DNA of 64,000 nucleotides, taken from the IMG/VR virus record IMGVR_UViG_3300045988_086533, positions 5,140 through 69,139 of that record. One strand, 5' to 3'. The first letter of the stretch is position 1, and every line of letters begins with the position of its first letter. This document shows, piece after piece, positions 1 through 64,000 of this stretch. The notes under the pieces are model-generated. The model had not been told where the DNA came from. It saw only the letters and a program-made list of their open reading frames with translations, and searched no databases. The position numbers were made by a program, and so were the translations under genes. Source of the DNA: a virus.

Positions 1-1001
1 CTAGTAACTTATTAGAAATAACTAATTATTATGAATTAGATTTTAGCGTTGAGGGTATATCTCTTAGAGCTACAGATGGAGTTAACTTCATAACAGTTAA
101 TCATCCAACAAAATGTGATGAAGATATGTCAGTTATAGTAAAAGCTGATCAATTTAGTAAGTTGATAAATAAAACTACTAAAGATACAGTAGGACTTAAA
201 TTAATGGACAATTATTTAGAGGTAAAAGGTAATGGTACATATAAAGTAGAAATAGTTAGTGATGAAGTTTACCCAACTTTGGATATAGATGCTGATAAAG
301 AGTTTATGATAACATATACAACTTTGAGTAATGCAATAGTTGATGGTGCAAAAGCCAAAAGTACATCATCTAATGATGGTGTATTATATAGTTACTTACT
401 ACGAGATAATCAACTTATTACTGCAGATGCTATAAAAGTGTATAGTACAGAGTTGGACGGTGAGTATCTGGATGACATGGAATTATTAATACCTCCAACT
501 TTAGCCAATTTATTACAATCTATAGATACAGAGAAGGTAATATTTACGGTAAATAAGGATTGTACATTATTAAGAGCAATAGGACAGAATGTAATTATTA
601 CAGGAGCATTACAAGAAGGGGCAGCTGAGTATCCAAATGTAGTTCCATTATTAGCTGGTAAATATCCATATACTTGTGAGGTGGATGTTAAGGAAGTTTT
701 ACGAGCACTAGATAGATTGAACTTATTTGTGAGTCCATATGATAGAGGTATTATAGACTTAGTATTTACCAACACAAATATGACCATATCAACCGCTAGC
801 AAGTCCCTAGAGGCGATTGAGTATACTAAAGGGATAGATTTACCTGACCCATTTATAATAAGTGTAGATGGGGGTTATTTAAAGGACTTATTTAGTGCAG
901 TAGATGAACCTAATGTAAAAATACAATTCGGTACAGAAGAAACTATTAAGCTATGTACTAAGGATAGTATAATGATGTTGGCAACTGCCGACGAAGAATA
1001 G
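1..1001 (+). CDS. dnaN: DNA polymerase III beta-type sliding clamp (5' end lies outside window)
   Basis: The frame of the 126..1001 ORF stays open back to nt 3 (..ISLRATDGVNFITV.., clamp-like ATDG signature). The gene is co-located with clamp-loader genes. Confidence 0.7.
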   Translation, partial: SNLLEITNYYELDFSVEGISLRATDGVNFITVNHPTKCDEDMSVIVKADQFSKLINKTTKDTVGLKLMDNYLEVKGNGTYKVEIVSDEVYPTLDIDADKEFMITYTTLSNAIVDGAKAKSTSSNDGVLYSYLLRDNQLITADAIKVYSTELDGEYLDDMELLIPPTLANLLQSIDTEKVIFTVNKDCTLLRAIGQNVIITGALQEGAAEYPNVVPLLAGKYPYTCEVDVKEVLRALDRLNLFVSPYDRGIIDLVFTNTNMTISTASKSLEAIEYTKGIDLPDPFIISVDGGYLKDLFSAVDEPNVKIQFGTEETIKLCTKDSIMMLATADEE

Positions 1002-1012
1002 GAGGTTCTTAT

Positions 1013-1792
1013 ATGAAGTTAAATAAAATAGCCAAAATGGTTAGAGCTGAAAAGAGTAATGAGATAGCTCAACAATTTGTAAATGACTTAATATATACAA
1101 TAGAGAAGGAGAATGAGAGTGATTATATCCCAACTAGGTCTTATAAACCTAGTGGGATAGCTGGATGTAAAAGAAGTTTGTATTACCAAATGATAGGAGC
1201 TCAACCAGATGAACAAAGTAGTGGCGTAAATTTAGTTGGCATCTGTGAGAGTGGGACTGATAGACATGAGACAATACAAGATTATATACAACAAATGGCA
1301 AAATACACCGGGCACTGTAAATGGATAAATGTTGGTGATTATTTACACAGTAAGGGAGTTACTGATCCACAAGTGGTATCACAGGAAGGTAATGAAACTA
1401 AGTTATTTAGTAAGAAATATAATATGCGTTTTATGTGTGATGGATTAGTACAATATAAAGGTGAGTACTATATAATAGAAATTAAAACTGAAAGTACCCA
1501 CAAATACAACTCCCACGAGGAGCCACACCAAGGACACAAATTACAAGCAGCTTGTTACTCAATGTGTATAGGAGTTCCAAAAGTAATATTTATTTATGAA
1601 AATAGAGACAATTGCAGCAAAAAAGGTTATTTATTTGAAGTGCCACAAGAAATGATTGAGAGTATAGAAGACACTATCCAATATGTAAATGACTGTGTTA
1701 AATTTGACGTGTTGCCACCAAAGGAACCTAAATGTAACTATTGTATATATAAAAATACTTGTGCTAGGGAGGATACAAATGAACTATGGTAA
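1013..1792 (+). CDS. PD-(D/E)XK exonuclease, Cas4/RecB-like with Fe-S cysteines
   Basis: AGGAGG SD. Nuclease core DGLVQ..YYIIEIKTES. One N-terminal Cys plus a terminal CNYCIYKNTC (C-x2-C-x5-C) pattern. Confidence 0.7.
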   Translation: MKLNKIAKMVRAEKSNEIAQQFVNDLIYTIEKENESDYIPTRSYKPSGIAGCKRSLYYQMIGAQPDEQSSGVNLVGICESGTDRHETIQDYIQQMAKYTGHCKWINVGDYLHSKGVTDPQVVSQEGNETKLFSKKYNMRFMCDGLVQYKGEYYIIEIKTESTHKYNSHEEPHQGHKLQAACYSMCIGVPKVIFIYENRDNCSKKGYLFEVPQEMIESIEDTIQYVNDCVKFDVLPPKEPKCNYCIYKNTCAREDTNELW

Positions 1793-2264
1793 GAAGTTTG
1801 AAAATAATTTTAAAAAGGGTGTTGGTAAAGAATTAGTTAGATTATACGACACCACTAATGGATATGCAGGGGTAAAAAACCCCTGTGATTTTATCTACTA
1901 CAAATATCCATATCAGTATTTATTTGAGCTAAAAAGTGTAAAGGGCAGTAGGTTTGATTTTAGTAATATAACAGATAACCAAAAGGAACAGTTGGACTTC
2001 TATAGTCATGTACAAGGTTGTAATCCAATGGTAGTAGTAGAGTTCAGAGAGCATAAACAAGTATATATGATACCATGGAGTACCATAAAAAGAACAATGA
2101 AAAATAATAGACAAAGTTTAACTGTAGATGATTGTGAGATTATAGTAGCTATTTCCAAATTACCAGTTACGTACCAAAGGATTAATTTTACTTTGAATAA
2201 AGAAACCTTTGACAGTAGGTTATTCTTAATGGCTCAATTAAAGGAGTGTTGTAGTGATGAGTAA
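1779..2264 (+). CDS. recU: RecU-like Holliday junction resolvase
   Basis: ATG at 1779 follows AGGGAGG; the track start at 1689 lies inside the upstream gene. CDF..x..LFELKS core with QKEQL downstream resembles RecU. Confidence 0.6.
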   Translation: MNYGKKFENNFKKGVGKELVRLYDTTNGYAGVKNPCDFIYYKYPYQYLFELKSVKGSRFDFSNITDNQKEQLDFYSHVQGCNPMVVVEFREHKQVYMIPWSTIKRTMKNNRQSLTVDDCEIIVAISKLPVTYQRINFTLNKETFDSRLFLMAQLKECCSDE

Positions 2265-2766
2265 ATTGGATATTATAAAAGAGTTTAATAAACAATGTGA
2301 TGATATAGTTAATACTGCATTAACTATTAGTGAAAAATATACAGGTACCTTGGACGACTGTATATACGATGTTAAGGAATTACTACAAAATACCTCTACA
2401 CTAAGTAATGACGACTTAGAAAAGTATATAGCCTTATTACCTGTTTTAATGTATGAATTAATAGACAAAATGCAAGTATTAGGTGTTAGGGTGGATGCAG
2501 CTAAAACACAAAAGAAAACACGTTTTAACACTGCCTATATGCACAGTGACGAAAGTACTGTTGCAGCAAAAACAAGTGATGCTCAATTAATGGTAGAGGA
2601 AGAACAATTTATAGAGGACATCTATATTAGAGTCTACAAACAATGTGAGAAGAAATTAGACATTGCTGACATGCTGCACAGTAGTTTGAAAAAATTAATG
2701 AACTTAAGACTTAATGAATTTAATGTTACTAGAAATAATATGATAGCTAATGGGAGGGATTTTTAA
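2254..2766 (+). CDS. hypothetical protein
   Basis: 170-aa ORF after an AAGGAG SD. GTG at 2254 or ATG at 2257 are both possible starts. No recognisable motif. Confidence 0.55.
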   Translation: MMSKLDIIKEFNKQCDDIVNTALTISEKYTGTLDDCIYDVKELLQNTSTLSNDDLEKYIALLPVLMYELIDKMQVLGVRVDAAKTQKKTRFNTAYMHSDESTVAAKTSDAQLMVEEEQFIEDIYIRVYKQCEKKLDIADMLHSSLKKLMNLRLNEFNVTRNNMIANGRDF

Positions 2767-3224
2767 TGGCAAATAAAAAAGTAAAAGTAAGAGTATTTGA
2801 AGGTGGGCAAGCTCCACAAAGTAATAATGGTAACTGGTATGATTGTTATGTACGTACTGCAAATGTAAATGGGGTAGAACCTACTAGTAATATAGTAAGG
2901 TTCGCCCCAGGAGATATAGTAGTAGTTCATCTAGGATTTTCTATGGACATGGGAAAGGGCTACGAGGGGTATATATTACCTCGTAGTAGTACATTTAAAC
3001 ATACTGGATTATTATTAACAAATAGTATGGGATTAGTTGATGATACGTACTGTGGAGATAATGATGAATGGTTAGCAATGTTTTACAGTACTAGATATGG
3101 AGCCTTTAAGAAAGGCGATAGATTAGTACAAATAAGTGTTAAAAAGAGTACTCCTTTAGATATAGATGAAGTTGATATATTAGGCAACGAAGATCGTGGC
3201 GGATATGGTACATCTGGGAAATAA
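2766..3224 (+). CDS. dut: dUTP diphosphatase
   Basis: GGGAGG SD. dUTPase-like motifs (ILPRSS, GLVDDTYCGDNDEW). 152 aa. Confidence 0.7.
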   Translation: MANKKVKVRVFEGGQAPQSNNGNWYDCYVRTANVNGVEPTSNIVRFAPGDIVVVHLGFSMDMGKGYEGYILPRSSTFKHTGLLLTNSMGLVDDTYCGDNDEWLAMFYSTRYGAFKKGDRLVQISVKKSTPLDIDEVDILGNEDRGGYGTSGK

Positions 3225-3229
3225 AACAG

Positions 3230-3260
3230 AGTGGGTGGTTAGTAAATCACCCACTTTTTC
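3230..3260 (+). terminator. intrinsic terminator after dut
   Basis: AGTGGGTG / CACCCACT 8-bp stem followed by a T-run. Confidence 0.55.
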
Positions 3261-3272
3261 TATACTATATAT
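3238..3272 (+). promoter_or_regulatory. phage-specific promoter motif, copy 1
   Basis: GTTAGTAAA-N14-TATACTATATAT. Upstream box sits in the loop of the dut terminator. Precedes the recA-like gene. Confidence 0.55.
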
Positions 3273-3300
3273 AGAATACAAATAAAGGAGTGATTACATA

Positions 3301-4467
3301 ATGAGGGAGATTGATTTAAAAATGGCTGCATTGAATAAAAAATTTGGTGCAGATATAATACAACAAGGAACTGACATAATAGAAGTGGATAAAATACCAT
3401 TTAGTAGTCCTATGGCAAATTATATGACTTATGGTGGAATACCAATTGGAAAAATAACTGAGTTCTTTGGAGGTGAAGGGGGAGGAAAAACAACCTCCGC
3501 TCTTGATATTTGTGGTAATGCGCAAAAGAAATTCCAGGAGGTTTACGATAAAAAAGTTGGGGAATTGGTACAACAAATAGAACTATTACAACAAACTAAC
3601 ACAAAACAAGCACAAAAGGAAATTACAAAATTAAGCGCAGAATTAGATAAAGTACAGGAAAAAGGTGAAAAACTAGTATTATATATAGATACAGAACAAA
3701 CTTTGGATACTGAATGGGCTAAGTTATTAGGCGTAGACACAGAGAAAATGATATTAGTAAGACCACAAGAACAAACTGCAGAACAGGTACTACAAATAAT
3801 AATTGAATTAATTAGTACTGGGAATGTGGGGTTATGCGTATTAGATAGTATACCTTGTCTAGTTCCTCAACAAATATTTGATGAGAGTATGGAGAAGAAA
3901 GCCTATGGCGGTATATCACAACCTTTAACTATATTTTGTAGTAAAATTTTACCTCATTTAACAGTTAATCAATGTGCTTTCATAGGAATTAATCAAATAC
4001 GTGAGGACTTAAGTAGTATGTTTAGTACCATAAGTACTCCAGGTGGTAAAGGTTGGAAACATGCTTGTAGTTTAAGAATTAAATTTAGAAAAGATACATT
4101 ATTGGACGAAAACAACAAAGAGTTAAGTAGTAAAGCTGAAAACCCAGCCGGTAATAGAGTTGGCATGGAAATTATAAAAACAAAGGTATGTAAACCAAAT
4201 AGAAGACTAGGTTATTATACACTAAAATATTTAGAGGGTGTAGATACTCTATACGATATGATTAATGTATGTATGTATTATAAAATAGTACAACAAGCGG
4301 GTTCTTGGTATAGAGTAATAGATGAGCAAAGTAATATAGTATTAGACAAGGAAGGCAATGAATTGAACTTCCAAGGTATGACTAGATTTTTAGACTATTT
4401 ACATAAACATGAAGATGTAGTTCATGAATTACTAACTAGACTAAATGGGGTGATGTTGGATGAGTAA
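3301..4467 (+). CDS. recA: RecA-family recombinase with coiled-coil insertion
   Basis: Walker A GGEGGGKTT and Walker B-like LVLYIDTE. RecA-like L1/L2 region (INQIRED, STPGGKGWKH). Confidence 0.8.
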   Translation: MREIDLKMAALNKKFGADIIQQGTDIIEVDKIPFSSPMANYMTYGGIPIGKITEFFGGEGGGKTTSALDICGNAQKKFQEVYDKKVGELVQQIELLQQTNTKQAQKEITKLSAELDKVQEKGEKLVLYIDTEQTLDTEWAKLLGVDTEKMILVRPQEQTAEQVLQIIIELISTGNVGLCVLDSIPCLVPQQIFDESMEKKAYGGISQPLTIFCSKILPHLTVNQCAFIGINQIREDLSSMFSTISTPGGKGWKHACSLRIKFRKDTLLDENNKELSSKAENPAGNRVGMEIIKTKVCKPNRRLGYYTLKYLEGVDTLYDMINVCMYYKIVQQAGSWYRVIDEQSNIVLDKEGNELNFQGMTRFLDYLHKHEDVVHELLTRLNGVMLDE

Positions 4468-5086
4468 TAATGGTAATAAGTGCCAAGAAATAGTTATGCG
4501 CTATAAAAACGGTGAAAAAGATGCAATAAATGAATTACCCCAGTACATAGACAATATGGTATATTCTCTATTAAAACCATATAAATTATATAATGATAGA
4601 GATGAAATGTATCAAGTTGCTTGGCAGTGTATAATGAAGTGTGTCGACCATTATGACCCATCCTATGGCACATTATTCACGACATTTGCTTATCCAGCTA
4701 TAAAAAGAGAACTACGACAATATAGGAATAGAATGGATAAACATAATAGATATACCACAGATGGAGAACAGAATATATATAAGATATTATCTATAGACGG
4801 ATATATACAACTCAAGCATCATGGACATATTAGATATACATCATTAGAAAATTATTTGGAGAGCAAGGAAGATGTAGAGCTTAGTGCTTTAGTACGTGAG
4901 TTAAAAGAAATTATTAGGGAAGAACTAAAGAGTGTGAAGAATGACAAACAACGTGCTATAATAGCTGATTATCTGTGTGGCATAAAAGGTACATACATAG
5001 CATATCAGTACAGTGTATCACCTGCATATGTATCCAGAGTAGTAAAAGATTTTTTTAGAAAAGTTAAAGAACAAGTTAGCGAATAA
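4460..5086 (+). CDS. sigma-70 family (region 2 / region 4) RNA polymerase sigma factor
   Basis: Region-2-like DPSYGTLFTTFAYPAIKRELRQY. C-terminal HTH-like segment IAYQYSVSPAYVSRVVK. 208 aa. Confidence 0.6.
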   Translation: MSNNGNKCQEIVMRYKNGEKDAINELPQYIDNMVYSLLKPYKLYNDRDEMYQVAWQCIMKCVDHYDPSYGTLFTTFAYPAIKRELRQYRNRMDKHNRYTTDGEQNIYKILSIDGYIQLKHHGHIRYTSLENYLESKEDVELSALVRELKEIIREELKSVKNDKQRAIIADYLCGIKGTYIAYQYSVSPAYVSRVVKDFFRKVKEQVSE

Positions 5087-5109
5087 GAGATACCTCCTAT
5101 ACTATATAT
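5075..5109 (+). promoter_or_regulatory. phage-specific promoter motif, copy 2
   Basis: GTTAGCGAA-N14-TATACTATATAT. Overlaps the last codons of the sigma gene. Precedes 5143. Confidence 0.5.
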
Positions 5110-5122
5110 ATAGGAGGTTTTA
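5092..5122 (+). terminator. hairpin/terminator after the sigma gene
   Basis: ACCTCCTATA / TATAGGAGGT stem followed by TTTT. Encloses the TATACTATAT box. Confidence 0.45.
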
Positions 5123-5142
5123 ATTTAAGGAGGTGTTTTTAT

Positions 5143-5475
5143 ATGAGTACAAGAAGTAAAAGTGATGAACAAGAACAATATGTAGCTAATTACTTGGAAG
5201 GAGAAGTTACACCTAATAGTGGTGCAGGACATACTAAAAAAGGAGATGTATTAGTTGATACATTTTACTTAATAGAATGTAAAACTAAAATGCAACCTGC
5301 AACACAATTTACCATAAAGAAAGAATGGATAACTAAACTACAACAACAATCATTGGCAATGCATAGACCATATAGTGCGTTAGTATTTGACTTTGGGAAG
5401 GTGGGGGAAGAATATGCAATAATACCATTACAGGATCTAAAAGACTATATAGAAAAATTAAGGGAGGAATTATAA
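5143..5475 (+). CDS. small PD-(D/E)XK-type nuclease (possible resolvase)
   Basis: AAGGAGG SD. GDVLVDTFYLIECKTK gives a D..E-x-K arrangement. 110 aa. Confidence 0.45.
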   Translation: MSTRSKSDEQEQYVANYLEGEVTPNSGAGHTKKGDVLVDTFYLIECKTKMQPATQFTIKKEWITKLQQQSLAMHRPYSALVFDFGKVGEEYAIIPLQDLKDYIEKLREEL

Positions 5476-6488
5476 TGGAAGCATTAGCAACTAAATATAG
5501 ACCGAGAACATTTAATGACGTGGTGTGTCAAGATAATATAAAAAAGGTATTAACTAACCAATTGGAAACTGGAGAGATAAAACAAGCTTATTTGTTCGCC
5601 GGAAGCCCTGGAACTGGTAAAACTACTAGTGCTAGGATATTTGCAAATGACGTAAATGAAGGTAAAGGAAAACCAATAGAAATAGACGGTGCCAGTAATA
5701 ATGGTGTTGATAATATACGTAGTATAATTGATGACTGTAAAATGAAAAGTTTAGACAGTAAATACAAAGTATACATAATAGATGAAGTTCATATGTTGAG
5801 TCTCGGTGCATTCAATGCCCTATTAAAAGTGTTAGAAGAACCACCAAAGGGAGTTATATTCATATTATGTACAACAGATCCACATAAGATACCACCAACT
5901 ATATTAAGTAGATTACAACGTTTTGACTTTAAACGTATACCACAATTCGATATAGTACAAAGATTAGAGTATATCTTAAAAAAGGAAGGTATATTAACAT
6001 ATAACGTAGAGGCAATAGAGTATATAGCAAAATTAGCTGACGGGGGAATGAGAGATGCCATAATGAAACTAGATACAGTACTAGGTTATACAAATGAGAT
6101 AACACTACAAGCAGTATTAGATTGCTTAGGAATTACTAATTATGAATATCTATTAGGAATAGTACAAGGGATTATAAATAAACAACCAGATGAACCGATA
6201 CAAATAATCGACAAGATATATAGAGACGGAAAAGACTTAAAACTATTTGTAAAGGACTTAAATAAGTTTGTACTAGATTTATGTAAGCTGAATATAACAA
6301 GAAATAAAGAGTTAACAATGATACCAACTGATATAATGCGACAATGTATCCATATAGCAACTAATACTTCAAAGTATGACTTAGTAGATATATTGGATGG
6401 GATCAATAACTTATTAGACAAGATAAAATATGAGCAGAATCCTAAAAATTTAGTTGAAAGCGAGTTGATAATCTTATGTCTAAAATAA
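5475..6488 (+). CDS. dnaX: clamp loader subunit, DNA polymerase III gamma/tau-like
   Basis: YRPRTFNDVV, Walker A GSPGTGKTT, DEVHML, SRLQRF sensor motif. Confidence 0.8.
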   Translation: MEALATKYRPRTFNDVVCQDNIKKVLTNQLETGEIKQAYLFAGSPGTGKTTSARIFANDVNEGKGKPIEIDGASNNGVDNIRSIIDDCKMKSLDSKYKVYIIDEVHMLSLGAFNALLKVLEEPPKGVIFILCTTDPHKIPPTILSRLQRFDFKRIPQFDIVQRLEYILKKEGILTYNVEAIEYIAKLADGGMRDAIMKLDTVLGYTNEITLQAVLDCLGITNYEYLLGIVQGIINKQPDEPIQIIDKIYRDGKDLKLFVKDLNKFVLDLCKLNITRNKELTMIPTDIMRQCIHIATNTSKYDLVDILDGINNLLDKIKYEQNPKNLVESELIILCLK

Positions 6489-7279
6489 TAGGTCAGGCTA
6501 AGTTACAAGCCAAGCTGAATGGTCAACCTATACCTCACTTTTTTATATTGTGGGGTGATAGAGGGGCAGGGAAGTATCTAATGAGTAAACAAATAGCTAA
6601 TAATAACCATTATAATTATGTATTAGTGGATAATAATATCGAAGGTATTAGACAATTAATAGAAGATTGTACTGCTATATCTACACCGACATTATTTTAT
6701 ATAAAGGGAGATGAGTTATCTATACCAGCACAGAATGCATTGCTTAAATTAGCTGAGGAGCCACCTAGTAAAGGCTACATAATGATTGGAGTAAGAAATA
6801 TAGATAATTTATTAGCAACAATACGTAGTAGAGCAAAACTATTAATAATGGATAATTACAGTGTACACGAGCTAAATGATGTATTTGATTTATACGATCT
6901 GGGTGAAGTGCCAAGAGATATACTATGTAAAGTAGCCACAACACCGGGGCAAATGTTGGAATATGTTGATAAGGATTTCATCAATATGTATCAATATGCA
7001 TTAAAGGTATACAACAATATATTAAGAGTTAGCACAGGGAACGCCTTTAAGATATGTAATCCAATAGGGTTTAAAGAAAATGATGGCTATCCAGTGGAAC
7101 TATTTTTAGAACTATTTAAACAGGTAGTAATAGATGAGCAGAAACACAGTAGCTATGTGGATCATAAGATGATAGAGTACACTAGTTTAGCACTAAGAGA
7201 TTTAAGGATAAGAGGAGCAAATAAACCATTAATATTCGATATATTTGTACTAAATATTAGAACTTTAAGGGGGAAATAA
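6476..7279 (+). CDS. holB: clamp loader subunit, delta'-like
   Basis: Degenerate P-loop GDRGAGKY. LLKLAEEPP and TIRSRAKLL motifs typical of delta'. Confidence 0.6.
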   Translation: MSKIIGQAKLQAKLNGQPIPHFFILWGDRGAGKYLMSKQIANNNHYNYVLVDNNIEGIRQLIEDCTAISTPTLFYIKGDELSIPAQNALLKLAEEPPSKGYIMIGVRNIDNLLATIRSRAKLLIMDNYSVHELNDVFDLYDLGEVPRDILCKVATTPGQMLEYVDKDFINMYQYALKVYNNILRVSTGNAFKICNPIGFKENDGYPVELFLELFKQVVIDEQKHSSYVDHKMIEYTSLALRDLRIRGANKPLIFDIFVLNIRTLRGK

Positions 7280-7280
7280 T

Positions 7281-7604
7281 ATGTTACCATTAAAAAATGA
7301 TGCTAGGGAAATTAAGAAGTTTGCCAAACAATTTGCAGAGGCTTATAAAGATTGTTTTGCTTGGTATAGTGAAGAAAAATATGTTCGTGGGTTTGCTGCA
7401 AGACACTTTGAAACTGTATGTGCTATCAATGAAGATGAGAATGGGATCAAGATAAGCAAGAAAAATAAAAAATTATTTATAGATGAATTTAGTAAAATTA
7501 CATTAAATAATATACTATATATGAAGGAACAACACAACATAAAGGAAAAACAGGACATTAAGAAACATGGGATAAAACGTAAAAAACAAAAGGGAGGAAA
7601 ATAA
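7281..7604 (+). CDS. hypothetical basic protein between the clamp-loader genes
   Basis: AAGGGGG SD. 107 aa with a Lys-rich tail. Contains an internal NKKLF. Confidence 0.55.
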   Translation: MLPLKNDAREIKKFAKQFAEAYKDCFAWYSEEKYVRGFAARHFETVCAINEDENGIKISKKNKKLFIDEFSKITLNNILYMKEQHNIKEKQDIKKHGIKRKKQKGGK

Positions 7605-7605
7605 T

Positions 7606-7764
7606 ATGTTTAATTTTATGGTTTTAATAGTTGCAATGAGTATAGTAATTGATTGGATAACACAAACAATAGGCGATAGGGATATTGATGGTATAAGTGC
7701 TATAGTAATTTCATTAGCTATATGGTATTTAATCCAAATAGTGGGAGGAATAAAATTATGTTAG
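7606..7764 (+). CDS. small membrane protein (52 aa)
   Basis: Not in the ORF track. AAGGGAGG SD 7 nt before the ATG. Two hydrophobic segments (MFNFMVLIVAMSIVI.., ISAIVISLAIWYLIQIVGG). Confidence 0.45.
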   Translation: MFNFMVLIVAMSIVIDWITQTIGDRDIDGISAIVISLAIWYLIQIVGGIKLC

Positions 7765-8657
7765 GTTTATTAGAACTACAGGGGCAAATAAGGGAAGGTA
7801 ATTTACTTCCCTTTTATATTTTTACTGGGGAAGAAATTGAGCTGCAAAATATATACTTAAAACAAATGGGTAATGTAGTGCGTATAGATAGAGTGGCTGA
7901 CATATATAACAAAATAACAAGTAAACTAATAGGCGGTAAATTTGCAGTATATGTAGTTAGAGATGATATGGATTTTATTAAGAGTGAAAAAACGTGGGGC
8001 AGTATAAGTAATAAAATTAGAAATGCAGTATTAGTAGTACAAGTTACAACGCCGAGTAAATGTAAAAAATTTATAAAGGAATTAAATAATTGTGTAGTAG
8101 AATTCAATCATATGACAACAAAACAATTGTTAAGTGTGGTTAATATGAAAGGTAGTGTAAGTAATAAACAATATTTTATAGAAGCCTGCAATAATGATTT
8201 AAATACAATTAACAATTATATGGATATATTCAAGAGATCAGGAATAAAAGAGCTGAATAAAAAGATAGTAGATGAGTATATACCAACAAAAGAAGAAGTA
8301 ACTGTATTTCAACTAGCAGATGCCATAATGAAAAAAGATGAACAATTGACATTTAGATTATTAGACCAGTTATTGGAGGATAAAAATAATGCAATGGGTA
8401 TTATATATGCCATATATTCTCAACTCCATAAATGTGTATTAGTAGAAGGATATAGAGGGGAAGAAGATATCTCTAAAATAACTGGTATTAATAGTTGGAT
8501 ATGTAATAATATACTACGTTATAACCGTATAAAGCCCGCTAAATTACTTACTGCACTACGATTAGTACAAAAGTATGATCAGGGAGTAAAGACAGGCAAA
8601 TATGAAGGTGTAGTAGCTTGTTATAGTTTAATAATAGAAATTTTAAGTTATTGTTAG
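7758..8657 (+). CDS. holA: clamp loader subunit, delta-like
   Basis: ATG at 7758 after GGGAGG. N-terminus LLPFYIFTGEE and ~300 aa size fit HolA. Confidence 0.55.
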   Translation: MLGLLELQGQIREGNLLPFYIFTGEEIELQNIYLKQMGNVVRIDRVADIYNKITSKLIGGKFAVYVVRDDMDFIKSEKTWGSISNKIRNAVLVVQVTTPSKCKKFIKELNNCVVEFNHMTTKQLLSVVNMKGSVSNKQYFIEACNNDLNTINNYMDIFKRSGIKELNKKIVDEYIPTKEEVTVFQLADAIMKKDEQLTFRLLDQLLEDKNNAMGIIYAIYSQLHKCVLVEGYRGEEDISKITGINSWICNNILRYNRIKPAKLLTALRLVQKYDQGVKTGKYEGVVACYSLIIEILSYC

Positions 8658-8687
8658 CAAAATGGTAAATTTTTCTATACTATATAC
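8653..8687 (+). promoter_or_regulatory. phage-specific promoter motif, copy 3
   Basis: GTTAGCAAA-N14-TATACTATATAC. Precedes 8703. Confidence 0.5.
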
Positions 8688-8702
8688 AAGGAGATGATAG
8701 TA

Positions 8703-8951
8703 ATGAAAATAAATAAAGAATTTGAAATTACTACTGACAAGGATAAAAATTATGTGCTTATACAAACATATAAAACTAAAGTAGGAACATATACAACAAA
8801 AGAAAGATATTATCCGACATTAGAGAAGGCATTAGTTGACTGTTTAAGATTAGGTATATTAGAGACAGAATTAAAAGATATAAGAACAGTATTAGATACA
8901 TTAAACAAGCTGGAAAAGGATATTAAGAAAAGTTTGAAGGAGGGGAAATAA
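8703..8951 (+). CDS. hypothetical protein
   Basis: ATG at 8703 lies 9 nt after AAGGAG; the track ATG at 8694 abuts the SD. Confidence 0.5.
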   Translation: MKINKEFEITTDKDKNYVLIQTYKTKVGTYTTKERYYPTLEKALVDCLRLGILETELKDIRTVLDTLNKLEKDIKKSLKEGK

Positions 8952-9209
8952 ATGACAAGACGTAAATGTAAAAAATGTAATGGCGATGTGGAATATTGTA
9001 AAATGGGTAGAGGTAGTTATAGTTTAATATTTTTACTAACAGGTGGTTGTATGATGTGGATACCGATACTTGGTTGGATAGCTGCTCCAATATGTTTTAT
9101 ATTAGCGGTATTTATGTTAATTATGCCAACTCACTACTTTGTTAGATGCGTTAGATGTGGTGAGGTTGTAAATATAACAAAAGAGGAATATGAGGAGGTA
9201 ACTAGATAA
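8952..9209 (+). CDS. membrane protein with split CxxC..CxxC zinc ribbon
   Basis: AAGGAGGGG SD. CKKCNG and CVRCGE flank two hydrophobic helices. Confidence 0.55.
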   Translation: MTRRKCKKCNGDVEYCKMGRGSYSLIFLLTGGCMMWIPILGWIAAPICFILAVFMLIMPTHYFVRCVRCGEVVNITKEEYEEVTR

Positions 9210-9901
9210 TGTTTAGTGAAAAGAATTTTAAAGTAACTTTGGTAAATAAAGATGAAGTGACACAATTTATAAAGAAACATGGTGAATTTGCTTGTGTATG
9301 TTATGATACACCAAAAGAACAAGCGGAAAAAGTAGGATTACACTGTTTAAAGAGTGGGCATTTAAGTGGCAGTAGACATTTATATTTTGTATTTGACTTA
9401 CAAAGAATACCACGTTTCACGATAGATCAACTAGTAAGACATGAAGTAGGCGTAGTAAAAAATGTGCAAAGTTTAAGATACGTTACAAAAGGTAAAATGG
9501 ATGTATATGCTGCACCCGACATAATAAAGGACCCATTACTAGTTAGGGACCATTATATGAGTGAAGAATATGCTGCAACTAGTTATCAGTTGACAGTCGA
9601 AAGGATGAGACAAAAGGGTATTAGTAAAGAGCGTGCAAACGAGATAGCAAGAACTTTTGTACCAATTGGAGTAGCGAGTGCTTGTAGCTTTGCAGTAAAC
9701 ATAGAAGGTCTTATACATTTAGCAAATGTAAGATTATGTAACAGAGCTGAATTACCGATACACTATTTAACACAACAAATGATAAAAGAAGTAATTGCAG
9801 TTGAGCCAAGATATGAAGAATTATTAGTTCCACAATGTAAAAAATTAGGGTACTGCCCAGAATTGAAAGGGTGTGGATTATATGAGCCGAAGAAAAAATA
9901 A
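9209..9901 (+). CDS. thyX: flavin-dependent thymidylate synthase
   Basis: ThyX signature RHEVGVVKNVQSLRY (RHR-x7-S-x-RY-like). Confidence 0.8.
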   Translation: MFSEKNFKVTLVNKDEVTQFIKKHGEFACVCYDTPKEQAEKVGLHCLKSGHLSGSRHLYFVFDLQRIPRFTIDQLVRHEVGVVKNVQSLRYVTKGKMDVYAAPDIIKDPLLVRDHYMSEEYAATSYQLTVERMRQKGISKERANEIARTFVPIGVASACSFAVNIEGLIHLANVRLCNRAELPIHYLTQQMIKEVIAVEPRYEELLVPQCKKLGYCPELKGCGLYEPKKK

Positions 9902-10079
9902 AAGTGATAGAGAATTAATAGCTGACCTAACAGATAGAGTAAAATTATTTTGTGATAGTATGTATGACGGAAAAACTAGGGGATGTAAAGATTGTCCCCT
10001 AGCACAATATGAAACTGCGGACTGTAGGTTAGCTTATATGCAGTATATATTAGAAAAAGGAGGTTCACATAATGAGTAA
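9882..10079 (+). CDS. hypothetical Cys-containing protein
   Basis: ATG at 9882 (track GTG at 9873). Overlaps the end of thyX. Confidence 0.45.
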   Translation: MSRRKNKSDRELIADLTDRVKLFCDSMYDGKTRGCKDCPLAQYETADCRLAYMQYILEKGGSHNE

Positions 10080-10224
10080 AAATACAATTATTGCTGACGC
10101 GGTAACAATGGGAGGAATAACAGCCTGTACTGTTATAGCTGGATTTTCATTACCTGTTAGTTTAGGAATTATTATAGCAACTGCATTAGGTTGTGGTTAC
10201 TTAACATATAAGGAGGAAAAATAA
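10072..10224 (+). CDS. small membrane protein (50 aa)
   Basis: Not in the track. AAAGGAGG SD. Hydrophobic core GGITACTVIAGFSLPVSLGIIIATALG. Confidence 0.45.
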   Translation: MSKNTIIADAVTMGGITACTVIAGFSLPVSLGIIIATALGCGYLTYKEEK

Positions 10225-10413
10225 TTGGATGAATATTATTACACTAATGAACAAATAGAAAGCAGGGTCTTAGCACCCTGCAATATTGAAAGGTTAAAAG
10301 AGCATAGACAATGTGAGTTTTGCCACTTATGCTTTGACTGCATTGTATATAAGGATAGAAATAAAATAAATTTATGTGAGTTTTTAGATAACTATTTAAA
10401 GGAGGAAAAATAA
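10225..10413 (+). CDS. hypothetical Cys-rich protein (TTG start)
   Basis: AAGGAGG lies 8 nt before the TTG. CEFCHLCFDC cluster. Confidence 0.45.
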   Translation: MDEYYYTNEQIESRVLAPCNIERLKEHRQCEFCHLCFDCIVYKDRNKINLCEFLDNYLKEEK

Positions 10414-10414
10414 T

Positions 10415-10657
10415 ATGGAAATAAAAAAGAAGAATTACCCTAAAGGGAATTTGGCTACTAGTGGAGATATAATCATAGATGGAGATAGTTATTTATTGAT
10501 AGGTTGGGATTATGTTAAGCAAAAAGCCATTACTATAGATTTAAATGAAACTACTAACAATGTACGAATATATAATAGTGGTGATGAGATTAGAGATAAA
10601 TATAAAAATAATAGAATTATAAAAGCGTGTGATATAGTATTAAGTTTTAATGAATAG
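10415..10657 (+). CDS. hypothetical protein
   Basis: AAAGGAGG SD. 80 aa. Confidence 0.5.
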   Translation: MEIKKKNYPKGNLATSGDIIIDGDSYLLIGWDYVKQKAITIDLNETTNNVRIYNSGDEIRDKYKNNRIIKACDIVLSFNE

Positions 10658-10676
10658 TTTAAAGGAGGTAAATAGT

Positions 10677-11192
10677 ATGGAATATAAAATAGGTGATTTA
10701 GTTAAAATAAGAGAGAGTATACAAGCAGGGGAAAAATATGGAGAATGTAATGTTAATGAATCTATGCTAAAATTTAGAGGTAAAATTGATAACATAGTAG
10801 ATATAGATATGGACGGTGATTTATATTTAGCTGATAATAATAATTCTTTTGCATGGAATAAAGACATGGTAGAACCATTTATACCCGATAAGGGGGCAAA
10901 ACAAACTAAAATAACTAGACAAACTATATATGACTATCTACTAAATAATTTAGCTGAAACTTATAAAAATAAAAATAATGATTATGGCAATAGCGTTGCT
11001 GATACTTATGAAAAATTCGGTGATATATCATTCTTAGTAAGAATTACAGATAAATATAATAGATTAATGACATTATGTAATCCAAATGCTCCAGAGCAAA
11101 AAGTAAAGGACGAGAAGATTGATGATACTATATTAGATTTAGCTAATTATTGTTTACTATGGTTAGTGGAAAGAGAATATAAAAACCAATAA
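10677..11192 (+). CDS. two-domain protein, C-terminal DUF1599-like (nucleotide-modification-associated) domain
   Basis: ATG at 10677 after AAAGGAGG. KNNDYGNS..FGDISFLVRITDKYNRL pattern recalled from DUF1599. Confidence 0.45.
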   Translation: MEYKIGDLVKIRESIQAGEKYGECNVNESMLKFRGKIDNIVDIDMDGDLYLADNNNSFAWNKDMVEPFIPDKGAKQTKITRQTIYDYLLNNLAETYKNKNNDYGNSVADTYEKFGDISFLVRITDKYNRLMTLCNPNAPEQKVKDEKIDDTILDLANYCLLWLVEREYKNQ

Positions 11193-11204
11193 GGAGATGA
11201 TAGT

Positions 11205-11405
11205 ATGGCAAATGAGGTATATGAAAGATTGAATAAGTTAACAATGGATGAATTAATCAAGGTAATGACCATATTAAAGGATAATAAAGTAGATTGCTCA
11301 CTACGTACAGTAACAGTAAATAATGATACTGCTCATGTAAAATTTATGTTGGTAGTAGATGATGTGAACTTACTTATAGATACACTTGATAGCTTAGACT
11401 TATAG
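11205..11405 (+). CDS. hypothetical protein
   Basis: AAGGAG SD. Followed by a strong terminator. Confidence 0.5.
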   Translation: MANEVYERLNKLTMDELIKVMTILKDNKVDCSLRTVTVNNDTAHVKFMLVVDDVNLLIDTLDSLDL

Positions 11406-11414
11406 AGAATACAG

Positions 11415-11455
11415 TCCCACATAAAAAAAATGTGGGATTTTTTTATTTTTTTTTT
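11415..11455 (+). terminator. intrinsic terminator
   Basis: TCCCACAT / ATGTGGGA stem followed by a long T-run. Confidence 0.7.
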
Positions 11456-11465
11456 CAGAAAACAC

Positions 11466-11494
11466 TTGATTAATTATATAAGTAGATGTATAAT
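11466..11494 (+). promoter_or_regulatory. sigma-A (sigma-70)-type promoter
   Basis: TTGATT-17 nt-TATAAT immediately after a terminator. Spacer AATTATATAAGTA is shared with the promoters at 50256 and 61127. Confidence 0.6.
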
Positions 11495-11539
11495 TATGTT
11501 AATAAAAGATAAGAAAAAAAGAAAAGGAAGGTAGATATT

Positions 11540-11869
11540 ATGTTAAAGATAAACCAAATAGAAGGAAAAATATTTAAAGTAGAAGCTCAAATAAGAGAAG
11601 CTAAAAAACAAGAAAACATGAAAGTATTAGAAAGTTTAAGATTAGAAAGTGCTCAATTAAGACAAGAACTTGAAGATAGAAGAAGATTAGAACAAGAGAT
11701 ATATGTAATGATAAATGAATGTCAAGTAGTTTACAACAGTAAAGACGACAATAAAATAAATGCTTGGTTAGAAAATAATTACAAACCATTTAGATCATTT
11801 TGGATCAGTAAATTTGGAGAAGATGTATTTGGAGAAACTTGGAATAAAATAAATAGAGCTACCAAATAG
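11540..11869 (+). CDS. hypothetical coiled-coil protein (first gene after a sigma-A-type promoter)
   Basis: AAGGAAGG SD. Heptad-rich N-terminal half. Confidence 0.55.
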   Translation: MLKINQIEGKIFKVEAQIREAKKQENMKVLESLRLESAQLRQELEDRRRLEQEIYVMINECQVVYNSKDDNKINAWLENNYKPFRSFWISKFGEDVFGETWNKINRATK

Positions 11870-11897
11870 GTAGCTCCCAATAAGGGGGTTGGGGGAA

Positions 11898-12155
11898 ATG
11901 TTAGATATAAACTTCGGTAAAATGGAATTGTTGCACAGTTACCAAAAGCACGGACTTAATAAAACTAAAATATTAGAAGCATTAGAAACTGGTATAAAAG
12001 ATGTAGTACCAGGTAAACAAAGTCATAAATTAATATACACAATGAATTATACTACAATAGTAGTAGACAAGAATAATAAGTTCTTAACTGCTTACAAAAC
12101 AAGTGAGCAACAATATACTACTAAAAAAATAAAAGGTTTAAATGGAGGTAAATAA
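11898..12155 (+). CDS. hypothetical protein
   Basis: ATG at 11898 after a GGGGG-rich SD. Weak resemblance to small DUF4258-type toxins, which I do not consider supported. Confidence 0.45.
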   Translation: MLDINFGKMELLHSYQKHGLNKTKILEALETGIKDVVPGKQSHKLIYTMNYTTIVVDKNNKFLTAYKTSEQQYTTKKIKGLNGGK

Positions 12156-12156
12156 G

Positions 12157-12771
12157 ATGATGAAAAAATTAATGAGTTTAGGTTTAGTTGGTATTTTAAG
12201 TGCAAGTTTAATGGTTGGATGTAGTAGTAATAACGACAGTAAAGATGATGACACTGTAACAATTAAATACGTGGATGAAAATGGTAATGTTAAACAAGAA
12301 ACTGTAACTAAAGAGAGAGCAAAACAAATAGAAGAACAACAAAAGAAACAACCTAATGACACTACTAAAAAAGAACAACCTAAAAAAGAAACTAAAGACG
12401 ATCAAGACGATATGACCGAAGATGAAATGTATGAAAAGGGATTAATTAAAAAACATGGTGGACATTTAGAAGAAGAAGCTAAAGAACAAGAGAAAAAACA
12501 TGAACAAGAAGATCAAGAACAACAAGAACAACAAGGTAAATATCCTATTTGCTATGATGAAGATGGCACACAAATAAATGATGAATATGGTAACTATACA
12601 CCTGAATATGAACATAAAAAAGAGGAACAACAAAAACATAGACAATTTTATGATGAAGACGAAGATTACCCTAATAAGGACGTACATGATAGCTGCATAG
12701 ACCCTGAAGATACATGTAATACAGATAACGACGTTGAAGAATCACCAAGTGAACCAGTAGAAAATAATTAA
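12157..12771 (+). CDS. secreted lipoprotein with highly charged low-complexity body
   Basis: Signal peptide plus lipobox (MMKKLMSLGLVGILSASLMVG-C). E/K/D/Q-rich remainder. Confidence 0.65.
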   Translation: MMKKLMSLGLVGILSASLMVGCSSNNDSKDDDTVTIKYVDENGNVKQETVTKERAKQIEEQQKKQPNDTTKKEQPKKETKDDQDDMTEDEMYEKGLIKKHGGHLEEEAKEQEKKHEQEDQEQQEQQGKYPICYDEDGTQINDEYGNYTPEYEHKKEEQQKHRQFYDEDEDYPNKDVHDSCIDPEDTCNTDNDVEESPSEPVENN

Positions 12772-12778
12772 ATATGTA

Positions 12779-12813
12779 CTTAGTAAATACAACATTATTT
12801 CTATACTATATAT
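12779..12813 (+). promoter_or_regulatory. phage-specific promoter motif, copy 4
   Basis: CTTAGTAAA-N14-TATACTATATAT. Precedes 12853. Confidence 0.5.
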
Positions 12814-12852
12814 AAGTAAATAAATGAAGGAAATAACGGGAGGTACAAATAT

Positions 12853-13086
12853 ATGATTAAAGTTAAAAGTAAATTAAAACCAGTTAATGGAAAGGTTCAA
12901 GCATTTGTAAAAATGAAAGTAACACCACATCAAGAACCATTAGTATCACAATATGAATTAGTAGCCCTATTAATGGGCTACAGGGATGTAGTCTTAAAAG
13001 ACTATACAGATTTTGCAGCAGTACAACACATTAAAGAAGCAGTAGAAGCAATGGAGAAGGAACTAAATAGTAAGGGGGATAAATAA
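12853..13086 (+). CDS. hypothetical protein
   Basis: GGGAGG SD. 77 aa. Confidence 0.5.
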   Translation: MIKVKSKLKPVNGKVQAFVKMKVTPHQEPLVSQYELVALLMGYRDVVLKDYTDFAAVQHIKEAVEAMEKELNSKGDK

Positions 13087-13244
13087 TGAAATATAGAGTA
13101 AGGGTAATAAACAAGAATAATGGCATGAACTGTTTTATATATCGTGATGTTACATTAGAAAATTTAAACTACATATTACAAAGTTTAAGTACTTTGAATA
13201 CTAATATATATTTTATAGAAGTTAAAAATGAGGAGGAGAAATAA
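13086..13244 (+). CDS. hypothetical protein (52 aa)
   Basis: Not in the track. AAGGGGGA SD. Start overlaps the upstream stop (ATAATG). Confidence 0.4.
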   Translation: MKYRVRVINKNNGMNCFIYRDVTLENLNYILQSLSTLNTNIYFIEVKNEEEK

Positions 13245-13245
13245 T

Positions 13246-13797
13246 ATGATTAAAATAACAGTGGATACTAAAGATGGAGTACAAATAGTGAATAAGGGGG
13301 CATTAGTAAAAGGTGAACTACAAGATTTATTATTTGAACTAACTGCATTACAATCTACAGTAATAAATGCTATTGTAGAGAAATATAAAAATGAATTAAG
13401 CCCGGGTGTTAATACATTAAATGCTAAGTTTGACATGATAGACACAATAGCCCAAACAACAAAAGTAGCTATAGAATGTAATCATAAATATACTGACGAT
13501 ACAACAACTACAGTACAACATATAAAACCACCACAAGAGGAGCCAAAAGTGGCGGCGGAAGAAATAACTGTAAATGATATTATAAAAGGAGGATTAGGAA
13601 TAGATATGGATAAATTAACATGGGAAATATATGCAACAAATGAATTAATAGAAAAATGGTGGCCAGTAATGAATGATCATATAATGACACAAGAAGAAAT
13701 GAAACAACTACAAAAAGAAGCAAAACAAGTAGGAATAGATATGGACAATTTACTTAATGCTATGATAGATAAATATGAAAAGATGGAGGATAAATAA
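13246..13797 (+). CDS. hypothetical protein
   Basis: ATG at 13246 after GAGGAGGAG. N-terminus is paralogous to the next gene. Confidence 0.55.
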   Translation: MIKITVDTKDGVQIVNKGALVKGELQDLLFELTALQSTVINAIVEKYKNELSPGVNTLNAKFDMIDTIAQTTKVAIECNHKYTDDTTTTVQHIKPPQEEPKVAAEEITVNDIIKGGLGIDMDKLTWEIYATNELIEKWWPVMNDHIMTQEEMKQLQKEAKQVGIDMDNLLNAMIDKYEKMEDK

Positions 13798-13798
13798 T

Positions 13799-13996
13799 AT
13801 GATAAAAATTAAGAACGATAAGATAGTACTAAAAGGTGATCCAATTAAACTAATGGAAGAAGCAACACTAGTAGTATTAGAAGTAATAGAAGCATTAGTA
13901 GAAAAGGAACACTTAGAACCTAATAAGATACCAGAGGTAATTGATGCATTAACAAAAGAAGTAATTACACAAACTGAACATTTAACAACTAAATAA
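13799..13996 (+). CDS. hypothetical protein (short paralog of 13246..13797 N-terminus)
   Basis: ATG at 13799 after GGAGGA. Both proteins begin MIKI..D..G and share ..VI.A.VEK. Confidence 0.5.
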   Translation: MIKIKNDKIVLKGDPIKLMEEATLVVLEVIEALVEKEHLEPNKIPEVIDALTKEVITQTEHLTTK

Positions 13997-14005
13997 CAAT
14001 CAAAT

Positions 14006-14039
14006 AGAGTGGTTAATAGTACATTAATCACTCTTTTTT
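14006..14039 (+). terminator. intrinsic terminator
   Basis: 12-bp stem AGAGTGGTTAAT / ATTAATCACTCT (one G-U pair) followed by TTTTTT. Confidence 0.65.
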
Positions 14040-14180
14040 AATACAAATAGTACAATAAACCTATATAATTAAGTCCTAAATGATTATTAATTGTACTAAA
14101 ATAAGTCTTAAAATAGCAATTCTTACATTAATAATTACTAAGAATAACTAATATAAATTTGTGATAGGAGGATGGTCCAA

Positions 14181-14489
14181 ATGAAAAAAGTATTTGCTAA
14201 GAAATATATGGTAGTATTCCAAAGAGAGGAACATGATGAATTTGTAGTATATAATACGAAGAAGGAGTGGGATGAAGGACATACACACATACACAGTTAT
14301 AAACAAGCAATGTACTTAGTTGATTGCATAATAAACAATAAGGTACCAAAGAAAGTTAATAAATACTTTTTAGTAAGCCTTGTAAGATTGAGTAATAGTA
14401 AGAAATATAAAGAGCAAATACAAAGGAGAATTGATGGGGAGGTAGAGATAAAACATTACCACAATACTCCAAAGCATTTTAGAAAGTAG
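14181..14489 (+). CDS. hypothetical protein upstream of the terminase genes
   Basis: ATG at 14181 is 9 nt after AGGAGG. Confidence 0.5.
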   Translation: MKKVFAKKYMVVFQREEHDEFVVYNTKKEWDEGHTHIHSYKQAMYLVDCIINNKVPKKVNKYFLVSLVRLSNSKKYKEQIQRRIDGEVEIKHYHNTPKHFRK

Positions 14490-14497
14490 GTGATTAG

Positions 14498-15061
14498 ATG
14501 GCAAGAAAAGCAAAACTAACAGGAGATGAGATTGACCAATTATTTTTAGACTATTGTGCTAATATGACCCATAAGCAATTGTGCGACAAATGGAATATTA
14601 GTAACAGTACATTAACAAAGTTAATACATAGTGAAGGTTGGGCGGAAAAAAGGAAAGCTACAAAACAACTAGCACTAGATAAATGCCAGGCAGTGTATGT
14701 AGATGCTAATAAAGAATTAGTAGATAGATATTACCAAGCAGGATATAAGCTACTATGTTTATGGGAGCAATCAATGGCAAAGAATAGTAGCAGCATCCTG
14801 GATAGAGAAGGTAAGATATCTCACTTTAAATTAGCTCAAGCTATACAGAATATGGTAGCTATTAAGACATTCCTAGATGAATGTACTGGTACTATTCCAT
14901 TTAAAGAAGCAATGGAATTAAAAATGAAATATGAACAAATGGAACTTAAAAAAGCTATTGCAGGACTTGGTGGTGATGAAAGCGTACAAGACGACTTTGT
15001 GGCAATATTAGCAGACTCTTTAAAACGTATCAATGAAGGTGATGACTATGAGCAAGATTAA
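14498..15061 (+). CDS. terS: terminase small subunit (putative)
   Basis: Position directly upstream of TerL. N-terminal HTH-like segment (THKQLCDKWNISNSTLTKLI). Confidence 0.5.
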   Translation: MARKAKLTGDEIDQLFLDYCANMTHKQLCDKWNISNSTLTKLIHSEGWAEKRKATKQLALDKCQAVYVDANKELVDRYYQAGYKLLCLWEQSMAKNSSSILDREGKISHFKLAQAIQNMVAIKTFLDECTGTIPFKEAMELKMKYEQMELKKAIAGLGGDESVQDDFVAILADSLKRINEGDDYEQD

Positions 15062-16397
15062 TAAGGTAGTACCATTTGGATGGAAACCATTTAGCTCAAA
15101 ACAAATACAAGTATTATCTTGGTGGTTGGACCCTAAGTATAAAAATAATACTGCATTGATATGTGATGGAGCAGTACGTAGTGGTAAAACAGTTTGTATG
15201 AGTTTTAGTTATATTAACTGGGCCACAGAGAGATATAATGGTATGAACTTTGCACTGTGTGGTAAGACAATAGCCTCTTGTAGACGTAATGTTGTACAAC
15301 CATTAAAACAGATGCTGCTAAGTAGAGGCTACATGGTGCATGACAATAGAAGTGAGAACCTATTAACTATTAGTAGAACATGGAAAACAAAGAATGGCAA
15401 TATTAGAAAAGCAATAAACTACTTTTATATATTCGGTGGAAAGGATGAGAGTTCACAAGACCTAATACAGGGGATAACATTAGCAGGAGTATTCTTTGAT
15501 GAGGTAGCTTTAATGCCACAATCATTTGTAAATCAAGCTACTGCTCGTTGTTCTGTAACAGGAGCTAAGTTCTGGTTTAACTGTAACCCTGATAGTCCTT
15601 TCCACTGGTTTAATCAGGAGTGGATCCAGAAGTGCGAACAAAGAAAGGCCTTACATATACACTTCACAATGGAAGATAATTTAAGTCTAAGCCAAGAGGT
15701 AATAGAGAGATATAAATCAATGTATAGTGGTGTATTCTACAAACGATTTATATTAGGATTATGGGTAATGGCAGATGGAGTTATATATCCAATGTTTGAT
15801 CCAGATAGACATGCTAAAGAGTTAAGCCTTAACTGGACAAGAATATTTATTAGTGCTGACTTCGGGATACAAAATGCCACTACTTTTGGTATATTTGGTT
15901 ACTATGCTCCTACAAAGAGATATCACCAAATAGCAAGTTATTATCATAATGGTAGAAAAGAAGGACAAAAGACTGTTGCGGAGTACGTGACAGATTTAAT
16001 TGCATTTATACAGGAAAATAATGTAATGCCAGAATACATAACAGTTGACCCTAGTGCAGCTCCGTTAATAGTGGAGCTAAAGAAGAATAAGTTTTTCCAA
16101 AGACATCATATAAAAGTAGTTCCAGCTAAGAATAATGTGGAACTAGGAATACAACTAGTAAGTTATTTATTGAATCAAGATAAGTTTACATTAGATCCAA
16201 GTTGTAAAAGTGATATAGAAGAATTTGGGTCCTATTGTTGGGACGAAGATAAACTGGACAAAGGCGTGGAAGAAATATTAAAAATGAATGACCATGCTAT
16301 GGATAAAATACGTTATGCAGTAATGACAGATAGTATTAATTATAGAACGTTAGATGATGCGCTTAAAGTACTAAGCGGTAAAGGTGCAATATATTAA
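15048..16397 (+). CDS. terL: terminase large subunit
   Basis: Walker A CDGAVRSGKT and Walker B FFDEV, with a C-terminal nuclease-like half. Start at 15048 chosen on SD spacing. Confidence 0.85.
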   Translation: MSKINKVVPFGWKPFSSKQIQVLSWWLDPKYKNNTALICDGAVRSGKTVCMSFSYINWATERYNGMNFALCGKTIASCRRNVVQPLKQMLLSRGYMVHDNRSENLLTISRTWKTKNGNIRKAINYFYIFGGKDESSQDLIQGITLAGVFFDEVALMPQSFVNQATARCSVTGAKFWFNCNPDSPFHWFNQEWIQKCEQRKALHIHFTMEDNLSLSQEVIERYKSMYSGVFYKRFILGLWVMADGVIYPMFDPDRHAKELSLNWTRIFISADFGIQNATTFGIFGYYAPTKRYHQIASYYHNGRKEGQKTVAEYVTDLIAFIQENNVMPEYITVDPSAAPLIVELKKNKFFQRHHIKVVPAKNNVELGIQLVSYLLNQDKFTLDPSCKSDIEEFGSYCWDEDKLDKGVEEILKMNDHAMDKIRYAVMTDSINYRTLDDALKVLSGKGAIY

Positions 16398-16413
16398 AAG
16401 GAGGTAGGTAATA

Positions 16414-18006
16414 ATGAGTTTGTATAACAGTATAGATAGAGCATTAGTAGGACTATACAGTACAGATAGAAGATTCTTAGAAGAATTACAACAGGTTAAA
16501 TCGTACTACGAGTTCTACGAAGGTAGACCTGAACAATTAGAAGATGATTTAGAAGATTCAACTGGCCAACTATGGGCAGTAAAAGACAGAGATTATAGAC
16601 CAACAAGAGAGATAAGAAACTTAACTAAAAAGCTACTTAAAAAACAAGGAAGATTTATGACTAGTGTTCCACCTACAATAGTAGTAAAGAGCGTAGATGG
16701 CACTGATCCAACGTTGGTGGATGATAAACGAATTGCCTATGAAAAAATATTAGATGATGGAAAGTTTTGGAATAAGTTTAGTAAAGCATTTATGGATTGT
16801 GTCATTGGTAAACGTGTATTATTAGCATTAATGTTGGATGTAGATGACTATGGCAACCCTATAGACAATGCACCTATAAAGTTTAGATTTTATACAATGC
16901 CAGAATTCCTATATGAATATGACCCAAATGACTGTGACAAACTAATCAAAGTGCAAATAGCTTACCAAGATGAAAGCACAGTAGGTAAATTACAAAATGA
17001 GCAAAGATGGCATAAATGGATCTATGAAATGAGAGGTGAAGAGTGTTGGTGTACATACATGGTAGTAGATGGTACTAACACAATAGCCTATGCAGAAGTA
17101 CCAAACATACTTAATAGTAGTATTGCAGGAGAACAACAAGATGAACAACAAATGCAACAAGTGGAAATACGTAGTGAGTGGAATACTGGATTAAGCTGCA
17201 TACCATGTACAGTTATATTTAATGACGGACTTACAGGAGATATTAGAGGACGTAGTGATGTAAAAGATTTAATGGATATGCAAATGGATTATAATAAAAC
17301 TATTAGTGATTATAGAGACAGTTTAAGATTTGCGATGTTTGACCAAACGGCCTTTATTGATGCTGACAGTGCTTCTATTGAAGGAATAGTAGTGGCACCT
17401 GGGTCAATATTAGATATTAAAACAGATACATCTTTAGGAATGGGTAGTGCAAATGGTAGTTATAAACAAGCATCTATACAAAAGGTCGGTAGTGAATTTA
17501 CATTCCAAGGTGCAGCAGATGCTTATCTTGAGAGATTGAAAAAAGATATGTACGAATGTATGGAACAACCACTACCAGAATCACTAGTTAATGTAGCAAG
17601 TGGTAAAGCGTTACGTATGTTATATGATGACCTTATTACACGTTGTGAAGAAAAATGGTCCGCATGGGATGAAGCTATTCTATGGATGCTAAAATTAATT
17701 GAGGAAATCGTATTAAAGAGTAATTTATATCCAGATGACCCTTCTATCAATCAAGCTATGCAGTACAAAGTAAGTTTAGATTTAACTCATAACTATCCAA
17801 TTCCAGACGATGAGATTGATACTAAGACAATAGCAATAAAAGAAGTAGAAGCCAATGTACGTAGTAAACAAAGTTATATTAGAGAGTTTGGTAGTGCTGA
17901 GGAAGCTGATAAAGAATTTGATGAGATACTAGATGAGATGGATAAAGTTAATATGACACAAAATAGTATGGCTGATTTAAACGGATCAATTAGCAAAACT
18001 GAATAA
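16414..18006 (+). CDS. portal protein (SPP1 gp6-like)
   Basis: 530 aa directly after TerL. AAAGGAGG SD. Confidence 0.75.
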   Translation: MSLYNSIDRALVGLYSTDRRFLEELQQVKSYYEFYEGRPEQLEDDLEDSTGQLWAVKDRDYRPTREIRNLTKKLLKKQGRFMTSVPPTIVVKSVDGTDPTLVDDKRIAYEKILDDGKFWNKFSKAFMDCVIGKRVLLALMLDVDDYGNPIDNAPIKFRFYTMPEFLYEYDPNDCDKLIKVQIAYQDESTVGKLQNEQRWHKWIYEMRGEECWCTYMVVDGTNTIAYAEVPNILNSSIAGEQQDEQQMQQVEIRSEWNTGLSCIPCTVIFNDGLTGDIRGRSDVKDLMDMQMDYNKTISDYRDSLRFAMFDQTAFIDADSASIEGIVVAPGSILDIKTDTSLGMGSANGSYKQASIQKVGSEFTFQGAADAYLERLKKDMYECMEQPLPESLVNVASGKALRMLYDDLITRCEEKWSAWDEAILWMLKLIEEIVLKSNLYPDDPSINQAMQYKVSLDLTHNYPIPDDEIDTKTIAIKEVEANVRSKQSYIREFGSAEEADKEFDEILDEMDKVNMTQNSMADLNGSISKTE

Positions 18007-18023
18007 TTTTCTATACTATATAT
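17989..18023 (+). promoter_or_regulatory. phage-specific promoter motif, copy 5
   Basis: ATTAGCAAA-N14-TATACTATATAT. Overlaps the portal stop. Precedes 18053. Confidence 0.5.
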
Positions 18024-18052
18024 AGAATAAAAAATTTGGGAGGTTGATTGAT

Positions 18053-18484
18053 ATGAGTAAACAAGGTGGATGGACTAAAGGACGTAAAGGGGAAAAACAA
18101 CTGAAATTTAAAGCTAAATGTGATAAATGCGGAAGAGAATTTTATCCTAGAGAAAAAGAATTAGCTATATTAAAAGGATGTATTATTATTAGAGGGTTTG
18201 AATGTAGATGTGGTAAACAGTATGTAACTGTAGTAACTGATAATCAACTACGTAGAGAGATGGCACAACTACAAGATCTCTTAGAAACTTTTACAAAGAT
18301 CCAATATAAGAATAGATATGATGTAAATGAACAAATTAAAATACGTGGATTTGTACCACAAGAGATACAAGATAGAGTAAATAAAAAGGAAAAAGATTAT
18401 ATGGATGCAATAACAGAGCTTAGACGTGATATAGCTAAGAGAGGTAAAGAATTAAAAGAAAAATATAAAAATTATATAGACTAA
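18053..18484 (+). CDS. zinc-ribbon / coiled-coil protein inserted between portal and MuF genes
   Basis: ATG at 18053 after GGGAGG. CDKCG..CRCG ribbon, then a charged helical tail. Confidence 0.55.
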   Translation: MSKQGGWTKGRKGEKQLKFKAKCDKCGREFYPREKELAILKGCIIIRGFECRCGKQYVTVVTDNQLRREMAQLQDLLETFTKIQYKNRYDVNEQIKIRGFVPQEIQDRVNKKEKDYMDAITELRRDIAKRGKELKEKYKNYID

Positions 18485-18487
18485 GTG

Positions 18488-18516
18488 TTGACACTTAATA
18501 AAAATGGTACTATAAT
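18488..18516 (+). promoter_or_regulatory. sigma-A-type promoter, perfect consensus
   Basis: TTGACA-17 nt-TATAAT. Confidence 0.65.
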
Positions 18517-18522
18517 TTATAG

Positions 18523-18582
18523 GTTAGGACTAAATAAAAAGTGTGAAAAAATGAGAGAGGTTAATAAACCTCTCTTTTTTTA
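18523..18582 (+). ncRNA. candidate ~60-nt RNA from the consensus sigma-A promoter
   Basis: TTGACA-17-TATAAT is followed ~35 nt later by a terminator hairpin. There is no SD for the in-frame ATG at 18551. Confidence 0.35.
18553..18582 (+). terminator. intrinsic terminator of the short RNA
   Basis: AGAGAGG / CCTCTCT stem followed by TTTTTTT. Confidence 0.6.
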
Positions 18583-18610
18583 TACAATAAATTATATAGG
18601 AGGTGGAGGT

Positions 18611-20515
18611 ATGGCTAAGACAAGATTTATTAGTGATACACAAACGGAGAATGGATTAGAGTATTTAAAAACACTAAATGATCAATTAAGAAATAAACCA
18701 AAGGAATTAACTAAAAAGCAACAACAACAGATAATACAAGTCTATAAAAATGCTTATATGGATATAATAAATAGGAATATTAAAAGTGCTTATGGCAATA
18801 GTAAAGAAGTAAAGAACTTAACTGCCGCATATAGTCAACAGATATATGAAGAACTACAGAAGGTGATGAAGAAATATAATAACCAAACTGCTACAGATAT
18901 GGCCAATATAAATAAACAAATGATGAAGCTATTAATGGGAGATGGATATCAACAGATTAAAGACCAAGTGGATAAATTAGTTGATATAGTTAATGCGGAT
19001 ACTGTGGAACAGATAGTGCAGGGTAAGTTATATGAAAAAGGTAAAGGACTAGATAAAACGTTGTGGAATGCTGCTAGTAAAAGTGGTGAAAAGATAGAAG
19101 ATGCAGTAGCTAGTTGTACTGCTGAAGGTATGGGAGCCGCTGAGATGGCTGAGAACTTAAAACAGTTTGCTATGGGTGGCCATCATACATGGAGTAGAAA
19201 TAAGATAAGAGAAAAACTAGGTAGTGGATATGCAAGAAAATATAGTGGTGGATTAGACTATGAGTCACTAAGATTAGCACGTACTACAATAACCCATCAA
19301 GCACAAGTGGAAACTATAAATACTAAAAGAGTTAATCCTTATATGGGCGGAGTACAATGGCATAGTAACCACGAAGCAGGTAGAACTTGTGCTTTATGCA
19401 ACGAACTGGATGGCCGTGTATATATAATAGACAAGGAAGATGTACCACTTGACCATCCAAATGGAGCGTGTTGGCTAGAGCCTGTATGGATGATTAATGG
19501 TAAGAAAGCAACACCAGAGGATATAGCGAAGGATATGAAAGCATGGGCCAATGGTGAACCTAATAGTGGTGCAATGGACAAAATACCTGAGTATAAAGGA
19601 CTAGGAGGACGTAAGCAACCAGTTAAACCAATTAAACCGGTTAAGAAAACAGTTAAGCCAGCAACTCCTAAAAAACAAACTGTTAAGAAACAAACTATCG
19701 AGAAACAAACTCCTACTGCTGCGTTTAATAAACTTACAGAACAACAATTGCAAGAGTATAAAGATGCCTTCTTAAAACATGGTATGAAAAAACGTGCTGA
19801 CGTTAAATACTTGAAGGAAGCTGCAGAAGCTATGTTAAATGATTTCCCTGCTCACTTCCAACAAGCGTATTATCGAATGAGTAAGGGAATAAAGGGATTC
19901 TGGGAAACAAGTAAAGATGAGGCATATTACACTAATGGTAGTAAAATAATAAGCATGAACTGTAATAAAGAACTTAAAAACGTGGAAAAATATAAATATT
20001 ATAAATTTGCGGTTTGGTTCCATGAAACAGGCCATGCTATGGATAACTTACTTACATTAGACAGTAATGGAAGAACTACTGGTAGATTAAGCTACGATAA
20101 GGAATTCCAACAAGCATTAATTAATGATTATGCTGCAATTAAAAAGAAATTAGTAAAACAGAAATATCCTGACATGAGCGATGCAGAAATAGCGCGTACA
20201 TTTACCGACGAAAAATCATATGCTAAGTTATTTTACAGTGATTTAGCTAAAAACCATAAGACAAAAGGAATACAAGACGTTATAGACGGTTTATCTAACA
20301 GTGATTGTAGAGTTATGTGGGGACATGGTAAAAAATACTGGAATAGAAGTGGCACAGAGGAAGGTAGAATGAATGAAATCGCATCTGAGGCATGGGCAAA
20401 TATATGTGAGGCTCATGGTGATAAAGAAACTTTAGAATATGTAAATAAATATTTCCCGACTGCGACTAAAAGATTAAATGAAATAATAAAAAACAAATTA
20501 AAGGAGCTGAAATAA
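18611..20515 (+). CDS. minor head protein (Mu F / SPP1 gp7-like) fused to a C-terminal HExxH domain
   Basis: ATG at 18611 after AGGAGGTGGAGG; the in-frame upstream extension covers a promoter and terminator. MuF-like N-terminal half, K/P-rich linker, FHETGHAM motif. Confidence 0.7.
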   Translation: MAKTRFISDTQTENGLEYLKTLNDQLRNKPKELTKKQQQQIIQVYKNAYMDIINRNIKSAYGNSKEVKNLTAAYSQQIYEELQKVMKKYNNQTATDMANINKQMMKLLMGDGYQQIKDQVDKLVDIVNADTVEQIVQGKLYEKGKGLDKTLWNAASKSGEKIEDAVASCTAEGMGAAEMAENLKQFAMGGHHTWSRNKIREKLGSGYARKYSGGLDYESLRLARTTITHQAQVETINTKRVNPYMGGVQWHSNHEAGRTCALCNELDGRVYIIDKEDVPLDHPNGACWLEPVWMINGKKATPEDIAKDMKAWANGEPNSGAMDKIPEYKGLGGRKQPVKPIKPVKKTVKPATPKKQTVKKQTIEKQTPTAAFNKLTEQQLQEYKDAFLKHGMKKRADVKYLKEAAEAMLNDFPAHFQQAYYRMSKGIKGFWETSKDEAYYTNGSKIISMNCNKELKNVEKYKYYKFAVWFHETGHAMDNLLTLDSNGRTTGRLSYDKEFQQALINDYAAIKKKLVKQKYPDMSDAEIARTFTDEKSYAKLFYSDLAKNHKTKGIQDVIDGLSNSDCRVMWGHGKKYWNRSGTEEGRMNEIASEAWANICEAHGDKETLEYVNKYFPTATKRLNEIIKNKLKELK

Positions 20516-20680
20516 ATGGTGGATAAATATAGAGAATTAGATGAGAAATATTATGAGATGTTTGATGATTATTTTCCAAGTTTTCAACTAGGACCTGATG
20601 AAGACAAAATACAACAGTGTATTGATGCCGGAAAGGATGCATATGAATTATTTAATTTAAAAGAAGATGTTAATTATTAG
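20516..20680 (+). CDS. hypothetical protein (54 aa)
   Basis: Not in the track. AAAGGAG SD. Paralogous to 20732..20881. Confidence 0.4.
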   Translation: MVDKYRELDEKYYEMFDDYFPSFQLGPDEDKIQQCIDAGKDAYELFNLKEDVNY

Positions 20681-20714
20681 TTAGTAAATCAGTAAGTTTT
20701 TCTATACTATATAT
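20680..20714 (+). promoter_or_regulatory. phage-specific promoter motif, copy 6
   Basis: GTTAGTAAA-N14-TATACTATATAT. Precedes 20732. Confidence 0.5.
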
Positions 20715-20731
20715 GTAAGGAGTTGATAAGA

Positions 20732-20881
20732 ATGAGAGAAAAATTACAAAACTATTTAGACAAGTTTGAACAACACTTTCCATTAATGGATGTAGAAGGA
20801 CTTACTGAACAAGAGATAATAGACATAATTGATAGATGCATACAGAGTGGCAAAACTTATGGAGAGATATTTTATAAATAG
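20732..20881 (+). CDS. hypothetical protein (49 aa)
   Basis: Not in the track. TAAGGAG SD. Shares the F..FP...E..I..I..GK.Y.E.F pattern with the previous gene. Confidence 0.4.
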   Translation: MREKLQNYLDKFEQHFPLMDVEGLTEQEIIDIIDRCIQSGKTYGEIFYK

Positions 20882-20893
20882 GGAGGGATTTGT

Positions 20894-21274
20894 ATGGTAA
20901 TACCTGAGGAAGTAAGAGTTGGAAGTGTATATTATAAAGTAGAATTAACTGATAAACCAATAATATTGAATGGTAGACAATGTTTAGGATTATGTGATAA
21001 GTATACTCACGAGATACAATTGGACCCATCACTACAAGATGACCAAAGTTTAATACAAACATTTTACCACGAATTAGCTCACGCAATGATGTTTGAGCGT
21101 GGAATAGATTTACAAGTATTAGGACTAAGTTATGATGACTATGAGAATGTTATAGATGGTATAGGGATAATGATGCACCAGGTATTACTAGATAATCCCG
21201 ATTTAACATTAACACCAGAGGAATTTGATGAAAAATATCCTCCAGAGGAAGAAGATAAAGAGACAACTAAATAG
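20894..21274 (+). CDS. HExxH metallopeptidase-like protein
   Basis: GGGAGGG SD. FYHELAHAMMFERG motif. Confidence 0.5.
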   Translation: MVIPEEVRVGSVYYKVELTDKPIILNGRQCLGLCDKYTHEIQLDPSLQDDQSLIQTFYHELAHAMMFERGIDLQVLGLSYDDYENVIDGIGIMMHQVLLDNPDLTLTPEEFDEKYPPEEEDKETTK

Positions 21275-21281
21275 ATAATAG

Positions 21282-21312
21282 AGCACTCAACCTAACAGTT
21301 GGGTGTTTTTTA
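21282..21312 (+). terminator. intrinsic terminator
   Basis: CACTCAAC / GTTGGGTG stem (one G-U pair) followed by TTTTTT. Confidence 0.55.
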
Positions 21313-21465
21313 TTGTCTATTTTTAGTTAATATTTTTTCGTAAAAATTAATATATAGATATGACAAAGGTTCTTGGTTATCCATAAAACCTCGTATTAAT
21401 GATGTTTTCTTTGTTTTCTCAAAACAATGATTTAATCGTCGATGGACGTTAAACTGGAGGTAAGT

Positions 21466-22122
21466 ATGGCAAAAAGAAAATTAAGAGAATTTTTAGCAGG
21501 ACTTGATAATGCTGCTGAGGTAGAATTAGCTATAACAAAAGCCCTAGAGGAACAGGGATGTAAAGTATTAATAGATGATGGTAAGGATAATAAATATGTA
21601 CCTAAAAACCGTTTAGATTCTAAGATAGCGGAGTTAGCAGAGGCTAACGAGGAAATAGATACCTTACAAAAGCAAGTAAAAAATCCTACTGAGGCGGAAA
21701 AACAAGTAAAAGCTCTACAAGATAAAATTGCCGGCATGGAGGAAGCTGCTAAAAAAGAAAAACTAACAACTGCCATAAATAAGGAATTAGCGGAAGCTAA
21801 ACCAAAAGATGTAAACGACTTATTGAAATTCTTAGATATGGAAAAAGTCGTATTAAAAGATGATGGTACTGTTGATGGATTAACAGACCAGTTAGCTACA
21901 TTACAAAAGGACAAGGCCTACCTATTCGATAATGTAGAATCACAATCACAACCTAACAAGGGTTTTTTAAATCTTGGTTCTCCTGGAAAACCAAGTAATC
22001 TAAATGCCTTTGGTAGTAAAACTACACACGAAGGCGACTTTGGTTCACTATTAGGAAAACAATGTAGTGAACAAGCACAACAAGTTGATAGTAATTATTT
22101 TTTTAATAACAACGATAAATAA
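21466..22122 (+). CDS. head scaffolding protein (putative)
   Basis: ATG at 21466 after GGAGG. Helical and charged, located upstream of the major capsid gene. Confidence 0.55.
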   Translation: MAKRKLREFLAGLDNAAEVELAITKALEEQGCKVLIDDGKDNKYVPKNRLDSKIAELAEANEEIDTLQKQVKNPTEAEKQVKALQDKIAGMEEAAKKEKLTTAINKELAEAKPKDVNDLLKFLDMEKVVLKDDGTVDGLTDQLATLQKDKAYLFDNVESQSQPNKGFLNLGSPGKPSNLNAFGSKTTHEGDFGSLLGKQCSEQAQQVDSNYFFNNNDK

Positions 22123-22141
22123 TAATTAGGAGGTGGCATTT

Positions 22142-22540
22142 ATGCCAAAATTAAGAAGTAAGAAAATATTAGCACCTGAAAAAGAGATATTAGCATTTCC
22201 TGACCATTATGTAAATTTACCAGGAACAATAACTTATGCTAACTTAAAAACAATGGCAGTGGCTGATGATGATTTTGAGGGAGCAAAAACACTTAAAAAA
22301 GGTACAGTAGTAGCATTCGATGAAGATGGAAATGTAACTGCAGCTGCTGCTGGATCATCAACTGCGGCTGCTACTGGAAATGGTATAGTATTTAATACTA
22401 TAAAATTAGACGATTTTGATGAAACTGACGTGGCTATAAACGTGGCAGTATTAGTACACGGTTTCGTAAGAAAAGATAGACTAGTTGGAGCTGATAACTT
22501 AGACACTAAAAATACTTTAATCCACGTGGTAAATAAATAG
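22142..22540 (+). CDS. head-associated protein (decoration-like?)
   Basis: Lies between the scaffold and capsid genes. Ala/Gly-rich middle. Start at 22142 chosen on SD spacing. Confidence 0.4.
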   Translation: MPKLRSKKILAPEKEILAFPDHYVNLPGTITYANLKTMAVADDDFEGAKTLKKGTVVAFDEDGNVTAAAAGSSTAAATGNGIVFNTIKLDDFDETDVAINVAVLVHGFVRKDRLVGADNLDTKNTLIHVVNK

Positions 22541-22553
22541 GAGGTGCTTATAA

Positions 22554-23654
22554 ATGGCAAATGTAAATTTATTTGATTATATAAATGCGAAAGAAATCGC
22601 AGCATACGTAAAAGAAAACCCACTAAACAAAGAACCATACTTCGCTGAAACATTATTTCCTTCAAGAACTAGTATGGGAACTGATATAAGCTGGTTAAAA
22701 GGTGCTAATGGACTTCCAGTAGCATTACAACCAAGTGACTACGACGTTAAAGCTCGTATGAGAGAAAAAGAAGGATTCGAAGCAGTTGCTACTGAAATGG
22801 CATTCTTTAGAGAAGCTATGAGAATTGGTGAAAAAGATAGACAACAATTAAACTTATTATTAGCTCATCCTGATAATACTGTAGCATTACCATTAATAAG
22901 AAAAATATTTGATGAAGCTGCTAGATTAATAGAAGGTGCTAGAGTTCAAGCTGAAATAATGAGATGCCAATTAATGACAACTGGTAAAATAGATGTTGCT
23001 AGTGCAGATGGTAGAGCTCATTATGTATATGATTATGGTATGACAAACTTATACAAAGCTATTAGAGCTGAATGGCAACCAGCTGCTAAAGCTACTGCTG
23101 ATCCAGTTAGGGACTTAATTGATATATGTGATGATATGGAACTTAAAACAGGAATAAGACCTTCAAGAGCAGTAATGAATAGAAACACATTCTTAAATAT
23201 GATAAATTGCGATACAGTTCAAAAAATGATGTATCCAGATGATTCTACAATGCATTACTTTGTAAGTGAACAACAAAAGAAAGCATTTATAGAACAAGTA
23301 ACTGGTGTATCAATTTATGTATATAGTAAAAAATTTGGTAAATTAGACCACGCAACTGGTTTAGCAAGTGCTACAAAACAGGAAGTATTAATACCAGATA
23401 ATAAAGTGGTATTAATGCCAGCTGGAAACTTAGGTAATACTGTTTACGGTACTACTCCAGAAGCATCTGACTTAATGTCAGGAACAGATGCACAAGTTGC
23501 ACAAGCTGCTTATGGTACTACTGTTACTACTTTCAAAGAAAAACATCCAGTACAAGTTGTTACTGTTGTTTCTTGTGTTATGATACCTTCATTCGAAGCA
23601 ATAGACAATTGTGCAGTAATAGATGTATCTAAACAAGGCGCTATAGGCGCATAA
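22554..23654 (+). CDS. major capsid protein
   Basis: 366 aa, strong SD, terminator downstream. N-terminus resembles the phage capsid E-like family. Confidence 0.7.
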   Translation: MANVNLFDYINAKEIAAYVKENPLNKEPYFAETLFPSRTSMGTDISWLKGANGLPVALQPSDYDVKARMREKEGFEAVATEMAFFREAMRIGEKDRQQLNLLLAHPDNTVALPLIRKIFDEAARLIEGARVQAEIMRCQLMTTGKIDVASADGRAHYVYDYGMTNLYKAIRAEWQPAAKATADPVRDLIDICDDMELKTGIRPSRAVMNRNTFLNMINCDTVQKMMYPDDSTMHYFVSEQQKKAFIEQVTGVSIYVYSKKFGKLDHATGLASATKQEVLIPDNKVVLMPAGNLGNTVYGTTPEASDLMSGTDAQVAQAAYGTTVTTFKEKHPVQVVTVVSCVMIPSFEAIDNCAVIDVSKQGAIGA

Positions 23655-23687
23655 TTAAATAGCTCATTGTATTCCCTTATATATACA

Positions 23688-23729
23688 GGTTAGGCGAGGC
23701 TAACACGGCTTAGCCTAACCAATTTTTTT
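23688..23729 (+). terminator. terminator after the major capsid gene
   Basis: GGTTAGGC / GCCTAACC stem followed by a T-run. Confidence 0.55.
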
Positions 23730-23744
23730 ATAGGAGGTGGTTAC

Positions 23745-24047
23745 ATGGTAGACGTTGATACTTTAAAGGTTTTAATATTAGAGGACCAGTATCCTACTTT
23801 TACAGATGACCAACTAGAAGAAATGGCTAAAATATATGACAACATTTACCAACTAGCTTATGTATGTTGTTTGGCGAAAGCGAGTGCAGATGAAATTACC
23901 ATAGGTGCTATTAAAATAAAAAACAGTGCTGATATGTGGAATAATATGGCTGCAATGTTTTTAGAGCAATATAATACAGACTCCGGCAATAGTAAAAAAG
24001 TAACCTCCCTAACAGGAAAGGTGCCACGTAGAGTAGATGAGCAATAG
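23745..24047 (+). CDS. head-tail connector protein (putative)
   Basis: Synteny only. Confidence 0.35.
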   Translation: MVDVDTLKVLILEDQYPTFTDDQLEEMAKIYDNIYQLAYVCCLAKASADEITIGAIKIKNSADMWNNMAAMFLEQYNTDSGNSKKVTSLTGKVPRRVDEQ

Positions 24048-24453
24048 ACAGTCTATCCAAGCCGGGGTAATTAAGAAAGTACAGAATGCCATAAATAATT
24101 ATGGTTATCAAGTACCAATATATAGGGATATATACCAAGTGGATGCAATGGGTTGTAAAGTACTAAAGGAAGAAATGTCTTATATACAAGACTTACAATG
24201 TGTAATAGATAATAGTTCCAGTAGCAGAAGTAAGAGCATAACTAATAATAACCAAGGTATTATAAAAGGTTATTCATATGCTACCTTATATGCTACATAT
24301 GAGGAAGACTTCCCACTACAGGAAGATGACTTCATAGTTTATGAAGATACTTATTACAAGGTGATAGAAATAAGCGATGTAGTACATTATAATCTACTAT
24401 ACCAAGTTTCATTGGAAAGGGTTGATTTAGATGGCGAATACAATAACATTTGA
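24037..24453 (+). CDS. head closure / adaptor protein (putative)
   Basis: Synteny only. Confidence 0.3.
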   Translation: MSNRQSIQAGVIKKVQNAINNYGYQVPIYRDIYQVDAMGCKVLKEEMSYIQDLQCVIDNSSSSRSKSITNNNQGIIKGYSYATLYATYEEDFPLQEDDFIVYEDTYYKVIEISDVVHYNLLYQVSLERVDLDGEYNNI

Positions 24454-24781
24454 CACTAAAGAATTTAATGATAAAATAAAAACTTTCAATAAAACTATGC
24501 AGGCTGAGTTAAAGGTGGTAGGTAGTACTATTAGTAAGAATATGCAAACATATGCTAAGGCTAACCATCCTTGGACTAATAGAACTAAATCAGCACAGAA
24601 TAAGTTAAAAGGTAAATATAAAGTAACTGAGAATGATTTAGATATTAGCATTGCACATGGCGTTGACTATGGATACTACCTAGAAACAAGAGCTGACTTT
24701 GATGGTAAATACAAAATATTAGAAGAGGCCAGGGATAGTGAGGTTGATAACTTTAAAGGTATGATACAAAACTTGTTTTAA
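24431..24781 (+). CDS. HK97 gp10-like neck protein (putative)
   Basis: Synteny and size, plus HPWTNRT..A segment. Confidence 0.4.
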   Translation: MANTITFDTKEFNDKIKTFNKTMQAELKVVGSTISKNMQTYAKANHPWTNRTKSAQNKLKGKYKVTENDLDISIAHGVDYGYYLETRADFDGKYKILEEARDSEVDNFKGMIQNLF

Positions 24782-24795
24782 AGGAGGGTTAAAAA

Positions 24796-25152
24796 TTGAG
24801 TGCGAGACTTAATATATATAATGTAATAAAAGGTGTAATTAATACAGTGCCAGTCCATGACCGTCCTGCACGTATCACAGAGGATACTGCAGTAATAATG
24901 AGAACAAGTGCTAATCAAAGTTTCGATAACACTCTTTGTGGATGGGATAACTGGATTATATATATCTATACTCCACACAGTCCTCTACAACTAGATACGT
25001 TGAGAAACAAGGTTAGAAAAGCGTTATATTTAGCGGGCATTGAAATTACACATGATATGAGTGATGATATGTACGATCAAGATTTAAGATGTTATGTGTG
25101 TTCTTTGACTTGTAGAACACCAGTAATTTTTAATTATGATGATAATGAATAG
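24796..25152 (+). CDS. tail completion/terminator protein (putative, TTG start)
   Basis: AAGGAGGG lies 8 nt before the TTG. Synteny. Confidence 0.35.
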   Translation: MSARLNIYNVIKGVINTVPVHDRPARITEDTAVIMRTSANQSFDNTLCGWDNWIIYIYTPHSPLQLDTLRNKVRKALYLAGIEITHDMSDDMYDQDLRCYVCSLTCRTPVIFNYDDNE

Positions 25153-25166
25153 GAGGTAAGTGTAAT

Positions 25167-25736
25167 ATGGCTATATTATATAATATTAAAAAGGCAGTAA
25201 TAACTGAACTTGACCCAACTACAGGGGCAGCTAAAGAAAGTGGAGTTGTGGCTCATATAAAAACTGCACAAAAGGCTGAATTAGAACCAGTGCTTAGCGA
25301 AGGTGAAGAAGATATACTAAGAAATGATGTTAGTATATTAGCAGTTGTTAGAACAGAAGATTTAATTTATGGATATGATATAAAACTAACAGATAACCAA
25401 TTTGATGATACAATGGCAGGACTTGTAGCTGGGTATAAAGTGGAAAATGGAGATACAACTGGTACTAAAAAGTTATCAACTCCAATGATGAGTGAAGGGA
25501 ACGTGGCAAAACCATTTAAACTAGACTTATATGTTGCTAACTACAGTGGAGATTCAATTGTCAACTATGCAAAAGTTACATTGAATAAATGTACTGGTAA
25601 ATTCCCTACAATGACAGTAGGAGATGGATTCTTTGCTCCAGAGTTTGAAATAAAAGCTAGAGAAAATACTAAAGCAAAACTACCAATAAAAGAAATAACA
25701 TTTGTGAGTGAGTTACCAGAAGACCCTGCACAATAA
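25167..25736 (+). CDS. major tail protein (siphovirus type)
   Basis: Position before the chaperone pair and tape measure. No sheath gene present. Confidence 0.55.
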   Translation: MAILYNIKKAVITELDPTTGAAKESGVVAHIKTAQKAELEPVLSEGEEDILRNDVSILAVVRTEDLIYGYDIKLTDNQFDDTMAGLVAGYKVENGDTTGTKKLSTPMMSEGNVAKPFKLDLYVANYSGDSIVNYAKVTLNKCTGKFPTMTVGDGFFAPEFEIKARENTKAKLPIKEITFVSELPEDPAQ

Positions 25737-25762
25737 TATAATGTATATAGGAGGGAAATACA

Positions 25763-26161
25763 ATGAGTGAGTTAAAAGTAATAAGTGCCAGAGAGTTTAG
25801 AAAAAAGGCCACTAGAATAATTGAAATAGATGGATTTGAACCGGGTGAAAAAATAGCAGTAAGAATAAAACCCGCGAGTTTATTAAACCTTATGATGAGT
25901 GGCAAACTTCCTAACAATTTATTAGGTACAGTAAATGACTTATTTGAGCAAAAGGACAATGCACAAGCAATGCAATTATTTGAGCAAGATGAAAATAAGA
26001 TAAAAGATATAATGGAAATAATAGATTTAGTGTGCGAACAAAGTCTAGTAGAGCCAACATATGAAGAAATTAAGGACGTGATTACAGATACTCAAAAGAT
26101 GCAAATAATGGGTGAAGCACAAGGAAATGTGAATGCGGCTATACCCTCTATTCCAAAGTAG
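25763..26161 (+). CDS. tail assembly chaperone (G-like)
   Basis: Position immediately upstream of the tape measure. Acidic, 132 aa. Confidence 0.5.
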   Translation: MSELKVISAREFRKKATRIIEIDGFEPGEKIAVRIKPASLLNLMMSGKLPNNLLGTVNDLFEQKDNAQAMQLFEQDENKIKDIMEIIDLVCEQSLVEPTYEEIKDVITDTQKMQIMGEAQGNVNAAIPSIPK

Positions 26162-26393
26162 GAGGATACTAAATGTTATTTCTACTGCTAAGACTTTTGG
26201 ATGTAGACCTAGTGATCTATTAGGAATAGATGAAGATGACGTGTATGGTCGTTATTGCATAGATGAAGCTGCAACATATCTATACAATATGATGCAACCT
26301 GATAAAGATGGCAAAACTAAAAAACCAACATTCATAGAAGATATTAGAGAAAGTAAAACTAAAAATCCGGGTTTAGATTTACTATTAGGCTAA
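26133..26393 (+). CDS. tail assembly chaperone extension (T-like part, probably reached by frameshift)
   Basis: The ORF opens just after a TGA at 26130. It overlaps the G ORF by 29 nt in the +1 frame and has only a weak AAGGAA SD before its own ATG at 26133. Confidence 0.4.
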   Translation: MRLYPLFQSRRILNVISTAKTFGCRPSDLLGIDEDDVYGRYCIDEAATYLYNMMQPDKDGKTKKPTFIEDIRESKTKNPGLDLLLG

Positions 26394-26400
26394 TAAAATT

Positions 26401-26430
26401 AACAGTAGGACAGTAGTTCTACTGTTTTTA
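26401..26430 (+). terminator. weak terminator/attenuator before the tape measure gene
   Basis: AACAGTAG / CTACTGTT stem followed by TTTTT. Confidence 0.4.
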
Positions 26431-26452
26431 ATTTATAAAGGTGGTGAATAAT

Positions 26453-29050
26453 ATGGCTGGTGTAGATTTGGGGAGCATTGTAGCTCACCTAAAATTGGAA
26501 ATGAGTGATTTTAATAGTAACTTAAATAGAGCAGTAAGTCAAGTACAACAAACACAAAGTAGTTTTAGCGGCTTAAAGGCTACTGGGGAAAGTTTATCTA
26601 GTGTCGGTGCGGCACTTACTGCTGGAGTAACTGCCCCAGTGGTAGCATTAGGGGCAAGTGTAGTAAAAACACAAATGACATTCGAGCATTCAATGTCAAA
26701 AGTTAAAGCATTATCAGGGGCTACTGGTAGTGACTTAAAATTATTGGAGGATACCGCAAAACAGATGGGTGCATCCACAGTTTATAGTGCAAGTGAGGCA
26801 GCTGATGCCCTTGGATATATGGCACTTGCGGGTTGGGATGCACAACAATCCGCAGCAGGTTTACCTGGAGTACTTAATCTAGCTGCAGCATCTGGAATGG
26901 ATTTAGCACAGGCTTCGGACTTAGTAACTGATTACCTAACTGCATTCGGGTTAGAAGCCGACCAGGCAGGACGTATGGCAGATGTATTATCCTACGCTCA
27001 AGCTAATTCAAATACAACAACAGAGATGTTAGGTGAAGCATTTAAAAACTGTGCAGTTAATGCACATAATGCCGGTATGAGTTTAGAGGAAACTACTGCA
27101 ATCCTTAGTAAATTTGCAGATGCCGGTCTTAAAGGTAGCGAAGGTGGTACTGCCTTAAATGCAATCATAAGAGATATGACACAAAAGATGAAAAATGGAG
27201 CAATACAAATAGGGAATACTAAAGTACAAGTACAAGATGCTAACGGTAACTTTAGGGAAATGACCGATATTATAGCAGATGTAGATAATGCAACAAAAGG
27301 CATGGGAGATGCACAAAGAACCGCTGCATTAATGACAACATTTACTGCTGACAGTATAAAAGGTATGGGTATCTTATGTAATACTGGAGCTGATGATATC
27401 GATAAATTCACAAACGCACTAGAGAAAAGCGATGGTACTGCAAAGAAGATGTCTGATATGATGAACTCAGATTTAACAGGGGCACTAAAACAGTTAAGTA
27501 GTGCTTGGGAAGCAGTACAACTCGACATAGGTAATACTACTGGTCCATTGTCATTAATAGTAGGCATGCTTACAAAATTACTTCAAGCCTTCTTAAAATT
27601 ACCTGGGCCTATTAAACAAGCAATAGTGACAATTGCTCTATTAGCTGCAGCAGTAGGTCCGGTATTACTTATTATAGGTAAGGGTATACAAACATTTTTA
27701 AAATTACGTGATGCAATTAAAATAATAAAAGCCGCATTTGGTACACTGAAAACAACATTCTTAATTTTTAAATCACTTATAATGGATACTCTTGTCCCTA
27801 TAATAACAGACACTGTAATACCTGCATTACAAGGTTTATGGGGGATATTAATGGCTAATCCTATTATATTAATTGTAGCAGCTATAGCCGCATTAGTGGC
27901 AGCATTTATATGGGCTTGGAATAATATTGATGGATTTAAAGAGTTTTGGATTGACTTATGGGAGAATATAAAAACTATGGCCAGTAATGCTTTAGAATCA
28001 TTACAAAACTTCTTTACTGAAACTATTCCACAAATGATAAGTGATATAGGAAATTGGTTTAGTAACTTACCAGCAACTATTTGGTATTGGCTATGTTTCG
28101 TAGTAGCATATGCAGTACTATGGGTAGGACAGATGGCTCAAAAGGCATATGAAGCAGGTTCAAAATTTGTGCAAAATGCTATTACATTTATCCAACAACT
28201 ACCTGGTAAAGTGTGGACTTGGTTAACAACTACTATTAGTAAAGTTGGTAGTTGGGTTGTACAAATGGCAAGTAAAGCACAACAAGCCGGCAGTAGATTC
28301 CTAAGTAATGTAAGTACATTTATAAGACAATTGCCAGGTCGTGTATGGTCTTTTCTATTAACAACAATAGCAAAAGTAATAGCATTTGCCATACGCTTTG
28401 CTCAAAAGGGTAGAGAAGCTGCACAAAGATTTAAAGATAATATTATTAATGGTATTAGTAGTCTACCAGGTAAAATGGTAAGTATAGGAAGTAATATTAT
28501 ACACGGTATTATTACTGGTATTACTAATGCGGCTGGTAATTTATTTAGCACAATGCAAAATATAGCAAGTAGAGCCTTAAATGCTGCAAAGGGTGCTTTG
28601 GGTATTCATTCTCCTTCAACAGTATTTAGAGATATGGTAGGGAAAATGATACCGGCTGGTGTTACTGTTGGTATTGAAGCGAACGCTGGTAAAACTATTA
28701 AAGCAATTAAAGATTATGCTAGTAGTTTGGTGACAACTATAGACACAAATAAATTCCTAGGTAAAGTTAATATGAGTACGGCTGGTATTAATATAAATAG
28801 TGAAAACACAGTTGATAGTAATTTACTTTATGCCATAAAAGGTATGGCACAAGTAATGCAGGACAGTAAACAAGAATTTGATTATAAAGAAATGGGTAAA
28901 CAATATAAAAAGGCGTTAGAAGATACAAATACACCAATTGTAATGGACAAAGTGGTAGTAGGTCAAAAGGTTGCTAAGTCCGTACAGGATACAAATGATT
29001 ACTACAATAACCAAAAGGAAAGATTTAGAGGTGAGAAGGATTATGTATAA
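26453..29050 (+). CDS. tail tape measure protein
   Basis: 865 aa with hydrophobic central helices and internal 44-aa tandem repeats. ATG at 26453 after AAGGTGGTG. Confidence 0.85.
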   Translation: MAGVDLGSIVAHLKLEMSDFNSNLNRAVSQVQQTQSSFSGLKATGESLSSVGAALTAGVTAPVVALGASVVKTQMTFEHSMSKVKALSGATGSDLKLLEDTAKQMGASTVYSASEAADALGYMALAGWDAQQSAAGLPGVLNLAAASGMDLAQASDLVTDYLTAFGLEADQAGRMADVLSYAQANSNTTTEMLGEAFKNCAVNAHNAGMSLEETTAILSKFADAGLKGSEGGTALNAIIRDMTQKMKNGAIQIGNTKVQVQDANGNFREMTDIIADVDNATKGMGDAQRTAALMTTFTADSIKGMGILCNTGADDIDKFTNALEKSDGTAKKMSDMMNSDLTGALKQLSSAWEAVQLDIGNTTGPLSLIVGMLTKLLQAFLKLPGPIKQAIVTIALLAAAVGPVLLIIGKGIQTFLKLRDAIKIIKAAFGTLKTTFLIFKSLIMDTLVPIITDTVIPALQGLWGILMANPIILIVAAIAALVAAFIWAWNNIDGFKEFWIDLWENIKTMASNALESLQNFFTETIPQMISDIGNWFSNLPATIWYWLCFVVAYAVLWVGQMAQKAYEAGSKFVQNAITFIQQLPGKVWTWLTTTISKVGSWVVQMASKAQQAGSRFLSNVSTFIRQLPGRVWSFLLTTIAKVIAFAIRFAQKGREAAQRFKDNIINGISSLPGKMVSIGSNIIHGIITGITNAAGNLFSTMQNIASRALNAAKGALGIHSPSTVFRDMVGKMIPAGVTVGIEANAGKTIKAIKDYASSLVTTIDTNKFLGKVNMSTAGININSENTVDSNLLYAIKGMAQVMQDSKQEFDYKEMGKQYKKALEDTNTPIVMDKVVVGQKVAKSVQDTNDYYNNQKERFRGEKDYV
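28130..28525 (+). repeat. three tandem 132-nt (44-aa) repeats inside the tape measure gene
   Basis: QMAQKAYEAGSKFVQNAITFIQQLPGKVW.. / QMASKAQQAGSRFLSNVSTFIRQLPGRVW.. / RFAQKGREAAQRFKDNIINGISSLPGKM.. Confidence 0.65.
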
Positions 29051-31250
29051 TTATTTTAATTTTAATGGCACTCAAATTAATGATTTAGCCATAGTGACAA
29101 GCATAGAAAAACCATATATACCAGAAAAATCTATCGATACTATAAGTGTATCCAGTAGAGACGGGGAAATATTTGATGGGGCAAAATATGACCCCATCTC
29201 TATTCCTATATCTCTTGCGATAATAGGTGCTACGGAGGACGAGTATAAAACTCGAGTTCAATGTTTACATGATATTCTTAGTACAAAACAAGAAGTGCCG
29301 ATAAAATTTTGTGAGAATATTACAATTTACGGAATGTTAAAAGGAGCACTGAAAGTAAAGAAAAAGAATAGTATGAGTGGTTATGCTGACATTGAACTAA
29401 TATGCCATACACCATATAGTTATAGTGATAATGTGCAGGCATACAATGCAGAAGATAACCAACAGACTGTAGTGGTGGAAAACAATGGTGAATTACCAAC
29501 TCTACCATATGTGAGTATAGGATTTGGTGCAGACGCACATTTTGCTCAGTTACAAAATAATAAAACTGGAGAAAAAATATTAGTAGGTGATTACCCACAC
29601 TTGCAATTAAGTACCACAAAGAAAGAGCAAACATTAATATTACATGACCCGTGCACCAGTGTAGGTACATTGATTCAAAGTGGAGCTAATATTAATTCTG
29701 GTCGTGGAACTGGTGGTTCTTTTACTATATCTTCTGGTGGTGAAAGTTTTATACTTAGTGAATTAGGTAATAGTACTGAGAAAATAAAAGGTGCATGTGC
29801 ACGTATTGCTTTAAGTAAAAATATTGATGATTTTAAAGTAATGGTGAGAATGCAATGTAGGTCAAGTGGTATAAATGGTGACCCAAATAATATTAAGAGT
29901 GAGCAGGAAAAAGTTAATGAGACTGTAGTTGAGGGTGGCAAAACTTATTACTACGTAGTAACTGCTAATGGAGTTAATTATAGAACTGGTCCCGGAACTA
30001 ATTACACATCTAAGGGGATTATTCCAAAAGGAACTAAGTTAACAGAGGTAACAATTCAAAATGGCTGGGCAAAAGTAAAATACAAAACTAAGACATATTA
30101 TGTATCAGCAAAATATATAAAGAAGCAAGTAAAGGACAATTCCAAAAGTACAGTACAAACATTTACAGTAGCTAATATGTTATTAGTTCCAACTAAGACA
30201 CTAACTGGGGCTAGTGGAGTTGTATATACTAAACCTAATCTAGGTAGTAAGGTAGAATGTACTATACCATATGGAACTGCTCTAAGAATAATACAAAGAA
30301 CGTATACGTATACATACACTGATTCTAATAATAGTAAGCAGACAGTAAAATTCTACAGAATATATAAACCTTGGAAAGATAAAAATGGTAAAAACCATTA
30401 TGGATATGTAAATGTAGAAAATCTTAAAGGCTATGCAGGAGTAGATAATAGTGTTGATTATAGTGACGACCCAGCATATGCAGACCATAAAACCGGCATA
30501 GCTGAGGTGTATGGTTTTGATGTTAATGGTACTCAAATATTTAGATTATATTTAGGTGACATTAACCCATATTTTGAATATAACCAAGCGGAGGTCAGTG
30601 TAAGTAAGAATTCCATTTTAAAAACAAGTAATGCTAGTCCACAGGAATACACAGATAAAACTGTTGATGCCGACGGTAAAACTGTTACTAATCATTACAT
30701 GAGCGGTCAATATGGTAGTTGGAATGATGCCAACGCTTACTTTACATTAACTAGAAAGAAAACAGGTGAAAACTACGTATATAGTGCACAGGTACAAAAG
30801 AATGAGAATGGTAAATTTACTCAGTCTATATCAGCTAATAACAAACGTAGTAGTGAATATTCTACTGAACCCTTAAGTTACTTAGCGATATATCTAGGAA
30901 CTATGGCGGATAAGTTAGAGAATGCTTCCGGAGTCGGTATTAGTGATATAAAAGTATATGACCTAAACCCGGAAAATGAGGAGCAAGTTAATATAAAATA
31001 TTTTGAGGCCGGCGATAAACTAGACTTGGATTTTGAGAATGGTGACTGTTATTTAAACAACCAATTAAGAAATGATTTGGTGGACATAGGTAGTATATAC
31101 TTTAATGTGAACGAAGGTGAAACAACATTACAAGTAGTCAGTGATGATACGTCAGCTAGTTTGGGCGTATTAATAAGAGAAAAATGGTTAGGTGTAGTAG
31201 ACGAGGATAGAAGTACACCACCACAAGATTTAAATTTAACAAGTGAGTAA
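29043..31250 (+). CDS. distal tail protein (Dit) with inserted SH3b-like domains
   Basis: ATG at 29043 overlaps the tape measure stop. N-terminus resembles siphovirus tail component. Two SH3b-like segments (VNYRTGPGTNY.., ..GYVNVENLKGY). Confidence 0.6.
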   Translation: MYNYFNFNGTQINDLAIVTSIEKPYIPEKSIDTISVSSRDGEIFDGAKYDPISIPISLAIIGATEDEYKTRVQCLHDILSTKQEVPIKFCENITIYGMLKGALKVKKKNSMSGYADIELICHTPYSYSDNVQAYNAEDNQQTVVVENNGELPTLPYVSIGFGADAHFAQLQNNKTGEKILVGDYPHLQLSTTKKEQTLILHDPCTSVGTLIQSGANINSGRGTGGSFTISSGGESFILSELGNSTEKIKGACARIALSKNIDDFKVMVRMQCRSSGINGDPNNIKSEQEKVNETVVEGGKTYYYVVTANGVNYRTGPGTNYTSKGIIPKGTKLTEVTIQNGWAKVKYKTKTYYVSAKYIKKQVKDNSKSTVQTFTVANMLLVPTKTLTGASGVVYTKPNLGSKVECTIPYGTALRIIQRTYTYTYTDSNNSKQTVKFYRIYKPWKDKNGKNHYGYVNVENLKGYAGVDNSVDYSDDPAYADHKTGIAEVYGFDVNGTQIFRLYLGDINPYFEYNQAEVSVSKNSILKTSNASPQEYTDKTVDADGKTVTNHYMSGQYGSWNDANAYFTLTRKKTGENYVYSAQVQKNENGKFTQSISANNKRSSEYSTEPLSYLAIYLGTMADKLENASGVGISDIKVYDLNPENEEQVNIKYFEAGDKLDLDFENGDCYLNNQLRNDLVDIGSIYFNVNEGETTLQVVSDDTSASLGVLIREKWLGVVDEDRSTPPQDLNLTSE

Positions 31251-31263
31251 GGAGGTATTTTGG

Positions 31264-34200
31264 ATGAATAAAAACTTATATATTTTCGACAATGATAAAA
31301 AATTACTAAAACTTATAAATACCACAAATACCAATAGTATAAAAGTATACGATGATACTTATACTAGTGAACTTTTAACAGGGGCTGAAACTTATACAGC
31401 CTCTTTTAAAGTAAGTTACCAAGACCAACCAATATTTTTAGAAGGTAACTATATAGGATTTTACTGGCAGGACAATTTTAAATTAATGCAAATAAAGAAA
31501 ACCACTAGTATTGAGCACATAGACGACGTAACTATTACTGTATATGCTGAGTTCATTGGTATTGAATTATACAATAGTTATGTAGATAAATTCGTTGCAG
31601 ACGGCACCGCCACAAAACTATTGGAAACTATATTAATGGATACTAATTACAAGGTAGGGTATGTAAGTCCATCATTAGACGAGGAAGCCTTTAGAGTAGA
31701 GGCTACAGAAGTTACTAGTGTATATTCAGTTATACAAAATGCCACTTCAATATTATACGAGTGTGAGTGGCAATTTAGAACAGTGCCAGTGGACATAAAA
31801 AGAGGTAAATTTGACTTTTATGTAGATTGTTTTGCTAATGGTGAGAGAGGTACTAAGAGATATAAACGTTTTGAGAGTGATAGAAATAGTTATGGAATGA
31901 AACGTACCGGAGATATTACAAACTTTTGTAGTGGTATTATTCCAGTAGGGAAAAATGGACTTACTATTAGTGATGTAAAATGGGAAAAGGAACAAGGAGA
32001 TCCAACAAATAAACCACTAGGACAAAATTATATATTTGATGAAAAGGCACATGAAATGCTTAATAATGGTGGTAAATATGTATTAATGAAATACAAAAGT
32101 GATGCCGATGATATATACACATTAATACACGAAGGGTATGCAAAATTAAAAGAACTAAATAAAACTAAATTCAGTTATGAAATTCCTGTATATATGACTG
32201 AACGTGACTATGAGGAAATTGATGTTGGTGATACTAACTACGTTGTAAGTAGAAAATTTAATCCTCCAATTCAATTGGAAGCACGTATCACAGAATTTGA
32301 AATTAGTTTTACAGATAGAACTAAGAACAGTATAACTTTAGGCAACTATAAACAAATACGTAGTAAGATGAAGTCATTAAATAAAGATGATATAGTCAAT
32401 GACGTAGTAGACATTATTAAAAAACACGGTAAATTAACAGCTAGTGACTTACTTGCAATTAGAAATTACCTTAACCAACTAGGCGTGGACAAAAAATTAA
32501 TAGACAAACTTATTAAACAATATACAGACAAAGTAGTGCCAGACCCTATAAAACCTGGTGATGATACAACCGACATAAGTGATGACACAGAGGATTATAG
32601 AGCAATAAATATAAAGAAAATAGACAATGGATTATGGATAGGAGATAGTAGAATTCATGACTGTATAAAATATAAATGTGGAGAAATAAAAGGTAAAACA
32701 CCTACTACTCAACCACAACCTGATAAAAAAGAAGATAGTAGTAAAACTGCAAAACAATATAAAGCAGCCGTAGATTATTATGCAGGATTTGGACTAGGTA
32801 AATGGAGTGATAAATATAGTGATGTTAGAAATATGAGAAGTAAATCTAACCATTGGAAAATATATGCTCCAGTTGAATATTACAGTAAAAAGTTTGGGCT
32901 TGATCCTCAACTAGTATATGCGATGATATACGCTGAGTCTAGTGCCAACCCATATGATGCTACTAAGTATAGCGGCGGCGGATACGGTCTTATGCAATGC
33001 GAAAGAGCTGCTTATTTTAATAAAAAACAAAAGATTGAATATTTAGATGGTAAAGTTGAATACTTTACACCAAGTTACTCTAATATGAAACCTAAATCTT
33101 GTGGAACTAAAATAATAAATGGAGTAAAAGTAGATAAAGCTATATGTAACCAAATAATGTTTGGATGTAATGAACTTAGAAAATCATTAAAACGTTTTAA
33201 ATGGAACATATTTGCAGCCTTGGTTGGTTATAACTTTGGTCTATATGGATGTGACTTATTAATATGTAGATATGTAGCAATGAAAAATGGTTTATCATGG
33301 GTAAATAGATATGGTTATACAGTACAGAGTAGTAAAGTGCAGAAATTATACTTTGCAGAACTTGAAAAATTAACTGCGGCATGGGCTGGTGGTAGAAAAT
33401 GGTATGTAGAAAATAAAAAGGCAGGAACTGCTAATAATATTGAATGTTACCTTAGATGGTACAAGGTAGTAGACGGTCAATTACCATACTGTATTGATGA
33501 AAAAGGTAAGAAAAGAGGTTATGGAGCAATAAAACCGGGCACATCAAATAAGAGTGCGGAAGCTACTGCCGTATCAACAGAGTCATCTATGGATAGAGCT
33601 GCAAGTGTTAAGAATGCTCCTACATGGAAAATAGAGGGTAACACAACTAATAAAAAAGGTGTTGCCGAAAATGTTAGAAAGAAAATAGTCAATAAGGCTA
33701 GAGAAATTTGTGACCTACACCAAAAGTATAAAAAAGCTACTTATTATGGCGGAGCATGTATATATGACGATAGTAAAAGATATAGAGTAAGTGGTACTAT
33801 ACATGGTATTAAAAATCCATACTGTTACGTGTGTTCTTCTCTTAGTAGTTGTGCCTATCTATATGCAGGACTTAGAAGTGTAACTGCAAAATATGGTGGA
33901 GCCAACTGTGCATATGGTTCTTTAGTTAGATATGCTACAAAATATAGTGGATATACATTAAAGAAATTAACAAGTACCACTATCAATGAATTATTACCTG
34001 GTGACTTAATAATGCTAAGTAATGCCACAGTCCCTTCAAATGTAACTGTTGCTTGGGCATCAAAACCGGGTGGAGATAGTAAATATGCCAAAGCCGGTAC
34101 TCACCACGTTGTTGTATATTGTGGTAAAGTTAATGGTAAACGTATGATAGCGCATGCTAGTGGAGGCCATAAGTGGCCAGATGCTATAAGATATGAAGAT

Positions 34201-35817
34201 ATGAGTATAACATATAGTAAAAGAGGTAGTATGACACACTGGTATACACATGGTATAATACTTAGACCTTGGGACTTAGCAAGAGCTGATAAAGAAGCCA
34301 AAGTTAAAAATCAATCAGCTACTAAGCCAACACCTCCAAAAGACATAGTAGACGATGATGACGGGGCAACTTATGAAGTTACATTTAAAGGACTTAATAG
34401 TGCAGCACCTAAAGACTTTGTAGAAGGCGGAAAACTTATTACTAATATTACGGTAAATGGAGTTACAGACAAAACGCCATACCCTAAGACTGTAAGTCAT
34501 ATAATGCTAGCTTTCGGAGTTCCCGCACTAGGGGATAATGTGGATAATGTTGTGGAAGATTATCAATCACTTATAAAAGCACTATTGAAAAAGTATCCAA
34601 AGAAACCTATATTTGTATGTCAAGAACCTCGCTTAAGAAGTTCTCAATCTGGTAATTATCAACAAATGAATGAGGCTATAGACTCACTTAATACTATGAT
34701 GTTAGACTACTGTAACAAGACAAAATATGTAATATTTCTAAAGAAACCAAAGGATATGTGTGATACAACAGATAATCACTATTGGTTAAGTAGTTTAACT
34801 ACTGACGGATATAGAATGAAAGACAAAGCATCTACTCAGACTTATTACAAAGAATATAAGAAGAAGATATTATACTTTGGAGAAGGAGCAGAATGGGAGA
34901 GCGACAGTGCAACTAGTAATAAGATGTTAGATAGTCAACGTGTATATACTTATAATAAACCATTGAAAAAACTACAATTTAGGGTGCCAGCAACTTCATC
35001 CACTAACTACAATGATAGTTATTATGCACGTATTGTTTTCACTACTGCAAAAGGATTCAAGTTAATTCAACCTGACAGTGTATATTTAGAAGGTGTAGAC
35101 TGTAAAAACGGAGTACTATTACCGAAGGAAAATACTACTTATATTGTATCAGTTTATTATAACCCAGATACTACTATTAGTGATAAAGCGTATTTAGGAA
35201 GTGTTGGTGCTAAGAAAAAAGGTAGTAATTATGCACAACCATTATTTAAATATTCTAAGGATTTAGTTAAAATTGCCAACAGTTACTACAATAATAATAG
35301 TAAGTTCAGTTATAATGCCACTACTCCTTGTGACTTTAAAAACCCAGCCGAAAATATCAGTAAATGGAAGGTGAATAATAAGTACCAAATTGATGACAGT
35401 TGTTTCCTTAACTACGTATTAACTGGATGGACTTATGAAAAATCTCCATATGGCAACGAAAAGAAAACTAATAATAATAGAAATAGTGATGTTAGCTGGG
35501 CAATTCCAAGCACTAGAAATGAGGCTAATATAGGGAAATATTTTGTACAAAAAAACTGGGTGGTAGACGTAGCAGACTTGGAAACATTTAAGAATTTAGC
35601 TATTGGTGATATTATATTTATGGATGCAGACAGTAAAAATAATGGTGAATTTATGGCTATATCCCATACTGCAATAGTAATAGAAAAAGACAAAGCCGGA
35701 GATTATGTGGCACTTGAGTGCACAAATGGTTTAACCAATGGTGTATTTAGAAAAGTAAAAGTAAAGGACCTTACAAGTAAAAATATATTATTTGTAGGTA
35801 GATTTATGATAGGATAG
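31264..35817 (+). CDS. tail-associated lysin (Tal) with lytic transglycosylase and two NlpC/P60-like domains
   Basis: ATG at 31264 after TAAGGAGG. SLT motif AESSANPYD..GGGYGLMQ. Cys/His pairs (CYVCSS..GTHHVVVY; DDSCFLNYV..ISHTAIV). Confidence 0.7.
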   Translation: MNKNLYIFDNDKKLLKLINTTNTNSIKVYDDTYTSELLTGAETYTASFKVSYQDQPIFLEGNYIGFYWQDNFKLMQIKKTTSIEHIDDVTITVYAEFIGIELYNSYVDKFVADGTATKLLETILMDTNYKVGYVSPSLDEEAFRVEATEVTSVYSVIQNATSILYECEWQFRTVPVDIKRGKFDFYVDCFANGERGTKRYKRFESDRNSYGMKRTGDITNFCSGIIPVGKNGLTISDVKWEKEQGDPTNKPLGQNYIFDEKAHEMLNNGGKYVLMKYKSDADDIYTLIHEGYAKLKELNKTKFSYEIPVYMTERDYEEIDVGDTNYVVSRKFNPPIQLEARITEFEISFTDRTKNSITLGNYKQIRSKMKSLNKDDIVNDVVDIIKKHGKLTASDLLAIRNYLNQLGVDKKLIDKLIKQYTDKVVPDPIKPGDDTTDISDDTEDYRAINIKKIDNGLWIGDSRIHDCIKYKCGEIKGKTPTTQPQPDKKEDSSKTAKQYKAAVDYYAGFGLGKWSDKYSDVRNMRSKSNHWKIYAPVEYYSKKFGLDPQLVYAMIYAESSANPYDATKYSGGGYGLMQCERAAYFNKKQKIEYLDGKVEYFTPSYSNMKPKSCGTKIINGVKVDKAICNQIMFGCNELRKSLKRFKWNIFAALVGYNFGLYGCDLLICRYVAMKNGLSWVNRYGYTVQSSKVQKLYFAELEKLTAAWAGGRKWYVENKKAGTANNIECYLRWYKVVDGQLPYCIDEKGKKRGYGAIKPGTSNKSAEATAVSTESSMDRAASVKNAPTWKIEGNTTNKKGVAENVRKKIVNKAREICDLHQKYKKATYYGGACIYDDSKRYRVSGTIHGIKNPYCYVCSSLSSCAYLYAGLRSVTAKYGGANCAYGSLVRYATKYSGYTLKKLTSTTINELLPGDLIMLSNATVPSNVTVAWASKPGGDSKYAKAGTHHVVVYCGKVNGKRMIAHASGGHKWPDAIRYEDMSITYSKRGSMTHWYTHGIILRPWDLARADKEAKVKNQSATKPTPPKDIVDDDDGATYEVTFKGLNSAAPKDFVEGGKLITNITVNGVTDKTPYPKTVSHIMLAFGVPALGDNVDNVVEDYQSLIKALLKKYPKKPIFVCQEPRLRSSQSGNYQQMNEAIDSLNTMMLDYCNKTKYVIFLKKPKDMCDTTDNHYWLSSLTTDGYRMKDKASTQTYYKEYKKKILYFGEGAEWESDSATSNKMLDSQRVYTYNKPLKKLQFRVPATSSTNYNDSYYARIVFTTAKGFKLIQPDSVYLEGVDCKNGVLLPKENTTYIVSVYYNPDTTISDKAYLGSVGAKKKGSNYAQPLFKYSKDLVKIANSYYNNNSKFSYNATTPCDFKNPAENISKWKVNNKYQIDDSCFLNYVLTGWTYEKSPYGNEKKTNNNRNSDVSWAIPSTRNEANIGKYFVQKNWVVDVADLETFKNLAIGDIIFMDADSKNNGEFMAISHTAIVIEKDKAGDYVALECTNGLTNGVFRKVKVKDLTSKNILFVGRFMIG

Positions 35818-35828
35818 GAGGGATTAAT

Positions 35829-38800
35829 ATGATTGGTGATGGACAAGAGCATGTTGATAGACCCGTGTATGATGATGACGGTGAGATGATTGTGTGGCCA
35901 ACACTAGATGATGACATGGAAGAATTTGCAGAGGAACCGGAAGTAGCTACTATAGCTGCTTCCGGTGATACTACAGAAGATGATACGTATTATGAAGTAC
36001 CTGACACTGTAGAAGATGACCAAGATAGAATTGATGTGCAAGTTGAAGGTATAGAAGACGAAGAATGTGAGGATCCCAAAATAGGTGATATTCAACAAGC
36101 CGGAGAAGATTATAATGAGGCTATGGATAGAATTGTCGGTGTATTAATGCAAGCATTAAGTACAGAAGAAATGACAGAGGAGATGAGTGCAGAACTACAA
36201 GACTCAACTAACAACATGGAAACTGCTAAACAAACTATAACTGATTTATGTGGTGACCCTGAAACAAAAGTATTACAAACTGACCCTGATACTAAAATTC
36301 CACAAAATCTACAAGAACTGTTAGAGACACTTACAAAAGATGGAAAGGCGCCATGGCTATATATAGATGATGAAGGTAATTTATTATTAGATGGAGAAAG
36401 CGTACCCAAACTAAAAGTAGTAGAGTTAGAAGCACAAAAGATAAAAGCAGATTATGGTGAGTTTAAAGACCTTACCACTAAAAACTTTACGGCAGTTAAT
36501 GCTAAAATTGATAATTTAGACGTAGGTAATTTAGATGCTATTAATGCAACTATAACAAATTTAAAAGCTACAGTAGCACAGATACAAACGCTAATAGGTG
36601 GAAACTTAACTATGGATAATATCCACTCTTTAGTATTAACAAGTGATAAAGTGACTATAGCTAATGCATTAATAAAAGATGCTATGATTGATACTGTTAG
36701 TGCCAATAAAATTAATACAGGTATTCTTAATACAAATAATGTGCAAATACAATCAAAAGATGGAAGTATGTTATTGCAAGGCAATCTTCAACAATTTAAA
36801 GATGCCAAAGGCAATGTACGTATTCAAATAGGAAAAGATGCTAAAGGTAATTTTACATTTGTATTATATGATGAAACTGGTAAAGGTCAACTTATTAACC
36901 AGAACGGTATTCAATCAAGTGATGCTATAAAAGATGGATTAATAGTTGATAGTAAAGTAGCTGATAATGCTAATATAAGTGGAGGTAAATTAGATATTAG
37001 TAGTGTTATTAGTAGTATAAATAATAATACAAATACTATAAAAGCTAGTCATATTAAATTTGATGATACAGAACAAACACTGGACGTATCATTTAACCAA
37101 CTTAAAAAGACAGTTGAAACTATAAAGGATGTTACTATTGGTGGAGATTTAAGTAGTGTTATTGAACAAGTAAGTACAAATACAACTAACATAAGTATAG
37201 CACAAGGACAAATATCTACTCTTATTAGTAATACAACTATTACAAAACAAGATGGAACTGTAGTGCAGTTAAAAGATGCTTATAACAGTACAAAAGACAC
37301 TGTAGATAAACATACAACTACAATAGGAAAATTAGAAACTAAGTATGAATCAGCATTAAAAACAACTACAACAGAATACTACGTGTCTACTAGTAGTACT
37401 ACTCAAACGGGAGGAAGTTGGGTTGAAACTACTCCTAAATGGGAAAAAGGAAAATATATATGGCAAAGAATGAAATATACTTATGGCAATGGAAATATAA
37501 CTTATTCTACTCCCGTATGTATTCAAGGCGCTAAAGGTGATAAAGGTGACCAAGGGGAAAAAGGTGATCAAGGTTTACAAGGTATACAGGGCGAACAAGG
37601 TGAACAAGGTATACCAGGAACACCTGGTAAAGACGGTACATCTGGTAAAGATGGTAAAACAACATATTTCCATATAAAATACAGTGACAATGCAGATGGT
37701 AATCCAATGACTGAAACACCAAGTACTTATATAGGTACATATGTTGATTATAATGTGAATGATAGTGCGGATTATAAGGCTTATAAATGGAGTAGATTTC
37801 AAGGTGTACAAGGTGAACAAGGTATACCAGGAACTGATGGTACCAACGGAAAAACTTATTACCTACACATTAAATACAGTAATGATGGGGGTAAAACTTT
37901 TACTGCAAATAAAGGCGAAACTCCTGGAGCATATATAGGCGTTTACACTGATACAAACGATAAAGATAGTGAGTCCGTTGCTGCATACACATGGAGTAAA
38001 ATAAAAGGTGAACAAGGTGCAAAAGGTGATAAGGGTGATCCAGGTCTACAAGGTATACCAGGAACTGATGGTAAAGATGGTAAGACTTACTTTACATGGA
38101 TTAGATATGCTGACACTATAGAGGGTAGCGGCATTAGTAATGACCCAACAGGTAAAACTTATATAGGTTTTGCTTATAATAAAACAACTGCTACTGAAAG
38201 TAATACTCCTTCCGATTACACATGGAGTCTAATTAAAGGTGATAAAGGTGATACAGGTGTAAAAGGTGAAAATGGTAAGGATGGTAAAACTTATTACACT
38301 TGGATTAAATATAGTGATAATGCAGACGGAACAGGATTATATGATGCGCCAAAAGATACAACAAAATATATAGGTATAGCAATAAATAAAACAACACCTA
38401 CTGAAAGTAGTAATAAAACTGACTACACATGGAGTAAGTTTAGAGGAGATAATGGGGAACAAGGTGATAAAGGACAATCTCTAGTCAGTTCAGTTCCACA
38501 GTGGTATCTATCCACTAGTAAAACCGCCCAAGCCGGTGGTAGTTGGGTTGAAGATATGCCACCTGTAACACAAGGTAAATACTTATGGTTAAGATATAAA
38601 TTAACATGGGAAAACCCTTCACAAACTACTTATACAACACCAACATTAGAACAAGTGGCAGAACAAGTAAAAGATGTAACTAGTAAACAGTCAAAATTAG
38701 AACAATCATTGGATGGGTTTAAAATGACAGTGAGCGATACTTATGCAACAAAAGTAGGGTTGGATGAAGTAAAACAATCAATTCAAAATTTAGATGGTTA

Positions 38801-38846
38801 CACTATAATACTTAGTAAAGAGTGTTTAGTAACTACATGTGATTAA
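35829..38846 (+). CDS. tail fibre protein with collagen-like G-X-Y runs and five repeated modules
   Basis: Runs such as GAKGDKGDQGEKGDQGLQGIQGEQGEQGIPGTPGKDG alternate with ..Y(F/Y)(H/T)(I/W)(K/R)YS(D/N)..Y.WS(K/R).. modules. Confidence 0.7.
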   Translation: MIGDGQEHVDRPVYDDDGEMIVWPTLDDDMEEFAEEPEVATIAASGDTTEDDTYYEVPDTVEDDQDRIDVQVEGIEDEECEDPKIGDIQQAGEDYNEAMDRIVGVLMQALSTEEMTEEMSAELQDSTNNMETAKQTITDLCGDPETKVLQTDPDTKIPQNLQELLETLTKDGKAPWLYIDDEGNLLLDGESVPKLKVVELEAQKIKADYGEFKDLTTKNFTAVNAKIDNLDVGNLDAINATITNLKATVAQIQTLIGGNLTMDNIHSLVLTSDKVTIANALIKDAMIDTVSANKINTGILNTNNVQIQSKDGSMLLQGNLQQFKDAKGNVRIQIGKDAKGNFTFVLYDETGKGQLINQNGIQSSDAIKDGLIVDSKVADNANISGGKLDISSVISSINNNTNTIKASHIKFDDTEQTLDVSFNQLKKTVETIKDVTIGGDLSSVIEQVSTNTTNISIAQGQISTLISNTTITKQDGTVVQLKDAYNSTKDTVDKHTTTIGKLETKYESALKTTTTEYYVSTSSTTQTGGSWVETTPKWEKGKYIWQRMKYTYGNGNITYSTPVCIQGAKGDKGDQGEKGDQGLQGIQGEQGEQGIPGTPGKDGTSGKDGKTTYFHIKYSDNADGNPMTETPSTYIGTYVDYNVNDSADYKAYKWSRFQGVQGEQGIPGTDGTNGKTYYLHIKYSNDGGKTFTANKGETPGAYIGVYTDTNDKDSESVAAYTWSKIKGEQGAKGDKGDPGLQGIPGTDGKDGKTYFTWIRYADTIEGSGISNDPTGKTYIGFAYNKTTATESNTPSDYTWSLIKGDKGDTGVKGENGKDGKTYYTWIKYSDNADGTGLYDAPKDTTKYIGIAINKTTPTESSNKTDYTWSKFRGDNGEQGDKGQSLVSSVPQWYLSTSKTAQAGGSWVEDMPPVTQGKYLWLRYKLTWENPSQTTYTTPTLEQVAEQVKDVTSKQSKLEQSLDGFKMTVSDTYATKVGLDEVKQSIQNLDGYTIILSKECLVTTCD
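37527..38481 (+). repeat. collagen-like G-X-Y runs alternating with five ~60-aa modules (coding repeat)
   Basis: GGT-rich triplet periodicity read directly in frame. Confidence 0.7.
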
Positions 38847-38858
38847 GGAGGTAATAAA

Positions 38859-40994
38859 ATGGCAAGTATAACAGTTTCAAGTAATCCCAGTACAACTGGG
38901 GATACATTAACAGTCAATTTTACAACGGATGCCACTAATATTACCGACATTTTACTGAGTAAGGACGGAGGTAGTACTTATATAAGTGCTACTTCCTTTA
39001 CTAAGTCTAATGCCGTTTTTAATATTAGTGACTGGAGTAATGGTACATATGATAAATGTAAATTAAAATGTGTGTACACTGAAAGTGGTGAAGGAACTAC
39101 TCCTACTACTTATACAATAACTAATAATTTAACTAATTGTACTACTAGTAATACTCTTAACTCTATAAAAGCTAATAGGATGTATGTTGCTACTATAACT
39201 CCTGATAGTGGATATAATTTATCAACTATAAAAGTTACTATGGGTGGTACAGATATAACAAGTAGTGTAGTAAGTGGTGATACTATAACTATTAGTAAAG
39301 TTACTGGAAATATAGTAATAACTGCTAAAGCTATTGAACAAAGTACTCCACCTGAAACATTAACTATAAGTAACATAGCAGATATAACACAAACTGAAAA
39401 AACAGAATTTTATATTCAATATACTACAAATATAGCAGTAGTAAAACATGAAGTGTCTTGGGATGGAGGAAAAACGTTCTATGATAAAACTAGTGACGTT
39501 ACCGCAAGTGGTACAACTTACAAGTTTAAACACGATAACAAAGCTAGTGCAGGAAATTATAGTATGGCTATAAGAGTTACAACTGCTAAGGGTACAACTA
39601 AGACAAGTAATGTATTCAAAGTTACATTAACAAGTAGTGCAACTCCTGACCCAATCACTTTCACACAATATAAAAGAATTGATAATGGGGTAATCGTTGA
39701 TACAACTGATGACACATACTACACTACAGTTAATAAGATAGCAGTAACTAGTGGTAAAACATATGTACTTGATATAAGTCCTGTAAATTATGTGTGTATA
39801 TGTTTCTATAATAGTAGCGATACTTATTTAGGTAATAACGGTGGTTTTGTAGAAGCTAATACGCCTGAATGGTCAGTTGGTTCATTATCAACTTCATTTA
39901 CAGTCCCTTCGGGAGCGTCTTATGTTAGACTATGTGGTACAGGTAATAAAGGACAACTTACTGCAACAATAAAAGAAAGTGGCACTCCTACTCCTAACCC
40001 AAATCCTTCTGATTTACTAGATTCTACTGGAGCTTATGTAATAGATGATTTCTCAAGTAATACAGTAGATTCTAATAAATGGTCATATGAATTAGGGTAT
40101 GTAAGAAATGGAGAAACTCAAAAATATACAAATACAAATGCAGTAGTTAATGATGGAATATTAGCTTTAAGAGGTTTAAAAGCTAGTGATGGTTCTTGGA
40201 CTTCTGCATCTATAATCTCTAAAGGACATTTTGCTTTCATGTATGGTAAGATAGTTGCTAGAGTTAGAGCTTGTAATTATAATGGTGCATTTGGTGCATT
40301 TTGGACTCTAGGAGATAGTTTTGAATTTGGATATAAAGAAAATGGTAATCCTGATACTTTAGGTGAATGGTGGGCATATTGTGGTGAGTTTGACGTAATG
40401 GAATTCTATAATGGAAAATTAACTTGTGGTACATTCTTTAATGAAAAAGAAGAAAGTGGACGTGTATGGTATAATGATTATCCAACTGGTGACTGGCACG
40501 AATTCGCAATGGAATGGAAAACAGATGGTAGTTTAATTTTCTCTATAGATGGTCATGAGTTAAGTAGAACAAATGCTACTGATAATAGGGCATTCCATAT
40601 ACCTCACTTCATACTTTTAAATCAAGCAATTGGTGCTAGTGGTGGTACTCCTGATAGTAGTACTACTGAAATTACACAATATGTAGACTGGGTAAAATAT
40701 TATCCATTAAGTACTGATAATGTGGTATTAAATTCTAGTGATTTTACGCTAACAGCTATGGATTGGAATGATAGTTCACATAACTGTATGGTAAGACCTA
40801 CTTTTAATGACAATTGTATTAATAAATCATTAACATGGTCATCTAGTGATAGTGGATTAGTTTGGGTTCATAGTGGATTGTGTAATACTTATGCAGGAGC
40901 TAATGGTGAAGTAACAATAACTGCCACTTCACACAGTGGAGTATCTAAATCAATAACATTAACAGTAAGTAATGGGACAATACGCGGTAAATAG
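38859..40994 (+). CDS. structural protein with GH16 (laminarinase/lichenase-like) domain and C-terminal Ig-like domain
   Basis: Catalytic-type E-x-D-x-x-E (GEFDVMEF). FAMEW strand. C-terminal LTWSSSDSG..VTITATS. Confidence 0.6.
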   Translation: MASITVSSNPSTTGDTLTVNFTTDATNITDILLSKDGGSTYISATSFTKSNAVFNISDWSNGTYDKCKLKCVYTESGEGTTPTTYTITNNLTNCTTSNTLNSIKANRMYVATITPDSGYNLSTIKVTMGGTDITSSVVSGDTITISKVTGNIVITAKAIEQSTPPETLTISNIADITQTEKTEFYIQYTTNIAVVKHEVSWDGGKTFYDKTSDVTASGTTYKFKHDNKASAGNYSMAIRVTTAKGTTKTSNVFKVTLTSSATPDPITFTQYKRIDNGVIVDTTDDTYYTTVNKIAVTSGKTYVLDISPVNYVCICFYNSSDTYLGNNGGFVEANTPEWSVGSLSTSFTVPSGASYVRLCGTGNKGQLTATIKESGTPTPNPNPSDLLDSTGAYVIDDFSSNTVDSNKWSYELGYVRNGETQKYTNTNAVVNDGILALRGLKASDGSWTSASIISKGHFAFMYGKIVARVRACNYNGAFGAFWTLGDSFEFGYKENGNPDTLGEWWAYCGEFDVMEFYNGKLTCGTFFNEKEESGRVWYNDYPTGDWHEFAMEWKTDGSLIFSIDGHELSRTNATDNRAFHIPHFILLNQAIGASGGTPDSSTTEITQYVDWVKYYPLSTDNVVLNSSDFTLTAMDWNDSSHNCMVRPTFNDNCINKSLTWSSSDSGLVWVHSGLCNTYAGANGEVTITATSHSGVSKSITLTVSNGTIRGK

Positions 40995-41008
40995 GAGAGT
41001 GATGAATA

Positions 41009-42922
41009 ATGAGTGAAATATATAGTAATACGTTCACCACAACGGTCAATAAAGTAGTGGTAGAACAAACTAGTAAGAATACTCAAATTAATATATATAA
41101 TGGATCTACTCCTTTAGTGGCGGTTAACACAACGCCTACTAAAGGACAGTATAAAGTAACTATAACAGAGACTACTAACTGTACTGCAAAACTAGAGAGT
41201 GATTATAAAACTATTACTCTCCTTACTGTGACTGGGAATGCAGGTGAAATACACGCTACTATTAATATAGAAGGAAAAACCACAGTAAATAAAACTATAC
41301 CAGTAGCAGCAATAACTAAAAGTTCTGTCATTAAGGCCACTCAAACACAATATGAACAATTGGCCGATAGATTTTCTTGGTGGGTTAAAGGTACTAGTAC
41401 AAGTTCAATGCAACTAACACAAGATGCATTAAACATAATAACAAAACAAGTAAAAGTAGATGGAGATATGCTAGTTAATGGCGCTATTGATGGTAAAACT
41501 ATTACAGGTGCAACTATTATAGGTAGTACTTTTAGAAATCAAAACGATACATTTAGTGTTGATAGTGAAGGTAATATAACAGGTGCTCAAATACAAGGTA
41601 GTGAGGTTATAGGAGACAGTTTCTCAGTTGAAGGTGAATTAACTGCTGATACTATAACTGCAAATAAAATAAATAGTGCACAATATCCAAGCACATTGGG
41701 TGACGACATACAAATCGAAATAAACCCTTCAACTGGTAGTGATGATGTTGAATTAGCGGATGGAGCAGTATATCAAACAATTGCAGGAGTATTAGATGCC
41801 TTACCTAAATTTCTAAATGGTAAATGTATAAGTATATGGATGCGTGATGATATATCCGAAAATGCAGACTTCCAAAATTATACTAGTGGACAAATAAAAT
41901 TTTATCTCGATGGACATACATTATATGGATATATTAGAAACTACATGAGTAGTGCGAAATTATGGGTATATGGCGGTTGGCCAGGTACAGAAGAAGGTCA
42001 AACCGGTGTTGTCCACCCCGACACAGGATGTGCAGTAGCTGGTAGAACTGGTAGTATTATATCGCAAGAAAGTAGTTCACTTAATACATATAGTGTTAAA
42101 GTCTATGGTAGCGACAATAAACATAGTGATGGACAAAGTAATATTGTAGGTTATATCGGGGACTCCTTTGCCACAATGTATATTAAAAATACTACATTAG
42201 TTAACTGTGAAGTAGGGTACAGGGGTAGTGCATGTGCAAGAATACACGATGTAAGTTCAGCCGGTGTATGTAGTCAATATGGATTCCAGACTACTAGTGG
42301 TGCTTTTATAACTATAGCAAATGCAGCTCACTGTGGTGGCTTAACTGCAAATACCGCCCAAACATTACCTGGACAAATTATACAACACGCAAAAGCAACA
42401 TTTGCTGGAGGTAGTCAAACTACAGACCCAGGTAAAGCTCCTACTACATCAACTAAAAAGACTATAACAATAAAATCTAATAGTGGTGATACATACAGAA
42501 GTAGTGTATATAACAACTGGAAGAAAGATAATACTGCAAGACAAGGTGACTATGGTTACGGTGATTGTAATGGTTGCTGGTTTTTTGGTACTCAGTTTAA
42601 TCAATTTAAAGGTAAATCTATTAGTAAAATAGAACTTACTATTAAAAGAATTTCCGGTGGTGTTCATGCAGCAGTTCCTATAGTAGTTAAAACTCATAAC
42701 TATGCAAGTAGACCAAGTGGAAAACCTTCTTATGGTTCTAATTGTGGTAGTGTTAATATTGCAGTCGGTGATAGTGGTAAATTAACTATAACTAATAGTA
42801 CTATATTAAATGCAATTTCTAATGGAACTGTAAAAGGATTTGGTATTCAATCTACTTACAACTCTGCAAACTATGCAGTATGTAGTGGTAGTGTGACAAT
42901 GAAGGTTACTTATACAGAATAA
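41009..42922 (+). CDS. tail fibre / receptor-binding structural protein (putative)
   Basis: Position and size, with a terminator downstream. No catalytic motif seen. Confidence 0.4.
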   Translation: MSEIYSNTFTTTVNKVVVEQTSKNTQINIYNGSTPLVAVNTTPTKGQYKVTITETTNCTAKLESDYKTITLLTVTGNAGEIHATINIEGKTTVNKTIPVAAITKSSVIKATQTQYEQLADRFSWWVKGTSTSSMQLTQDALNIITKQVKVDGDMLVNGAIDGKTITGATIIGSTFRNQNDTFSVDSEGNITGAQIQGSEVIGDSFSVEGELTADTITANKINSAQYPSTLGDDIQIEINPSTGSDDVELADGAVYQTIAGVLDALPKFLNGKCISIWMRDDISENADFQNYTSGQIKFYLDGHTLYGYIRNYMSSAKLWVYGGWPGTEEGQTGVVHPDTGCAVAGRTGSIISQESSSLNTYSVKVYGSDNKHSDGQSNIVGYIGDSFATMYIKNTTLVNCEVGYRGSACARIHDVSSAGVCSQYGFQTTSGAFITIANAAHCGGLTANTAQTLPGQIIQHAKATFAGGSQTTDPGKAPTTSTKKTITIKSNSGDTYRSSVYNNWKKDNTARQGDYGYGDCNGCWFFGTQFNQFKGKSISKIELTIKRISGGVHAAVPIVVKTHNYASRPSGKPSYGSNCGSVNIAVGDSGKLTITNSTILNAISNGTVKGFGIQSTYNSANYAVCSGSVTMKVTYTE

Positions 42923-42928
42923 AATTTA

Positions 42929-42956
42929 AAGGACTAGTTTAATCTAGTCCTTTTTT
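42929..42956 (+). terminator. intrinsic terminator after the fibre genes
   Basis: AAGGACTAG / CTAGTCCTT stem followed by TTTTTT. Confidence 0.65.
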
Positions 42957-42999
42957 AACTAATATACAATATGAAACATGATATATAGGAGGTAATACA

Positions 43000-43167
43000 A
43001 TGGATGCATTAAACTTATTAAACACAATATGCACAACATACAAAAGAGAATTAGCAGACGCTAATGAAAAGAAGGTGATGTTGGAAGCACAATGTGAAAT
43101 TTATAAACAACAGGTGGAACAACTTAAAAAGGAATTAGATGAATTAAAGGAGCCACCTAAAAAGTAG
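43000..43167 (+). CDS. hypothetical coiled-coil protein (55 aa)
   Basis: Not in the track. AGGAGG SD. Confidence 0.4.
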   Translation: MDALNLLNTICTTYKRELADANEKKVMLEAQCEIYKQQVEQLKKELDELKEPPKK

Positions 43168-43175
43168 GTGAATGT

Positions 43176-43475
43176 ATGAGTGATGAGAAGGTGCAAGAAT
43201 TATTACTAAAGTTAATTGAAGATGTGGCAACAATTAACGCAAAATTAGACAATATTAATGAACAGAGGCTAGCAAGCAGAATGGACATAATTGAGGCACA
43301 AACTAGAGAACAGGAACGAGTAATAAAAAGTTTAGAAAAGCGAAGTAACTCTTTAGAAGATTTTGTACGTGATAGTTTGGTAGAAAAAGAGAAAACCAAC
43401 AGAGCCTTGTGGACTTCTGTAGCACTCGCTATATTCAGTGTTGTGTTAACAATAATTACTAATATTATATTTTAG
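43176..43475 (+). CDS. xhlA: XhlA-like lysis-associated membrane protein
   Basis: Coiled-coil N-terminus plus a single C-terminal TM helix, located directly upstream of the holin as in PBSX. Confidence 0.55.
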   Translation: MSDEKVQELLLKLIEDVATINAKLDNINEQRLASRMDIIEAQTREQERVIKSLEKRSNSLEDFVRDSLVEKEKTNRALWTSVALAIFSVVLTIITNIIF

Positions 43476-43486
43476 GAGGTGTTAAT

Positions 43487-43729
43487 ATGAAACAATTTTT
43501 ATTTGATCATCCAAAACTTAAAAATCCATATTTTTATTTATCTGTAGTGGCACTTATATTCAGTGCGAGTGGAGTGGATTTTAATCAACTTACAAGTTGG
43601 CAATTATTAGGTCAAGCGTTATTAAATATCGTAGACAATCCAGTATCTGTAATAGCCGTTATTACTGCATTCCTAGGAATATGGAATGATAACTCAACAA
43701 AAGGCTTAGACGGAATAAATTACAAATAA
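43487..43729 (+). CDS. holin (SPP1 / phi-LC3-type)
   Basis: 80 aa with two TM segments and ..WNDNSTKGLDG tail. Confidence 0.6.
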   Translation: MKQFLFDHPKLKNPYFYLSVVALIFSASGVDFNQLTSWQLLGQALLNIVDNPVSVIAVITAFLGIWNDNSTKGLDGINYK

Positions 43730-43779
43730 TTATTAAATAACTACTCTATTATATTAGAGTGAAGGAGAGGTGTAATAAA

Positions 43780-46700
43780 ATGAGTAATATTAATAGGGAT
43801 TATTTAATAGTATTAAACCCCAAAACATCAAAGGTTACAGTACCAGAATTAAATTATTATATTTATGACAAATACACTGCCAATCTATTTGTAAACTTAG
43901 TAACTGTGGAAAATGGTAAAATTGTAAATATGGCAGATGCTGATCAATATAAACTTGTTCTGCACGTGCTAAAACCTACTAATGAAATACAAACTGTAGA
44001 GGACATACAAGTATTCAATAAAGAGAAGGCGCTTTTTCAAATAGAACTAGACCAAGAACTTACTAAAAATATAGGGCGCTATAAATGTGAATTATTAACT
44101 ATTGATAAAACTGACCATGTTGTACAGTCAGCTAAATTTAGTTATAGAGTTAAAAAATCTATTTATAATGATTTAGACGTGGTTACTGAAACACCAGAAT
44201 ATCCAATAATTATAACATTATTGGACAAATTACAAGACATAGATAAATACGAGGAAGAACGTAGAGCAAACGAGGTAGCCAGGGTGGCTGCTGAAAAAGC
44301 ACGTGTTAAAGATTACACAGACTTAAGACAAACAGTAACAACTGACATAGATACTATGCAAGAAAAAATAGATAGTTTTGATGGGAAAGTACAAGAAGTA
44401 GATAATGCAGTACAACAAATGAGAACTAATATTACTAACTATCAAACTGAGAAAAATAAAGAATTAGATAGTTATAAGACACAAAAAGATACACAAATTA
44501 ATACTTCCATAAAAAATATGGAGAATACTATAGACACTTATAAAACTGAAAAAGACAAACAAATAAATGACAAAATAACACAACAAGATACTAAAATTGA
44601 TAAGGCTATAGACTTACAAAATAAAAATATACAAGCTAGTACTAAGGCATTAAATGATAAACTTGATGCAGCAGTACAAGACCAAAATAATACTATAGCA
44701 GCTAATAACCAAGCACAAAACAAAGTTATTAGTGATGCAGTAGCAGCTCAAAATAAAACTATTAATACTGTAGTGGAAAGTGATAAAGTACAAAATGATA
44801 GACTTGATACTTTAGAAACTAGTGACACCAATAACAAAGCCGAGATTAAAAAATTACAAGATAAAGACGTTGAACACGAGGAGAGAATGACTGCAATAGA
44901 AGCAGTTAATGTTGAGCAAAATAATAGACTGGATGCCATAGAGATTAAAAATGACCAACAAGATAGTAGACTTAATGATGTTGAAGCTAAAAATAAAAAA
45001 CAAGACATGGACTTAAAATGTTTATTTGCTGAGTCCCATAGTGAACGTATTACACTTGAGGATGAAGTAGGTAATAGTGTTTTCTTACAAAACAGTAAAC
45101 AAGGGTTTGCTACAGTAGATGAATTAAAAGGTAACACTTTAGTTAACTGTAATAAAGATACTGACAAAGAATTAATACTTAATGGAAATATAGATACTAG
45201 TGGATATGGTACTGTTACTACTACAGAAGGTGTAGACGGGGGTAAAGTAGACGTAGCACTAGAAGGAAACACTATGGTTAATGTATGTGACCAGGAAGAC
45301 CCAATAGCTATTACTAAAAATTATGAAGTAACTACTGGAAATCATGTGGCATTACAAGGTGAATATGATGGTAAGTGTAGACCTGTATTAAATGGTAATA
45401 CTTTAGTTAATTTAATGACAAAATATAAAGACGAGAGTTTACTAGAGTATTTTTATCCCGATGGAACTAACAATGTAGCCAATGTATCTATGTTAAAACC
45501 TAATACAGAATATACACTTATATATACTGCGAAATATCAAAAAACAGGTGATACTGGTTGTATGATAATTCACTTAACATCTAGTTCAAATGATGGTATA
45601 TCCACTAATCAAGAACTAACAACATCATATAGCCAATACATTTATAAATTTACTACGCCATCTAATGTAAGTAACTTTGTACTAAGAAGTAACGGTAGTT
45701 ATTTCTATGTTAAAGAGTGTAGACTATTAGAAGGTGATTATACTAATAAACCTATACCTAATTATTTTACAGGATTACAAAGTAGCTTTGAGGATAAGTT
45801 AATTACAGATGAAAAGGATGCGAATAATGGTAAATATAAAGTAGACTATAAAGTTACTGGTAAGAATAAATGTCCTATTGAAAATAAAACAATTACTATT
45901 ACTGCTAAGAATGCAGAAATAGGTAATTCTAAAAATTCAATATTATATAAAAACATAGATATTTCAAATTTAAAAGGACAATATTATTTTAGTGGTGAAT
46001 ATACGATAAATAATACTACAAAAACTCCAACTTTACTTCTTAGTAACACTCCATTGACTAAATTTATTCATAATGACTGTTATGAAGAAACAATAAATAA
46101 TGGAGGTATACAAATTGGTATTGGTGTTATTGATTTAACTAAATATAAATACGCTACCATAACAACTGGTAATGAAGCTCGAGATTTAACTGTAAATACT
46201 GATTACCAATGCACTCTTAAAAGTATTCAATTAGAAGAAGGTACTACTGCAACAACTTATGAACCATATAAAGAATACACTAAAACATTTTATTTAAACT
46301 CACCATTATTAGAAGGAGATACTATAGAAGATGTAAATGGTAAAGCAACTCATGTGCATAGATATGGAAGCATAACCAATAAAGATTTAATACCTACATT
46401 CATTGATTTGGAAAACAATAATTATAGAAGCGATACTTCTTGTGCCTGCTTGTTTAATTTTAAAGGTAATACTTATAATAAACCTAAAACTATTATGTAT
46501 TGTGATAAATTACCATATTACTCAAATTCATGGTCTGGCACTAATATAGATTCTGCTATATGTGGTGTTAATCCTGAGTATGATTTTAGTATTAGATTAC
46601 CTCTTTCAGCTACCGGCATAACTGCCCAAGATTCTGTGGATGAGTGTTTAGAAAAATTCAAAATTTGGAATACCAATAATTTAATCAATATAGTATATCA

Positions 46701-48975
46701 ATTAGCAACACCAACATATGAAACTATAAGTAATGATTCAATATTATGTGATAGTTATGTAAATGGACATTTAGATGTAGATAGTGTAGTACCTATTGAG
46801 AGAGTTAACTTTAAACCGAGTTGGATTTATTGTAAATATGTTTATACTAATACTGAGTATACAATTCAATTTGAAGCTGACAATGTCGGTACTCTTAATT
46901 TACATTTTAGTGGTGGGGATAAAAATAATAATAGCATAATAAAGGGCATTAACAAAATTAATATTACTACAACTAACGATACGGCTTATTTACAATTTAG
47001 TGGTATAGGTTTTAATATGTCTAATATAGTAGTAACACCTAAAGTAGAGCAACCTTTTGGATATTTTAAAGGAATGAAATCAGTAGGTCAAGATGATGAG
47101 AATGGCAATAAAATCGAAATTTTATCACAAAATAAGAATTTATGTAGTATAAATTCTTATATAGGGGTAAAATACAATAAAATAGAAACAAATATAAAGT
47201 GTAAGAAAAATACAATTTACACTCTATCTTTCAATGATTTATCAGATTTAGAGGGTAATAAAGGTATAACTTTAATAACACATAAAACACCAACTGATGC
47301 AAGTAGTCATGAGGCTATTTATATTCATGCAATGAATGAAGGTGGGAAAGAATATGTTTTCAGAAGTAGTGGGTTTACGTTTAACACTAGTGATTGCAAT
47401 TATATTTCTTTAACAAGCAACAATAATAGGGGTATTGATAATATAAATGTGCAAGAAATACAAATAGAAGAAGGTTCACAAACATCTTATAGTCCACACA
47501 CATTTAATACAAAAGAAATTTTATTAAATGAACCACTTAGAGGACTTCCAAATGGAGTTAAAGATAAAATTGTAATAATAGATGGTAAATGGTATATAGA
47601 AAGAAATTGTATGGCAGTACAATTTAAGGATTTAAAATATAGTAGAACAGACGTATATCAAAAAGCTGAATTCCCAGATGTTATTGGTTTTAGACTAATG
47701 AATACAGGAATAAACGCTCCTATATTATGTGATAGATTTGCTTATACTAATGATAGAATAATTAACTTTGGAGAATTATTAACTAATAAAGAAAATATAA
47801 ATATTACTAGTGGTGGTTCGTTCAACGAATTTTTTATAACTATACAAAAGGCAAAATTAACAACTTTAGATTTTAATGGAGTAATGAAATATTTTACTGA
47901 CAATCCAATGGAAATTATTGCTAAAGCAACTACACCAACATATGAACCAATAGAATATAATTCTTTTGAAGTATATTCAGATACAACACATATATCTAAT
48001 AACTCTAATATACCTTGTAATATGGTAATTAGAAATAGTGGTTTTAACTGTATACTAAAACCTAATACTACTTATACTATATCTTCCAATAATGGTTTGA
48101 GCAGTGTGGTAACTAAAGATAGTATAGGAGATAGTGTATTAAGATTTTATGATAAAGATACTACTAGTGTTACTAAAATGAATAATGTACTTGTATTAGA
48201 AGGTGATTATATTACTGGAAATCCACCTATCCCCGCATTCTTTAAAGGCATGGAAAGTACATTTGAGCAAGAACTAGTTACAGATGAACAAGATAGGAAT
48301 TATGGTAAATATAAAGTAAATGTAAAAGCCACTAACCCAGATAATAGCCAGCAAAATAACATAACATTCTACATTAAAGAACCATTAAGAGGAGTAGGAG
48401 ATGTAAAAGATAAAGTATATGTAAAAGAAGATAAAGTAGTAGTGGAAAGAAATTGTGCTGGTGTTACTTTAGATGGTAGTGAAAATAAAAAAATTAGTTT
48501 AAATGCTATTAGAGGTAATTTAGTAGAATTTATAATAACTGACAATTTAATACCTAATCGTGTAGGAGTAAAATATGTTGCAACTACGTTACCAAATATA
48601 GATGGTGTAGTTGAAAAAGTAGTATGTGGCTATAGGTCAATATATATACAATTACATAAAACAAAATTACAGAGTATTGATGTACCTGGTTTTAGACAAT
48701 GGCTACAAGCAAATCCAGTAACAGTAGTATATGAATTAGCCACTCCAACATACGAAGAAGTAGAATACTTTGACTTAAAATTATTTGTTGAAATATTTAA
48801 AGATACTACTATTATATACAATAGTAATATACCAGTAACAAGTACAATAAACTATACTTATTCAACACCATTAACTGATGCAGTAAACACTGTGAGTGAT
48901 ATATCTGACCAACAAGACTCTATGATAATAGATATGGCAACTCAAGTAGCTACTATGGAAATGATGTTGATGTAG
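43780..48975 (+). CDS. giant BppU-N-like baseplate/fibre protein with internally repeated C-terminal modules
   Basis: ATG at 43780 after GAAGGAGAGG. Ig-like N-terminus, long Q/N/K coiled coil, then three modules anchored by (L)EGDY..P(I)P.(Y/F)F.G(L/M).S.FE.. and ATPTYE. Confidence 0.6.
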   Translation: MSNINRDYLIVLNPKTSKVTVPELNYYIYDKYTANLFVNLVTVENGKIVNMADADQYKLVLHVLKPTNEIQTVEDIQVFNKEKALFQIELDQELTKNIGRYKCELLTIDKTDHVVQSAKFSYRVKKSIYNDLDVVTETPEYPIIITLLDKLQDIDKYEEERRANEVARVAAEKARVKDYTDLRQTVTTDIDTMQEKIDSFDGKVQEVDNAVQQMRTNITNYQTEKNKELDSYKTQKDTQINTSIKNMENTIDTYKTEKDKQINDKITQQDTKIDKAIDLQNKNIQASTKALNDKLDAAVQDQNNTIAANNQAQNKVISDAVAAQNKTINTVVESDKVQNDRLDTLETSDTNNKAEIKKLQDKDVEHEERMTAIEAVNVEQNNRLDAIEIKNDQQDSRLNDVEAKNKKQDMDLKCLFAESHSERITLEDEVGNSVFLQNSKQGFATVDELKGNTLVNCNKDTDKELILNGNIDTSGYGTVTTTEGVDGGKVDVALEGNTMVNVCDQEDPIAITKNYEVTTGNHVALQGEYDGKCRPVLNGNTLVNLMTKYKDESLLEYFYPDGTNNVANVSMLKPNTEYTLIYTAKYQKTGDTGCMIIHLTSSSNDGISTNQELTTSYSQYIYKFTTPSNVSNFVLRSNGSYFYVKECRLLEGDYTNKPIPNYFTGLQSSFEDKLITDEKDANNGKYKVDYKVTGKNKCPIENKTITITAKNAEIGNSKNSILYKNIDISNLKGQYYFSGEYTINNTTKTPTLLLSNTPLTKFIHNDCYEETINNGGIQIGIGVIDLTKYKYATITTGNEARDLTVNTDYQCTLKSIQLEEGTTATTYEPYKEYTKTFYLNSPLLEGDTIEDVNGKATHVHRYGSITNKDLIPTFIDLENNNYRSDTSCACLFNFKGNTYNKPKTIMYCDKLPYYSNSWSGTNIDSAICGVNPEYDFSIRLPLSATGITAQDSVDECLEKFKIWNTNNLINIVYQLATPTYETISNDSILCDSYVNGHLDVDSVVPIERVNFKPSWIYCKYVYTNTEYTIQFEADNVGTLNLHFSGGDKNNNSIIKGINKINITTTNDTAYLQFSGIGFNMSNIVVTPKVEQPFGYFKGMKSVGQDDENGNKIEILSQNKNLCSINSYIGVKYNKIETNIKCKKNTIYTLSFNDLSDLEGNKGITLITHKTPTDASSHEAIYIHAMNEGGKEYVFRSSGFTFNTSDCNYISLTSNNNRGIDNINVQEIQIEEGSQTSYSPHTFNTKEILLNEPLRGLPNGVKDKIVIIDGKWYIERNCMAVQFKDLKYSRTDVYQKAEFPDVIGFRLMNTGINAPILCDRFAYTNDRIINFGELLTNKENINITSGGSFNEFFITIQKAKLTTLDFNGVMKYFTDNPMEIIAKATTPTYEPIEYNSFEVYSDTTHISNNSNIPCNMVIRNSGFNCILKPNTTYTISSNNGLSSVVTKDSIGDSVLRFYDKDTTSVTKMNNVLVLEGDYITGNPPIPAFFKGMESTFEQELVTDEQDRNYGKYKVNVKATNPDNSQQNNITFYIKEPLRGVGDVKDKVYVKEDKVVVERNCAGVTLDGSENKKISLNAIRGNLVEFIITDNLIPNRVGVKYVATTLPNIDGVVEKVVCGYRSIYIQLHKTKLQSIDVPGFRQWLQANPVTVVYELATPTYEEVEYFDLKLFVEIFKDTTIIYNSNIPVTSTINYTYSTPLTDAVNTVSDISDQQDSMIIDMATQVATMEMMLM

Positions 48976-48986
48976 GAGGTGTGTAT

Positions 48987-49139
48987 ATGTTATATGAAGT
49001 TTTATTAAGAGCAATAAAACGACATAACTATATCAGTAAAAAAGATATTACAGAGAAACTAAGTTTACTATACAGTGCAGATAAAATAACAGGAGAACAA
49101 TATGTAGATTTAATGTTTCTTATAGAGGAGGTGAATTAA
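48987..49139 (+). CDS. xkdX: XkdX-like small protein
   Basis: Not in the track. AGGAGG SD. ..I(T/S)..QY..L.. C-terminus and position before the lysin. Confidence 0.5.
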   Translation: MLYEVLLRAIKRHNYISKKDITEKLSLLYSADKITGEQYVDLMFLIEEVN

Positions 49140-49140
49140 T

Positions 49141-49287
49141 ATGCTATATAAATGCTTAAAAAGAATGATACAAAGAGAAAACTATGAAAGTAAAGAATCA
49201 ATGGCTGAAAAAATCTCTATACTTTACGCAAATGACCAATTAACTAAAGAACAATACGAAGAATTAATGGCTATGTTAAATGCATAA
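49141..49287 (+). CDS. xkdX: XkdX-like small protein (tandem paralog)
   Basis: Not in the track. GAGGAGG SD. MLY..L.R.I.R.NY.SK.. shared with the previous gene. Confidence 0.5.
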   Translation: MLYKCLKRMIQRENYESKESMAEKISILYANDQLTKEQYEELMAMLNA

Positions 49288-49320
49288 TCTATGTAACATA
49301 GTAAGGAGAGGTGGTAGATA

Positions 49321-50199
49321 ATGAAAACTAAAAACGGTTTTACATTATTAGAAAGCGCTAAAGATGTTAAAAATTGGTTAGCAAAACAACACGTAAGTAG
49401 AACAATAACAAAATTACAAGTACATCATATGGATATGCCTAGCTACAGTACATGGGAAAAGACCGATAAAAAGGTCTTTTCCGAGCCTCATTTTGGAAGA
49501 ACTCAATCACTAGATGATTATGGAAAAAGAACATGGCATAGCAGTGACGGACATGGTCATTATATTGCTCAACACTTCAATGTTTTCCCAGATGGAAAAA
49601 TAACAACTGGTAGAAATTTAAACTCCACTCCAATTGGTATTAGGGGTTGGAATACAAATGCTATATGTATAGAAATATACGGATGCTTTGACAAGGGCAA
49701 AGACAAAATGACATCCGCACAAAAGAAAGCAGTAATATATCTTTATGGTGAATTGTGTAAAAGATTTAATATACCTGTAAATACAACTCATATAAGACCA
49801 CATTGTTGGTTTACTGCTAGTGGAACATACTTAGGAAAATATGACTCTAGTAGAAGTGCTAAAACTTGTCCTGGCACTAACTTTTGGGGTCATGGATGTT
49901 CTCCTGACGGATTTGATCATTTTATAAAAGATGTTAAGAATTATGTAAATGGTAAAAAGGAAGAAGAACATAAAGAGGAAAAACCTAAAGAATTTAAACA
50001 ATATATAGCACGTTGCACTACTGACGATCTTAATTGTAGAAAAGGACCTGGTATAAAATACGATGTAGTGGATGTCATAAATAAAGGTGTTGCAATAACA
50101 ATAGTAGAAGAAAAAGAAGTTGATGGAGGTACTTGGTGCAAAGGAAAAGCTGGATACTGGGTTAATAAGAAGTACTTAGAATTTGTTAGATATGTATAA
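49321..50199 (+). CDS. endolysin: N-acetylmuramoyl-L-alanine amidase (PGRP/amidase_2) with C-terminal SH3-like domain
   Basis: LQVHHMD.., HCWF..KTCPG zinc-ligand pattern. C-terminal LNCRKGPGIKYDVV..WCKG. Confidence 0.8.
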   Translation: MKTKNGFTLLESAKDVKNWLAKQHVSRTITKLQVHHMDMPSYSTWEKTDKKVFSEPHFGRTQSLDDYGKRTWHSSDGHGHYIAQHFNVFPDGKITTGRNLNSTPIGIRGWNTNAICIEIYGCFDKGKDKMTSAQKKAVIYLYGELCKRFNIPVNTTHIRPHCWFTASGTYLGKYDSSRSAKTCPGTNFWGHGCSPDGFDHFIKDVKNYVNGKKEEEHKEEKPKEFKQYIARCTTDDLNCRKGPGIKYDVVDVINKGVAITIVEEKEVDGGTWCKGKAGYWVNKKYLEFVRYV

Positions 50200-50207
50200 A
50201 ATAAGAA

Positions 50208-50240
50208 ATTCTCACATTTATTATGTGGGAATTTTTTTTA
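50208..50240 (+). terminator. intrinsic terminator after the endolysin gene
   Basis: TTCTCACAT / ATGTGGGAA stem followed by a T8 run. Confidence 0.65.
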
Positions 50241-50255
50241 TTTGTATAAAAATAG

Positions 50256-50284
50256 TTGAATAATTATACAAGTAGTAGTATAAT
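50256..50284 (+). promoter_or_regulatory. sigma-A-type promoter
   Basis: TTGAAT-17 nt-TATAAT after the endolysin terminator. Confidence 0.6.
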
Positions 50285-50318
50285 ATAAGTATAAAATATA
50301 AATAAGGGGATGTTAATA

Positions 50319-50486
50319 ATGAAAACAGGCGACAAATTAATACACATAATAAGTAATAAAATATACACAGTAGGATATATGTATAGTGAGGACGATACAG
50401 ATGCCGTATTAGTTGATGAGAATGGAGTTGCAGCTATATATCCTATGAAATTAATTAGAGGTTGGTTCAGAGTATATGAAGAATAA
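50319..50486 (+). CDS. hypothetical protein (55 aa)
   Basis: Not in the track. AAGGGGA SD. First gene after the sigma-A-type promoter at 50256. Confidence 0.4.
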   Translation: MKTGDKLIHIISNKIYTVGYMYSEDDTDAVLVDENGVAAIYPMKLIRGWFRVYEE

Positions 50487-50510
50487 ACCTCTATCAACTG
50501 GAGGTGTAAC

Positions 50511-52154
50511 ATGAAATTAAAAATAGACAAAGGAATAAAGTTTAGAGGTAGTTCACTATTCATTAAAATAGTCGGTGATGAGTTAGAATATTTAGATGTA
50601 ATTAGATCATTCAACTGTTATTACCATAAGAATAAAAATATGTGGGAACTCCCAAAAGGGGCATTTAAAACTATATTAGATAAATGCAGGGATTGTAATA
50701 TTGATATAGTCGGTAAAATACCCAAAGAATTTGAGAATTATTTAAAATTACTGGACAACTACGATAAACCACTGGCTGAATATAAAAGTAAAACTACACC
50801 ATATAGTTATCAGATGGATAGTTTTTTATATTCCAGAGACCATACAAAATTTTTACTTGCGGACGAACAAGGTCTTGGTAAAACAAAACAAGCCTTAGAC
50901 ATAGCAGTGAGTAAAAAAGGACAAATGAAACATTGTCTTATAGTTTGCGGAGTCAACGAATTGAAGTGGAACTGGGTAAATGAAGTATCAGTACATACTA
51001 ATGAACAAGCACATATATTAGGATTTAAGGATGGTAAAATTGGTAGTGTACATGATAGGTTATTAGACCTACAAAATAAACATGAGGAATTTTTCCTGGT
51101 TACTAATATTGAAACACTACGTGACACTAAAATACAGGAATACATAAAAATACTTTGTACGTGCGGTGTAATAGGTATGACCATTATAGATGAGATCCAC
51201 AAGTGCAAAAACTCTACCAGCATCCAAGGTAAGGCCATCCATTGTTGTTGTTCTTATTATAAGTTGGCGCTTACAGGAACACCAATAATGAATGCTGCTA
51301 TAGATTTATACAATGTACTGAAATGGCTAGAGGTAGAAAACCACAGTTTAACTCAATTTAAAAACCATTACTGTATCATGGGTGGCTTTGGTGGATACCA
51401 AATAGTGGGTTACAAACATTTAGATGAGCTGCAAAGTAGACTAGACAAATATATGCTAAGACGTAGAAAAGAAGATGTATTAGACTTACCACCTAAAATA
51501 TACACTAATGAGTTACTGGAGATGGATGCAGGCCAAACTAAAATATACAAAGAAGTAGAACAAACTATACAAGATAATATTGATAAAATACTTCTATTAC
51601 CGAATCCATTAACTGCTCTAACACGTTTGAGACAAGTTACAGGTAATCCAGATATTCTGACTACACATAAAGTAAACAATGTAAAATATAAACGTATGGT
51701 GGAGATAGTGTATGAAGTGGTTAATAATGGAGGTAAAGTGATTATTTTTAGTAACTGGGCGAGGGTGATTGAACCGGCTGCGGAACTACTAGAAATGTAT
51801 AACCCAGCCTGTATAACCTCTCAAGTGAAGGACAAGGATAAATTACTCAAGGAGTTTAAGGAAAACCCTAAATGCAAGGTTATATTAGGTACAATAGGGT
51901 GTCTAGGTACTGGTTTTACTCTTAATGAAGCTAATACGGTGATCTTCTTGGATGAGCCGTGGAGTAGTGCAAATAAACAACAGGCTGAGGACAGATGTCA
52001 TAGGATAGGAACAAAGGGGACAGTAAATATTATTACTCTAATATGTAAGGATACTATAGACGAAAAAGTACATAATATAGTAAAAAGTAAACAAGCACTA
52101 TCTAGCGAGGTAGTGGATAATAAAAAATTATTTAAGGATATAATGGAGGGATAG
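50511..52154 (+). CDS. SNF2-family helicase/translocase
   Basis: ADEQGLGKTKQAL (motif I), DEIHKCKN (DExH), QAEDRCHRIGT (motif VI). Confidence 0.8.
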   Translation: MKLKIDKGIKFRGSSLFIKIVGDELEYLDVIRSFNCYYHKNKNMWELPKGAFKTILDKCRDCNIDIVGKIPKEFENYLKLLDNYDKPLAEYKSKTTPYSYQMDSFLYSRDHTKFLLADEQGLGKTKQALDIAVSKKGQMKHCLIVCGVNELKWNWVNEVSVHTNEQAHILGFKDGKIGSVHDRLLDLQNKHEEFFLVTNIETLRDTKIQEYIKILCTCGVIGMTIIDEIHKCKNSTSIQGKAIHCCCSYYKLALTGTPIMNAAIDLYNVLKWLEVENHSLTQFKNHYCIMGGFGGYQIVGYKHLDELQSRLDKYMLRRRKEDVLDLPPKIYTNELLEMDAGQTKIYKEVEQTIQDNIDKILLLPNPLTALTRLRQVTGNPDILTTHKVNNVKYKRMVEIVYEVVNNGGKVIIFSNWARVIEPAAELLEMYNPACITSQVKDKDKLLKEFKENPKCKVILGTIGCLGTGFTLNEANTVIFLDEPWSSANKQQAEDRCHRIGTKGTVNIITLICKDTIDEKVHNIVKSKQALSSEVVDNKKLFKDIMEG

Positions 52155-52157
52155 AAT

Positions 52158-52436
52158 ATGAAAATAATAGATGGAAATATGTATTATAGTTTAACAGAGA
52201 TAGGGTCTATTATTGGTAGAACTAAAGCTACCATTTTAAGATGGTATGAGTATGAAGATCAGTTACCTGTAGAACAACGTAGATTACCAAACTACATAAC
52301 ATTAGGACAACAACACGCTAAATATTTTGCGGCACATGACATTGACACATTTACTGAGTTCATGAAAACTAATAAAAGAGGGACTATGAAAAATGTCAGT
52401 GATAAATACAACGGTAACTTAGCAAATAATAAATAA
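52158..52436 (+). CDS. small HTH DNA-binding protein (MerR/excisionase-like)
   Basis: YYSLTEIGSIIGRTKATILRWYEY helix-turn-helix pattern. Confidence 0.4.
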   Translation: MKIIDGNMYYSLTEIGSIIGRTKATILRWYEYEDQLPVEQRRLPNYITLGQQHAKYFAAHDIDTFTEFMKTNKRGTMKNVSDKYNGNLANNK

Positions 52437-52452
52437 ATTATATACTATATAT
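52418..52452 (+). promoter_or_regulatory. phage-specific promoter motif, copy 7
   Basis: CTTAGCAAA-N14-TATACTATATAT. Overlaps the end of 52158..52436. Precedes 52531. Confidence 0.5.
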
Positions 52453-52460
52453 AGGGATAT

Positions 52461-52499
52461 AACCTCATAGAACCTACCTAAAATAGGTTTTATGGGGTT
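52461..52499 (+). promoter_or_regulatory. 5'-leader stem-loop
   Basis: 16-bp stem AACCTCATAGAACCTA / TAGGTTTTATGGGGTT. The two G-U pairs only work on the + strand RNA. No T-run follows. Confidence 0.45.
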
Positions 52500-52530
52500 C
52501 ATAGATTAATTACTTAAGGAGGCTAAAAAA

Positions 52531-52914
52531 ATGAAGGACTTAGGGGTTTTATTAAGTGAGTTAGCTGAAATAAAAGAACTCAATAAAAAGAATAAAGAGA
52601 TTGAAAACAACTTGATTAAAGACACTAAAACTATGTTAGATGAGAAGGGTATTACTAAAGGAGAATACGATGGCATAAAAGTTTCTTATACTACTAATAC
52701 TAAAAGTGAGTTAGATGATAACATCCTTATAGAGATATTATTAAATATGGCACAAGAAAAACCTGAAATAATGGACTGTCTAATTAAAACATATACTGTA
52801 GATGAAGATAAGTTGGAAGAATTAATGTATGGGGGTCTAATAAGTACTGACGACATAGCTCCAGCTTATAGAGAGAAACAATATAAAACTTTAAGAGTAA
52901 AGAGGGTGAAATAA
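52531..52914 (+). CDS. hypothetical protein
   Basis: TAAGGAGG SD. 127 aa. Confidence 0.5.
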   Translation: MKDLGVLLSELAEIKELNKKNKEIENNLIKDTKTMLDEKGITKGEYDGIKVSYTTNTKSELDDNILIEILLNMAQEKPEIMDCLIKTYTVDEDKLEELMYGGLISTDDIAPAYREKQYKTLRVKRVK

Positions 52915-53273
52915 TGGCTCTACCTGGATTTAATGTTAATAAAGTACCAACTGTACAAACTAAATTAATAGAAGAAATTATAGACTATCTTAATAATAGA
53001 GCAGGAACTAAATATAAACATGATGCTAAAAATACTGTCAAATATATTTCCGCCCGACTAAAAGAAGGTTATACATTAGAAGATTTTAAATATGTGATTG
53101 ATGTAAAAATAGCTGAGTGGGGTGGAACTAATATGGAAATGTATATTAGACCACAAACTCTATTTAGTTCTAAAATGGAAAACTATGTTAATCAACCTAT
53201 GCCACGTAGTAATCGTGCTAGTTATCAAGTTGAAAATGATTATAAACACGACACAACTAATAGAAGGATTTAA
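52914..53273 (+). CDS. conserved phage C-terminus (Phg_2220_C) domain protein, DnaD-type replication accessory
   Basis: IIDYLNNRAGTKYK..ISARLKEGYTLEDFKYVID.KIAEW..YIRPQTLFS matches the recalled family consensus closely. Confidence 0.6.
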   Translation: MALPGFNVNKVPTVQTKLIEEIIDYLNNRAGTKYKHDAKNTVKYISARLKEGYTLEDFKYVIDVKIAEWGGTNMEMYIRPQTLFSSKMENYVNQPMPRSNRASYQVENDYKHDTTNRRI

Positions 53274-53288
53274 TCCTTCTATTTTTTT
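53261..53288 (+). terminator. intrinsic terminator
   Basis: TAGAAGGAT / ATCCTTCTA stem with the stop codon in the loop, followed by T7. Confidence 0.55.
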
Positions 53289-53296
53289 AGGTCCAA

Positions 53297-53331
53297 GTTA
53301 GTAAAACGCTCAAATTTTCTATACTATATAA
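53297..53331 (+). promoter_or_regulatory. phage-specific promoter motif, copy 8
   Basis: GTTAGTAAA-N14-TATACTATATAA. Confidence 0.5.
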
Positions 53332-53369
53332 AAAAACCTTTTTTAAAATAAAAATTTTTTAAATTTGTA

Positions 53370-53404
53370 GTTAGTAAAATCGCAAATAATTCTATACTAT
53401 ATAT
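53370..53404 (+). promoter_or_regulatory. phage-specific promoter motif, copy 9
   Basis: GTTAGTAAA-N14-TATACTATATAT. Precedes 53512. Confidence 0.5.
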
Positions 53405-53460
53405 AGATATTAAATATTAGTTATCCTAAAAATAAATAAAGAATCCCGCAATGGGAGATT

Positions 53461-53483
53461 ATTATGCAACAAAGTTGCATAAT
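53461..53483 (+). promoter_or_regulatory. 5'-leader stem-loop
   Basis: Perfect 10-bp stem ATTATGCAAC / GTTGCATAAT with a 3-nt loop, between promoter copy 9 and the SD of 53512. Confidence 0.4.
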
Positions 53484-53511
53484 TCTTTTCAACTAAAAAA
53501 GGAGGAATATT

Positions 53512-53778
53512 ATGATAAGTACTAATAATTATTTGGTGGTGACTCCAAACAACTATTTTTTATGCAATGATGTTAGACACATTATTAATAGTATAAAACA
53601 CAGTTGTTATAGATTAAATGGTCATCAACTACAAAACTTTAATAAACTTATTACTAGACATATAGAGAGAGCTGATTGGAATAAACCAATAAAGAAACAA
53701 AAGTATATCATTAAAGATGATATATATGTAGTAAAGTTAGATAAAGATGAAATAAAAATGTTTTTTAGGGGGTGTTAA
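53512..53778 (+). CDS. hypothetical protein
   Basis: AAAGGAGG SD. 88 aa. Confidence 0.5.
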   Translation: MISTNNYLVVTPNNYFLCNDVRHIINSIKHSCYRLNGHQLQNFNKLITRHIERADWNKPIKKQKYIIKDDIYVVKLDKDEIKMFFRGC

Positions 53779-53780
53779 TT

Positions 53781-54587
53781 ATGGACGAAAAATACAAAAT
53801 ATATAATGGTGATTGCTTAGAGGTTATGGATAAACTGATTGAGCAGGGAATAAAAGTTGATGCAGTAATATGTGATCTTCCATACGGAATAACTGGATAT
53901 AAGTGGGATAGTGTAATTCCATTTAATAAAATGTGGGATAAAGTGAATAAATTAATTAAAGCTGATTGTGCAATTGTATTATTTGGACGTGAACCTTTTA
54001 CAAGTGCATTAAGAATGAGCAATATAAGCAATTATAAATATGAATGGTACTGGAATAAAATTAGTAGTGGTAATTTTGTAGGGGCAAAATTTGCTCCTTT
54101 TAAAATAATTGAAAATATTTGTATTTTTAGTAATGGGAAATGTCCCTATAATCCACAAATGATAGAACGAACTGAAAAAGAAATAAATGATTATATTGCA
54201 AAGAGTCGTAATAATAATATTACAGTTAAAAATGATTATTTATATGATGGATTTAAAAGTGGTGTCATTGTGCCTTCATCCAACCCTAAATATAAATATC
54301 CCGTTAATTTATTAAATTTTAACTGGAAAGCTAAAGAATGTAATAGTAGATATAGAGTGCACCCAACCCAAAAACCAGTAGATCTACTTGAGTATTTAGT
54401 TAAAACTTATACCAATGAAGGTGATTTAATATTAGACTTTACAATGGGGAGTGGCAGCACAGGAGTAGCTTGTTTAAATACTAACCGTAGATTTATTGGA
54501 ATAGAAAAGGAAGAAAAGTATTTTATTATAACCAAAGAGCGACTAGAAGATGCTAAATTGAATAATAGACAAAAGAAATTATTTTAG
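53781..54587 (+). CDS. beta-class DNA methyltransferase (N6A/N4C family), motif IV DLPY
   Basis: Motif IV (CDLPYG) near the N-terminus and motif I (FTMGSGSTG) near the C-terminus. Ends ..NNRQKKLF. Confidence 0.8.
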   Translation: MDEKYKIYNGDCLEVMDKLIEQGIKVDAVICDLPYGITGYKWDSVIPFNKMWDKVNKLIKADCAIVLFGREPFTSALRMSNISNYKYEWYWNKISSGNFVGAKFAPFKIIENICIFSNGKCPYNPQMIERTEKEINDYIAKSRNNNITVKNDYLYDGFKSGVIVPSSNPKYKYPVNLLNFNWKAKECNSRYRVHPTQKPVDLLEYLVKTYTNEGDLILDFTMGSGSTGVACLNTNRRFIGIEKEEKYFIITKERLEDAKLNNRQKKLF

Positions 54588-54600
54588 TGGAGGAATAATT

Positions 54601-54840
54601 ATGAATGATATAGAACTAACTAAGCAGAGACAAAAAGAAATAGCTAAATATGGTAAACGACAAGGTTTTCCAATTTGGGTATGTTTTAAGATGAATTATT
54701 TAGGTGATATAACAGAGATTAAGACATTCTTTACTGCAAGTGCTAAAGATGAGTATATTAGTCAAAAGGTAGATGATTATAACTTTGTAGCATATCTGAC
54801 ATATTCCAATGATGTTAAAAAAGTTTCATATTCTATTTAA
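54601..54840 (+). CDS. hypothetical protein
   Basis: GGAGGA SD. 79 aa. Confidence 0.5.
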   Translation: MNDIELTKQRQKEIAKYGKRQGFPIWVCFKMNYLGDITEIKTFFTASAKDEYISQKVDDYNFVAYLTYSNDVKKVSYSI

Positions 54841-54862
54841 ATGCGAGGGAGATGAGTTTTTT

Positions 54863-55555
54863 ATGAATAATGAAAACTATGAATTATATCAAGGTGATTG
54901 CTTGGTCGTTATGGATAAACTGATTGAGGATGGGATAAAAGTAGATGCAGTAATATCAGATCCACCTTATGGGATGGAGTTTAAAAGTAATCGTAGAAAG
55001 GAAAAATATGAAAAAATTAGTAATGATGATGATTTATCATTTTTAGATGAATATTTTCAAAAATGTAATAGGCTGTTAAAAGATGATACTCATATATATT
55101 GCTTTTGTAGTTGGCATAATATAGATAAATTTAAGATTGCCTTTGAAAAATACTTTACATTAAAAAATATAATAGTATGGGAAAAGAATAATGCATCTAT
55201 GGGTGATTTGTATGGATCATATGCTCCTAAGCACGAATTTATATTATTTGGGCATAAGGGGAGAAGATTAAGAAATGGTAAAAGATTACCGGATGTTATA
55301 CAAGCCAAAAGAACTGGAAATAAATTACATCCAACACAAAAACCCGTTGATTTATTAGAGATTTTTATAAAACAATCAACAAATGAAAATGATGTAATTT
55401 TAGATTCATTTATGGGTAGTGGTAGCACTGGGGTTGCTTGTTTAAAAACCAAAAGGAGATTTATAGGCATTGAAAAAGAGGAAAAATATTTTAATATAAC
55501 TAAAGAACGACTAGCATATGCTAGCTTAAATAATAGACAAAAAAAATTATTTTAG
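54863..55555 (+). CDS. beta-class DNA methyltransferase, motif IV DPPY (likely N6-adenine)
   Basis: SDPPYG and FMGSGSTG. ATG at 54863. Ends ..NNRQKKLF. Confidence 0.8.
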   Translation: MNNENYELYQGDCLVVMDKLIEDGIKVDAVISDPPYGMEFKSNRRKEKYEKISNDDDLSFLDEYFQKCNRLLKDDTHIYCFCSWHNIDKFKIAFEKYFTLKNIIVWEKNNASMGDLYGSYAPKHEFILFGHKGRRLRNGKRLPDVIQAKRTGNKLHPTQKPVDLLEIFIKQSTNENDVILDSFMGSGSTGVACLKTKRRFIGIEKEEKYFNITKERLAYASLNNRQKKLF

Positions 55556-55556
55556 A

Positions 55557-55591
55557 GTTAGTAAACTGTATAGTTTTTCTATACTATATAT
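55557..55591 (+). promoter_or_regulatory. phage-specific promoter motif, copy 10 (P1 of cassette A)
   Basis: GTTAGTAAA-N14-TATACTATATAT. Starts 2 nt after the methyltransferase stop. Confidence 0.55.
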
Positions 55592-55595
55592 GTAA

Positions 55596-55642
55596 CTTAT
55601 TATTAAATTATTTTATTATTTTAATTTTTATTATTTTCTTAT
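55596..55642 (+). repeat. AT-only iterated tract (ATTATTTT-type units)
   Basis: cttattattaaattattttattattttaatttttattattttctt. Confidence 0.5.
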
Positions 55643-55726
55643 ATGACCCAGTAGTGTATAATAAGAGAGTAGGTGATTAACTTCATATAACCAACTAAGA
55701 AATTATTAACAATCCCCATATTTATA

Positions 55727-55760
55727 TTCCAACGGCTTGGTAACCCGTTGGAATTTTTTT
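55727..55760 (+). terminator. intrinsic terminator of cassette A RNA
   Basis: TTCCAACGG / CCGTTGGAA stem followed by T7. Confidence 0.65.
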
Positions 55761-55770
55761 ATTTATTTTA

Positions 55771-55805
55771 GTTAGTAAAATTTGGTATTTTTATATACTA
55801 TATTT
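55771..55805 (+). promoter_or_regulatory. phage-specific promoter motif, copy 11 (P2 of cassette A)
   Basis: GTTAGTAAA-N14-TATACTATATTT. Precedes 55844. Confidence 0.5.
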
Positions 55806-55843
55806 GTAACACAAGATAAATAAAATTTGGAGGAGTGATTTAT

Positions 55844-56539
55844 ATGAGATTAAATTTAATAGGTAATGAAGCTGATAGACAACTTGTATTAGCTAAGGAA
55901 CAAGAAGGGAAAATAAATTTAGTTAACCTACTTAAGAAATATGGTGATGTAGTAGATTATATGACTGAACCAATGGTAGCTAATTTTTATGGAGTGCCAA
56001 ATAAAACTATTAAAACGTTAGCAACTAGAAATGAAAGTGAGTTAAAAGGATATGGATATAAAGTATATAAAAAAAGTGAAATCCTAAAGTTTCAAGATGA
56101 AACTTTAGAGAATGTACCAAATAGAGGATTAAGATTATATCCAACTAAAGCGGTAATAGTGGTAGGTATGATGTTAACTGATAGTCCAGTTGCCGAACAA
56201 TTAAGAAGGGATATAATGGACATATTATTTGGCAAGGAAGTTGCGATACCAACTGAGAGCACTATTAGAAATGTAGTTAGTACTGAACTTGACAAAAGAG
56301 TACCACAATTGGTTGGGTGTAAAGATGCTCAAGTAAAAGCCATTGTTAAAGCCATTAAAGGTAATTTATTTATTAAAACTAAAAAACAAGATTATGCAAA
56401 TTATGAGACTGTAGTAGCATGGTTATTAGGGAAATATGGTGTGTATAAATTAGAGGATATACCATTTAGTGATGACTTATATGTTGAGATAAAAGATTTT
56501 GTTAAGAAATTACATCCAAGACAAAAAAGATTATTTTAG
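55844..56539 (+). CDS. ORF6N/Rha-like DNA-binding domain protein (putative regulator/antirepressor)
   Basis: ATG at 55844 after GGAGGAG. MVANFYGVPNKTIK..NRGLRLYPTKAVIVVGMMLTDSPVA resembles ORF6N. Ends ..RQKRLF. Confidence 0.45.
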   Translation: MRLNLIGNEADRQLVLAKEQEGKINLVNLLKKYGDVVDYMTEPMVANFYGVPNKTIKTLATRNESELKGYGYKVYKKSEILKFQDETLENVPNRGLRLYPTKAVIVVGMMLTDSPVAEQLRRDIMDILFGKEVAIPTESTIRNVVSTELDKRVPQLVGCKDAQVKAIVKAIKGNLFIKTKKQDYANYETVVAWLLGKYGVYKLEDIPFSDDLYVEIKDFVKKLHPRQKRLF

Positions 56540-56541
56540 TA

Positions 56542-56576
56542 GTTAGTAAAACACAACTTTTTTCTATACTATATAT
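56542..56576 (+). promoter_or_regulatory. phage-specific promoter motif, copy 12 (P1 of cassette B)
   Basis: GTTAGTAAA-N14-TATACTATATAT. Confidence 0.55.
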
Positions 56577-56670
56577 GTAAGGGAAATAACCCCTCCCTTA
56601 CATACACAACCCCTTAATATTTTATTTTTTACCCCGGTACCTATTCCCCCTTTGGTATCGGGGGTTTTTT
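56577..56670 (+). ncRNA. candidate small RNA B
   Basis: 5' hairpin GTAAGGGA/TCCCTTAC, AACCCCTT box, terminator. No ATG within it. Ends are approximate. Confidence 0.4.
56632..56670 (+). terminator. intrinsic terminator of cassette B RNA
   Basis: CCCCGGTACC / GGTATCGGGG stem followed by T6. Confidence 0.6.
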
Positions 56671-56674
56671 CTTT

Positions 56675-56709
56675 GTTAGTAAAATTAGAATTTTTAATAT
56701 ACTATAAGT
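56675..56709 (+). promoter_or_regulatory. phage-specific promoter motif, copy 13 (P2 of cassette B)
   Basis: GTTAGTAAA-N14-TATACTATAAGT. Precedes 56727. Confidence 0.45.
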
Positions 56710-56726
56710 AAAGGGAGGTTTTGCAT

Positions 56727-57440
56727 ATGTATGATGTAAAAGATTTTAAATTTATTAAAAATAGATGTTGGTTTAGGACTAACTGTCCTATGTATAATAC
56801 AAAGGACTGCAATTGTAGTTGTAGTGTATATTTTCAGTATTACTATTTAGTTAATCTAGCAAATATACCACCAAATAAGCAGCAACCGGAGGACTTGAAG
56901 TTGAGCGCTGGAGATGACCTTAAAAAGTATGAATATCTTAATGGTGTGAAGAATAATATTAATGAATTTGTACATGATGGATGTAATCTATATTTATACA
57001 GTCCTTACTTTGGTAATGGTAAAACTACTTGGTCCATAAAGTTGATGAGCAAATATTTTAGTAATATTTGGAATGGCAATGGCACTCGTTGTAGAGGTCT
57101 ATTCATCAATGTAGATGAATTTCTAATGGCTAAAAGAAATGCCATAAAACGACCTGACTTAAGACTAGAAGAAATGGAAAAATTAATCCCAAGCGTAGAC
57201 CTTATAGTATGGGATGACATAGGAGTTACAAAATTAAAAGAATATGACCATCAAATATTATTCAGTTTAATCAATCCTCGTATAGTAAATAACAAAGCTA
57301 ATATATTTACTAGTAATGTTATTGATGAACAATTGGATGATAATATTGGGGGTAGATTGGCAAGCAGAATATTAGATACAAGTACAATAGTTGAATTTAC
57401 TAACAAGCCACAAAGGAAACCAAAAGGGGTGAGAATATAA
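56727..57440 (+). CDS. DnaC/IstB-like AAA+ helicase loader with N-terminal Cys cluster
   Basis: Walker A FGNGKTT and Walker B LIVWDDIG. Directly upstream of DnaB. Confidence 0.6.
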   Translation: MYDVKDFKFIKNRCWFRTNCPMYNTKDCNCSCSVYFQYYYLVNLANIPPNKQQPEDLKLSAGDDLKKYEYLNGVKNNINEFVHDGCNLYLYSPYFGNGKTTWSIKLMSKYFSNIWNGNGTRCRGLFINVDEFLMAKRNAIKRPDLRLEEMEKLIPSVDLIVWDDIGVTKLKEYDHQILFSLINPRIVNNKANIFTSNVIDEQLDDNIGGRLASRILDTSTIVEFTNKPQRKPKGVRI

Positions 57441-58735
57441 TGGTACAATTGCAAGCCATAAATGATATATTAAATAATAATAACTTGGATCAATACACAG
57501 GCCAAGGAATAACAAAAGAGTACTTCAAGGACTATCAAGAAGAATTTGAGTTTATAAGTACCCATTTTAGAACTTATGGAAAAGTACCTGACTGGGAAAC
57601 ATTCATGGGAAAATTTCCGGACTTTGATGTCGTGGAAGTATTAGAGCCATTAAAATATATTATATATAACCTTAAGGAAAATTATTTATTTGATCAGGGG
57701 GTTTCATTATTTCAATCTAGCGGTGATATATTAGAACAGAACGCCTTTGATGGCTTACAACACATAGTAACAAGAGCACAACGTCTACTAGATCAAACGG
57801 TACAAAGTGGTGGTGTAAATATTAACAACATGGTAGATGAGAAAATAAAGGACTTAGAGAATAAACGTGCTAAAGGTGGTATGCTTGGAATTGGAAGTGG
57901 CTTACCTGAATTAGATAAGATACTTAATGGATGGCTGCCTGGCGAAGAATTAGTTACTATAGTTGGTAGAGTTAATCAAGGTAAATCTTGGTTGCTACAA
58001 AAGTTTTTAACCGAAGCCAACAAACAATATAAAAAAGTACTCCATTACAGTGGTGAAATGGGGGTATTACAAGTGGCATATAGAAATGATACATTAGGTA
58101 TGAACTACACTAACTCCCAATTAATGAGGGGTACAATAGGTGATGGTGACTATAAACAATATATTAACGACCTAGAAACTAATAAAGAATTACCACCATA
58201 TATAGTAGTAACTCCGGTAGACTTTGGAGGTAAAATGTTAACTGTATCTAAATTGAGAGCACTTATAAAAGAGTATAAACCGGATATAGTTGGTATAGAC
58301 CAGATATCATTAATGGAAGATGAACGACGTGGAAAGGGAGATCAAACAAGAACACAGTACACACATATAGCTCAAGATTTATTTAATATTAGTATAGAAT
58401 TTAGCATTCCAATTATAGTGGATGCCCAAGCCAACCGTAATAAGGCGGATATAGATAAGCCGGAAAACCCCGAACTTGCTGATATAGGAGAGAGTGATGG
58501 CATTGCACAAAATAGTAGTAGAGTAATTTCTTTAGTACAAACTAAAGCGGGGTTGAGCCTTAAAATAACTAAAAATAGATATGGCGAAAATAATAAGCAG
58601 CTACTATATGTGTGGGATATAGATAATGGTATATTTACTTTTGTAACTGAACAACTGGAAGATGGAGCTGACATTGAGCCACAACTACCTTTGAAAAATA
58701 AAAATAAAATAAATGATGTAACTGATGTATTTTAA
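57440..58735 (+). CDS. dnaB: replicative DNA helicase (DnaB-like)
   Basis: GSGLPELD, Walker A GRVNQGKS, IDQISLM, and a RecA-like C-terminal domain. Confidence 0.8.
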   Translation: MVQLQAINDILNNNNLDQYTGQGITKEYFKDYQEEFEFISTHFRTYGKVPDWETFMGKFPDFDVVEVLEPLKYIIYNLKENYLFDQGVSLFQSSGDILEQNAFDGLQHIVTRAQRLLDQTVQSGGVNINNMVDEKIKDLENKRAKGGMLGIGSGLPELDKILNGWLPGEELVTIVGRVNQGKSWLLQKFLTEANKQYKKVLHYSGEMGVLQVAYRNDTLGMNYTNSQLMRGTIGDGDYKQYINDLETNKELPPYIVVTPVDFGGKMLTVSKLRALIKEYKPDIVGIDQISLMEDERRGKGDQTRTQYTHIAQDLFNISIEFSIPIIVDAQANRNKADIDKPENPELADIGESDGIAQNSSRVISLVQTKAGLSLKITKNRYGENNKQLLYVWDIDNGIFTFVTEQLEDGADIEPQLPLKNKNKINDVTDVF

Positions 58736-58763
58736 AAAAAATTATAAGGAGGAATTGAGGAAT

Positions 58764-59612
58764 ATGGAAATTATTAATGATAAATATAAATTATATCAAG
58801 GTGACTGCTTAGAGATTATGGATAAATTGATTGAGGAGAGAGTAGTAGTAGACTTAACTGTAACAAGTCCTCCCTACGATGATCTAAGGGATTATGAGAA
58901 CTCTTTAACATGGAATTTCGATATATTTAAGCAAGTAGCAAATAAATTATATAAAATAACTAAAGATGGTGGCGTGGTAGTGTGGATAGTTGGAGATAAA
59001 ACTAAGAATGGAAGTGAAACAGGAACATCCTTTAAACAAGCATTATATTTTAAAGAAATAGGATTTAATTTGCATGATACTATGATATATGAAAAGAATA
59101 CTAGCAGCTTTCCTGCAAGAAAAACTGGTAATAGATATACTCAAATATTTGAGTATATGTTTGTTTTTAGTAAAGGGAAACCCAAAACAGTAAATTTAAT
59201 TTGTGATAAACCTAATAAATGGGCGGGACATACAAATTGGGGGAAAAACACACAAAGAGATGAGAATGGTGATCTGAAAGAAACTAATAAAATTAAACCA
59301 GTACCTAAATTTTCTCCAAGAAATAATATATGGAGATATGTTGTTGGTAATAGTTTTAACACAAAAGATAAAATAGCACATAAACATCCAGCTATATTTC
59401 CTGAAAAGTTAGCTGAAGACCATATATTAAGCTGGTCAAATGAAGGAGATGTAATACTAGATTGTTTTATGGGGAGTGGTACTACTGGTAAAATGGCTTT
59501 ATTAAATAATAGAAATTTTATAGGAATCGAGAAAGTAGAAAGTTATTTTAATATATCTAAAGAGCGACTAGAATATGCTAAATTAAATAATAGACAAAAG
59601 AAATTATTTTAA
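58764..59612 (+). CDS. beta-class DNA methyltransferase, motif IV SPPY (possibly N4-cytosine)
   Basis: TSPPYD and FMGSGTTG. ATG at 58764. Ends ..NNRQKKLF. Confidence 0.8.
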   Translation: MEIINDKYKLYQGDCLEIMDKLIEERVVVDLTVTSPPYDDLRDYENSLTWNFDIFKQVANKLYKITKDGGVVVWIVGDKTKNGSETGTSFKQALYFKEIGFNLHDTMIYEKNTSSFPARKTGNRYTQIFEYMFVFSKGKPKTVNLICDKPNKWAGHTNWGKNTQRDENGDLKETNKIKPVPKFSPRNNIWRYVVGNSFNTKDKIAHKHPAIFPEKLAEDHILSWSNEGDVILDCFMGSGTTGKMALLNNRNFIGIEKVESYFNISKERLEYAKLNNRQKKLF

Positions 59613-59613
59613 A

Positions 59614-59648
59614 GTTAGCAAAATGGCAATTTTTTCTATACTATATAT
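59614..59648 (+). promoter_or_regulatory. phage-specific promoter motif, copy 14 (P1 of cassette C)
   Basis: GTTAGCAAA-N14-TATACTATATAT. Confidence 0.55.
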
Positions 59649-59748
59649 GTAGAGGAAATGTGGAGGCACATTCTTCTACTCATAATATAACTCCCCTTTT
59701 TTTACCCTGACATTGGAGCGGACAGTGTCAGGGGTTTTTATTTTTTTT
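59649..59748 (+). ncRNA. candidate small RNA C
   Basis: 13-bp 5' hairpin (59649..59679), AACTCCCCTT box, terminator. Same architecture as B. Ends are approximate. Confidence 0.4.
59705..59748 (+). terminator. intrinsic terminator of cassette C RNA
   Basis: CCCTGACA / TGTCAGGG stem followed by T-runs. Confidence 0.6.
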
Positions 59749-59757
59749 AATTTGTTA

Positions 59758-59792
59758 GTTAGTAAATTTAAATAATAAAATATAATATATTT
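59758..59792 (+). promoter_or_regulatory. phage-specific promoter motif, copy 15 (P2 of cassette C, degenerate)
   Basis: GTTAGTAAA-N14-TATAATATATTT. Precedes 59808. Confidence 0.4.
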
Positions 59793-59807
59793 AAAGGAGT
59801 TGATTAT

Positions 59808-59963
59808 ATGTTAACAGGTAAAAAAATAAGAGAAATGGAAATTGAAAAGGATTTAGTAAAAGAATTAAAATGGCTTATAAACAAAGCGGTGGATAATGGG
59901 GATTTATTATTTGAACACTTAGACCCATTGTTTGATTTATTATATAAAGTACAGGAGGGATAA
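59808..59963 (+). CDS. hypothetical protein (51 aa)
   Basis: Not in the track. AAAGGAG SD. Confidence 0.4.
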   Translation: MLTGKKIREMEIEKDLVKELKWLINKAVDNGDLLFEHLDPLFDLLYKVQEG

Positions 59964-59965
59964 TT

Positions 59966-60133
59966 ATGCTACATGAAAGATGTGAACAATGTGAGGAAAG
60001 ATTAGATTATGATTATATAGTTTTAGAGTTACCTGACTATTGCAGCTATAAGAAACTTAAGTTTTGTAGCACTGATTGCTTAGACGAGTGGATAGAAAAC
60101 TTTAGTAGATGGGAGTTGTGCGAGGATGATTAA
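59966..60133 (+). CDS. hypothetical Cys-rich protein (55 aa)
   Basis: Not in the track. GGAGGGA SD. CEQCE..CSTDC. Confidence 0.4.
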   Translation: MLHERCEQCEERLDYDYIVLELPDYCSYKKLKFCSTDCLDEWIENFSRWELCEDD

Positions 60134-61118
60134 TGTTAATGGTATGGAACTTGATACAACGTACCAACAGTTATTAATAGACCTAAAAGGTAGTTTAATG
60201 AGTAATGGAATATTCTTACTAAATGATATAAAACCCACAGGAGATAACATCATGATAACTTGTCCAATTCATAAAGACGGACATGAGCATAAACCCTCTT
60301 GTGGGGTTTCTATTGTACCGAAGTATCAGGGATCTAAACTAATAGAACCTGGGACAGTGCATTGTTTTACTTGTGGATATACTGCTTCACTAACCAGTTT
60401 TATCAGTTCTTGTTTTGGATATAACGATGGTGGAATATTTGGGAATAAATGGATTAAAGCTCAGTATAATACCGGCCTAACTGTTAAAACCCGTAAGGTG
60501 GGGCTAAATTTAAGTAGACGAAGAATTACTCAAGAAGACCTACCAAACGTGCCACAGGAGGTGTTACAAGGTTACAGATACACTGTTGGTTATATGTATT
60601 CGCGTGGTTTAACGGATGACATTATTGAACAGTTTGACATTGGATATGACCGTAGAGATGACTGCATAACTATACCAGTTCCCAATTTAAAAGGTGAGGT
60701 AAAATGGATACAACGTAGAAGTATTATAGGGAAAACCTACTATATACCAAGTGGGGTTAGTAAAACTGATTATCTATTAGGAGCAAGTGAAGTTATGAAA
60801 TTAAAACTATATAAACAACCAGTATATATAGTGGAATCTCCCTTTAATATGTTAACTCTTTGGAAGTTAGGACACCCAGCAATATGTTTATTTGGTACTG
60901 GAGGAGGGAATCAGTATGCTATGTTGAATAAGTTACCTATTAGACATTATATAATAGCATTAGATCCCGATGAAGCAGGTAAAAAAGGAAGTAGAAAATT
61001 ATTACATCATTTAGGTAAGACTAAGTTATTGAGCAAGGTAAACTACTTAGATAGTAGAGACATCAACGATTTAGACACGGAATTTAACAAATTAAAAATT
61101 TCACCAATAAACTTATAA
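60126..61118 (+). CDS. dnaG: DNA primase (DnaG-like: zinc finger plus TOPRIM)
   Basis: CPIHKDGHEHKPSC..HCFTCG zinc finger. TOPRIM-like VESPFN..ALDPDEAG. Confidence 0.75.
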   Translation: MINVNGMELDTTYQQLLIDLKGSLMSNGIFLLNDIKPTGDNIMITCPIHKDGHEHKPSCGVSIVPKYQGSKLIEPGTVHCFTCGYTASLTSFISSCFGYNDGGIFGNKWIKAQYNTGLTVKTRKVGLNLSRRRITQEDLPNVPQEVLQGYRYTVGYMYSRGLTDDIIEQFDIGYDRRDDCITIPVPNLKGEVKWIQRRSIIGKTYYIPSGVSKTDYLLGASEVMKLKLYKQPVYIVESPFNMLTLWKLGHPAICLFGTGGGNQYAMLNKLPIRHYIIALDPDEAGKKGSRKLLHHLGKTKLLSKVNYLDSRDINDLDTEFNKLKISPINL

Positions 61119-61126
61119 AAAAATAG

Positions 61127-61155
61127 TTGCATAATTATATAAGTAACAATATAAT
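61127..61155 (+). promoter_or_regulatory. sigma-A-type promoter in front of the second sigma gene
   Basis: TTGCAT-17 nt-TATAAT. About 50 nt nearly identical to the promoter at 50256. Confidence 0.6.
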
Positions 61156-61206
61156 ATAAGTATAAATAAAAGATAAAAAAATATAAGTTACCAGGGGGAA
61201 TGATGT

Positions 61207-61809
61207 ATGTTTAATGATGTAGTAAAAGTATATGGAATGGAACACACTGATGAGGAATTATTAAAAGATTACCAAGCAGGATTACATAATGAAGTTATTG
61301 CATATGTATTTGAAATGAATAAAAATTTATTTTACCAAGTAAGTAAAAAATATGTTGGTGTAAGTACCGACGAAGTTACAAGTATTATATTAGAACAAAT
61401 ATGGAAATGTTTTGAAAATTATAATCCTGAAAAGAATAGTAGTGGTAAATTAACTAGTATGATATGTGTTTATATTAAGAATGCTCTTAGAACTCTAACA
61501 CAAAGTAACTCAAGCAATAAGAGAAAAGCCAACAATGGTGATCAATGTACTCCAATGAGTTGCTTTGAAACAACTGAGGATAGATGGGAAGAAACAAGCA
61601 TTGAAGATGAATATGATAAAGTTGAATTATCTGATTTAGTTAATAAAGAAGATCTATCACCAAAACAACTTCAATACTGCATGGTGGCACTAGACCATAT
61701 GTGTGACTTACAACAATCTCATATGGCGAGAGAAATTGGAGTTAGCACTGCAGGTGTTGTCGGTATTAGAAGAGCATTACAAAAGAAATTAAATTATTTA
61801 TTAGGTTAG
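61207..61809 (+). CDS. sigma-70 family (ECF-sized) sigma factor
   Basis: Region-2-like FENYNPEK..LTSMICVYIKNALR. Region-4 HTH LSPKQLQYCMVAL..MAREIGVSTAGVVGIRRAL. Confidence 0.55.
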   Translation: MFNDVVKVYGMEHTDEELLKDYQAGLHNEVIAYVFEMNKNLFYQVSKKYVGVSTDEVTSIILEQIWKCFENYNPEKNSSGKLTSMICVYIKNALRTLTQSNSSNKRKANNGDQCTPMSCFETTEDRWEETSIEDEYDKVELSDLVNKEDLSPKQLQYCMVALDHMCDLQQSHMAREIGVSTAGVVGIRRALQKKLNYLLG

Positions 61810-61839
61810 TAAATAGGGAGGTCTTACTATACTATATAT
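61805..61839 (+). promoter_or_regulatory. phage-specific promoter motif, copy 16
   Basis: GTTAGTAAA-N14-TATACTATATAT. Overlaps the sigma gene stop and its terminator. Precedes nrdJ. Confidence 0.5.
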
Positions 61840-61851
61840 AGTAAGACTTTT
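61821..61851 (+). terminator. terminator after the second sigma gene
   Basis: GTCTTACTATA / TATAGTAAGAC stem followed by TTTT. Encloses the TATACT box. Confidence 0.5.
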
Positions 61852-61875
61852 TAATAGAATAAAGGAGGTAGTTGT

Positions 61876-64000
61876 ATGAAATTAAAGGATTGGAAATTAA
61901 GTGAATTAGGAGAAGATATTTGGAAGAAAAAATATCAACGTAATGATGAAAGTTTTGACCAATGGCTAGATAGAGTATCAGGTGGAGATAAACAAGTGGC
62001 ACAACTAATAGTAGATAAGAAGTTCTTATTTGGTGGCAGAATACTTAGTAATAGAGGTATTACAGATAGAGGAGTAACTTATAGTAACTGTTATGTAGTA
62101 GCACCCCCAGAAGATAGTATTGAAGGTATATATACTGCTGCTATGAAATTAGCCCGCACATTTAGCTATGGCGGAGGCTGCGGGGTAGATATTAGTGCAT
62201 TAAGACCAAAAGGAGCAGCGGTACACAATGCAGCCCTTACAACTAGTGGCGCAGTATCCTTTATGGATGTTTTAGAACAAACTGCAAGAGTTATTGGTCA
62301 GAATGGCCGCCGTGGAGCATTAATGATTAGTATAGATAGTAGTCACCCTGACGTACATGATTTTATCGATGCTAAACTAGATAATAAGTTGGAGAAATGT
62401 AATATATCAGTACGTATGAGTGATGAGGACATGGCAAATAGATGTGATATATTAGACCACATTGCTAAAAATAATTATGACTGGGCTGAACCGGGAATGT
62501 TATATTGGGATACCATAAAAAGTTATAACTTATTAAATAACTTTGACAACTTTGAATATGCAGGAGTTAATCCCTGCGCTGAGGAACCACTTCCCGCAGG
62601 TGGTAGTTGTTTATTAGGAGCATTAAATTTATCTGAATTCGTAGAGAATCCATTTACTCCACAAGCAGCATTTAATATACCAGAGTTTAAAAGTGCAGTA
62701 AGAATAGCTATTAGAGCATTAAACAATGTATTAGATGAAGGATTAGAATTACACCCGTTAAAAGAGCAAAGAAATAGTGTACGTGATTGGCGACAAATAG
62801 GACTTGGTATAATGGGATTTGCTGATATGTTATTAAAAATGAGTTGTCAATATGACTCAGCACGTGCTTTGGATATAATCCATACAGTTGGTAGTACATT
62901 AGTTAATACAGGATTAAAAGAGAGTGCTATATTAGCTAAAGAGACACAGAGTTTTCCACAATGTGATTCAAAATTATTGTTATCAAGTGATTTTATATCT
63001 GTATTAAGAAACCATAATGTTATTGAAGGTAATACTATTGGATTGATAAAACAATATGGACTTAGAAATAGCCAATTATTCACTATAGCACCGACTGGAA
63101 GTATAAGTACTATGCTCGGTGTAAGTGGAGGTGTAGAGCCAATATTTGCTACACACTATACAAGAAAAACTGAATCACTTCACGGAGAAGATGTATATTA
63201 CAAGGTATATACTCCAATAATACAAAAGATGATTGATATGGACTTAATAGACGAAGGAAAAGTGGATAATATAGCCACTGCTCAAAATATAGATCCATTC
63301 GATAGAGTTACAATCCAAGCTAAATGGCAAAGATATATTGATGCTAGTATAAGTAGTACAGTCAATGTAACTAATGATACTAGTGTTGAAACTATAAGAG
63401 ATTTATATCAAGCCGCATGGGAAGAAGGATGCAAAGGGTTAACAATTTATAGAGCGGGATGTAAAAAAGAAGGTGTATTAGTGGTAGATAAACCAAAAGA
63501 ACAACCAGTGAAAGACCCTATACACATACCATTAAGTGATACTTCAATTGATAACTGTGTAGCATATGGCACTCAATTAACTACAGGATGTGGTAGTTTA
63601 TGGATGTCAGTATATTTCCATAAGCAAACTGGTCAATTATGTCATATATTCTTAGACAAAGGTAGTACAGGTGGATGTAATAGTTTTATGGTAGGATTAT
63701 CAAGATTAATATCATTAGCAGGGAAAAAAGGTGCTACAGTTCAAGAGATAGTTGACCAACTAAAAAGTGTACCCGCTTGTCCATCTTATACTGTTAGAAC
63801 TTATGCTAAAAAAGATACAAGTGTTGGTAACTGTTGTCCGAGTGCTATAGGTAAAGCACTATTAGAATTAAACGAAAGATTTAATACAGATCATGCTGAA
63901 ATGAAACTTGAAAAATTAGAAGAACCGGAAACAAAGGTTAGTACTTGTCCTGAATGTGGAGGCAAATTAAACTTTACAGGAGGATGTAATAGCTGTCCTG
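61876..64000 (+). CDS. nrdJ: class II (adenosylcobalamin-dependent) ribonucleotide reductase (3' end lies outside window)
   Basis: My own translation from the ATG at 61876 after AAAGGAGG: ..SNCYV.., GGGCGVDISALRPKG, NPCAEEPLPAGGSCLLGALNL, C-terminal CPECGG..CNSCP. There is no stop before the window end, so the ORF is absent from the track. Confidence 0.8.
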   Translation, partial: MKLKDWKLSELGEDIWKKKYQRNDESFDQWLDRVSGGDKQVAQLIVDKKFLFGGRILSNRGITDRGVTYSNCYVVAPPEDSIEGIYTAAMKLARTFSYGGGCGVDISALRPKGAAVHNAALTTSGAVSFMDVLEQTARVIGQNGRRGALMISIDSSHPDVHDFIDAKLDNKLEKCNISVRMSDEDMANRCDILDHIAKNNYDWAEPGMLYWDTIKSYNLLNNFDNFEYAGVNPCAEEPLPAGGSCLLGALNLSEFVENPFTPQAAFNIPEFKSAVRIAIRALNNVLDEGLELHPLKEQRNSVRDWRQIGLGIMGFADMLLKMSCQYDSARALDIIHTVGSTLVNTGLKESAILAKETQSFPQCDSKLLLSSDFISVLRNHNVIEGNTIGLIKQYGLRNSQLFTIAPTGSISTMLGVSGGVEPIFATHYTRKTESLHGEDVYYKVYTPIIQKMIDMDLIDEGKVDNIATAQNIDPFDRVTIQAKWQRYIDASISSTVNVTNDTSVETIRDLYQAAWEEGCKGLTIYRAGCKKEGVLVVDKPKEQPVKDPIHIPLSDTSIDNCVAYGTQLTTGCGSLWMSVYFHKQTGQLCHIFLDKGSTGGCNSFMVGLSRLISLAGKKGATVQEIVDQLKSVPACPSYTVRTYAKKDTSVGNCCPSAIGKALLELNERFNTDHAEMKLEKLEEPETKVSTCPECGGKLNFTGGCNSCP

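Follow-up and report, generated by a model that had tools for sequence, protein, structure and literature searches.

The question raised by this locus is whether a rigid two-part motif that recurs along a phage genome represents a promoter class and, if so, which sigma factor reads it. The phage, an uncultivated siphovirus of 68-72 kb whose source is the human gut, is distantly syntenic with Streptococcus phages Dp-1/MS1 and carries all of its genes on one strand. A pattern scan of the window (the whole stretch of DNA analysed, 64,000 nt), allowing up to three mismatches, identified 17 + strand copies of TTAGYAAA-N14-TATACTATATAT, against a chance expectation of 0.46 (maximum 3) in dinucleotide-preserving shuffles. 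A weight matrix built from these sites and applied to both strands of the window, a check that the first-pass annotation had proposed, retrieved only the same 17 at scores of 28-51 bits, none of them on the minus strand, and no further position above 12 bits. All 16 copies listed in that annotation were recovered (our coordinates are its own plus one, since it counted one leading N), and a copy at 7489-7522 raises the total to 17. We refer to the single class of 17 motif copies as class B, and the putative promoters are as follows:

3239..3272, + strand: class-B promoter ahead of recA (3301-4467) and sigma gene 4460-5086; -35 box in the loop of terminator hairpin 3230-3255
5076..5109, + strand: class-B promoter overlapping the stop of sigma gene 4460-5086, before a 110-aa ORF and clamp-loader genes; -10 within hairpin 5089-5121
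7489..7522, + strand: class-B promoter, the 17th copy, with zero mismatches, inside ORF 7281-7604
8654..8687, + strand: class-B promoter overlapping the stop of ORF 7722-8657; ribosome-binding site from +2
12780..12813, + strand: class-B promoter 5' of small ORFs that precede the terminase region
17990..18023, + strand: class-B promoter across the final codons of the portal gene, before a 146-aa ORF and a MuF-like minor capsid gene
20681..20714, + strand: class-B promoter, the final copy ahead of the head, tail, and lysis block
52419..52452, + strand: class-B promoter with a 78-nt leader containing a strong hairpin
53298..53331, + strand: class-B promoter, first of two tandem copies spaced by 73 nt
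53371..53404, + strand: class-B promoter, second of the two tandem copies, preceding ORF 53512
55558..55591, + strand: class-B promoter before a non-coding cassette of ~177 nt (55592-55768)
55772..55805, + strand: class-B promoter before ORF 55835-56539
56543..56576, + strand: class-B promoter before a candidate small RNA (56577-56672)
56676..56709, + strand: class-B promoter before helicase loader, DnaB, and methyltransferase genes
59615..59648, + strand: class-B promoter before a candidate small RNA (59649-59748)
59759..59792, + strand: class-B promoter, the weakest copy (-10 = TATAAT), before small ORFs and the primase gene
61806..61839, + strand: class-B promoter overlapping the stop of sigma gene 61207-61809, with a ribonucleotide reductase gene downstream by synteny; -10 in the loop of terminator-like hairpin 61816-61852

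Non-coding DNA makes up 4.5% of the window, and 16 of the 17 copies are intergenic or lie over the last codons of the upstream gene. This placement had been described for each of the 16 copies listed earlier, and the exception is the one within ORF 7281-7604, which is kept at the orthologous place in a divergent lineage (L165:13035). The weight-matrix scan also bore out the reported gap from 20.7 to 52.4 kb, such that the head, tail, and lysis block is without a class-B copy. Every one of the 313 copies found in oriented loci from close relatives is on the gene strand, as are all 33 from divergent ones. The exact motif returned only eight matches, all singletons, in 185,579 species genomes, which argues that the motif is not a host regulon.

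The geometry of the motif is that of a sigma-70-type promoter, with the box at -34..-27 and TATACT at -12..-7. (A)GTTAGYAAA would thus be the -35 element, TATACT the -10 element, and ATATAT the discriminator, with transcription beginning at the purine immediately 3' of the 12-mer; a purine is present at this predicted +1 in 17/17 copies, and AG directly precedes the box in 13/17. The spacer is 14 nt in all 17 copies, as had been claimed, and its description as free in sequence but T-rich and mostly ending in C is also accurate: the 5' part is near random, the 3' part is rich in T, and the spacer ends in C in 12 copies and in A in five. The elements that follow, either ribosome-binding sites or small-RNA 5' stem-loops, start at +1 to +4. 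Four copies have a ribosome-binding site whose first base lies between +2 and +4, which excludes a start farther downstream, and the 5' stem-loops of two predicted terminator-ended RNAs begin exactly at +1.

Two ORFs are candidates to read such a class, and the naming of both as sigma factors in the first-pass annotation is upheld by profile matches to the sigma-70 family:

4460..5086, + strand: sigma-70-family gene, SigF/SigB-like, in the recA operon behind a class-B promoter
61207..61809, + strand: sigma-70-family gene with region 2 and a C-terminal helix-turn-helix (...GVSTAGVVGIRRALQKKL); proposed class-B reader

ORF 4460 matches Pfam Sigma70_r2 (E 3e-7), phrog_351 (E 1.5e-21), and SigF (PDB 1l0o, E 4e-6), and in the lineages compared it always follows recA behind a class-B promoter. 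ORF 61207 matches phrog_351 at E 1.6e-8; its family profile matches the solved structure of the sigma WhiG (6pfv) at E 4e-10 across regions 2 and 4, and it aligns with the 4460 family at an hhalign probability of 95.8%. No phage RNA polymerase gene was detected among the seven ORFs of at least 637 aa, which are tape-measure, Dit, or tail-type proteins or have no match. The window also contains promoters of host type (class A). Four good sigma-A promoters had been reported; the scans give a conserved family of three and, in addition, an isolated site:

11466..11494, + strand: class-A host-type promoter, TTGATT-17-TATAAT
50256..50284, + strand: class-A host-type promoter, TTGAAT-17-TATAAT, preceding a 58-aa ORF and the SNF2 helicase gene
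61127..61155, + strand: class-A host-type promoter, TTGCAT-17-TATAAT, immediately before the 61207 sigma gene
18488: isolated, perfect TTGACA-17-TATAAT

The canonical TTGNNW-17-TATAAT class coexists with class B in every lineage, and in all lineages sampled, including L152, L168, L169, L170, and L173, the 61207 homologue has a class-A promoter ahead of it.

The motif was also compared with both sigmas across lineages. Among 285 distinct copies in relatives, A3 and G4 of the box are essentially invariant and the spacer drifts. The -10 is TATACT in the window and TATAAT, TATATT, or TATATA in relatives, and is sigma-A-like, which weighs against a phage sigma as the reader. The TTAACA box of sister lineages, followed by a spacer of 16-17 bp, differs from the host TTGACA at a single base, so the earlier statement that the box is unlike a sigma-A -35 applies to the lineage of the window and not to its sisters, whose boxes could plausibly be read by host sigma-A. 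The predicted recognition helix of the 61207 family reads GVSTAGV in lineages with the TTAGYA box and ISRAG or VSRAG in those with a TTAAC box (L168, L170, and L173). The Arg to Thr change defines a monophyletic clade that is exactly the TTAGYA clade. The changed residue aligns with R584 of sigma-70, in a register taken from non-significant or family-level alignments; in sigma-70, R584 makes contact with the fifth base pair of the -35 hexamer. This co-variation amounts to a single evolutionary event (one Arg-to-Thr change and one box change), and it is suggestive rather than statistical in pointing to the 61207 sigma as the putative class-B reader.

Collectively, these observations lead us to favor, with moderate confidence, the interpretation that the 17 copies are one promoter class used by host core RNA polymerase and a phage-encoded sigma in an SPO1-like cascade. 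A phage-specific class read by a phage sigma, as first proposed, agrees with every in-silico test that was run, and a middle promoter class is the best reading of the motif, where transcription, reader, and timing are all deduced from sequence. Host sigma-A would read the three class-A promoters, one of them directly 5' of sigma gene 61207-61809, and the product of this gene would then turn on the 17 class-B promoters. Their targets would be genes for replication, recombination, and nucleotide metabolism, some of the packaging and head genes, three small cassettes that are non-coding, and the second sigma gene (4460-5086). The latter is a candidate late sigma that may serve transcription of the head, tail, and lysis block. 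The motif search gave no distinct class of late promoters for it, which weighs against this scheme. Nor does "middle" denote a clean functional group, since three of the copies (12780, 17990, and 20681) stand in front of packaging and head genes.

The two sigma genes could have the opposite roles, with class B read by the 4460-5086 sigma, self-maintained from the promoter at 3239, and 61207 serving another class, e.g., late genes. ORF 4460 is the better supported of the two as a sigma, its position in a class-B operon would give positive autoregulation, and both proteins have a predicted region 4 helix-turn-helix that could bind a -35 box. However, nothing would start expression of 4460, because no class-A promoter lies upstream of it, and it is before 61207 that the host-type promoter stands in all lineages. 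Moreover, the 4460 recognition helix is nearly unchanged between the window (SPAYVSRVVKD, TTAGYA box) and L164 (SSAYVSRVVKE, TTAACA box). We consider this assignment unlikely.

We give similarly little credence to the idea that host sigma-A alone reads class B. On that view, these would be strong promoters whose -10 is near consensus, whose discriminator is optimised, and whose -35 is idiosyncratic; copying inside the phage genome would account for their uniformity, and only late genes would be left to the phage sigmas. TATACT has five of six bases of the sigma-A -10, TTAGCA-16-TATACT scores 9/12 in a sigma-70 consensus scan (the host preference being taken as the Firmicute consensus, which may not be that of this host), and the sister lineages approach consensus (TTAACA-16/17-TATATA or TATAAT). 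Yet TTAGTA has only three of six bases of TTGACA despite the near invariance of A3 and G4, and selection by sigma-A would draw the box towards TTGACA. A separate canonical class is placed before the sigma gene, and both sigma genes would be left without recognisable targets, because the motif search found no further enriched motif.

Sigma appropriation in the style of T4 middle promoters, with sigma-A on the -10 and a phage activator on TTAGYAAA near -30 replacing the region 4/-35 contact, is improbable. In T4 the MotA box has its centre at -30 and is separated from the -10 by 12 +/- 1 bp, and the geometry here is similar (box at about -36..-27, 14 bp from a sigma-A-like -10); several early genes are also without an assigned function. 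However, the box differs from the MotA consensus, 20 proteins scanned against Pfam gave no MotA or AsiA match, two complete phage sigma factors make appropriation unnecessary, and sigma helix and box co-vary. It is highly improbable that the motif is instead a repeated site bound by a regulator of the phage, or an element of a terminator or insulator. Some copies are embedded in terminator-like hairpins, and the spacer T-run can act as a terminator U-tract in relatives, but most copies in the window are without a hairpin. Moreover, the two-part layout with its TAnnnT hexamer, the presence of a purine 7 nt further 3', and the constant spacing to ribosome-binding sites and RNA-structure 5' ends are typical of promoters.

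The proposed cascade resembles that of Bacillus phage SPO1, whose late consensus is CGTTAGA(N17-19)GATATT (PMC3601020); the first-pass annotation had correctly given its -35 box, which has a GTTAG core in common with class B. SPO1 is a lytic phage with a Gram-positive host that has no RNA polymerase of its own and redirects the host core by means of sigma-70-family proteins, and the same would hold here judging from the genes. As in SPO1 (gp28 middle; gp33/gp34 late), the gene for the first sigma of the proposed cascade follows a host-type promoter, that for the second would belong to the temporal class that comes next, and promoters are two-part with a non-host -35; aligning AGTTAGY to CGTTAGA gives a spacing of 17 here. 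Unlike SPO1, a 133 kb myovirus with GATATT or TTTNTTT as -10, this ~70 kb siphovirus has all genes on one strand and a sigma-A-like TATACT. Neither sigma shows specific kinship to SPO1 gp34 (hhalign probabilities of 9% and 15%), and the parallel is therefore one of analogy, not membership; tblastn returned no match to SPO1.

T4 middle promoters (MotA box, AsiA-remodelled sigma-70) likewise combine a host-like -10 with a phage-specific box at a similar position, but the box consensus is different and the phage here has its own sigmas, with no MotA/AsiA homologue among the proteins scanned. The promoter consensus of phages phiEco32 and 7-11 is essentially a single extended -10-like element, not a rigid two-part -35/-10. 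These phages have Gram-negative hosts and a different sigma lineage, but their sigma (gp36) sends host core polymerase to conserved phage-specific middle/late promoters (PMC8948821, PMC4331800), which is to that extent the arrangement proposed here.

The closest cultured relatives are Streptococcus phages Dp-1 and MS1, whose major capsid proteins are 47-48% identical to the one encoded here and which share a gene order of SNF2 helicase, helicase loader, DnaB, primase, and sigma (gp74 in MS1), followed by polymerase, queuosine genes, clamp, RecU, and RecA. The 61207 sigma is weakly homologous to MS1 gp74 (21% identity, E 3e-3), whose gene likewise has a host-type promoter annotated upstream. 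In contrast, the annotated MS1 promoters are ordinary extended -10 sigma-A types without a TTAGYAAA box, and the MS1 genome has divergently transcribed blocks and 42% G+C. In the literature searched, no sigma-dependent promoter class is described for the Dp-1/MS1 phages. The early-to-middle switch of lytic phages is already familiar; what would be new is its occurrence in a phage family for which none had been described.

Scanning the window for TTAGYAAA-N14-TATACTATATAT with up to three mismatches returned 17 sites, all on the + strand, compared to a mean of 0.46 and a maximum of 3 in dinucleotide-preserving shuffles. These sites, denoted here as class B, had weight-matrix scores of 28-51 bits, and every other position on either strand of the window scored at most 12 bits, indicating that the motif forms a class of its own rather than the upper end of AT-rich background. 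The first-pass annotation, made from the sequence alone, had listed 16 copies and interpreted them as a middle-class promoter of a phage sigma factor. All 16 were recovered, and the two-strand matrix scan that it had proposed yielded only the 17 + strand sites, with none on the minus strand. The additional copy (7489-7522) has zero mismatches and sits within ORF 7281-7604; the placement attributed to every copy, in an intergenic gap or overlapping the final codons of the preceding gene, therefore holds for 16 of the 17, in a window where all genes are on the + strand and only 4.5% of the sequence is non-coding. As described originally, the spacer is exactly 14 nt (17/17) and free in sequence except for a T-run, its first ~8 positions being near random and its last 5 T-rich, and no copies occur between 20.7 and 52.4 kb. 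The last spacer base is C in 12 copies and A in 5. Two further features had been missed, namely AG directly 5' of the box (13/17) and a purine directly 3' of the 12-mer (17/17). Functionally the class is not purely 'middle', since packaging and head genes lie behind three of the copies.

The window (G+C ~32%) encodes replication and recombination proteins (RecA, clamp-loader subunits, a DnaC-like loader, DnaB, primase, an SNF2 helicase, and two DNA methyltransferases), packaging and head proteins (large terminase, SPP1-type portal, MuF-like protein, and E-type major capsid protein), and tail and lysis proteins (tape measure, Dit, tail fibres, and endolysin). Megablast of its first 20 kb against GenBank phages returned no match, and tRNA and Rfam scans of the window found nothing. 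Close relatives comprised IMG/VR contigs of 41-72 kb, almost all from dataset 3300045988, with sigma proteins 89-100% identical and many motif copies; querying IMG/VR with the sigma gene, or with an alignment of it, recovered nothing below 89% identity. Divergent relatives were gut-metagenome contigs from ENA and Logan, with pig gut as the stated source of one. When the loci of relatives were oriented by the sigma gene, 313 of 313 copies were on the gene strand, as were 33 of 33 in the divergent relatives. Among 285 distinct copies in relatives, both boxes were nearly invariant and the first half of the spacer was random. Because the motif pattern itself was used to pick this set, the conservation of the boxes has a circular component, which does not affect the results for the spacer and +1.

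If TATACT is taken as the -10 element (-12 to -7), then ATATAT becomes the discriminator, the invariant purine becomes +1, and TTAGYAAA occupies -34 to -27, such that TTAGYA stands 16 bp from the -10. The arrangement TTAGYA-16-TATACT recurs in 17/17 copies and falls within the 16-18 bp hexamer spacing of sigma-70-type promoters. The -10 is of the TAnnnT form (TATACT in 16 copies, TATAAT in one; TATAAT, TATATT, or TATATA in relatives), and the purine lies 7 nt past this hexamer in all 17, which fits the 6-8 nt start distance of a sigma-70-type promoter. In sequence, class B thus has the two-part structure, TAnnnT -10, and upstream gene-strand placement of such promoters. Three details fit the proposed register. 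First, ribosome-binding sites begin at +2 to +4 in four copies (8654, 20681, 56676, and 59759), so the start would lie no further downstream. Second, the RNAs predicted from +1 at 56543 and 59615 open with a 5'-terminal stem-loop, which is followed by an unpaired C-rich linker and then an intrinsic terminator (folding energies of -30.3 and -35.2; z-scores of -6.5 and -5.4), and the stem starts exactly at +1. The third is the gene-strand orientation.

Several RNA features accompany these promoters. Candidate small RNAs at 56577-56672 and 59649-59748 (also 55592-55768) have a class-B promoter on their 5' side and a second one, for the next gene, directly 3'. They consist of a 5' stem-loop from +1, a ~30 nt unpaired linker with CCCC/UCCCC motifs, and an intrinsic terminator, and they have no Rfam match; one divergent lineage has a homologous cassette (L152:5923-6010). 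Through the C-rich motifs, these RNAs could base-pair with GGAGG ribosome-binding sites. Two DNA methyltransferase paralogues (54809-55555 and 58725-59612; phrog_67) have near-identical C-terminal codons (...NNRQKKLF), and each is followed directly 3' by a class-B promoter and then a non-coding cassette; the end of ORF 55835-56539 resembles the same C-terminus.

Terminator-like hairpins embed promoter boxes at 3230-3260, 5089-5121, and 61816-61852, as well as in intergenic regions of two divergent contigs (L165 and L164). At promoter 3239 the -35 box is in the hairpin loop (-15.9 kcal/mol), and the hairpins past both sigma genes contain the class-B -10 (-13.5 and -16.8 kcal/mol). On L165 and L164, several class-B -35 boxes are in a terminator loop, with the T-run of the spacer as the U-tract. 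Structured leaders lie 3' of promoters 52419 (52453-52530) and 53371 (53405-53511), with z-scores of -4.2 and -3.4, respectively. The latter has a terminator-like hairpin just 5' of the ribosome-binding site and may act as an attenuator.

Two ORFs are candidates for reading class B. ORF 4460-5086, in the recA operon, matches Pfam Sigma70_r2 (E 3e-7), phrog_351 'RNA polymerase sigma factor' (E 1.5e-21), and the solved structures of SigF (E 4e-6) and SigB (E 7e-4), with the SigB alignment reaching region 4 as well. ORF 61207-61809 matches phrog_351 (E 1.6e-8) and, as a single sequence, has no Pfam match. Its family comprises 429 representative clusters in a 1.8-billion-protein library, and a profile of 50 members matched the solved WhiG sigma structure in the PDB (E 4e-10) over two stretches corresponding to regions 2 and 4. 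The two families align end to end (hhalign probability 95.8%). An AlphaFold model of the 61207 protein was of low confidence (pLDDT 64), and sigma factors were its top Foldseek matches only at E above 0.09. By these family, structure-profile, and mutual alignments, both ORFs encode compact sigma factors that have one domain for reading the -10 and another for the -35. No phage RNA polymerase gene was found among the large ORFs of the window, the largest of which are tail proteins. The phage therefore has the attributes of those that use their own sigma factors, with two sigma-70-family genes and large ORFs that read as tail proteins instead of a polymerase.

Sigma-A-like promoters (class A) were identified at 11466, 50256, and 61127. 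They share TTGNNWAATTATAYAAGTA-N4-TATAAT (3 sites versus 0.03 by chance), have the canonical TTGNNW-17-TATAAT form, and are each preceded by a terminator and T-run. The likeness of the three (11466-11494, 50256-50284, and 61127-61155) extends far beyond the hexamers, with ATAAGTATAAA past the -10 in two of them, and the extended sequence, including the transcribed start, is kept in lineages whose sigma is only 38% identical. A perfect TTGACA-17-TATAAT is also present on the + strand at 18488-18516, at the junction of ORFs 18044-18484 and 18485-20515 (by rough estimate, ~0.1 expected per strand). Promoter 61127 is directly upstream of ORF 61207-61809, and a host-type promoter precedes the 61207 homologue in every lineage fetched (L152, L168, L169, L170, and L173), in some of them with a perfect TTGACA -35.

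We propose that the class-B motif would be read by the 61207 sigma. The regulatory layout favours this protein, since its gene is the one with a host-type promoter in front; the 4460 gene is invariably located after recA and downstream of a class-B promoter, and its product therefore could not start class-B transcription. The layout is that of the SPO1 paradigm, in which a sigma gene lies behind a host-type promoter, as the 61207 homologue does in all lineages fetched, and its targets, here the proposed TTAGYA class, are unlike the host consensus. Comparison of the recognition helix of the 61207 homologue with the promoter box across lineages is also suggestive.

Promoter box and 61207-homologue recognition helix by lineage (identity is to the window protein)
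Window, L152, L167, and L169: identity 51-67%; box TTAG(T/C)AAA-N14-TATAnnATATAT; helix GVSTAGV
L168 and L170: identity 38%; TTAACA box, TATATA-type -10, N14-15 spacer; helix ISRAG
L173: identity 50%; TTAACG box (contig ends before the -10); helix VSRAG

Two further contigs, L163 and L164, have the TTAACA box as well and are represented by 4460 homologues only. The variable Thr/Arg position of the helix aligns with sigma-70 R584 in a family-level alignment to WhiG and in an hhalign register check. Residue R584 of sigma-70 contacts the fifth base pair of the -35 hexamer. At this position of the box, every Arg lineage has C, and T predominates in the Thr lineages. By neighbour joining, the Thr lineages form a monophyletic clade with the same membership as the TTAGYA clade, and L173, approximately equally distant from the Thr and Arg groups, combines Arg with TTAAC. 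The recognition helix of the 4460 family is nearly unchanged between the window (SPAYVSRVVKD) and the TTAACA lineage L164 (SSAYVSRVVKE). This co-variation suggests dependence on the 61207 sigma, though it amounts to one evolutionary event and is thus not statistical support. Collectively, every computational test run supports the earlier proposal of a phage-specific promoter class that would be read by a phage sigma.

Host sigma-A might itself read the TTAACA box of the sister lineages, which with its 16-17 bp spacer is near consensus, and the -10 is sigma-A-like in all lineages. The box in the window matches the host TTGACA at only 3-4 of 6 positions (TTAGTA at 3), yet the bases at positions 3 and 4 of the box do not vary, pointing to a reader other than region 4 of sigma-A.

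The closest working analogy to the proposed 61207-dependent class is the SPO1 cascade. The SPO1 late consensus is CGTTAGA(N17-19)GATATT (PMC3601020), as the first-pass annotation had given for the -35. The parallel drawn there extends to the GTTAG core (5/7) and to a spacing of 17, compatible with 17-19, but not to the -10, where GATATT and TATACT match at 4 of 6 positions, nor to the proteins: hhalign aligned the two sigmas to gp34 with probabilities of 9% and 15%, and tblastn found no match to SPO1. Assignment to gp33/gp34-type late promoters was rejected accordingly. Since the layout is shared, the -10 differs, and a relation to gp34 is unsupported, the phage would appear to work like SPO1 from outside the SPO1 family. 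T4-type sigma appropriation fits less well; the class-B box (about -36 to -27) resembles the T4 MotA box in position but differs from its consensus, and no MotA or AsiA Pfam domain was found in 20 window proteins scanned. A promoter for a single-subunit (T7-like) RNA polymerase was rejected because such promoters are a continuous ~20 bp block and class B is two-part, with 8-9 free nt in its spacer, and because no polymerase gene was found among the large ORFs. A host regulon or prophage origin was rejected, as the exact motif is never a repeated element in 185,579 bacterial and archaeal species genomes and occurs there as just 8 unrelated singletons.

The closest cultured relatives by gene order are the Streptococcus phages Dp-1 and MS1, which encode a weak homologue of the 61207 sigma and a major capsid protein 47-48% identical to that of the window; in MS1 the genes are arranged in the same order, and a sigma gene again comes after primase. 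The annotated promoters of MS1 lack the class-B motif. Literature searches found no sigma-dependent promoters for the Dp-1/MS1 group and nothing relevant on the motif strings. The divergent relatives encode 7-deazaguanine (queuosine-precursor) functions, namely QueC, QueD-like, QueE, GTP cyclohydrolase I, or QueT (L165:629-3520, L164:2512-3033, and L168:17540-18037), and Dp-1 and MS1 likewise carry such genes; the corresponding region of this phage falls outside the 64 kb window. G residues of the phage DNA may therefore carry a modification, among them the invariant G of the -35 box.

No late class for the second (4460) sigma could be defined from the candidate word and conserved blocks examined. 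The word CTATATAAWT was rejected as it was not enriched (4 found versus 2.45 expected). One block, (A/G)CTATATAATTAA, lies 3' of a terminator and 5' of the terminase region at 14040-14140 (core ~14050-14075), L164:20190-20300, and L165:20210-20320. It is conserved in these three lineages with their differing class-B boxes, is surrounded by several (A/T)GTAC(A/T) words, and could be a late promoter or a packaging site. A second block, TTTTAGTTAATATTTT...TAATATATA at ~21320-21362, is invariant among relatives that are 82-99% identical, is 3' of a terminator after ORF 20894-21274, and has a box like the class-B -35 plus one T, making it a candidate late promoter. Both blocks are leads only.

A joint reading, which we regard as tentative and rather doubtful, is that a phage sigma was re-targeted naturally in this family: when a single Arg-to-Thr change arose at the R584 equivalent of the recognition helix, all middle promoters moved from TTAACA, a box open to host sigma-A, to the poorly sigma-A-readable TTAGYA, and this would have insulated the phage programme from the host sigma. 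The same reading holds that boxes doubling as terminator loops and U-tracts partition the genome into self-contained units, several of them making small RNAs with C-rich motifs and 5' hairpins that may target ribosome-binding sites.

The system is of a known kind. It leaves the general view of phage transcription regulation unchanged. With its short and rigid form and its apparent orthogonality to the host consensus, the promoter-sigma pair is a candidate part for controlling expression in Gram-positive bacteria of low G+C. Co-evolution of sigma and promoter could be tested in a simple setting on the pairing, specific to each lineage, between a recognition-helix residue and a -35 base. If confirmed, these predictions would provide a complete and compact regulatory map, with three host-type early promoters, 17 middle promoters, two sigma factors, and three small-RNA cassettes, for a widespread family of uncultivated human and pig gut phages related to pneumococcal Dp-1 and MS1.

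Follow-up and report, generated by a model that had tools for sequence, protein, structure and literature searches.

The three DNA methyltransferases of this phage and a fourth, unrelated protein terminate with the pentapeptide Q-[KR]-[KR]-L-F, and comparison of their homologues strongly supports that this tail carries the signature of a β-clamp-binding motif, Qxx[LM]F-COOH, so that binding to a sliding clamp is predicted. As judged from homologous genes, the tail is independent of the phage promoters beside which it is often encoded, is under selection at the level of the protein, and behaves as a short linear motif. This suggests that genome methylation is tethered to the replication clamp encoded by the phage itself, similar to the tethering of DNMT1 to PCNA in animal cells. 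The window analysed here is the entire stretch of 64,000 nucleotides in which the genes are located; the size of the phage is roughly 71 kb.

C-terminal tails in the window

Both the ORF listing and the raw sequence confirm the tails that had been pointed out in the original prediction, and at the positions given there: the methyltransferases MT1, MT2 and MT3 share the C-terminal end LNNRQKKLF-stop, and a non-homologous protein of 231 amino acids ends with HPRQKRLF-stop (Table 1). PF01555 (N6_N4_Mtase) matches all three enzymes with E-values from 1e-26 to 5e-45 and bit scores of 94, 149 and 155 (cut-off 26.7), and with catalytic motifs DLPY, DPPY and SPPY their catalytic domains are ordinary members of the orphan phage PF01555 methyltransferases (Pfam; PHROG 67). 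What sets them apart from such ordinary members is a C-terminal extension of ~8-25 residues ending in Qxx[LM]F, which is lacking in the closest tail-less relatives.

Table 1. Features discussed in the text, with positions counted from the first nucleotide of the window.
Feature	Position	Strand	Basis
β sliding clamp of the phage, DnaN-like, proposed docking partner	1..1001	+	profile, AlphaFold2, Foldseek
Clamp-loader genes: gamma/tau-like (5475-6488), delta'-like (6476-7279), delta-like (7722-8657)	5475..8657	+	profile search
MT1, orphan N6/N4 DNA methyltransferase, motif DLPY	53781..54587	+	Pfam match
RQKKLF tail of MT1, putative clamp-binding motif (QKKLF codons 54570-54584)	54567..54584	+	raw sequence, homologues
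MT2, orphan N6/N4 DNA methyltransferase, motif DPPY	54863..55555 (alternative upstream ATG 54809)	+	Pfam match
RQKKLF tail of MT2 (QKKLF codons 55538-55552)	55535..55552	+	raw sequence
Phage promoter TTAGTAAA-N14-TATACTATA, adjoining the MT2 stop codon	55558..55588	+	sequence
231-aa protein, conserved N-terminal putative winged-helix/ORF6N-like domain	55844..56539	+	ORF, homologues, AlphaFold2
RQKRLF tail of the 231-aa protein (QKRLF codons 56522-56536)	56519..56536	+	sequence, homologues, AlphaFold2 pLDDT <50 for residues 226-231
Phage promoter adjoining the stop codon of the 231-aa protein	56543..56573	+	sequence
MT3, orphan N6/N4 DNA methyltransferase, motif SPPY	58764 (or 58725)..59612	+	Pfam match
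RQKKLF tail of MT3 (QKKLF codons 59595-59609)	59592..59609	+	raw sequence, 3'-end comparison with MT1
Phage promoter adjoining the MT3 stop codon	59615..59645	+	sequence; L109 orthologue

Pentapeptides of the form Q..[LM]F occur only six times in the window proteome (78 ORFs, 19,815 residues), and four of the six are found at extreme C-termini, where 0.008 would be expected. Since the methyltransferases are paralogous and their 3' ends have been homogenised at the level of DNA, with the last ~52 nt of MT3 being nearly identical to the 3' end of MT1, these tails represent about two independent events in the window, not four. MT3 is an insertion that is missing in a 98% relative (L109), and P0001, a 97% homologue of MT1, has an identical tail.

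The 231-aa protein is unrelated to the methyltransferases and yielded no match at threshold in Pfam or PHROG. Its earlier designation as an 'ORF6N-like regulator' is not established: the best match to ORF6N (PF10543) is weak (E=0.069) and was obtained for the relative P0199 alone, not for the window protein, while Foldseek returned winged-helix matches which are all non-significant. The N-terminal domain is common to KilAC (PF03374) antirepressors, and the protein could be a regulator or, instead, an initiator like TrfA. Its tail is predicted to be disordered (Table 1).

Further instances proposed in the original prediction are not supported. KKLF is present in the SNF2 helicase (..DNKKLFKDIMEG) and in the small protein encoded at 7281..7604, as is LQKKLNYLLG at the end of a sigma-like protein, but the Q is lacking in all of them, and no conservation of the SNF2 string is seen in the relative L118. 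Likewise, a T4-like role suggested for the sigma-like protein finds no support in its C-terminus, which is not of the type Qxx[LM]F and shows no conservation in the L145 clade.

Independence from promoters and conservation as a short linear motif

In the window, GTTAG[TC]AAA-N13/14-TATACTATATAT, the phage promoter, is present in 17 copies, and at three of the four tails it follows within 2-3 nt. This is the basis of an explanation raised from the outset, namely that the peptide is a by-product of a translated promoter flank, that is, of ~20 nt of AT-rich, UP-like sequence marking a DNA cassette boundary. Apart from the proximity of the -35 box, this explanation could draw on the resemblance of AAAAAATTATTT to an A-tract/T-tract, on a similar string upstream of the promoter that lies at 7489 within gene 7281..7604, and on T-rich flanks ahead of several other promoters; moreover, the conserved 3' ends act as recombination substrates, as is indicated by the segment shared between MT3 and MT1 and by L104, in which an MT1-like core is fused with the region downstream of MT2. 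However, 11 of the 17 promoters adjoin a stop codon, and AGACAAAA..ATTATTT is found only at the three beside tails, being missing at the other 14. In the relative L109, which has no MT3, the orthologous promoter directly follows DnaB without this sequence.

Conversely, the tail persists where no promoter follows. MT1 itself is succeeded by a ribosome-binding site (RBS) and ATG without a promoter, and at least seven other such contexts were found among relatives. A fourth methyltransferase in L111 ends ..TSKKQKKLF, with Q encoded by CAG, and stands ahead of an RBS and the clamp gene, as does the KKQRKLF end in L117; an RBS comes next after NRQKHLF in L112/L115 and after both NKQKTLF and DRQKTLF in L145/L146; and a terminator comes next after SNRQKKLF in L116 (aga cag aag aaa cta ttt) and after KKKQHHLF in L118 (with codons cat cat), the A/T tract being destroyed in both. 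Reading frame and position of the stop codon stay constant while the DNA varies, including synonymous changes to CAG, AAG and CTA, and the fixed residues are Q, L and F alone. Hence, a promoter without the flank, tails without promoters and synonymous codon changes refute a translated promoter flank as the origin of the tail, and we regard this explanation as extremely improbable.

Homologues reveal the same pattern at larger distance. Among 120 homologues of MT1, 17 possess the tail in the form Q[KRN][KRH]LF and can be divided by their linkers into two classes, ..NRQKKLF and ..NKLDDVDDEKVITETSISKKQRKLF; the linkers preceding the motif comprise 2 to ~20 residues of variable sequence, and the nearest tail-less relatives stop directly after the domain. 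For MT2, 8 of 150 relatives (representatives of 50%-identity clusters) end with Qxx[LM]F, when compared with 0.013 expected, corresponding to a roughly 600-fold enrichment, and the canonical sequences EQLSLF and KQLSLF are among them. For the 231-aa protein, ends of the form Qxx[LI][FW] are found in 78 of 120 homologues (RQKRLF, GQKKLF, KQHHLF, KQKRLW, IQKSLF), and its KilAC-domain relatives end with EQLNLF or EQIKLF. A PAPS-reductase-like protein from a third, unrelated family (assigned by PHROG match only) ends KDRQKRLF and is encoded by a phage whose terminase and portal are homologous to those of the window. Across homologues, Q, L and F are fixed, while the two intervening residues and position -1 vary (QRKLF, QKHLF, QHHLF, QKTLF, QLSLF and QLNLF, as well as QPNLF, QDLLF and QQELF). 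The tail is retained down to ~50% identity while linkers change, and a rough NJ tree shows it in a patchy distribution that involves about 7 changes of state. Chance, or shared ancestry with a neutral remnant copied among paralogues, would be in line with the paralogy and homogenised 3' ends of the three methyltransferases, but is effectively refuted by the occurrence of the tail in unrelated families, its C-terminal enrichment and its conservation, which leaves this explanation with next to no probability.

The expectation that the tail is a clamp-binding motif located at the extreme C-terminus is strongly supported by the fixed Q, L and F, by the canonical QLSLF and QLNLF in homologues, and by the predicted disorder. 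The tail combines (i) a Qxx[LM]F pentapeptide, (ii) a flexible terminal segment, (iii) conservation independent of flanks and DNA, and (iv) the availability of a β-type clamp, all of which are features of clamp clients.

The phage clamp and possible docking partners

That the phage encodes a genuine β clamp and a loader of its own, as originally proposed, is shown by an alignment profile of the clamp against PDB β clamps (E=1e-25), by an AlphaFold2 model (pLDDT 93) matching B. subtilis DnaN (4tr6) with a Foldseek TM of 0.87, and by the loader genes. The window edge removes the first ~19 residues of the clamp, whose C-terminus is acidic (..MMLATADEE). With 13-18% identity to solved clamps it is very divergent, and the intactness of its peptide cleft is not readable from Foldseek/HMMER. 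At the N-terminus of the phage PolA, a conserved [SDN][LM][FW] peptide precedes a basic, variable linker, and this arrangement is kept in orthologues down to 35% identity (MSLF, MTDLF, ..ANLF, ..GDMF); since a clamp-dependent polymerase is expected to possess a terminal motif, this argues for the clamp reading. In IMG/VR, the clamp family is found in 6 of 9 contigs with a QK[KR]LF-tailed gene (086834, 090098, 087401, 092079, 112509, 3300029690_000122), and a seventh clamp-bearing contig, 072014, contains the tailed homologue L087. The same search gave no clamp match in the tailed contigs 097633, 068681 and 068733, of which the last two are shorter and the first does carry PolA, and contigs with a tail-less MT3 orthologue were absent from the clamp matches. 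Co-occurrence is incomplete, with no phage clamp seen in the examined parts of L116, L118, L097/L098 and L049.

We consider it probable that the tail is a clamp-type docking motif which binds the cleft and couples methylation, and a DNA-binding protein, to replication; clamp binding, the identity of the clamp (phage or host) and the functional consequence are what we infer. Presented on a short flexible extension beyond the last helix of each protein, Q-[KR]-[KR]-L-F-COOH would insert into the hydrophobic cleft of a β sliding clamp, for which the DnaN-like protein of the phage, put in place on phage DNA by the phage loader, is the most likely candidate. In this way, the three orphan methyltransferases would accumulate on phage DNA that has just been replicated and could scan it in one dimension, and methylation would keep pace with replication. 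The 231-aa protein would likewise be linked to DNA undergoing replication, its role being that of a replication-coupled transcription factor or of an initiator.

Against this reading it can be held that the three methyltransferase tails in the window are not independent, that canonical QL[SD]LF does not typically have Lys/Arg at positions 2-3, and that a basic-plus-hydrophobic C-terminus could also be a protease tag. ClpX-type recognition of such termini is exemplified by the RRKKAI-type 'C-motif 2' of MuA, and a degradation or remodelling tag for ClpX or a similar unfoldase, which would keep the methyltransferases and the regulator short-lived, would be consistent with the terminal, exposed position of the tail and its order of basic and then hydrophobic residues; timing control of early proteins is also biologically sensible. 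Yet it is the Q that is invariant and not the basic residues (QPNLF, QDLLF, QQELF, QLSLF, QLNLF, QHHLF), a pattern fitting the clamp motif rather than a basic degron, and the tail co-occurs with phage-encoded clamps, so that we deem a degradation tag very unlikely. Docking on another phage or host partner, such as PolA, RNA polymerase, DnaB or the clamp loader, is somewhat less improbable, albeit still unlikely. The atypical basic residues would be compatible with it, and a network of tail-mediated contacts is plausible given that the phage DnaB (DVTDVF) and SSB (VVDDEF or APSDVF) have other terminal peptides, but the fixed positions agree in full with the clamp-binding consensus, QLSLF and QLNLF occur in homologues, and no specific alternative pocket is indicated.

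Returning to clamp docking, the basic variant of the tail contrasts with the C-terminus of the phage-specific clamp, which, near the peptide cleft, is acidic (..LATADEE); the clamps of E. coli and B. subtilis end with ..PMRL and ..PVRTY, respectively. It is tempting to speculate, though we regard it as a tentative and rather doubtful extension, that this constitutes an orthogonal clamp-client system, in which basic [KR]-Q-K-[KR]-L-F is matched to the phage clamp, the methyltransferases and a replication-coupled DNA-binding factor are recruited only to DNA loaded with that clamp, and clamp-tethered methylation is recurrent in phages.

Relation to known clamp clients

Known β-clamp clients with QL[SD]LF or Qxx[LM]F motifs include E. 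coli Pol II, Pol IV (C-terminal), UmuC (QLNLF), MutS and Hda, as well as TrfA of plasmid RK2. The tails described here share with them Q at position 1, L-F at positions 4-5, a place at the very end of a flexible terminal extension, and acquisition of the motif by unrelated proteins; exact QLSLF and QLNLF are found in homologues, and a β-type clamp is present. They differ in that the clients would be DNA methyltransferases and a wHTH-like protein, in the Lys/Arg at positions 2-3, and in the likely partner, a highly divergent phage clamp with an acidic C-terminus, to which binding is predicted from sequence. In a literature search, no prokaryotic or phage methyltransferase was found described as carrying a clamp-binding motif, and neither methyltransferases nor a wHTH-like protein of this kind as β-clamp clients.

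For the 231-aa protein, a possible model is provided by phage transcription factors with a terminal clamp-docking peptide, by which late transcription is coupled to replication. In phage Mu, MuC/Mor carry Qx[DE][LM]F, and the β clamp is required for late transcription (10.1101/2025.01.04.631326; PMC12867686); there, however, the motif is N-terminal and the host clamp is used, whereas T4 gp33/gp55 act with gp45, a PCNA-like trimeric clamp. The 231-aa protein, a putative regulator, is unrelated to these factors in sequence, and the phage's sigma-like proteins lack the motif.

For the methyltransferases the closest parallel is DNMT1, which binds PCNA via a PIP-box (PMC9690074). In both cases a DNA methyltransferase possesses a clamp-docking peptide that would couple methylation to replication, but the resemblance is one of analogy and not of homology: a PCNA trimer and QxxLxxFF face a β dimer and Qxx[LM]F, and a C5 enzyme serving epigenetic maintenance faces N6/N4 enzymes with a presumed role in protection against restriction. 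If the orthogonal clamp-client system considered above is true, methylation would be co-replicative and would affect phage DNA only, while competition of the tails with clients of the host clamp would be avoided. Clamp-tethered DNA methylation would then represent a recurrent, so far unrecognised phage strategy and a prokaryotic counterpart of DNMT1-PCNA.

Conserved C-terminal tails on methyltransferases and a DNA-binding-like protein

The ORF list and the raw sequence bear out the original prediction that three DNA methyltransferases, MT1, MT2 and MT3, terminate in ...LNNRQKKLF-stop, and that a fourth, non-homologous protein of 231 residues terminates in ...HPRQKRLF-stop. MT1, MT2 and MT3 are N6/N4 DNA methyltransferases (PF01555, E 1e-26 to 5e-45; PHROG 67). 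The 78-ORF proteome of the window contains only six Q..[LM]F pentapeptides, and four are observed at the very C-terminus versus 0.008 expected. The genome is AT-rich (∼32% GC) with all genes on the + strand, and the window, which starts inside a DnaN-like clamp gene, also encodes RecA, a sigma factor, three clamp-loader genes (gamma/tau-, delta'- and delta-like), a SNF2 helicase, a DnaC-like loader, DnaB, a primase and a second sigma-like protein. Since megablast of window 53000-60000 against INPHARED revealed no close relative, relatives were taken from IMG/VR and metagenome assemblies, which hold many of ∼65–71 kb. As read in one of these, L109, the part of the genome beyond the window encodes ribonucleotide reductase, SSB, a family-A DNA polymerase (PolA) and the start of the clamp.

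Features of the window and of related contigs (window positions unless a contig is named)
Feature	Position	Strand	Remarks
MT1	53781..54587	+	PF01555; ...LNNRQKKLF-stop
MT2	54863..55555	+	PF01555; ...LNNRQKKLF-stop
MT3	58764..59612	+	PF01555; ...LNNRQKKLF-stop
231-aa protein	55844..56539	+	...HPRQKRLF-stop
Phage promoter copies	3239, 8654, 12780, 20681, 53298, 53371, 55772, 56676, 59759, 61806	+	examples; 17 sites in total
Full-consensus promoter within gene 7281..7604	7489-7519		between clamp-loader genes
Non-coding units	55558-55765, 56543-56672, 59615-59748		one per tail-adjacent promoter
MT3 presence/absence	58736-59612 vs L109 2104-2130		98%-identical phages
DnaB end	58712-58735		..INDVTDVF
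SSB gene	L109 6747-7430; L145 5675-6340		..RRVVDDEF; ..APSDVF
PolA N-terminal [SDN][LM][FW]	L109 7496-9853 (outside window); L121-L142; L145 7263; L146 7540
PolA gene split by inserts	L111 4870-9008; L117 75-3916; L145 7263-9918		HNH or GIY-YIG
Tad2-like and Sequestin genes	L145 6350-7194; L146 6627-7471		beside PolA
MT3 homologues (IMG/VR) with other tail	L032, L034, L035, L037, L039-L041, L045, L047, L063, L077, L078, L080		..N[PA]L[EAV]DAL[YS]

Among the 120 best homologues of MT1, 17 end in Q[KRN][KRH]LF, with two linker classes, ..(L/V)xN[RK]QK[KRH]LF and ..NKLDDVDDEKVITETSISKKQRKLF; the closest homologues without a tail finish straight after the catalytic domain (e.g., ..RIENIS). For the 231-aa protein, 78 of the 120 best homologues end in Qxx[LI][FW] (RQKRLF, GQKKLF, GQKRLF, KQHHLF, KQKRLW, GQRRLF, IQKSLF, RQRKLF), the tail being found on nearly all matches of full query length (P0121-P0200), and relatives that carry a KilAC antirepressor domain terminate in EQIKLF, EQLNLF or EQIKIF. 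The 150 best 50%-identity-cluster representatives of MT2 relatives include 15 ending in [LM]F and eight ending in Qxx[LM]F (EQLSLF, KQLSLF, QPNLF, QDLLF, QKRLF, QMKLF, QQELF, QLKLF; 0.013 expected); two of the canonical QLSLF cases are located in unrelated phage-like early operons. A third enzyme family is represented by a PAPS-reductase-like protein ending in KDRQKRLF, from a phage with terminase and portal homologous to those of the window. The invariant positions are Q, L and F alone, while the x-x residues, the residue preceding Q and the linker vary. A neighbor-joining/Fitch count of tail gains is rough, with MT3 mistranslated in it, and was used qualitatively only. Three orphan methyltransferases and a DNA-binding-like protein thus share a conserved, exposed Qxx[LM]F-type peptide at the C-terminus; judged from the alignments and from low model confidence at the tail, it behaves as a short linear motif, and its fixed positions coincide with those of the beta-clamp-binding consensus. 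Many MT3 homologues of other phages carry a different conserved C-terminal tail after a variable linker, ..N[PA]L[EAV]DAL[YS], which may likewise serve to dock onto some other partner.

The 231-aa protein yielded no significant match in Pfam or PHROG, nor did Foldseek with its moderate AlphaFold2 model (pLDDT 67), in which residues 226–231, past the last helix, have pLDDT below 50. Its N-terminal domain is common to antirepressor-type proteins, and its gene lies just upstream of the DnaC-like, DnaB and primase genes.

Further KKLF strings listed in the original prediction are present as described, but lack the Q. The string of the SNF2 helicase (..DNKKLFKDIMEG) is not kept in the relative L118, while KNKKLF in gene 7281..7604 is internal and is encoded 9 nt ahead of the -35 box of a promoter within that gene, a DNA-level or chance origin being possible. 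LQKKLNYLLG, the C-terminus of the second sigma-like protein, neither matches the pattern nor is conserved. None of these was retained as an additional instance. The internal promoter would drive the gene of the delta-like subunit.

Promoter flanks and recombining 3' ends

A phage-specific promoter, GTTAG[TC]AAA-N13/14-TATACTATATAT, occurs in 17 copies in the window. It is very uniform, its -35 region differs from TTGACA, and the phage possesses both a sigma factor and a second sigma-like protein. Downstream of three of the four tails this promoter begins within 2–3 nt, an adjacency underlying the alternative that the tail is a translated promoter flank, a by-product of a DNA-level feature. Abutment of promoter and stop codon is, however, the rule in this compact genome: 11 of the 17 promoters overlap the upstream stop codon or lie within about 15 nt of it. 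Moreover, the sequence AGACAAAA..ATTATTT is located upstream of only the three tail-adjacent promoters, and intergenic promoters have unrelated flanks. In L109, which has a 98% identical clamp and naturally lacks MT3, the same promoter directly follows DnaB (...DVTDVF-TAG) and drives the same downstream hairpin-containing unit as in the window, but no such flank is present; the flank sequence therefore belongs to the methyltransferase gene. Conversely, tails are kept where a promoter is absent, as a check on related phages revealed. MT1 is followed by an RBS and ATG; a fourth methyltransferase in L111 ends in ..TSKKQKKLF (Q encoded by CAG) just 5' of the clamp gene; NRQKHLF (L112/L115) and NKQKTLF and DRQKTLF (L145/L146) each precede an RBS; KKQRKLF (L117) precedes an RBS and the clamp gene; and SNRQKKLF (L116, encoded aga-cag-aag-aaa-cta-ttt) and KKKQHHLF (L118) precede terminators. 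Reading frame and stop position of the tail are constant across contexts; the nucleotides vary. Taken together, the flankless promoter, the promoterless tails and the constant frame lead us to reject the promoter flank as the origin of the tail, which we consider very improbable.

What stands of this alternative is a role of the conserved 3' ends as DNA. Over its last ∼52 nt MT3 nearly matches the 3' end of MT1; an MT3 orthologue of 80% identity from another phage (L001) departs from it at precisely this segment and ends in ..ERIKNILI; and L104 has an MT1-like core fused to the sequence that lies downstream of MT2. Recombination of the conserved 3' ends therefore takes place. By sequence comparison, MT3 appears to be a newly acquired methyltransferase that was given the tail. 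Presence of MT3 is polymorphic between 98%-identical phages, its insertion site lying between DnaB and the downstream promoter, and its core shares 80% identity with a methyltransferase found in ∼115–123 kb phages from the same sample (L001-L004).

Each tail-adjacent promoter drives a short non-coding unit in which a 5' hairpin is succeeded by a C/A/U-rich stretch without pairing and then by an intrinsic terminator; after the unit comes a second promoter, which serves the next gene. Folding of the units is better than that of shuffled sequences (z -2.0 to -3.8), the unit after the 231-aa gene is kept in relatives, and an Rfam scan of window 53000-62500 gave no match. They are candidate phage small RNAs.

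The phage clamp as putative partner

That the phage encodes its own beta clamp and loader, as predicted, is confirmed by the three clamp-loader genes and by profile and model matches of the clamp. A profile of 42 homologues of the window's first gene matches solved beta clamps (E=1e-25, with the alignment stopping about 20 residues short of the C-terminus), and the AlphaFold2 model (pLDDT 93) has beta clamps only as top Foldseek matches (TM 0.87 for B. subtilis DnaN); the product is a true beta clamp. The C-terminus of this family is acidic (..MLLATADEE, ..MLLSTLDNE); bacterial clamps such as those of E. coli and B. subtilis end in ..PMRL or ..PVRTY. The acidic clamp end and the basic tails hint at possible charge complementarity.

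PolA of the phage starts with MSLFKDTF, and orthologues down to 35% identity start with MTDLFGF.., MVKANLFG.., ..ASLWG.. or MSRIGDMF.., a variable basic linker (of low complexity in the phage) following in each case. An N-terminal [SDN][LM][FW] peptide of this kind would be expected of a clamp-dependent polymerase; it is probably a clamp-binding motif on a PolA-type replicase, and suggests that motifs of the L-F type are read by this clamp. An exact-DNA scan of IMG/VR gave nine contigs with a QK[KR]LF-tailed gene, six of which also have this clamp family, and a protein search identified a tailed homologue in 072014, a seventh contig with the clamp. The gene immediately upstream of the clamp is the tailed methyltransferase in both L111 and L117, and contigs with a tail-less MT3 orthologue were absent from the clamp matches in a scan of limited sensitivity. 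This distribution agrees with the phage clamp being the partner; host clamps would suit the canonical QLSLF/QLNLF tails of other phages.

Several relatives have a PolA gene interrupted by inserts that encode HNH or GIY-YIG homing endonucleases and are probably group I introns or inteins; the gene is intact in L109/L110 and L146. A more distant clade carries genes of the anti-defence sponge families Tad2-like (PF11195) and Sequestin (PF21825) next to PolA. DnaB and SSB have acidic C-terminal peptides with a terminal Phe, kept across clades. They resemble those of T7 gp4 and gp2.5, whose acidic, Phe-terminated tails bind T7 polymerase; the replisome of this phage may use them as a second family of docking peptides at protein ends.

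A proposed methyltransferase–clamp link

Based on motif, conservation and genomic setting, we consider it likely that the tail is a clamp-binding motif. The peptide would sit in the cleft of the clamp, the methyltransferases would be recruited by clamps that stay behind on replicated phage DNA, and methylation, and hence protection from restriction, would keep pace with replication; for such co-replicative protection our confidence is lower. Among the rivals, docking of the tail onto another partner is unlikely. A C-terminal degron of the basic-hydrophobic type is less probable still, as it accounts neither for the invariant Q nor for the non-basic variants, and chance or neutral paralogy is negligible given recurrence of the tail across protein families.

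If the tail is indeed a clamp-binding motif, the 231-aa protein may be a replication-coupled transcription factor, as MuC/Mor (10.1101/2025.01.04.631326; PMC12867686) and T4 gp33/gp55 (PMC9690074) are, or an initiator-like protein comparable to plasmid TrfA, an initiator with a clamp motif according to the Mu preprint (10.1101/2025.01.04.631326). Both the beta-clamp-binding motif class and clamp-dependent phage transcription factors are well known, and full-text literature searches turned up no bacterial or phage DNA methyltransferase reported to have such a motif; the tailed enzymes would therefore add a class of clients to those known, distinguished by the basic motif variant and the phage-encoded clamp. 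Since the motif, canonical QLSLF included, recurs in about 5% of diverse relatives, the idea is testable in many systems. If the tails bind the clamp, a practical annotation rule can be offered: a terminal Qxx[LM]F on a phage protein would predict a clamp client. DNA methyltransferases and an antirepressor-like DNA-binding family would then join the list of beta-clamp clients. Orphan phage methyltransferases would not diffuse freely but travel as passengers of the replisome's sliding clamp, a prokaryotic functional analogue of the eukaryotic DNMT1–PCNA coupling, which would account for how a phage that replicates fast shields every new copy of its genome from restriction.

What the first reader, a model, noticed from the sequence alone, without database searches (positions are those of the whole stretch)
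55531..59792. Three copies of a cassette: promoter, ORF-less RNA with a C-rich box, terminator, second promoter
**What is seen directly.** The same ordered architecture follows three genes (stops at 55555, 56539 and 59612):
1. The last 7 codons (R-Q-K-K/R-L-F-stop) are 20-21 nt nearly identical at DNA level.
2. A full promoter motif (P1) ends ..TATACTATATATGTA.
3. In cassettes B and C a stable hairpin begins at or near the expected transcript 5' end (56577..56601 and 59649..59679); I did not see an equivalent in A.
4. A single-stranded-looking C-rich box is embedded in U-rich sequence (A: AACAATCCCCATATTT; B: ACAACCCCTTAATATTTT; C: ATAACTCCCCTTTTTTT).
5. An intrinsic terminator follows.
6. A second, slightly degenerate promoter motif (P2) follows.
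7. Then come the SD and the next gene.

No SD-preceded ORF fits inside any of the three. Cassettes B and C are about 95 nt. Cassette A carries an extra AT-only tract.

**Inference.** These look like a small family of phage sRNAs. Unpaired CCCC/UCCC boxes ahead of a terminator are the hallmark of SD-targeting sRNAs in Firmicutes (RsaE/RoxS type). Alternatively they are attenuator leaders that gate read-through into the DnaC/DnaB/primase genes.
Basis: partly seen in the sequence, partly recalled or inferred. Interest (0 to 1): 0.8.

Follow-up and report, generated by a model that had tools for sequence, protein, structure and literature searches.

The report
Three phage small-RNA genes with anti-ribosome-site boxes
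An uncultivated gut phage carries three conserved short non-coding RNA genes among its DNA-replication genes, each with its own promoter and terminator, and their exposed C-rich stretches are complementary to the ribosome-binding sites of the phage's own genes, so they probably switch those genes off.

Summary
Three intergenic cassettes (A 55556-55843, B 56540-56726, C 59613-59807) each hold a consensus phage promoter, an ORF-less 95-175-nt RNA, an intrinsic terminator and a second promoter.

- **Promoter motif:** it occurs 16 times, only on the + strand (0.02 expected).
- **C-rich boxes:** 7 of the window's 19 CCCC runs lie in these 372 nt.
- **Conservation:** about 27 related contigs keep all three RNAs in the same order. 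Promoter spacers and third codon positions are 61-77% identical, against 83-99% for most RNA segments. Terminator stems change by compensatory substitutions.
- **Relationship:** only the promoters are repeated. The three RNA bodies are unrelated in sequence and match no Rfam family, RsaE included.
- **Shared RQK(K/R)LF tail:** it belongs to mobile methyltransferase genes and marks recombination at the promoters, as in T4 PeSL cassettes.

New result: RNA A's box pairs at 25 of 27 positions with the leader, Shine-Dalgarno site and AUG of gene 50319, the first gene after a host-type promoter (0/500 shuffles). The orthologous site ranks first in 10 of 12 relatives. C points to the same site, and B to the helicase-loader gene next to it.

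Best reading: trans-acting anti-ribosome-site sRNAs. This rests on computation only.

The parts
55557..55594 (+). Cassette A, promoter P1 (GTTAGTAAA -35 region, TATACT -10 at 55580-55585, predicted start G 55592). It overlaps the stop codon of methyltransferase gene 54809-55555.
   Evidence: The -35 and -10 blocks are 98-99% identical in 15 diverged relatives, against 77% for the spacer.
55592..55760 (+). RNA A, about 170 nt. It comprises an AU-only tract (55592-55640), a predicted AU-rich 5' hairpin (about 55621-55680), a single-stranded anti-TIR box (55702-55728, CCCC at 55714), and a terminator stem (55726-55754) with U7 (55754-55760).
   Evidence: Fold. Alignment of 17 sequences: 99.4% of cells paired, and 6 pairs with compensatory changes, 4 of them in the terminator. 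Identity of the AT tract is 0.989.
55702..55728 (+). A box, ATTATTAACAATCCCCATATTTATATT. It is antisense to 50295-50320, which holds the leader, Shine-Dalgarno site and AU of the AUG of gene 50319.
   Evidence: 25 of 27 positions pair, 38.3 bits. No dinucleotide shuffle reaches this score (0/500, maximum 32.7). Duplex energy is -26.8 kcal/mol, 0/300 shuffles.
55771..55802 (+). Cassette A, promoter P2. It restarts transcription for gene 55844-56539.
   Evidence: Identity is 0.97 for the -35, 0.92 for the -10 and 0.61 for the spacer.
56542..56579 (+). Cassette B, promoter P1 (predicted start G 56577). It overlaps the stop of gene 55844-56539.
56577..56670 (+). RNA B, about 95 nt. It comprises a 5' hairpin (56577-56601), a single-stranded box ACAACCCCUUAA (CCCC at 56610), and a terminator (56632-56663) with a C-rich loop UAUUCCCCCUUU, followed by U6.
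   Evidence: z -3.7. Alignment of 18 sequences: 100% paired, one compensatory pair and one half-compensatory pair in the terminator. The C-rich terminator loop is kept in all relatives.
56675..56706 (+). Cassette B, promoter P2, for the DnaC-like loader gene (56727-57440) and dnaB (57440-58735).
59614..59651 (+). Cassette C, promoter P1 (predicted start G 59649). It overlaps the stop of methyltransferase gene 58764-59612.
   Evidence: In relatives this promoter directly overlaps the dnaB stop codon.
59649..59748 (+). RNA C, about 92-100 nt. It comprises a 5' hairpin (59649-59679), an invariant single-stranded box UCAUAAUAUAACUCCC (59680-59695, CCCC at 59693), and a terminator (59705-59733) followed by a U run.
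   Evidence: z -4.95. Alignment of 14 sequences: 98% paired. Identity of the single-stranded region is 0.96, against 0.76-0.87 for the local promoter spacers.
59758..59789 (+). Cassette C, promoter P2, for genes 59808-59963 and 59966-60133 and the primase gene 60126-61118.
50256..50321 (+). Predicted target of RNA A (and weakly of C). It is a host-type promoter Pe (TTGAAT-17-TATAAT, 50256-50284) followed by a roughly 28-nt leader, the SD AAGGGG and the AUG of gene 50319-50486 (55 aa). That protein is homologous to the N-terminus of the 186-191-aa 'gpE' of relatives.
56707..56734 (+). Predicted target of RNA B: the translation-initiation region of the DnaC-like gene (GTAAAGGGAGGTTTTGCATATG).
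   Evidence: The loop and 3' arm of B's 5' hairpin rank this site first of 31-44 sites in 9 of 12 relatives. Duplex shuffles reach the real energy 0-1 times in 300 in four relatives and 17 in 300 in the window. A BLAST-score test is not significant.

Best explanation
Each cassette is an autonomous small-RNA gene embedded in the replication module of a roughly 70-kb phage of a low-GC Firmicute.

**How each RNA is made (inferred from sequence).** The consensus phage promoter P1 starts transcription at a G. The transcript folds at once into a 5' hairpin, which in Firmicutes protects RNA from 5'-exonuclease attack. It then exposes an AU-rich single strand that carries a CCCC/UCCC box, and ends at a strong intrinsic terminator. 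This gives a discrete RNA of about 95 nt (B, C) or 170 nt (A). Because the terminator stops all upstream transcription, a second promoter P2 directly after it restarts transcription of the next gene.

**What the RNAs do (inferred).** They act by base pairing with translation-initiation regions (TIRs) of the phage's own mRNAs, covering the Shine-Dalgarno site and the AUG so that the 30S subunit cannot bind.
- RNA A pairs with nearly the whole 28-nt leader, SD and AUG of the first gene behind the host-type promoter Pe (gene 50319 here, gpE in relatives). RNA C points to the same site less strongly. Together they would shut off that operon once the phage-specific promoters fire.
- RNA B pairs through its 5' hairpin loop and 3' arm with the TIR of the helicase-loader gene that follows it, holding loader synthesis down.

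**Shown versus inferred.** Shown by computation: the architecture, conservation above neutral sites, structure-preserving substitutions, and the non-random complementarity of A. Inferred: that the RNAs are expressed, that pairing represses, and the temporal order of the two promoter classes.

**A separate point.** The repeated promoters also serve as recombination junctions for accessory genes. That accounts for the shared coding tail.
For: **Promoters.** The motif occurs 16 times, against 0.02 expected, on the + strand only. The hexamer blocks are conserved while the spacers drift.

**RNA features.**
- The folds are stable, with unpaired boxes.
- CCCC is enriched at P about 4e-11.
- There are no conserved ORFs.

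**Conservation.** All three RNAs sit in the same order in 17-18 IMG/VR contigs and about 10 metagenome contigs. Identity is 0.83-0.99 for A, 0.93-0.96 for C and 0.77-0.87 for B. Third codon positions of dnaB/dnaC are 0.69 and promoter spacers 0.61-0.77.

**Structure.** Compensatory changes occur in stems.

**Targets.**
- The A box pairs with the 50319 TIR at 25 of 27 positions. This came from an unbiased scan of the whole window, and 0 of 500 shuffles reach the score.
- The orthologous gpE TIR ranks first of 29-164 TIRs in the window and in 10 of 12 relatives.
- Shuffled RNAs rank that TIR first only 2-5% of the time. They reach the real energy 1-4 times in 150 for A and 0 in 150 for C.
- For C, gpE ranks first in 7 of 12 relatives.
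- For B, the dnaC TIR ranks first in 9 of 12 relatives.

**Precedent.** The design of 5' hairpin, unpaired UCCC in the most conserved part, and terminator is the published signature of SD-blocking sRNAs in low-GC Gram-positives (PMC2790875).
Against: - There is no transcript evidence of any kind. Start sites and 3' ends are predictions.
- All relatives form one tight clade (dnaB about 86-100% identical). Covariation for B and C therefore rests on one or two events, and the agreeing genomes are not independent.
- In relatives the A and C complementarities are only 11-16 nt. Scored by BLAST against the whole 15-kb loci, they do not exceed shuffles. The same holds for B.
- The long 25/27 duplex exists only in the window's lineage.
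- Several target tests were chosen after seeing the data.
- In the window, B and C have no significant phage partner in an unbiased scan. The targeted test of C against 50319 gives 6/300.
- TIRs of this phage share an A-rich leader, a G run and an AU-rich spacer, which favours any U-rich, C-rich RNA.
- B's anti-TIR segment is partly buried in its own hairpin.
- The host genome is unknown, so host targets could not be examined.
Confidence: 0.6

Rival explanations
1. The RNAs are real C-rich sRNAs, but their main targets are host mRNAs. They would act as functional mimics of RsaE/RoxS-type regulators that rewire host metabolism, and the phage-internal complementarities would be incidental.
For: - The 16-nt box of C is invariant in all relatives, yet the family's contigs hold no perfect partner for it.
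- B and C have no significant phage partner in the window.
- Several C boxes resemble the 16S anti-SD sequence (sequence read).
- The C-rich box class is defined on host regulators (PMC2790875).
Against: - A's 25/27 match to a phage leader is far beyond chance.
- A, B and C repeatedly rank one specific phage TIR first in relatives.
- There is no homology to RsaE or any other Rfam sRNA.
- The host genome was not available to test this reading.
Confidence: 0.2
2. The elements act in cis as termination or antitermination switches, either leader attenuators or nut/put-like sites. P1 transcripts would stop at the terminator early in infection and read through later, under a phage factor that recognises the 5' hairpin and box, to boost the loader, helicase and primase genes.
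For: - The layout is a promoter-proximal hairpin, a conserved single-stranded box and a terminator directly upstream of replication genes. It resembles lambda pR-nutR-tR1-O/P (my own knowledge).
- Each C box could also pair with the G-rich 3' arm of its own terminator (read).
Against: - A conserved promoter P2 lies 5-25 nt after each terminator, so downstream genes do not depend on read-through.
- Cassette A precedes a slot whose gene differs between relatives or is absent. In three relatives A is followed directly by cassette B.
- The minimum-energy folds show no competing antiterminator.
- No boxA-like GCUCUUUA sequence is present (read).
- This reading does not explain A's complementarity to a leader 5 kb away.
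Confidence: 0.12
3. The cassettes are only promoter/terminator insulators and recombination modules, as in T4-type PeSL cassettes. The transcribed stretch between P1 and the terminator would have no function of its own and would be left over from past gene loss between two promoters.
For: - The promoters bound indels. The methyltransferase 58764-59612 is missing from a contig that is about 99% identical.
- The A-B slot carries different genes, or none.
- An unrelated 231-aa protein shares only the 7-codon tail with the methyltransferases.
- The promoter at 61806 is fused to a terminator hairpin.
- PeSLs are described in PMC2839356 and PMC4122927.
Against: - The RNA bodies are much better conserved than promoter spacers and third codon positions.
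- Stems keep pairing through compensatory changes.
- CCCC runs are enriched about 60-fold.
- The boxes match specific TIRs.
- PeSLs contain no conserved 90-170-nt transcribed body.

The recombination role is compatible with the sRNA reading rather than opposed to it.
Confidence: 0.12
4. Cassette A works at the DNA level. A strong promoter next to an invariant 49-bp AT-only tract would form a transcription-activated replication origin or unwinding element, comparable to the T7 primary origin (promoters followed by an AT-rich region).
For: - The AT tract 55592-55640 is the most conserved segment of all, at 0.989 identity, higher than its proposed pairing partner at 0.90.
- It lies between a DnaD-like initiator-domain gene (52914-53273) and the loader, helicase and primase genes.
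Against: - No iterons or other repeats lie around it.
- B and C have no such tract.
- The tract is inside a transcript that ends at a covarying terminator, and it is predicted to form the 5' hairpin.
- This reading does not explain the A box.
Confidence: 0.06

Closest known systems
C-rich-box sRNAs of low-GC Gram-positive bacteria (RsaE/RoxS, other Rsa RNAs, RNAIII hairpins; Geissmann et al. 2009, PMC2790875)
   Same: - A 5' hairpin and a Rho-independent terminator.
- One or more unpaired UCCC/CCCC motifs in the most conserved part.
- Predicted pairing with Shine-Dalgarno regions to block initiation.
- RNA B also carries a C-rich terminator loop, as RNAIII and RsaE carry C-rich loops.
   Different: - No sequence or structure homology. 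Rfam gives nothing at the gathering threshold or at E<=10.
- The RNAs are encoded by a phage, not at a conserved chromosomal locus.
- The best predicted targets are the phage's own TIRs, with much longer pairing (up to 25 bp) than a typical seed.
Phage antisense RNAs that block ribosome-binding sites: P1/P7 c4 RNA (acts on the icd-ant RBS downstream in the same operon) and P22 sar RNA (ant). Recalled from my own knowledge, not checked in a paper here.
   Same: - A short untranslated phage RNA that pairs with the RBS of a phage gene.
- Like c4, RNA B is encoded just upstream of its predicted target, and A acts on a separate transcript in trans.
   Different: - c4 is processed from a longer transcript, and sar overlaps its target on the opposite strand.
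- Here each RNA has its own promoter and terminator on the same strand as all genes, and there are three of them.
- Those systems control immunity in temperate phages of enterobacteria. No lysogeny context was seen here.
PeSL (promoter-early stem-loop) cassettes of T4-type phages (PMC2839356, PMC4122927)
   Same: - Highly repeated strong promoters combined with terminator stem-loops in intergenic regions.
- They sit at the borders of variable accessory genes, and indels between close relatives end in them.
- Upstream stop codons overlap the motif.
   Different: - In PeSLs the stem-loop lies within or next to the promoter, and no conserved RNA is made between two promoters.
- Here a conserved, structured 95-170-nt RNA lies between P1 and the terminator.
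- The host group and the promoter sequence are different.
T4 RegB endoribonuclease (cuts GGAG in early-gene SD sites to end early translation). Recalled from my own knowledge.
   Same: The proposed outcome is the same: early-gene translation is shut off by removing access to the SD sites of early mRNAs.
   Different: RegB is a protein nuclease with broad GGAG specificity. Here the proposed agent is an RNA that pairs with one leader class. This is an analogy of function only.

Membership tests
RsaE/RoxS (Rfam RF01820) | Match to the family covariance model (sequence plus structure) | tested here: not met
   cmscan of the whole window at the gathering threshold gives 0 hits. cmscan of 55500-59850 at E<=10 gives no RsaE hit, only six chance-level matches far below their gathering scores.
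RsaE/RoxS (Rfam RF01820) | Conserved chromosomal gene of Bacillales under redox/NO-responsive control | tested here: not met
   The locus is inside a phage replication module, flanked by methyltransferase, DnaC-like, DnaB and primase genes, with portal and tail genes elsewhere in the window. Regulation cannot be tested with these tools.
C-rich-box class of Firmicute sRNAs (class signature of PMC2790875) | 5' hairpin and classical intrinsic terminator | tested here: met
   Folds. Pairing is kept in relatives.
C-rich-box class of Firmicute sRNAs (class signature of PMC2790875) | Unpaired UCCC/CCCC motif in the most conserved part of the RNA | tested here: met
   The boxes are unpaired in the minimum-energy and consensus folds. 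The cores AACAATCCCCA (A), AA(C/T)CC(C) (B) and AACTCCC (C) are conserved in the relatives, with A and C invariant. CCCC enrichment is P about 4e-11.
C-rich-box class of Firmicute sRNAs (class signature of PMC2790875) | Pairing of the box with the SD/RBS of target mRNAs, blocking initiation | tested here: inconclusive
   Pairing is predicted, not shown. A against 50319 gives 0/500 shuffles, and the same target ranks first in relatives. BLAST-score tests in relatives are not significant. There is no toeprint or reporter data.
PeSL promoter/stem-loop cassettes | Repeated strong promoter with an adjacent or overlapping terminator stem-loop in intergenic regions | tested here: met
   There are 16 promoter copies. 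A terminator lies directly upstream of each P2. At 61806 a hairpin overlaps the -10 box.
PeSL promoter/stem-loop cassettes | Indels and replacements between close relatives bounded by the cassettes | tested here: met
   Methyltransferase 58764-59612 is absent from the roughly 99% identical contig. The A-B slot is variable. The tail is shared by unrelated proteins.
PeSL promoter/stem-loop cassettes | The cassette consists only of promoter and stem-loop, with no conserved transcribed body | tested here: not met
   Conserved, structured RNAs of 95-170 nt lie between P1 and the terminator.
Trans-acting phage anti-RBS RNAs (c4-like) | Extended complementarity to the RBS of a phage gene on a separate or downstream transcript | tested here: met
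   A pairs at 25 of 27 positions across leader, SD and AUG of gene 50319. B against the dnaC TIR forms up to 17 pairs in relatives, counted by eye, with duplex energies.
Trans-acting phage anti-RBS RNAs (c4-like) | Repression of the target shown genetically; RNA processing (RNase P for c4) | not testable with these tools
   This needs infection experiments or reporter assays.
nut/put-type antitermination elements | boxA-like sequence with boxB hairpin, or the two-stem put fold, with downstream genes dependent on read-through | tested here: not met
   No GCUCUUUA-like boxA is present in the three RNAs (read). A conserved P2 follows each terminator. Cassette A is followed by a variable gene or none.

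The most novel reading that the evidence does not exclude
The phage runs part of its gene-expression programme through RNA alone. sRNAs made from the phage-specific promoter class would silence the first operon transcribed from host-type promoters (A and C against the gpE leader). A third sRNA (B) would throttle the helicase loader encoded right behind it. The same sRNA genes would also act as insulated, promoter-bounded modules between which accessory genes such as methyltransferases are swapped. That would be an RNA counterpart of protein-based early shut-off such as T4 RegB, in a phage of gut Firmicutes.
Probability: 0.35. Interest if true: 0.7.

Novelty: new member of a known kind. Interest (0 to 1): 0.55.

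Why it matters
Regulatory RNAs of phages that infect Gram-positive gut bacteria are almost unexplored, and these three match no Rfam family. If they work as proposed, they give a compact and testable case of a phage timing its own early genes, and dosing its helicase loader, by RNA pairing rather than by proteins.

The prediction is exact: a 25-bp duplex that can be broken and restored by compensatory mutations.

The locus also shows that repeated promoters act as exchange points for accessory genes outside the T4 group. This is useful for reading mosaic phage genomes and for engineering insulated expression units in Firmicute phages.

Tried and rejected
- **Rfam.** Scans at the gathering threshold and at E<=10 found no family, including RsaE.
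- **Cultured relatives.** megablast against GenBank phages found no close relative. Protein searches found only 35-44% relatives: phiCTP1, Dp-1 and Flasso.
- **Micro-ORFs.** On both strands, the only ORF preceded by an SD is a 15-codon one on the minus strand of C. It is frameshifted and changed non-conservatively in relatives. Rejected.
- **Homology among A, B and C.** Only the promoters align. 'Three copies of one cassette' is rejected in the sense of homologous copies.
- **Further cassettes.** Pairs of promoters less than 400 nt apart across all loci give only A, B, C, one 42-nt tandem promoter and one gene-containing interval.
- **More distant relatives.** Loci with SNF2 at 40-49% identity lack the promoter motif altogether. 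A metagenome scan with the A box found about 10 more members, all at the same roughly 86% dnaB identity, among many chance hits.
- **Host identification.** The promoter motif has no hit in bacterial genomes. The endolysin search gives only a taxon hint: a Bacilli MAG at 68%, and Clostridium and Terrisporobacter at about 50%.
- **Exact target of the C box.** In viral contigs, only the sRNA gene itself matches in the family.
- **B against other TIRs.** B against the TIR of the possible sigma-factor gene gives inconsistent results. B's single-stranded region against gpE is not significant.
- **Whole-locus BLAST-score tests in relatives.** None is significant for A, B or C.
- **Strict co-variation of the A-box variant (ATTATTAAC or ATTAATAAC) with the TIR variant.** It is only partial. 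All 3 genomes with the second variant fit, and 7 of 10 with the first.

Full report
**What is there.** The window is a 32% GC phage genome with every gene on the + strand. It has portal and tail genes and a replication module. No close cultured relative exists. The nearest proteins are 35-44% identical to those of Clostridium phage phiCTP1, Streptococcus phage Dp-1 and Bacillus phage Flasso. The endolysin points to Clostridia or Bacilli as host.

The finding covers three intergenic regions:
- A, 55556-55843
- B, 56540-56726
- C, 59613-59807

Each begins at the stop codon of the upstream gene with the motif GTTAG(T/C)AAA-N13-CTATACTATATATGTA. The core of this motif occurs 16 times in the window, always on the + strand and always in front of a gene or one of these RNAs. 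Chance would give 0.02 copies.

**Anatomy.**
- Transcripts starting at the G seven bases after the TATACT box would fold into a 5' hairpin at 56577-56601 in B and 59649-59679 in C.
- The hairpin is followed by about 30 unpaired AU-rich bases holding a CCCC box, and then a canonical intrinsic terminator.
- Fold z-scores are -3.7 for B and -4.95 for C.
- Cassette A is longer. The consensus fold of 17 homologues pairs much of its AU-only tract with downstream sequence in a long 5' hairpin at about 55621-55680. This hairpin comes before the unpaired box and the terminator.
- A second copy of the promoter motif (P2) follows each terminator within 5-25 nt, and then come the Shine-Dalgarno site and the next gene.
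- CCCC is very rare on this strand: 19 in 64 kb, of which 7 fall within these 372 nt (P about 4e-11).
- No ORF in the cassettes is both preceded by an SD and conserved (read).

**Comparative evidence.** A scan of IMG/VR with the promoter pattern recovered about 20 contigs of 41-72 kb, and a metagenome scan added about 10 more, some from human gut. All that cover the region carry A, B and C in the same order. I used 15 relatives whose dnaB is about 86% identical, so third codon positions and promoter spacers serve as near-neutral yardsticks.

| Segment | Identity |
|---|---|
| Third codon positions of dnaB/dnaC | 0.69 |
| Promoter spacers | 0.61-0.77 (0.87 for C-P1) |
| Promoter -35 and -10 blocks | 0.87-1.00 |
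| RNA A, AU tract | 0.99 |
| RNA A, middle | 0.90 |
| RNA A, box region and terminator | 0.83 |
| RNA C | 0.93-0.96 |
| RNA B | 0.77-0.87 |

Where stems vary, they stay paired:
- In A, 99.4% of cells are paired and six pairs change on both sides, four of them in the terminator. Only 4 of 500 shuffles reach six such pairs.
- In B, 100% of cells are paired, with one compensatory and one half-compensatory pair.
- C varies too little to give covariation.

The clade is tight, so these are few independent events. Even so, both promoters, the terminators and the RNA bodies are clearly under selection.

**What the repeats are and are not.** The three RNA bodies share no detectable similarity, and only the promoter modules repeat. 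The 7-codon tail RQK(K/R)LF is the C-terminus of three paralogous N6/N4 DNA methyltransferases: 53772-54587, 54809-55555 and 58764-59612.
- The tail also ends the unrelated 231-aa protein 55844-56539, which shares nothing else with the methyltransferases.
- It occurs once with no cassette after it, at 54555-54586.
- The third methyltransferase is absent from a contig that is otherwise about 99% identical. In that contig, and in all other relatives, cassette C's promoter overlaps the dnaB stop codon directly.
- The slot between A and B holds different genes in different relatives. In three relatives it holds none, so A's terminator is followed at once by B's promoter.

The repeated promoters are therefore recombination junctions for accessory genes, as described for PeSL cassettes of T4-type phages (PMC2839356, PMC4122927). 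The tail is a scar of that process, not part of the RNA unit.

**What the RNAs may pair with: RNA A.** The reverse complements of the three unpaired boxes all read like ribosome-binding sites, with an A-rich stretch, a G run, 6-8 AU-rich bases and then ATG. An unbiased search of the whole window for complements gave one outstanding hit. A's box 55702-55728 pairs at 25 of 27 positions with 50295-50320.
- The score is 38.3 bits. In 500 dinucleotide shuffles the mean is 23.9 and the maximum 32.7.
- The duplex energy is -26.8 kcal/mol, reached by 0 of 300 shuffles.

The target is nearly the whole leader, the SD AAGGGG and the AU of the AUG of gene 50319-50486. This is the first gene behind a second promoter class, Pe (TTGAWTAATTATAYAAGTAG...TATAAT). 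Pe is close to the sigma-A consensus and has three copies in the window, at 11466, 50256 and 61127.

The 55-aa product of gene 50319 is homologous to the N-terminus of a 186-191-aa protein, here called gpE, that occupies the same position in relatives. With each genome's own A box, the gpE initiation region ranks first among 29-164 candidate initiation regions in the window and in 10 of 12 relatives. That region is not generally sticky: shuffled RNAs rank it first in 2-5% of trials and reach the real energy in 1-4 of 150.

**RNA C and RNA B.**
- C's box ranks the same gpE site first in 7 of 12 relatives and in the top three in 10 of 12. No shuffle reaches its energy (0/150). In the window the test gives 6/300.
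- For B the unpaired box has no convincing partner. The loop and 3' arm of its 5' hairpin, however, are antisense to the initiation region of the DnaC-like gene that follows the cassette.
- That site ranks first in 9 of 12 relatives. Shuffles reach the real energy 0-1 times in 300 in four relatives and 17 in 300 in the window.
- In some variants I count up to 17 consecutive pairs, counting G-U.

**Limits of the target evidence.**
- In relatives the A and C matches are 11-16 nt. Scored by BLAST over whole 15-kb loci, they are not above shuffles, and neither is B.
- The agreeing genomes are closely related, and some tests were framed after seeing the data.
- I therefore rate A's target in the window lineage as strong. 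The conserved A and C to gpE relation and the B to loader relation are moderate.

**Mechanism proposed.** The cassettes are autonomous sRNA genes. P1 makes a short RNA that is capped by a protective 5' hairpin and ends at the terminator. P2 is needed because that terminator insulates the next gene.

The RNAs would block ribosome access to specific phage messages. A and C would act on the first cistron of a Pe operon (gpE, followed here by an SNF2 helicase, 50511-52154). B would act on the helicase loader. A Pe-driven 200-aa protein (61207-61809) hits a phage sigma-factor family (PHROG 351, E 1.6e-8, no Pfam support). This would fit a cascade in which Pe genes come first and the TTAGTAAA-type promoters second, but the order is an inference.

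**Rivals.**
- *Host-directed sRNAs* cannot be excluded, because the host is unknown.
- *A cis-acting attenuator or nut/put-like switch* is disfavoured by the conserved P2, by A lying before a variable or empty slot, and by the lack of alternative folds or boxA-like sequence.
- *A pure PeSL-like insulator* is disfavoured by selection on the RNA bodies.
- *A DNA-level role for A's AT tract* (0.989 identity, next to replication genes) remains a minor possibility.

**Comparison with known systems.** In design and proposed action these RNAs belong to the class of C-rich-box, SD-blocking sRNAs of low-GC Gram-positives (PMC2790875). In logic they resemble phage anti-RBS RNAs such as P1 c4. They are not members of RsaE/RoxS or any other Rfam family. 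They are best filed as new members of a known kind, with an unusual and precisely testable self-targeting prediction.

Noticed in passing
window 11466-11494, 50256-50284, 61127-61155: There is a second, distinct promoter class, 'Pe' (TTGAWTAATTATAYAAGTAG..TATAAT). It is close to the sigma-A consensus, has a conserved spacer and is preceded by T/A runs. In relatives it drives an amidoligase (PF12224), gpE and the 200-aa protein, and the genes behind it share a conserved ribosome-binding region GG(G/A)G(A/T)TGTTA(A/T)TAATG.
   Followed up: partly
window 61207-61809: This Pe-driven 200-aa protein hits PHROG 351 'RNA polymerase sigma factor' (E 1.6e-8) but no Pfam family. It could be the factor that reads the TTAGTAAA/TATACTATA promoters or the late promoters.
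   Followed up: partly
window 61806-61852: The promoter copy at 61806 is overlapped by an 11-bp hairpin (GTCTTACTATA / TATAGTAAGAC, 61821-61847) followed by T5. This is a terminator for the 200-aa gene fused to the -10 box of the next promoter, the exact PeSL arrangement.
   Followed up: no
window 53298-53511: Two full promoter copies lie 42 nt apart (53298, 53371), and the arrangement is conserved in 10 relatives. The second has a roughly 110-nt leader with two hairpins, one terminator-like (53461-53483), in front of gene 53512. This may be a cis-acting leader.
   Followed up: partly
window 52419-52530: The promoter copy at 52419 is followed by a near-perfect 46-nt hairpin (52458-52503, z -2.7) in the leader of gene 52531.
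   Followed up: no
window 53772-54587, 54809-55555, 58764-59612: Three paralogous N6/N4 DNA methyltransferase genes are present. Most relatives lack all three, and the third is missing from a contig about 99% identical to the window. They look like recently acquired, promoter-bounded anti-restriction cargo.
   Followed up: partly
window 55844-56539 and the A-B slot in loci L001, L029, L031, L037, L039, L046, L053, L057: The gene between cassettes A and B differs between relatives or is absent. The window's 231-aa protein has no Pfam or PHROG match and carries the methyltransferase-type tail RQKRLF.
   Followed up: partly
window 55655-55662: A TG-extended -10 box (TGTATAAT) lies inside cassette A, downstream of the AT tract, and is conserved in 14 of 17 relatives. 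It could give a shorter A RNA of about 95 nt from host polymerase.
   Followed up: no
window 55592-55640: This 49-nt A/T-only tract is 98.9% identical across relatives, more conserved than any coding position class and more than its predicted pairing partner. The hairpin model does not fully explain this.
   Followed up: partly
window 52914-53273: This 119-aa protein matches replication-initiation and DnaD-like helicase-loader families (PHROG 428, E 9e-35). Together with the DnaC-like, DnaB and primase genes it defines the replication module that the three RNAs interrupt.
   Followed up: no
loci L132, L175, L183, L200 and others: Members of this phage clade occur in human-gut metagenome assemblies as contigs of about 68-72 kb. 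The 17-nt A-box pattern also gave many unrelated chance hits in environmental contigs.
   Followed up: partly
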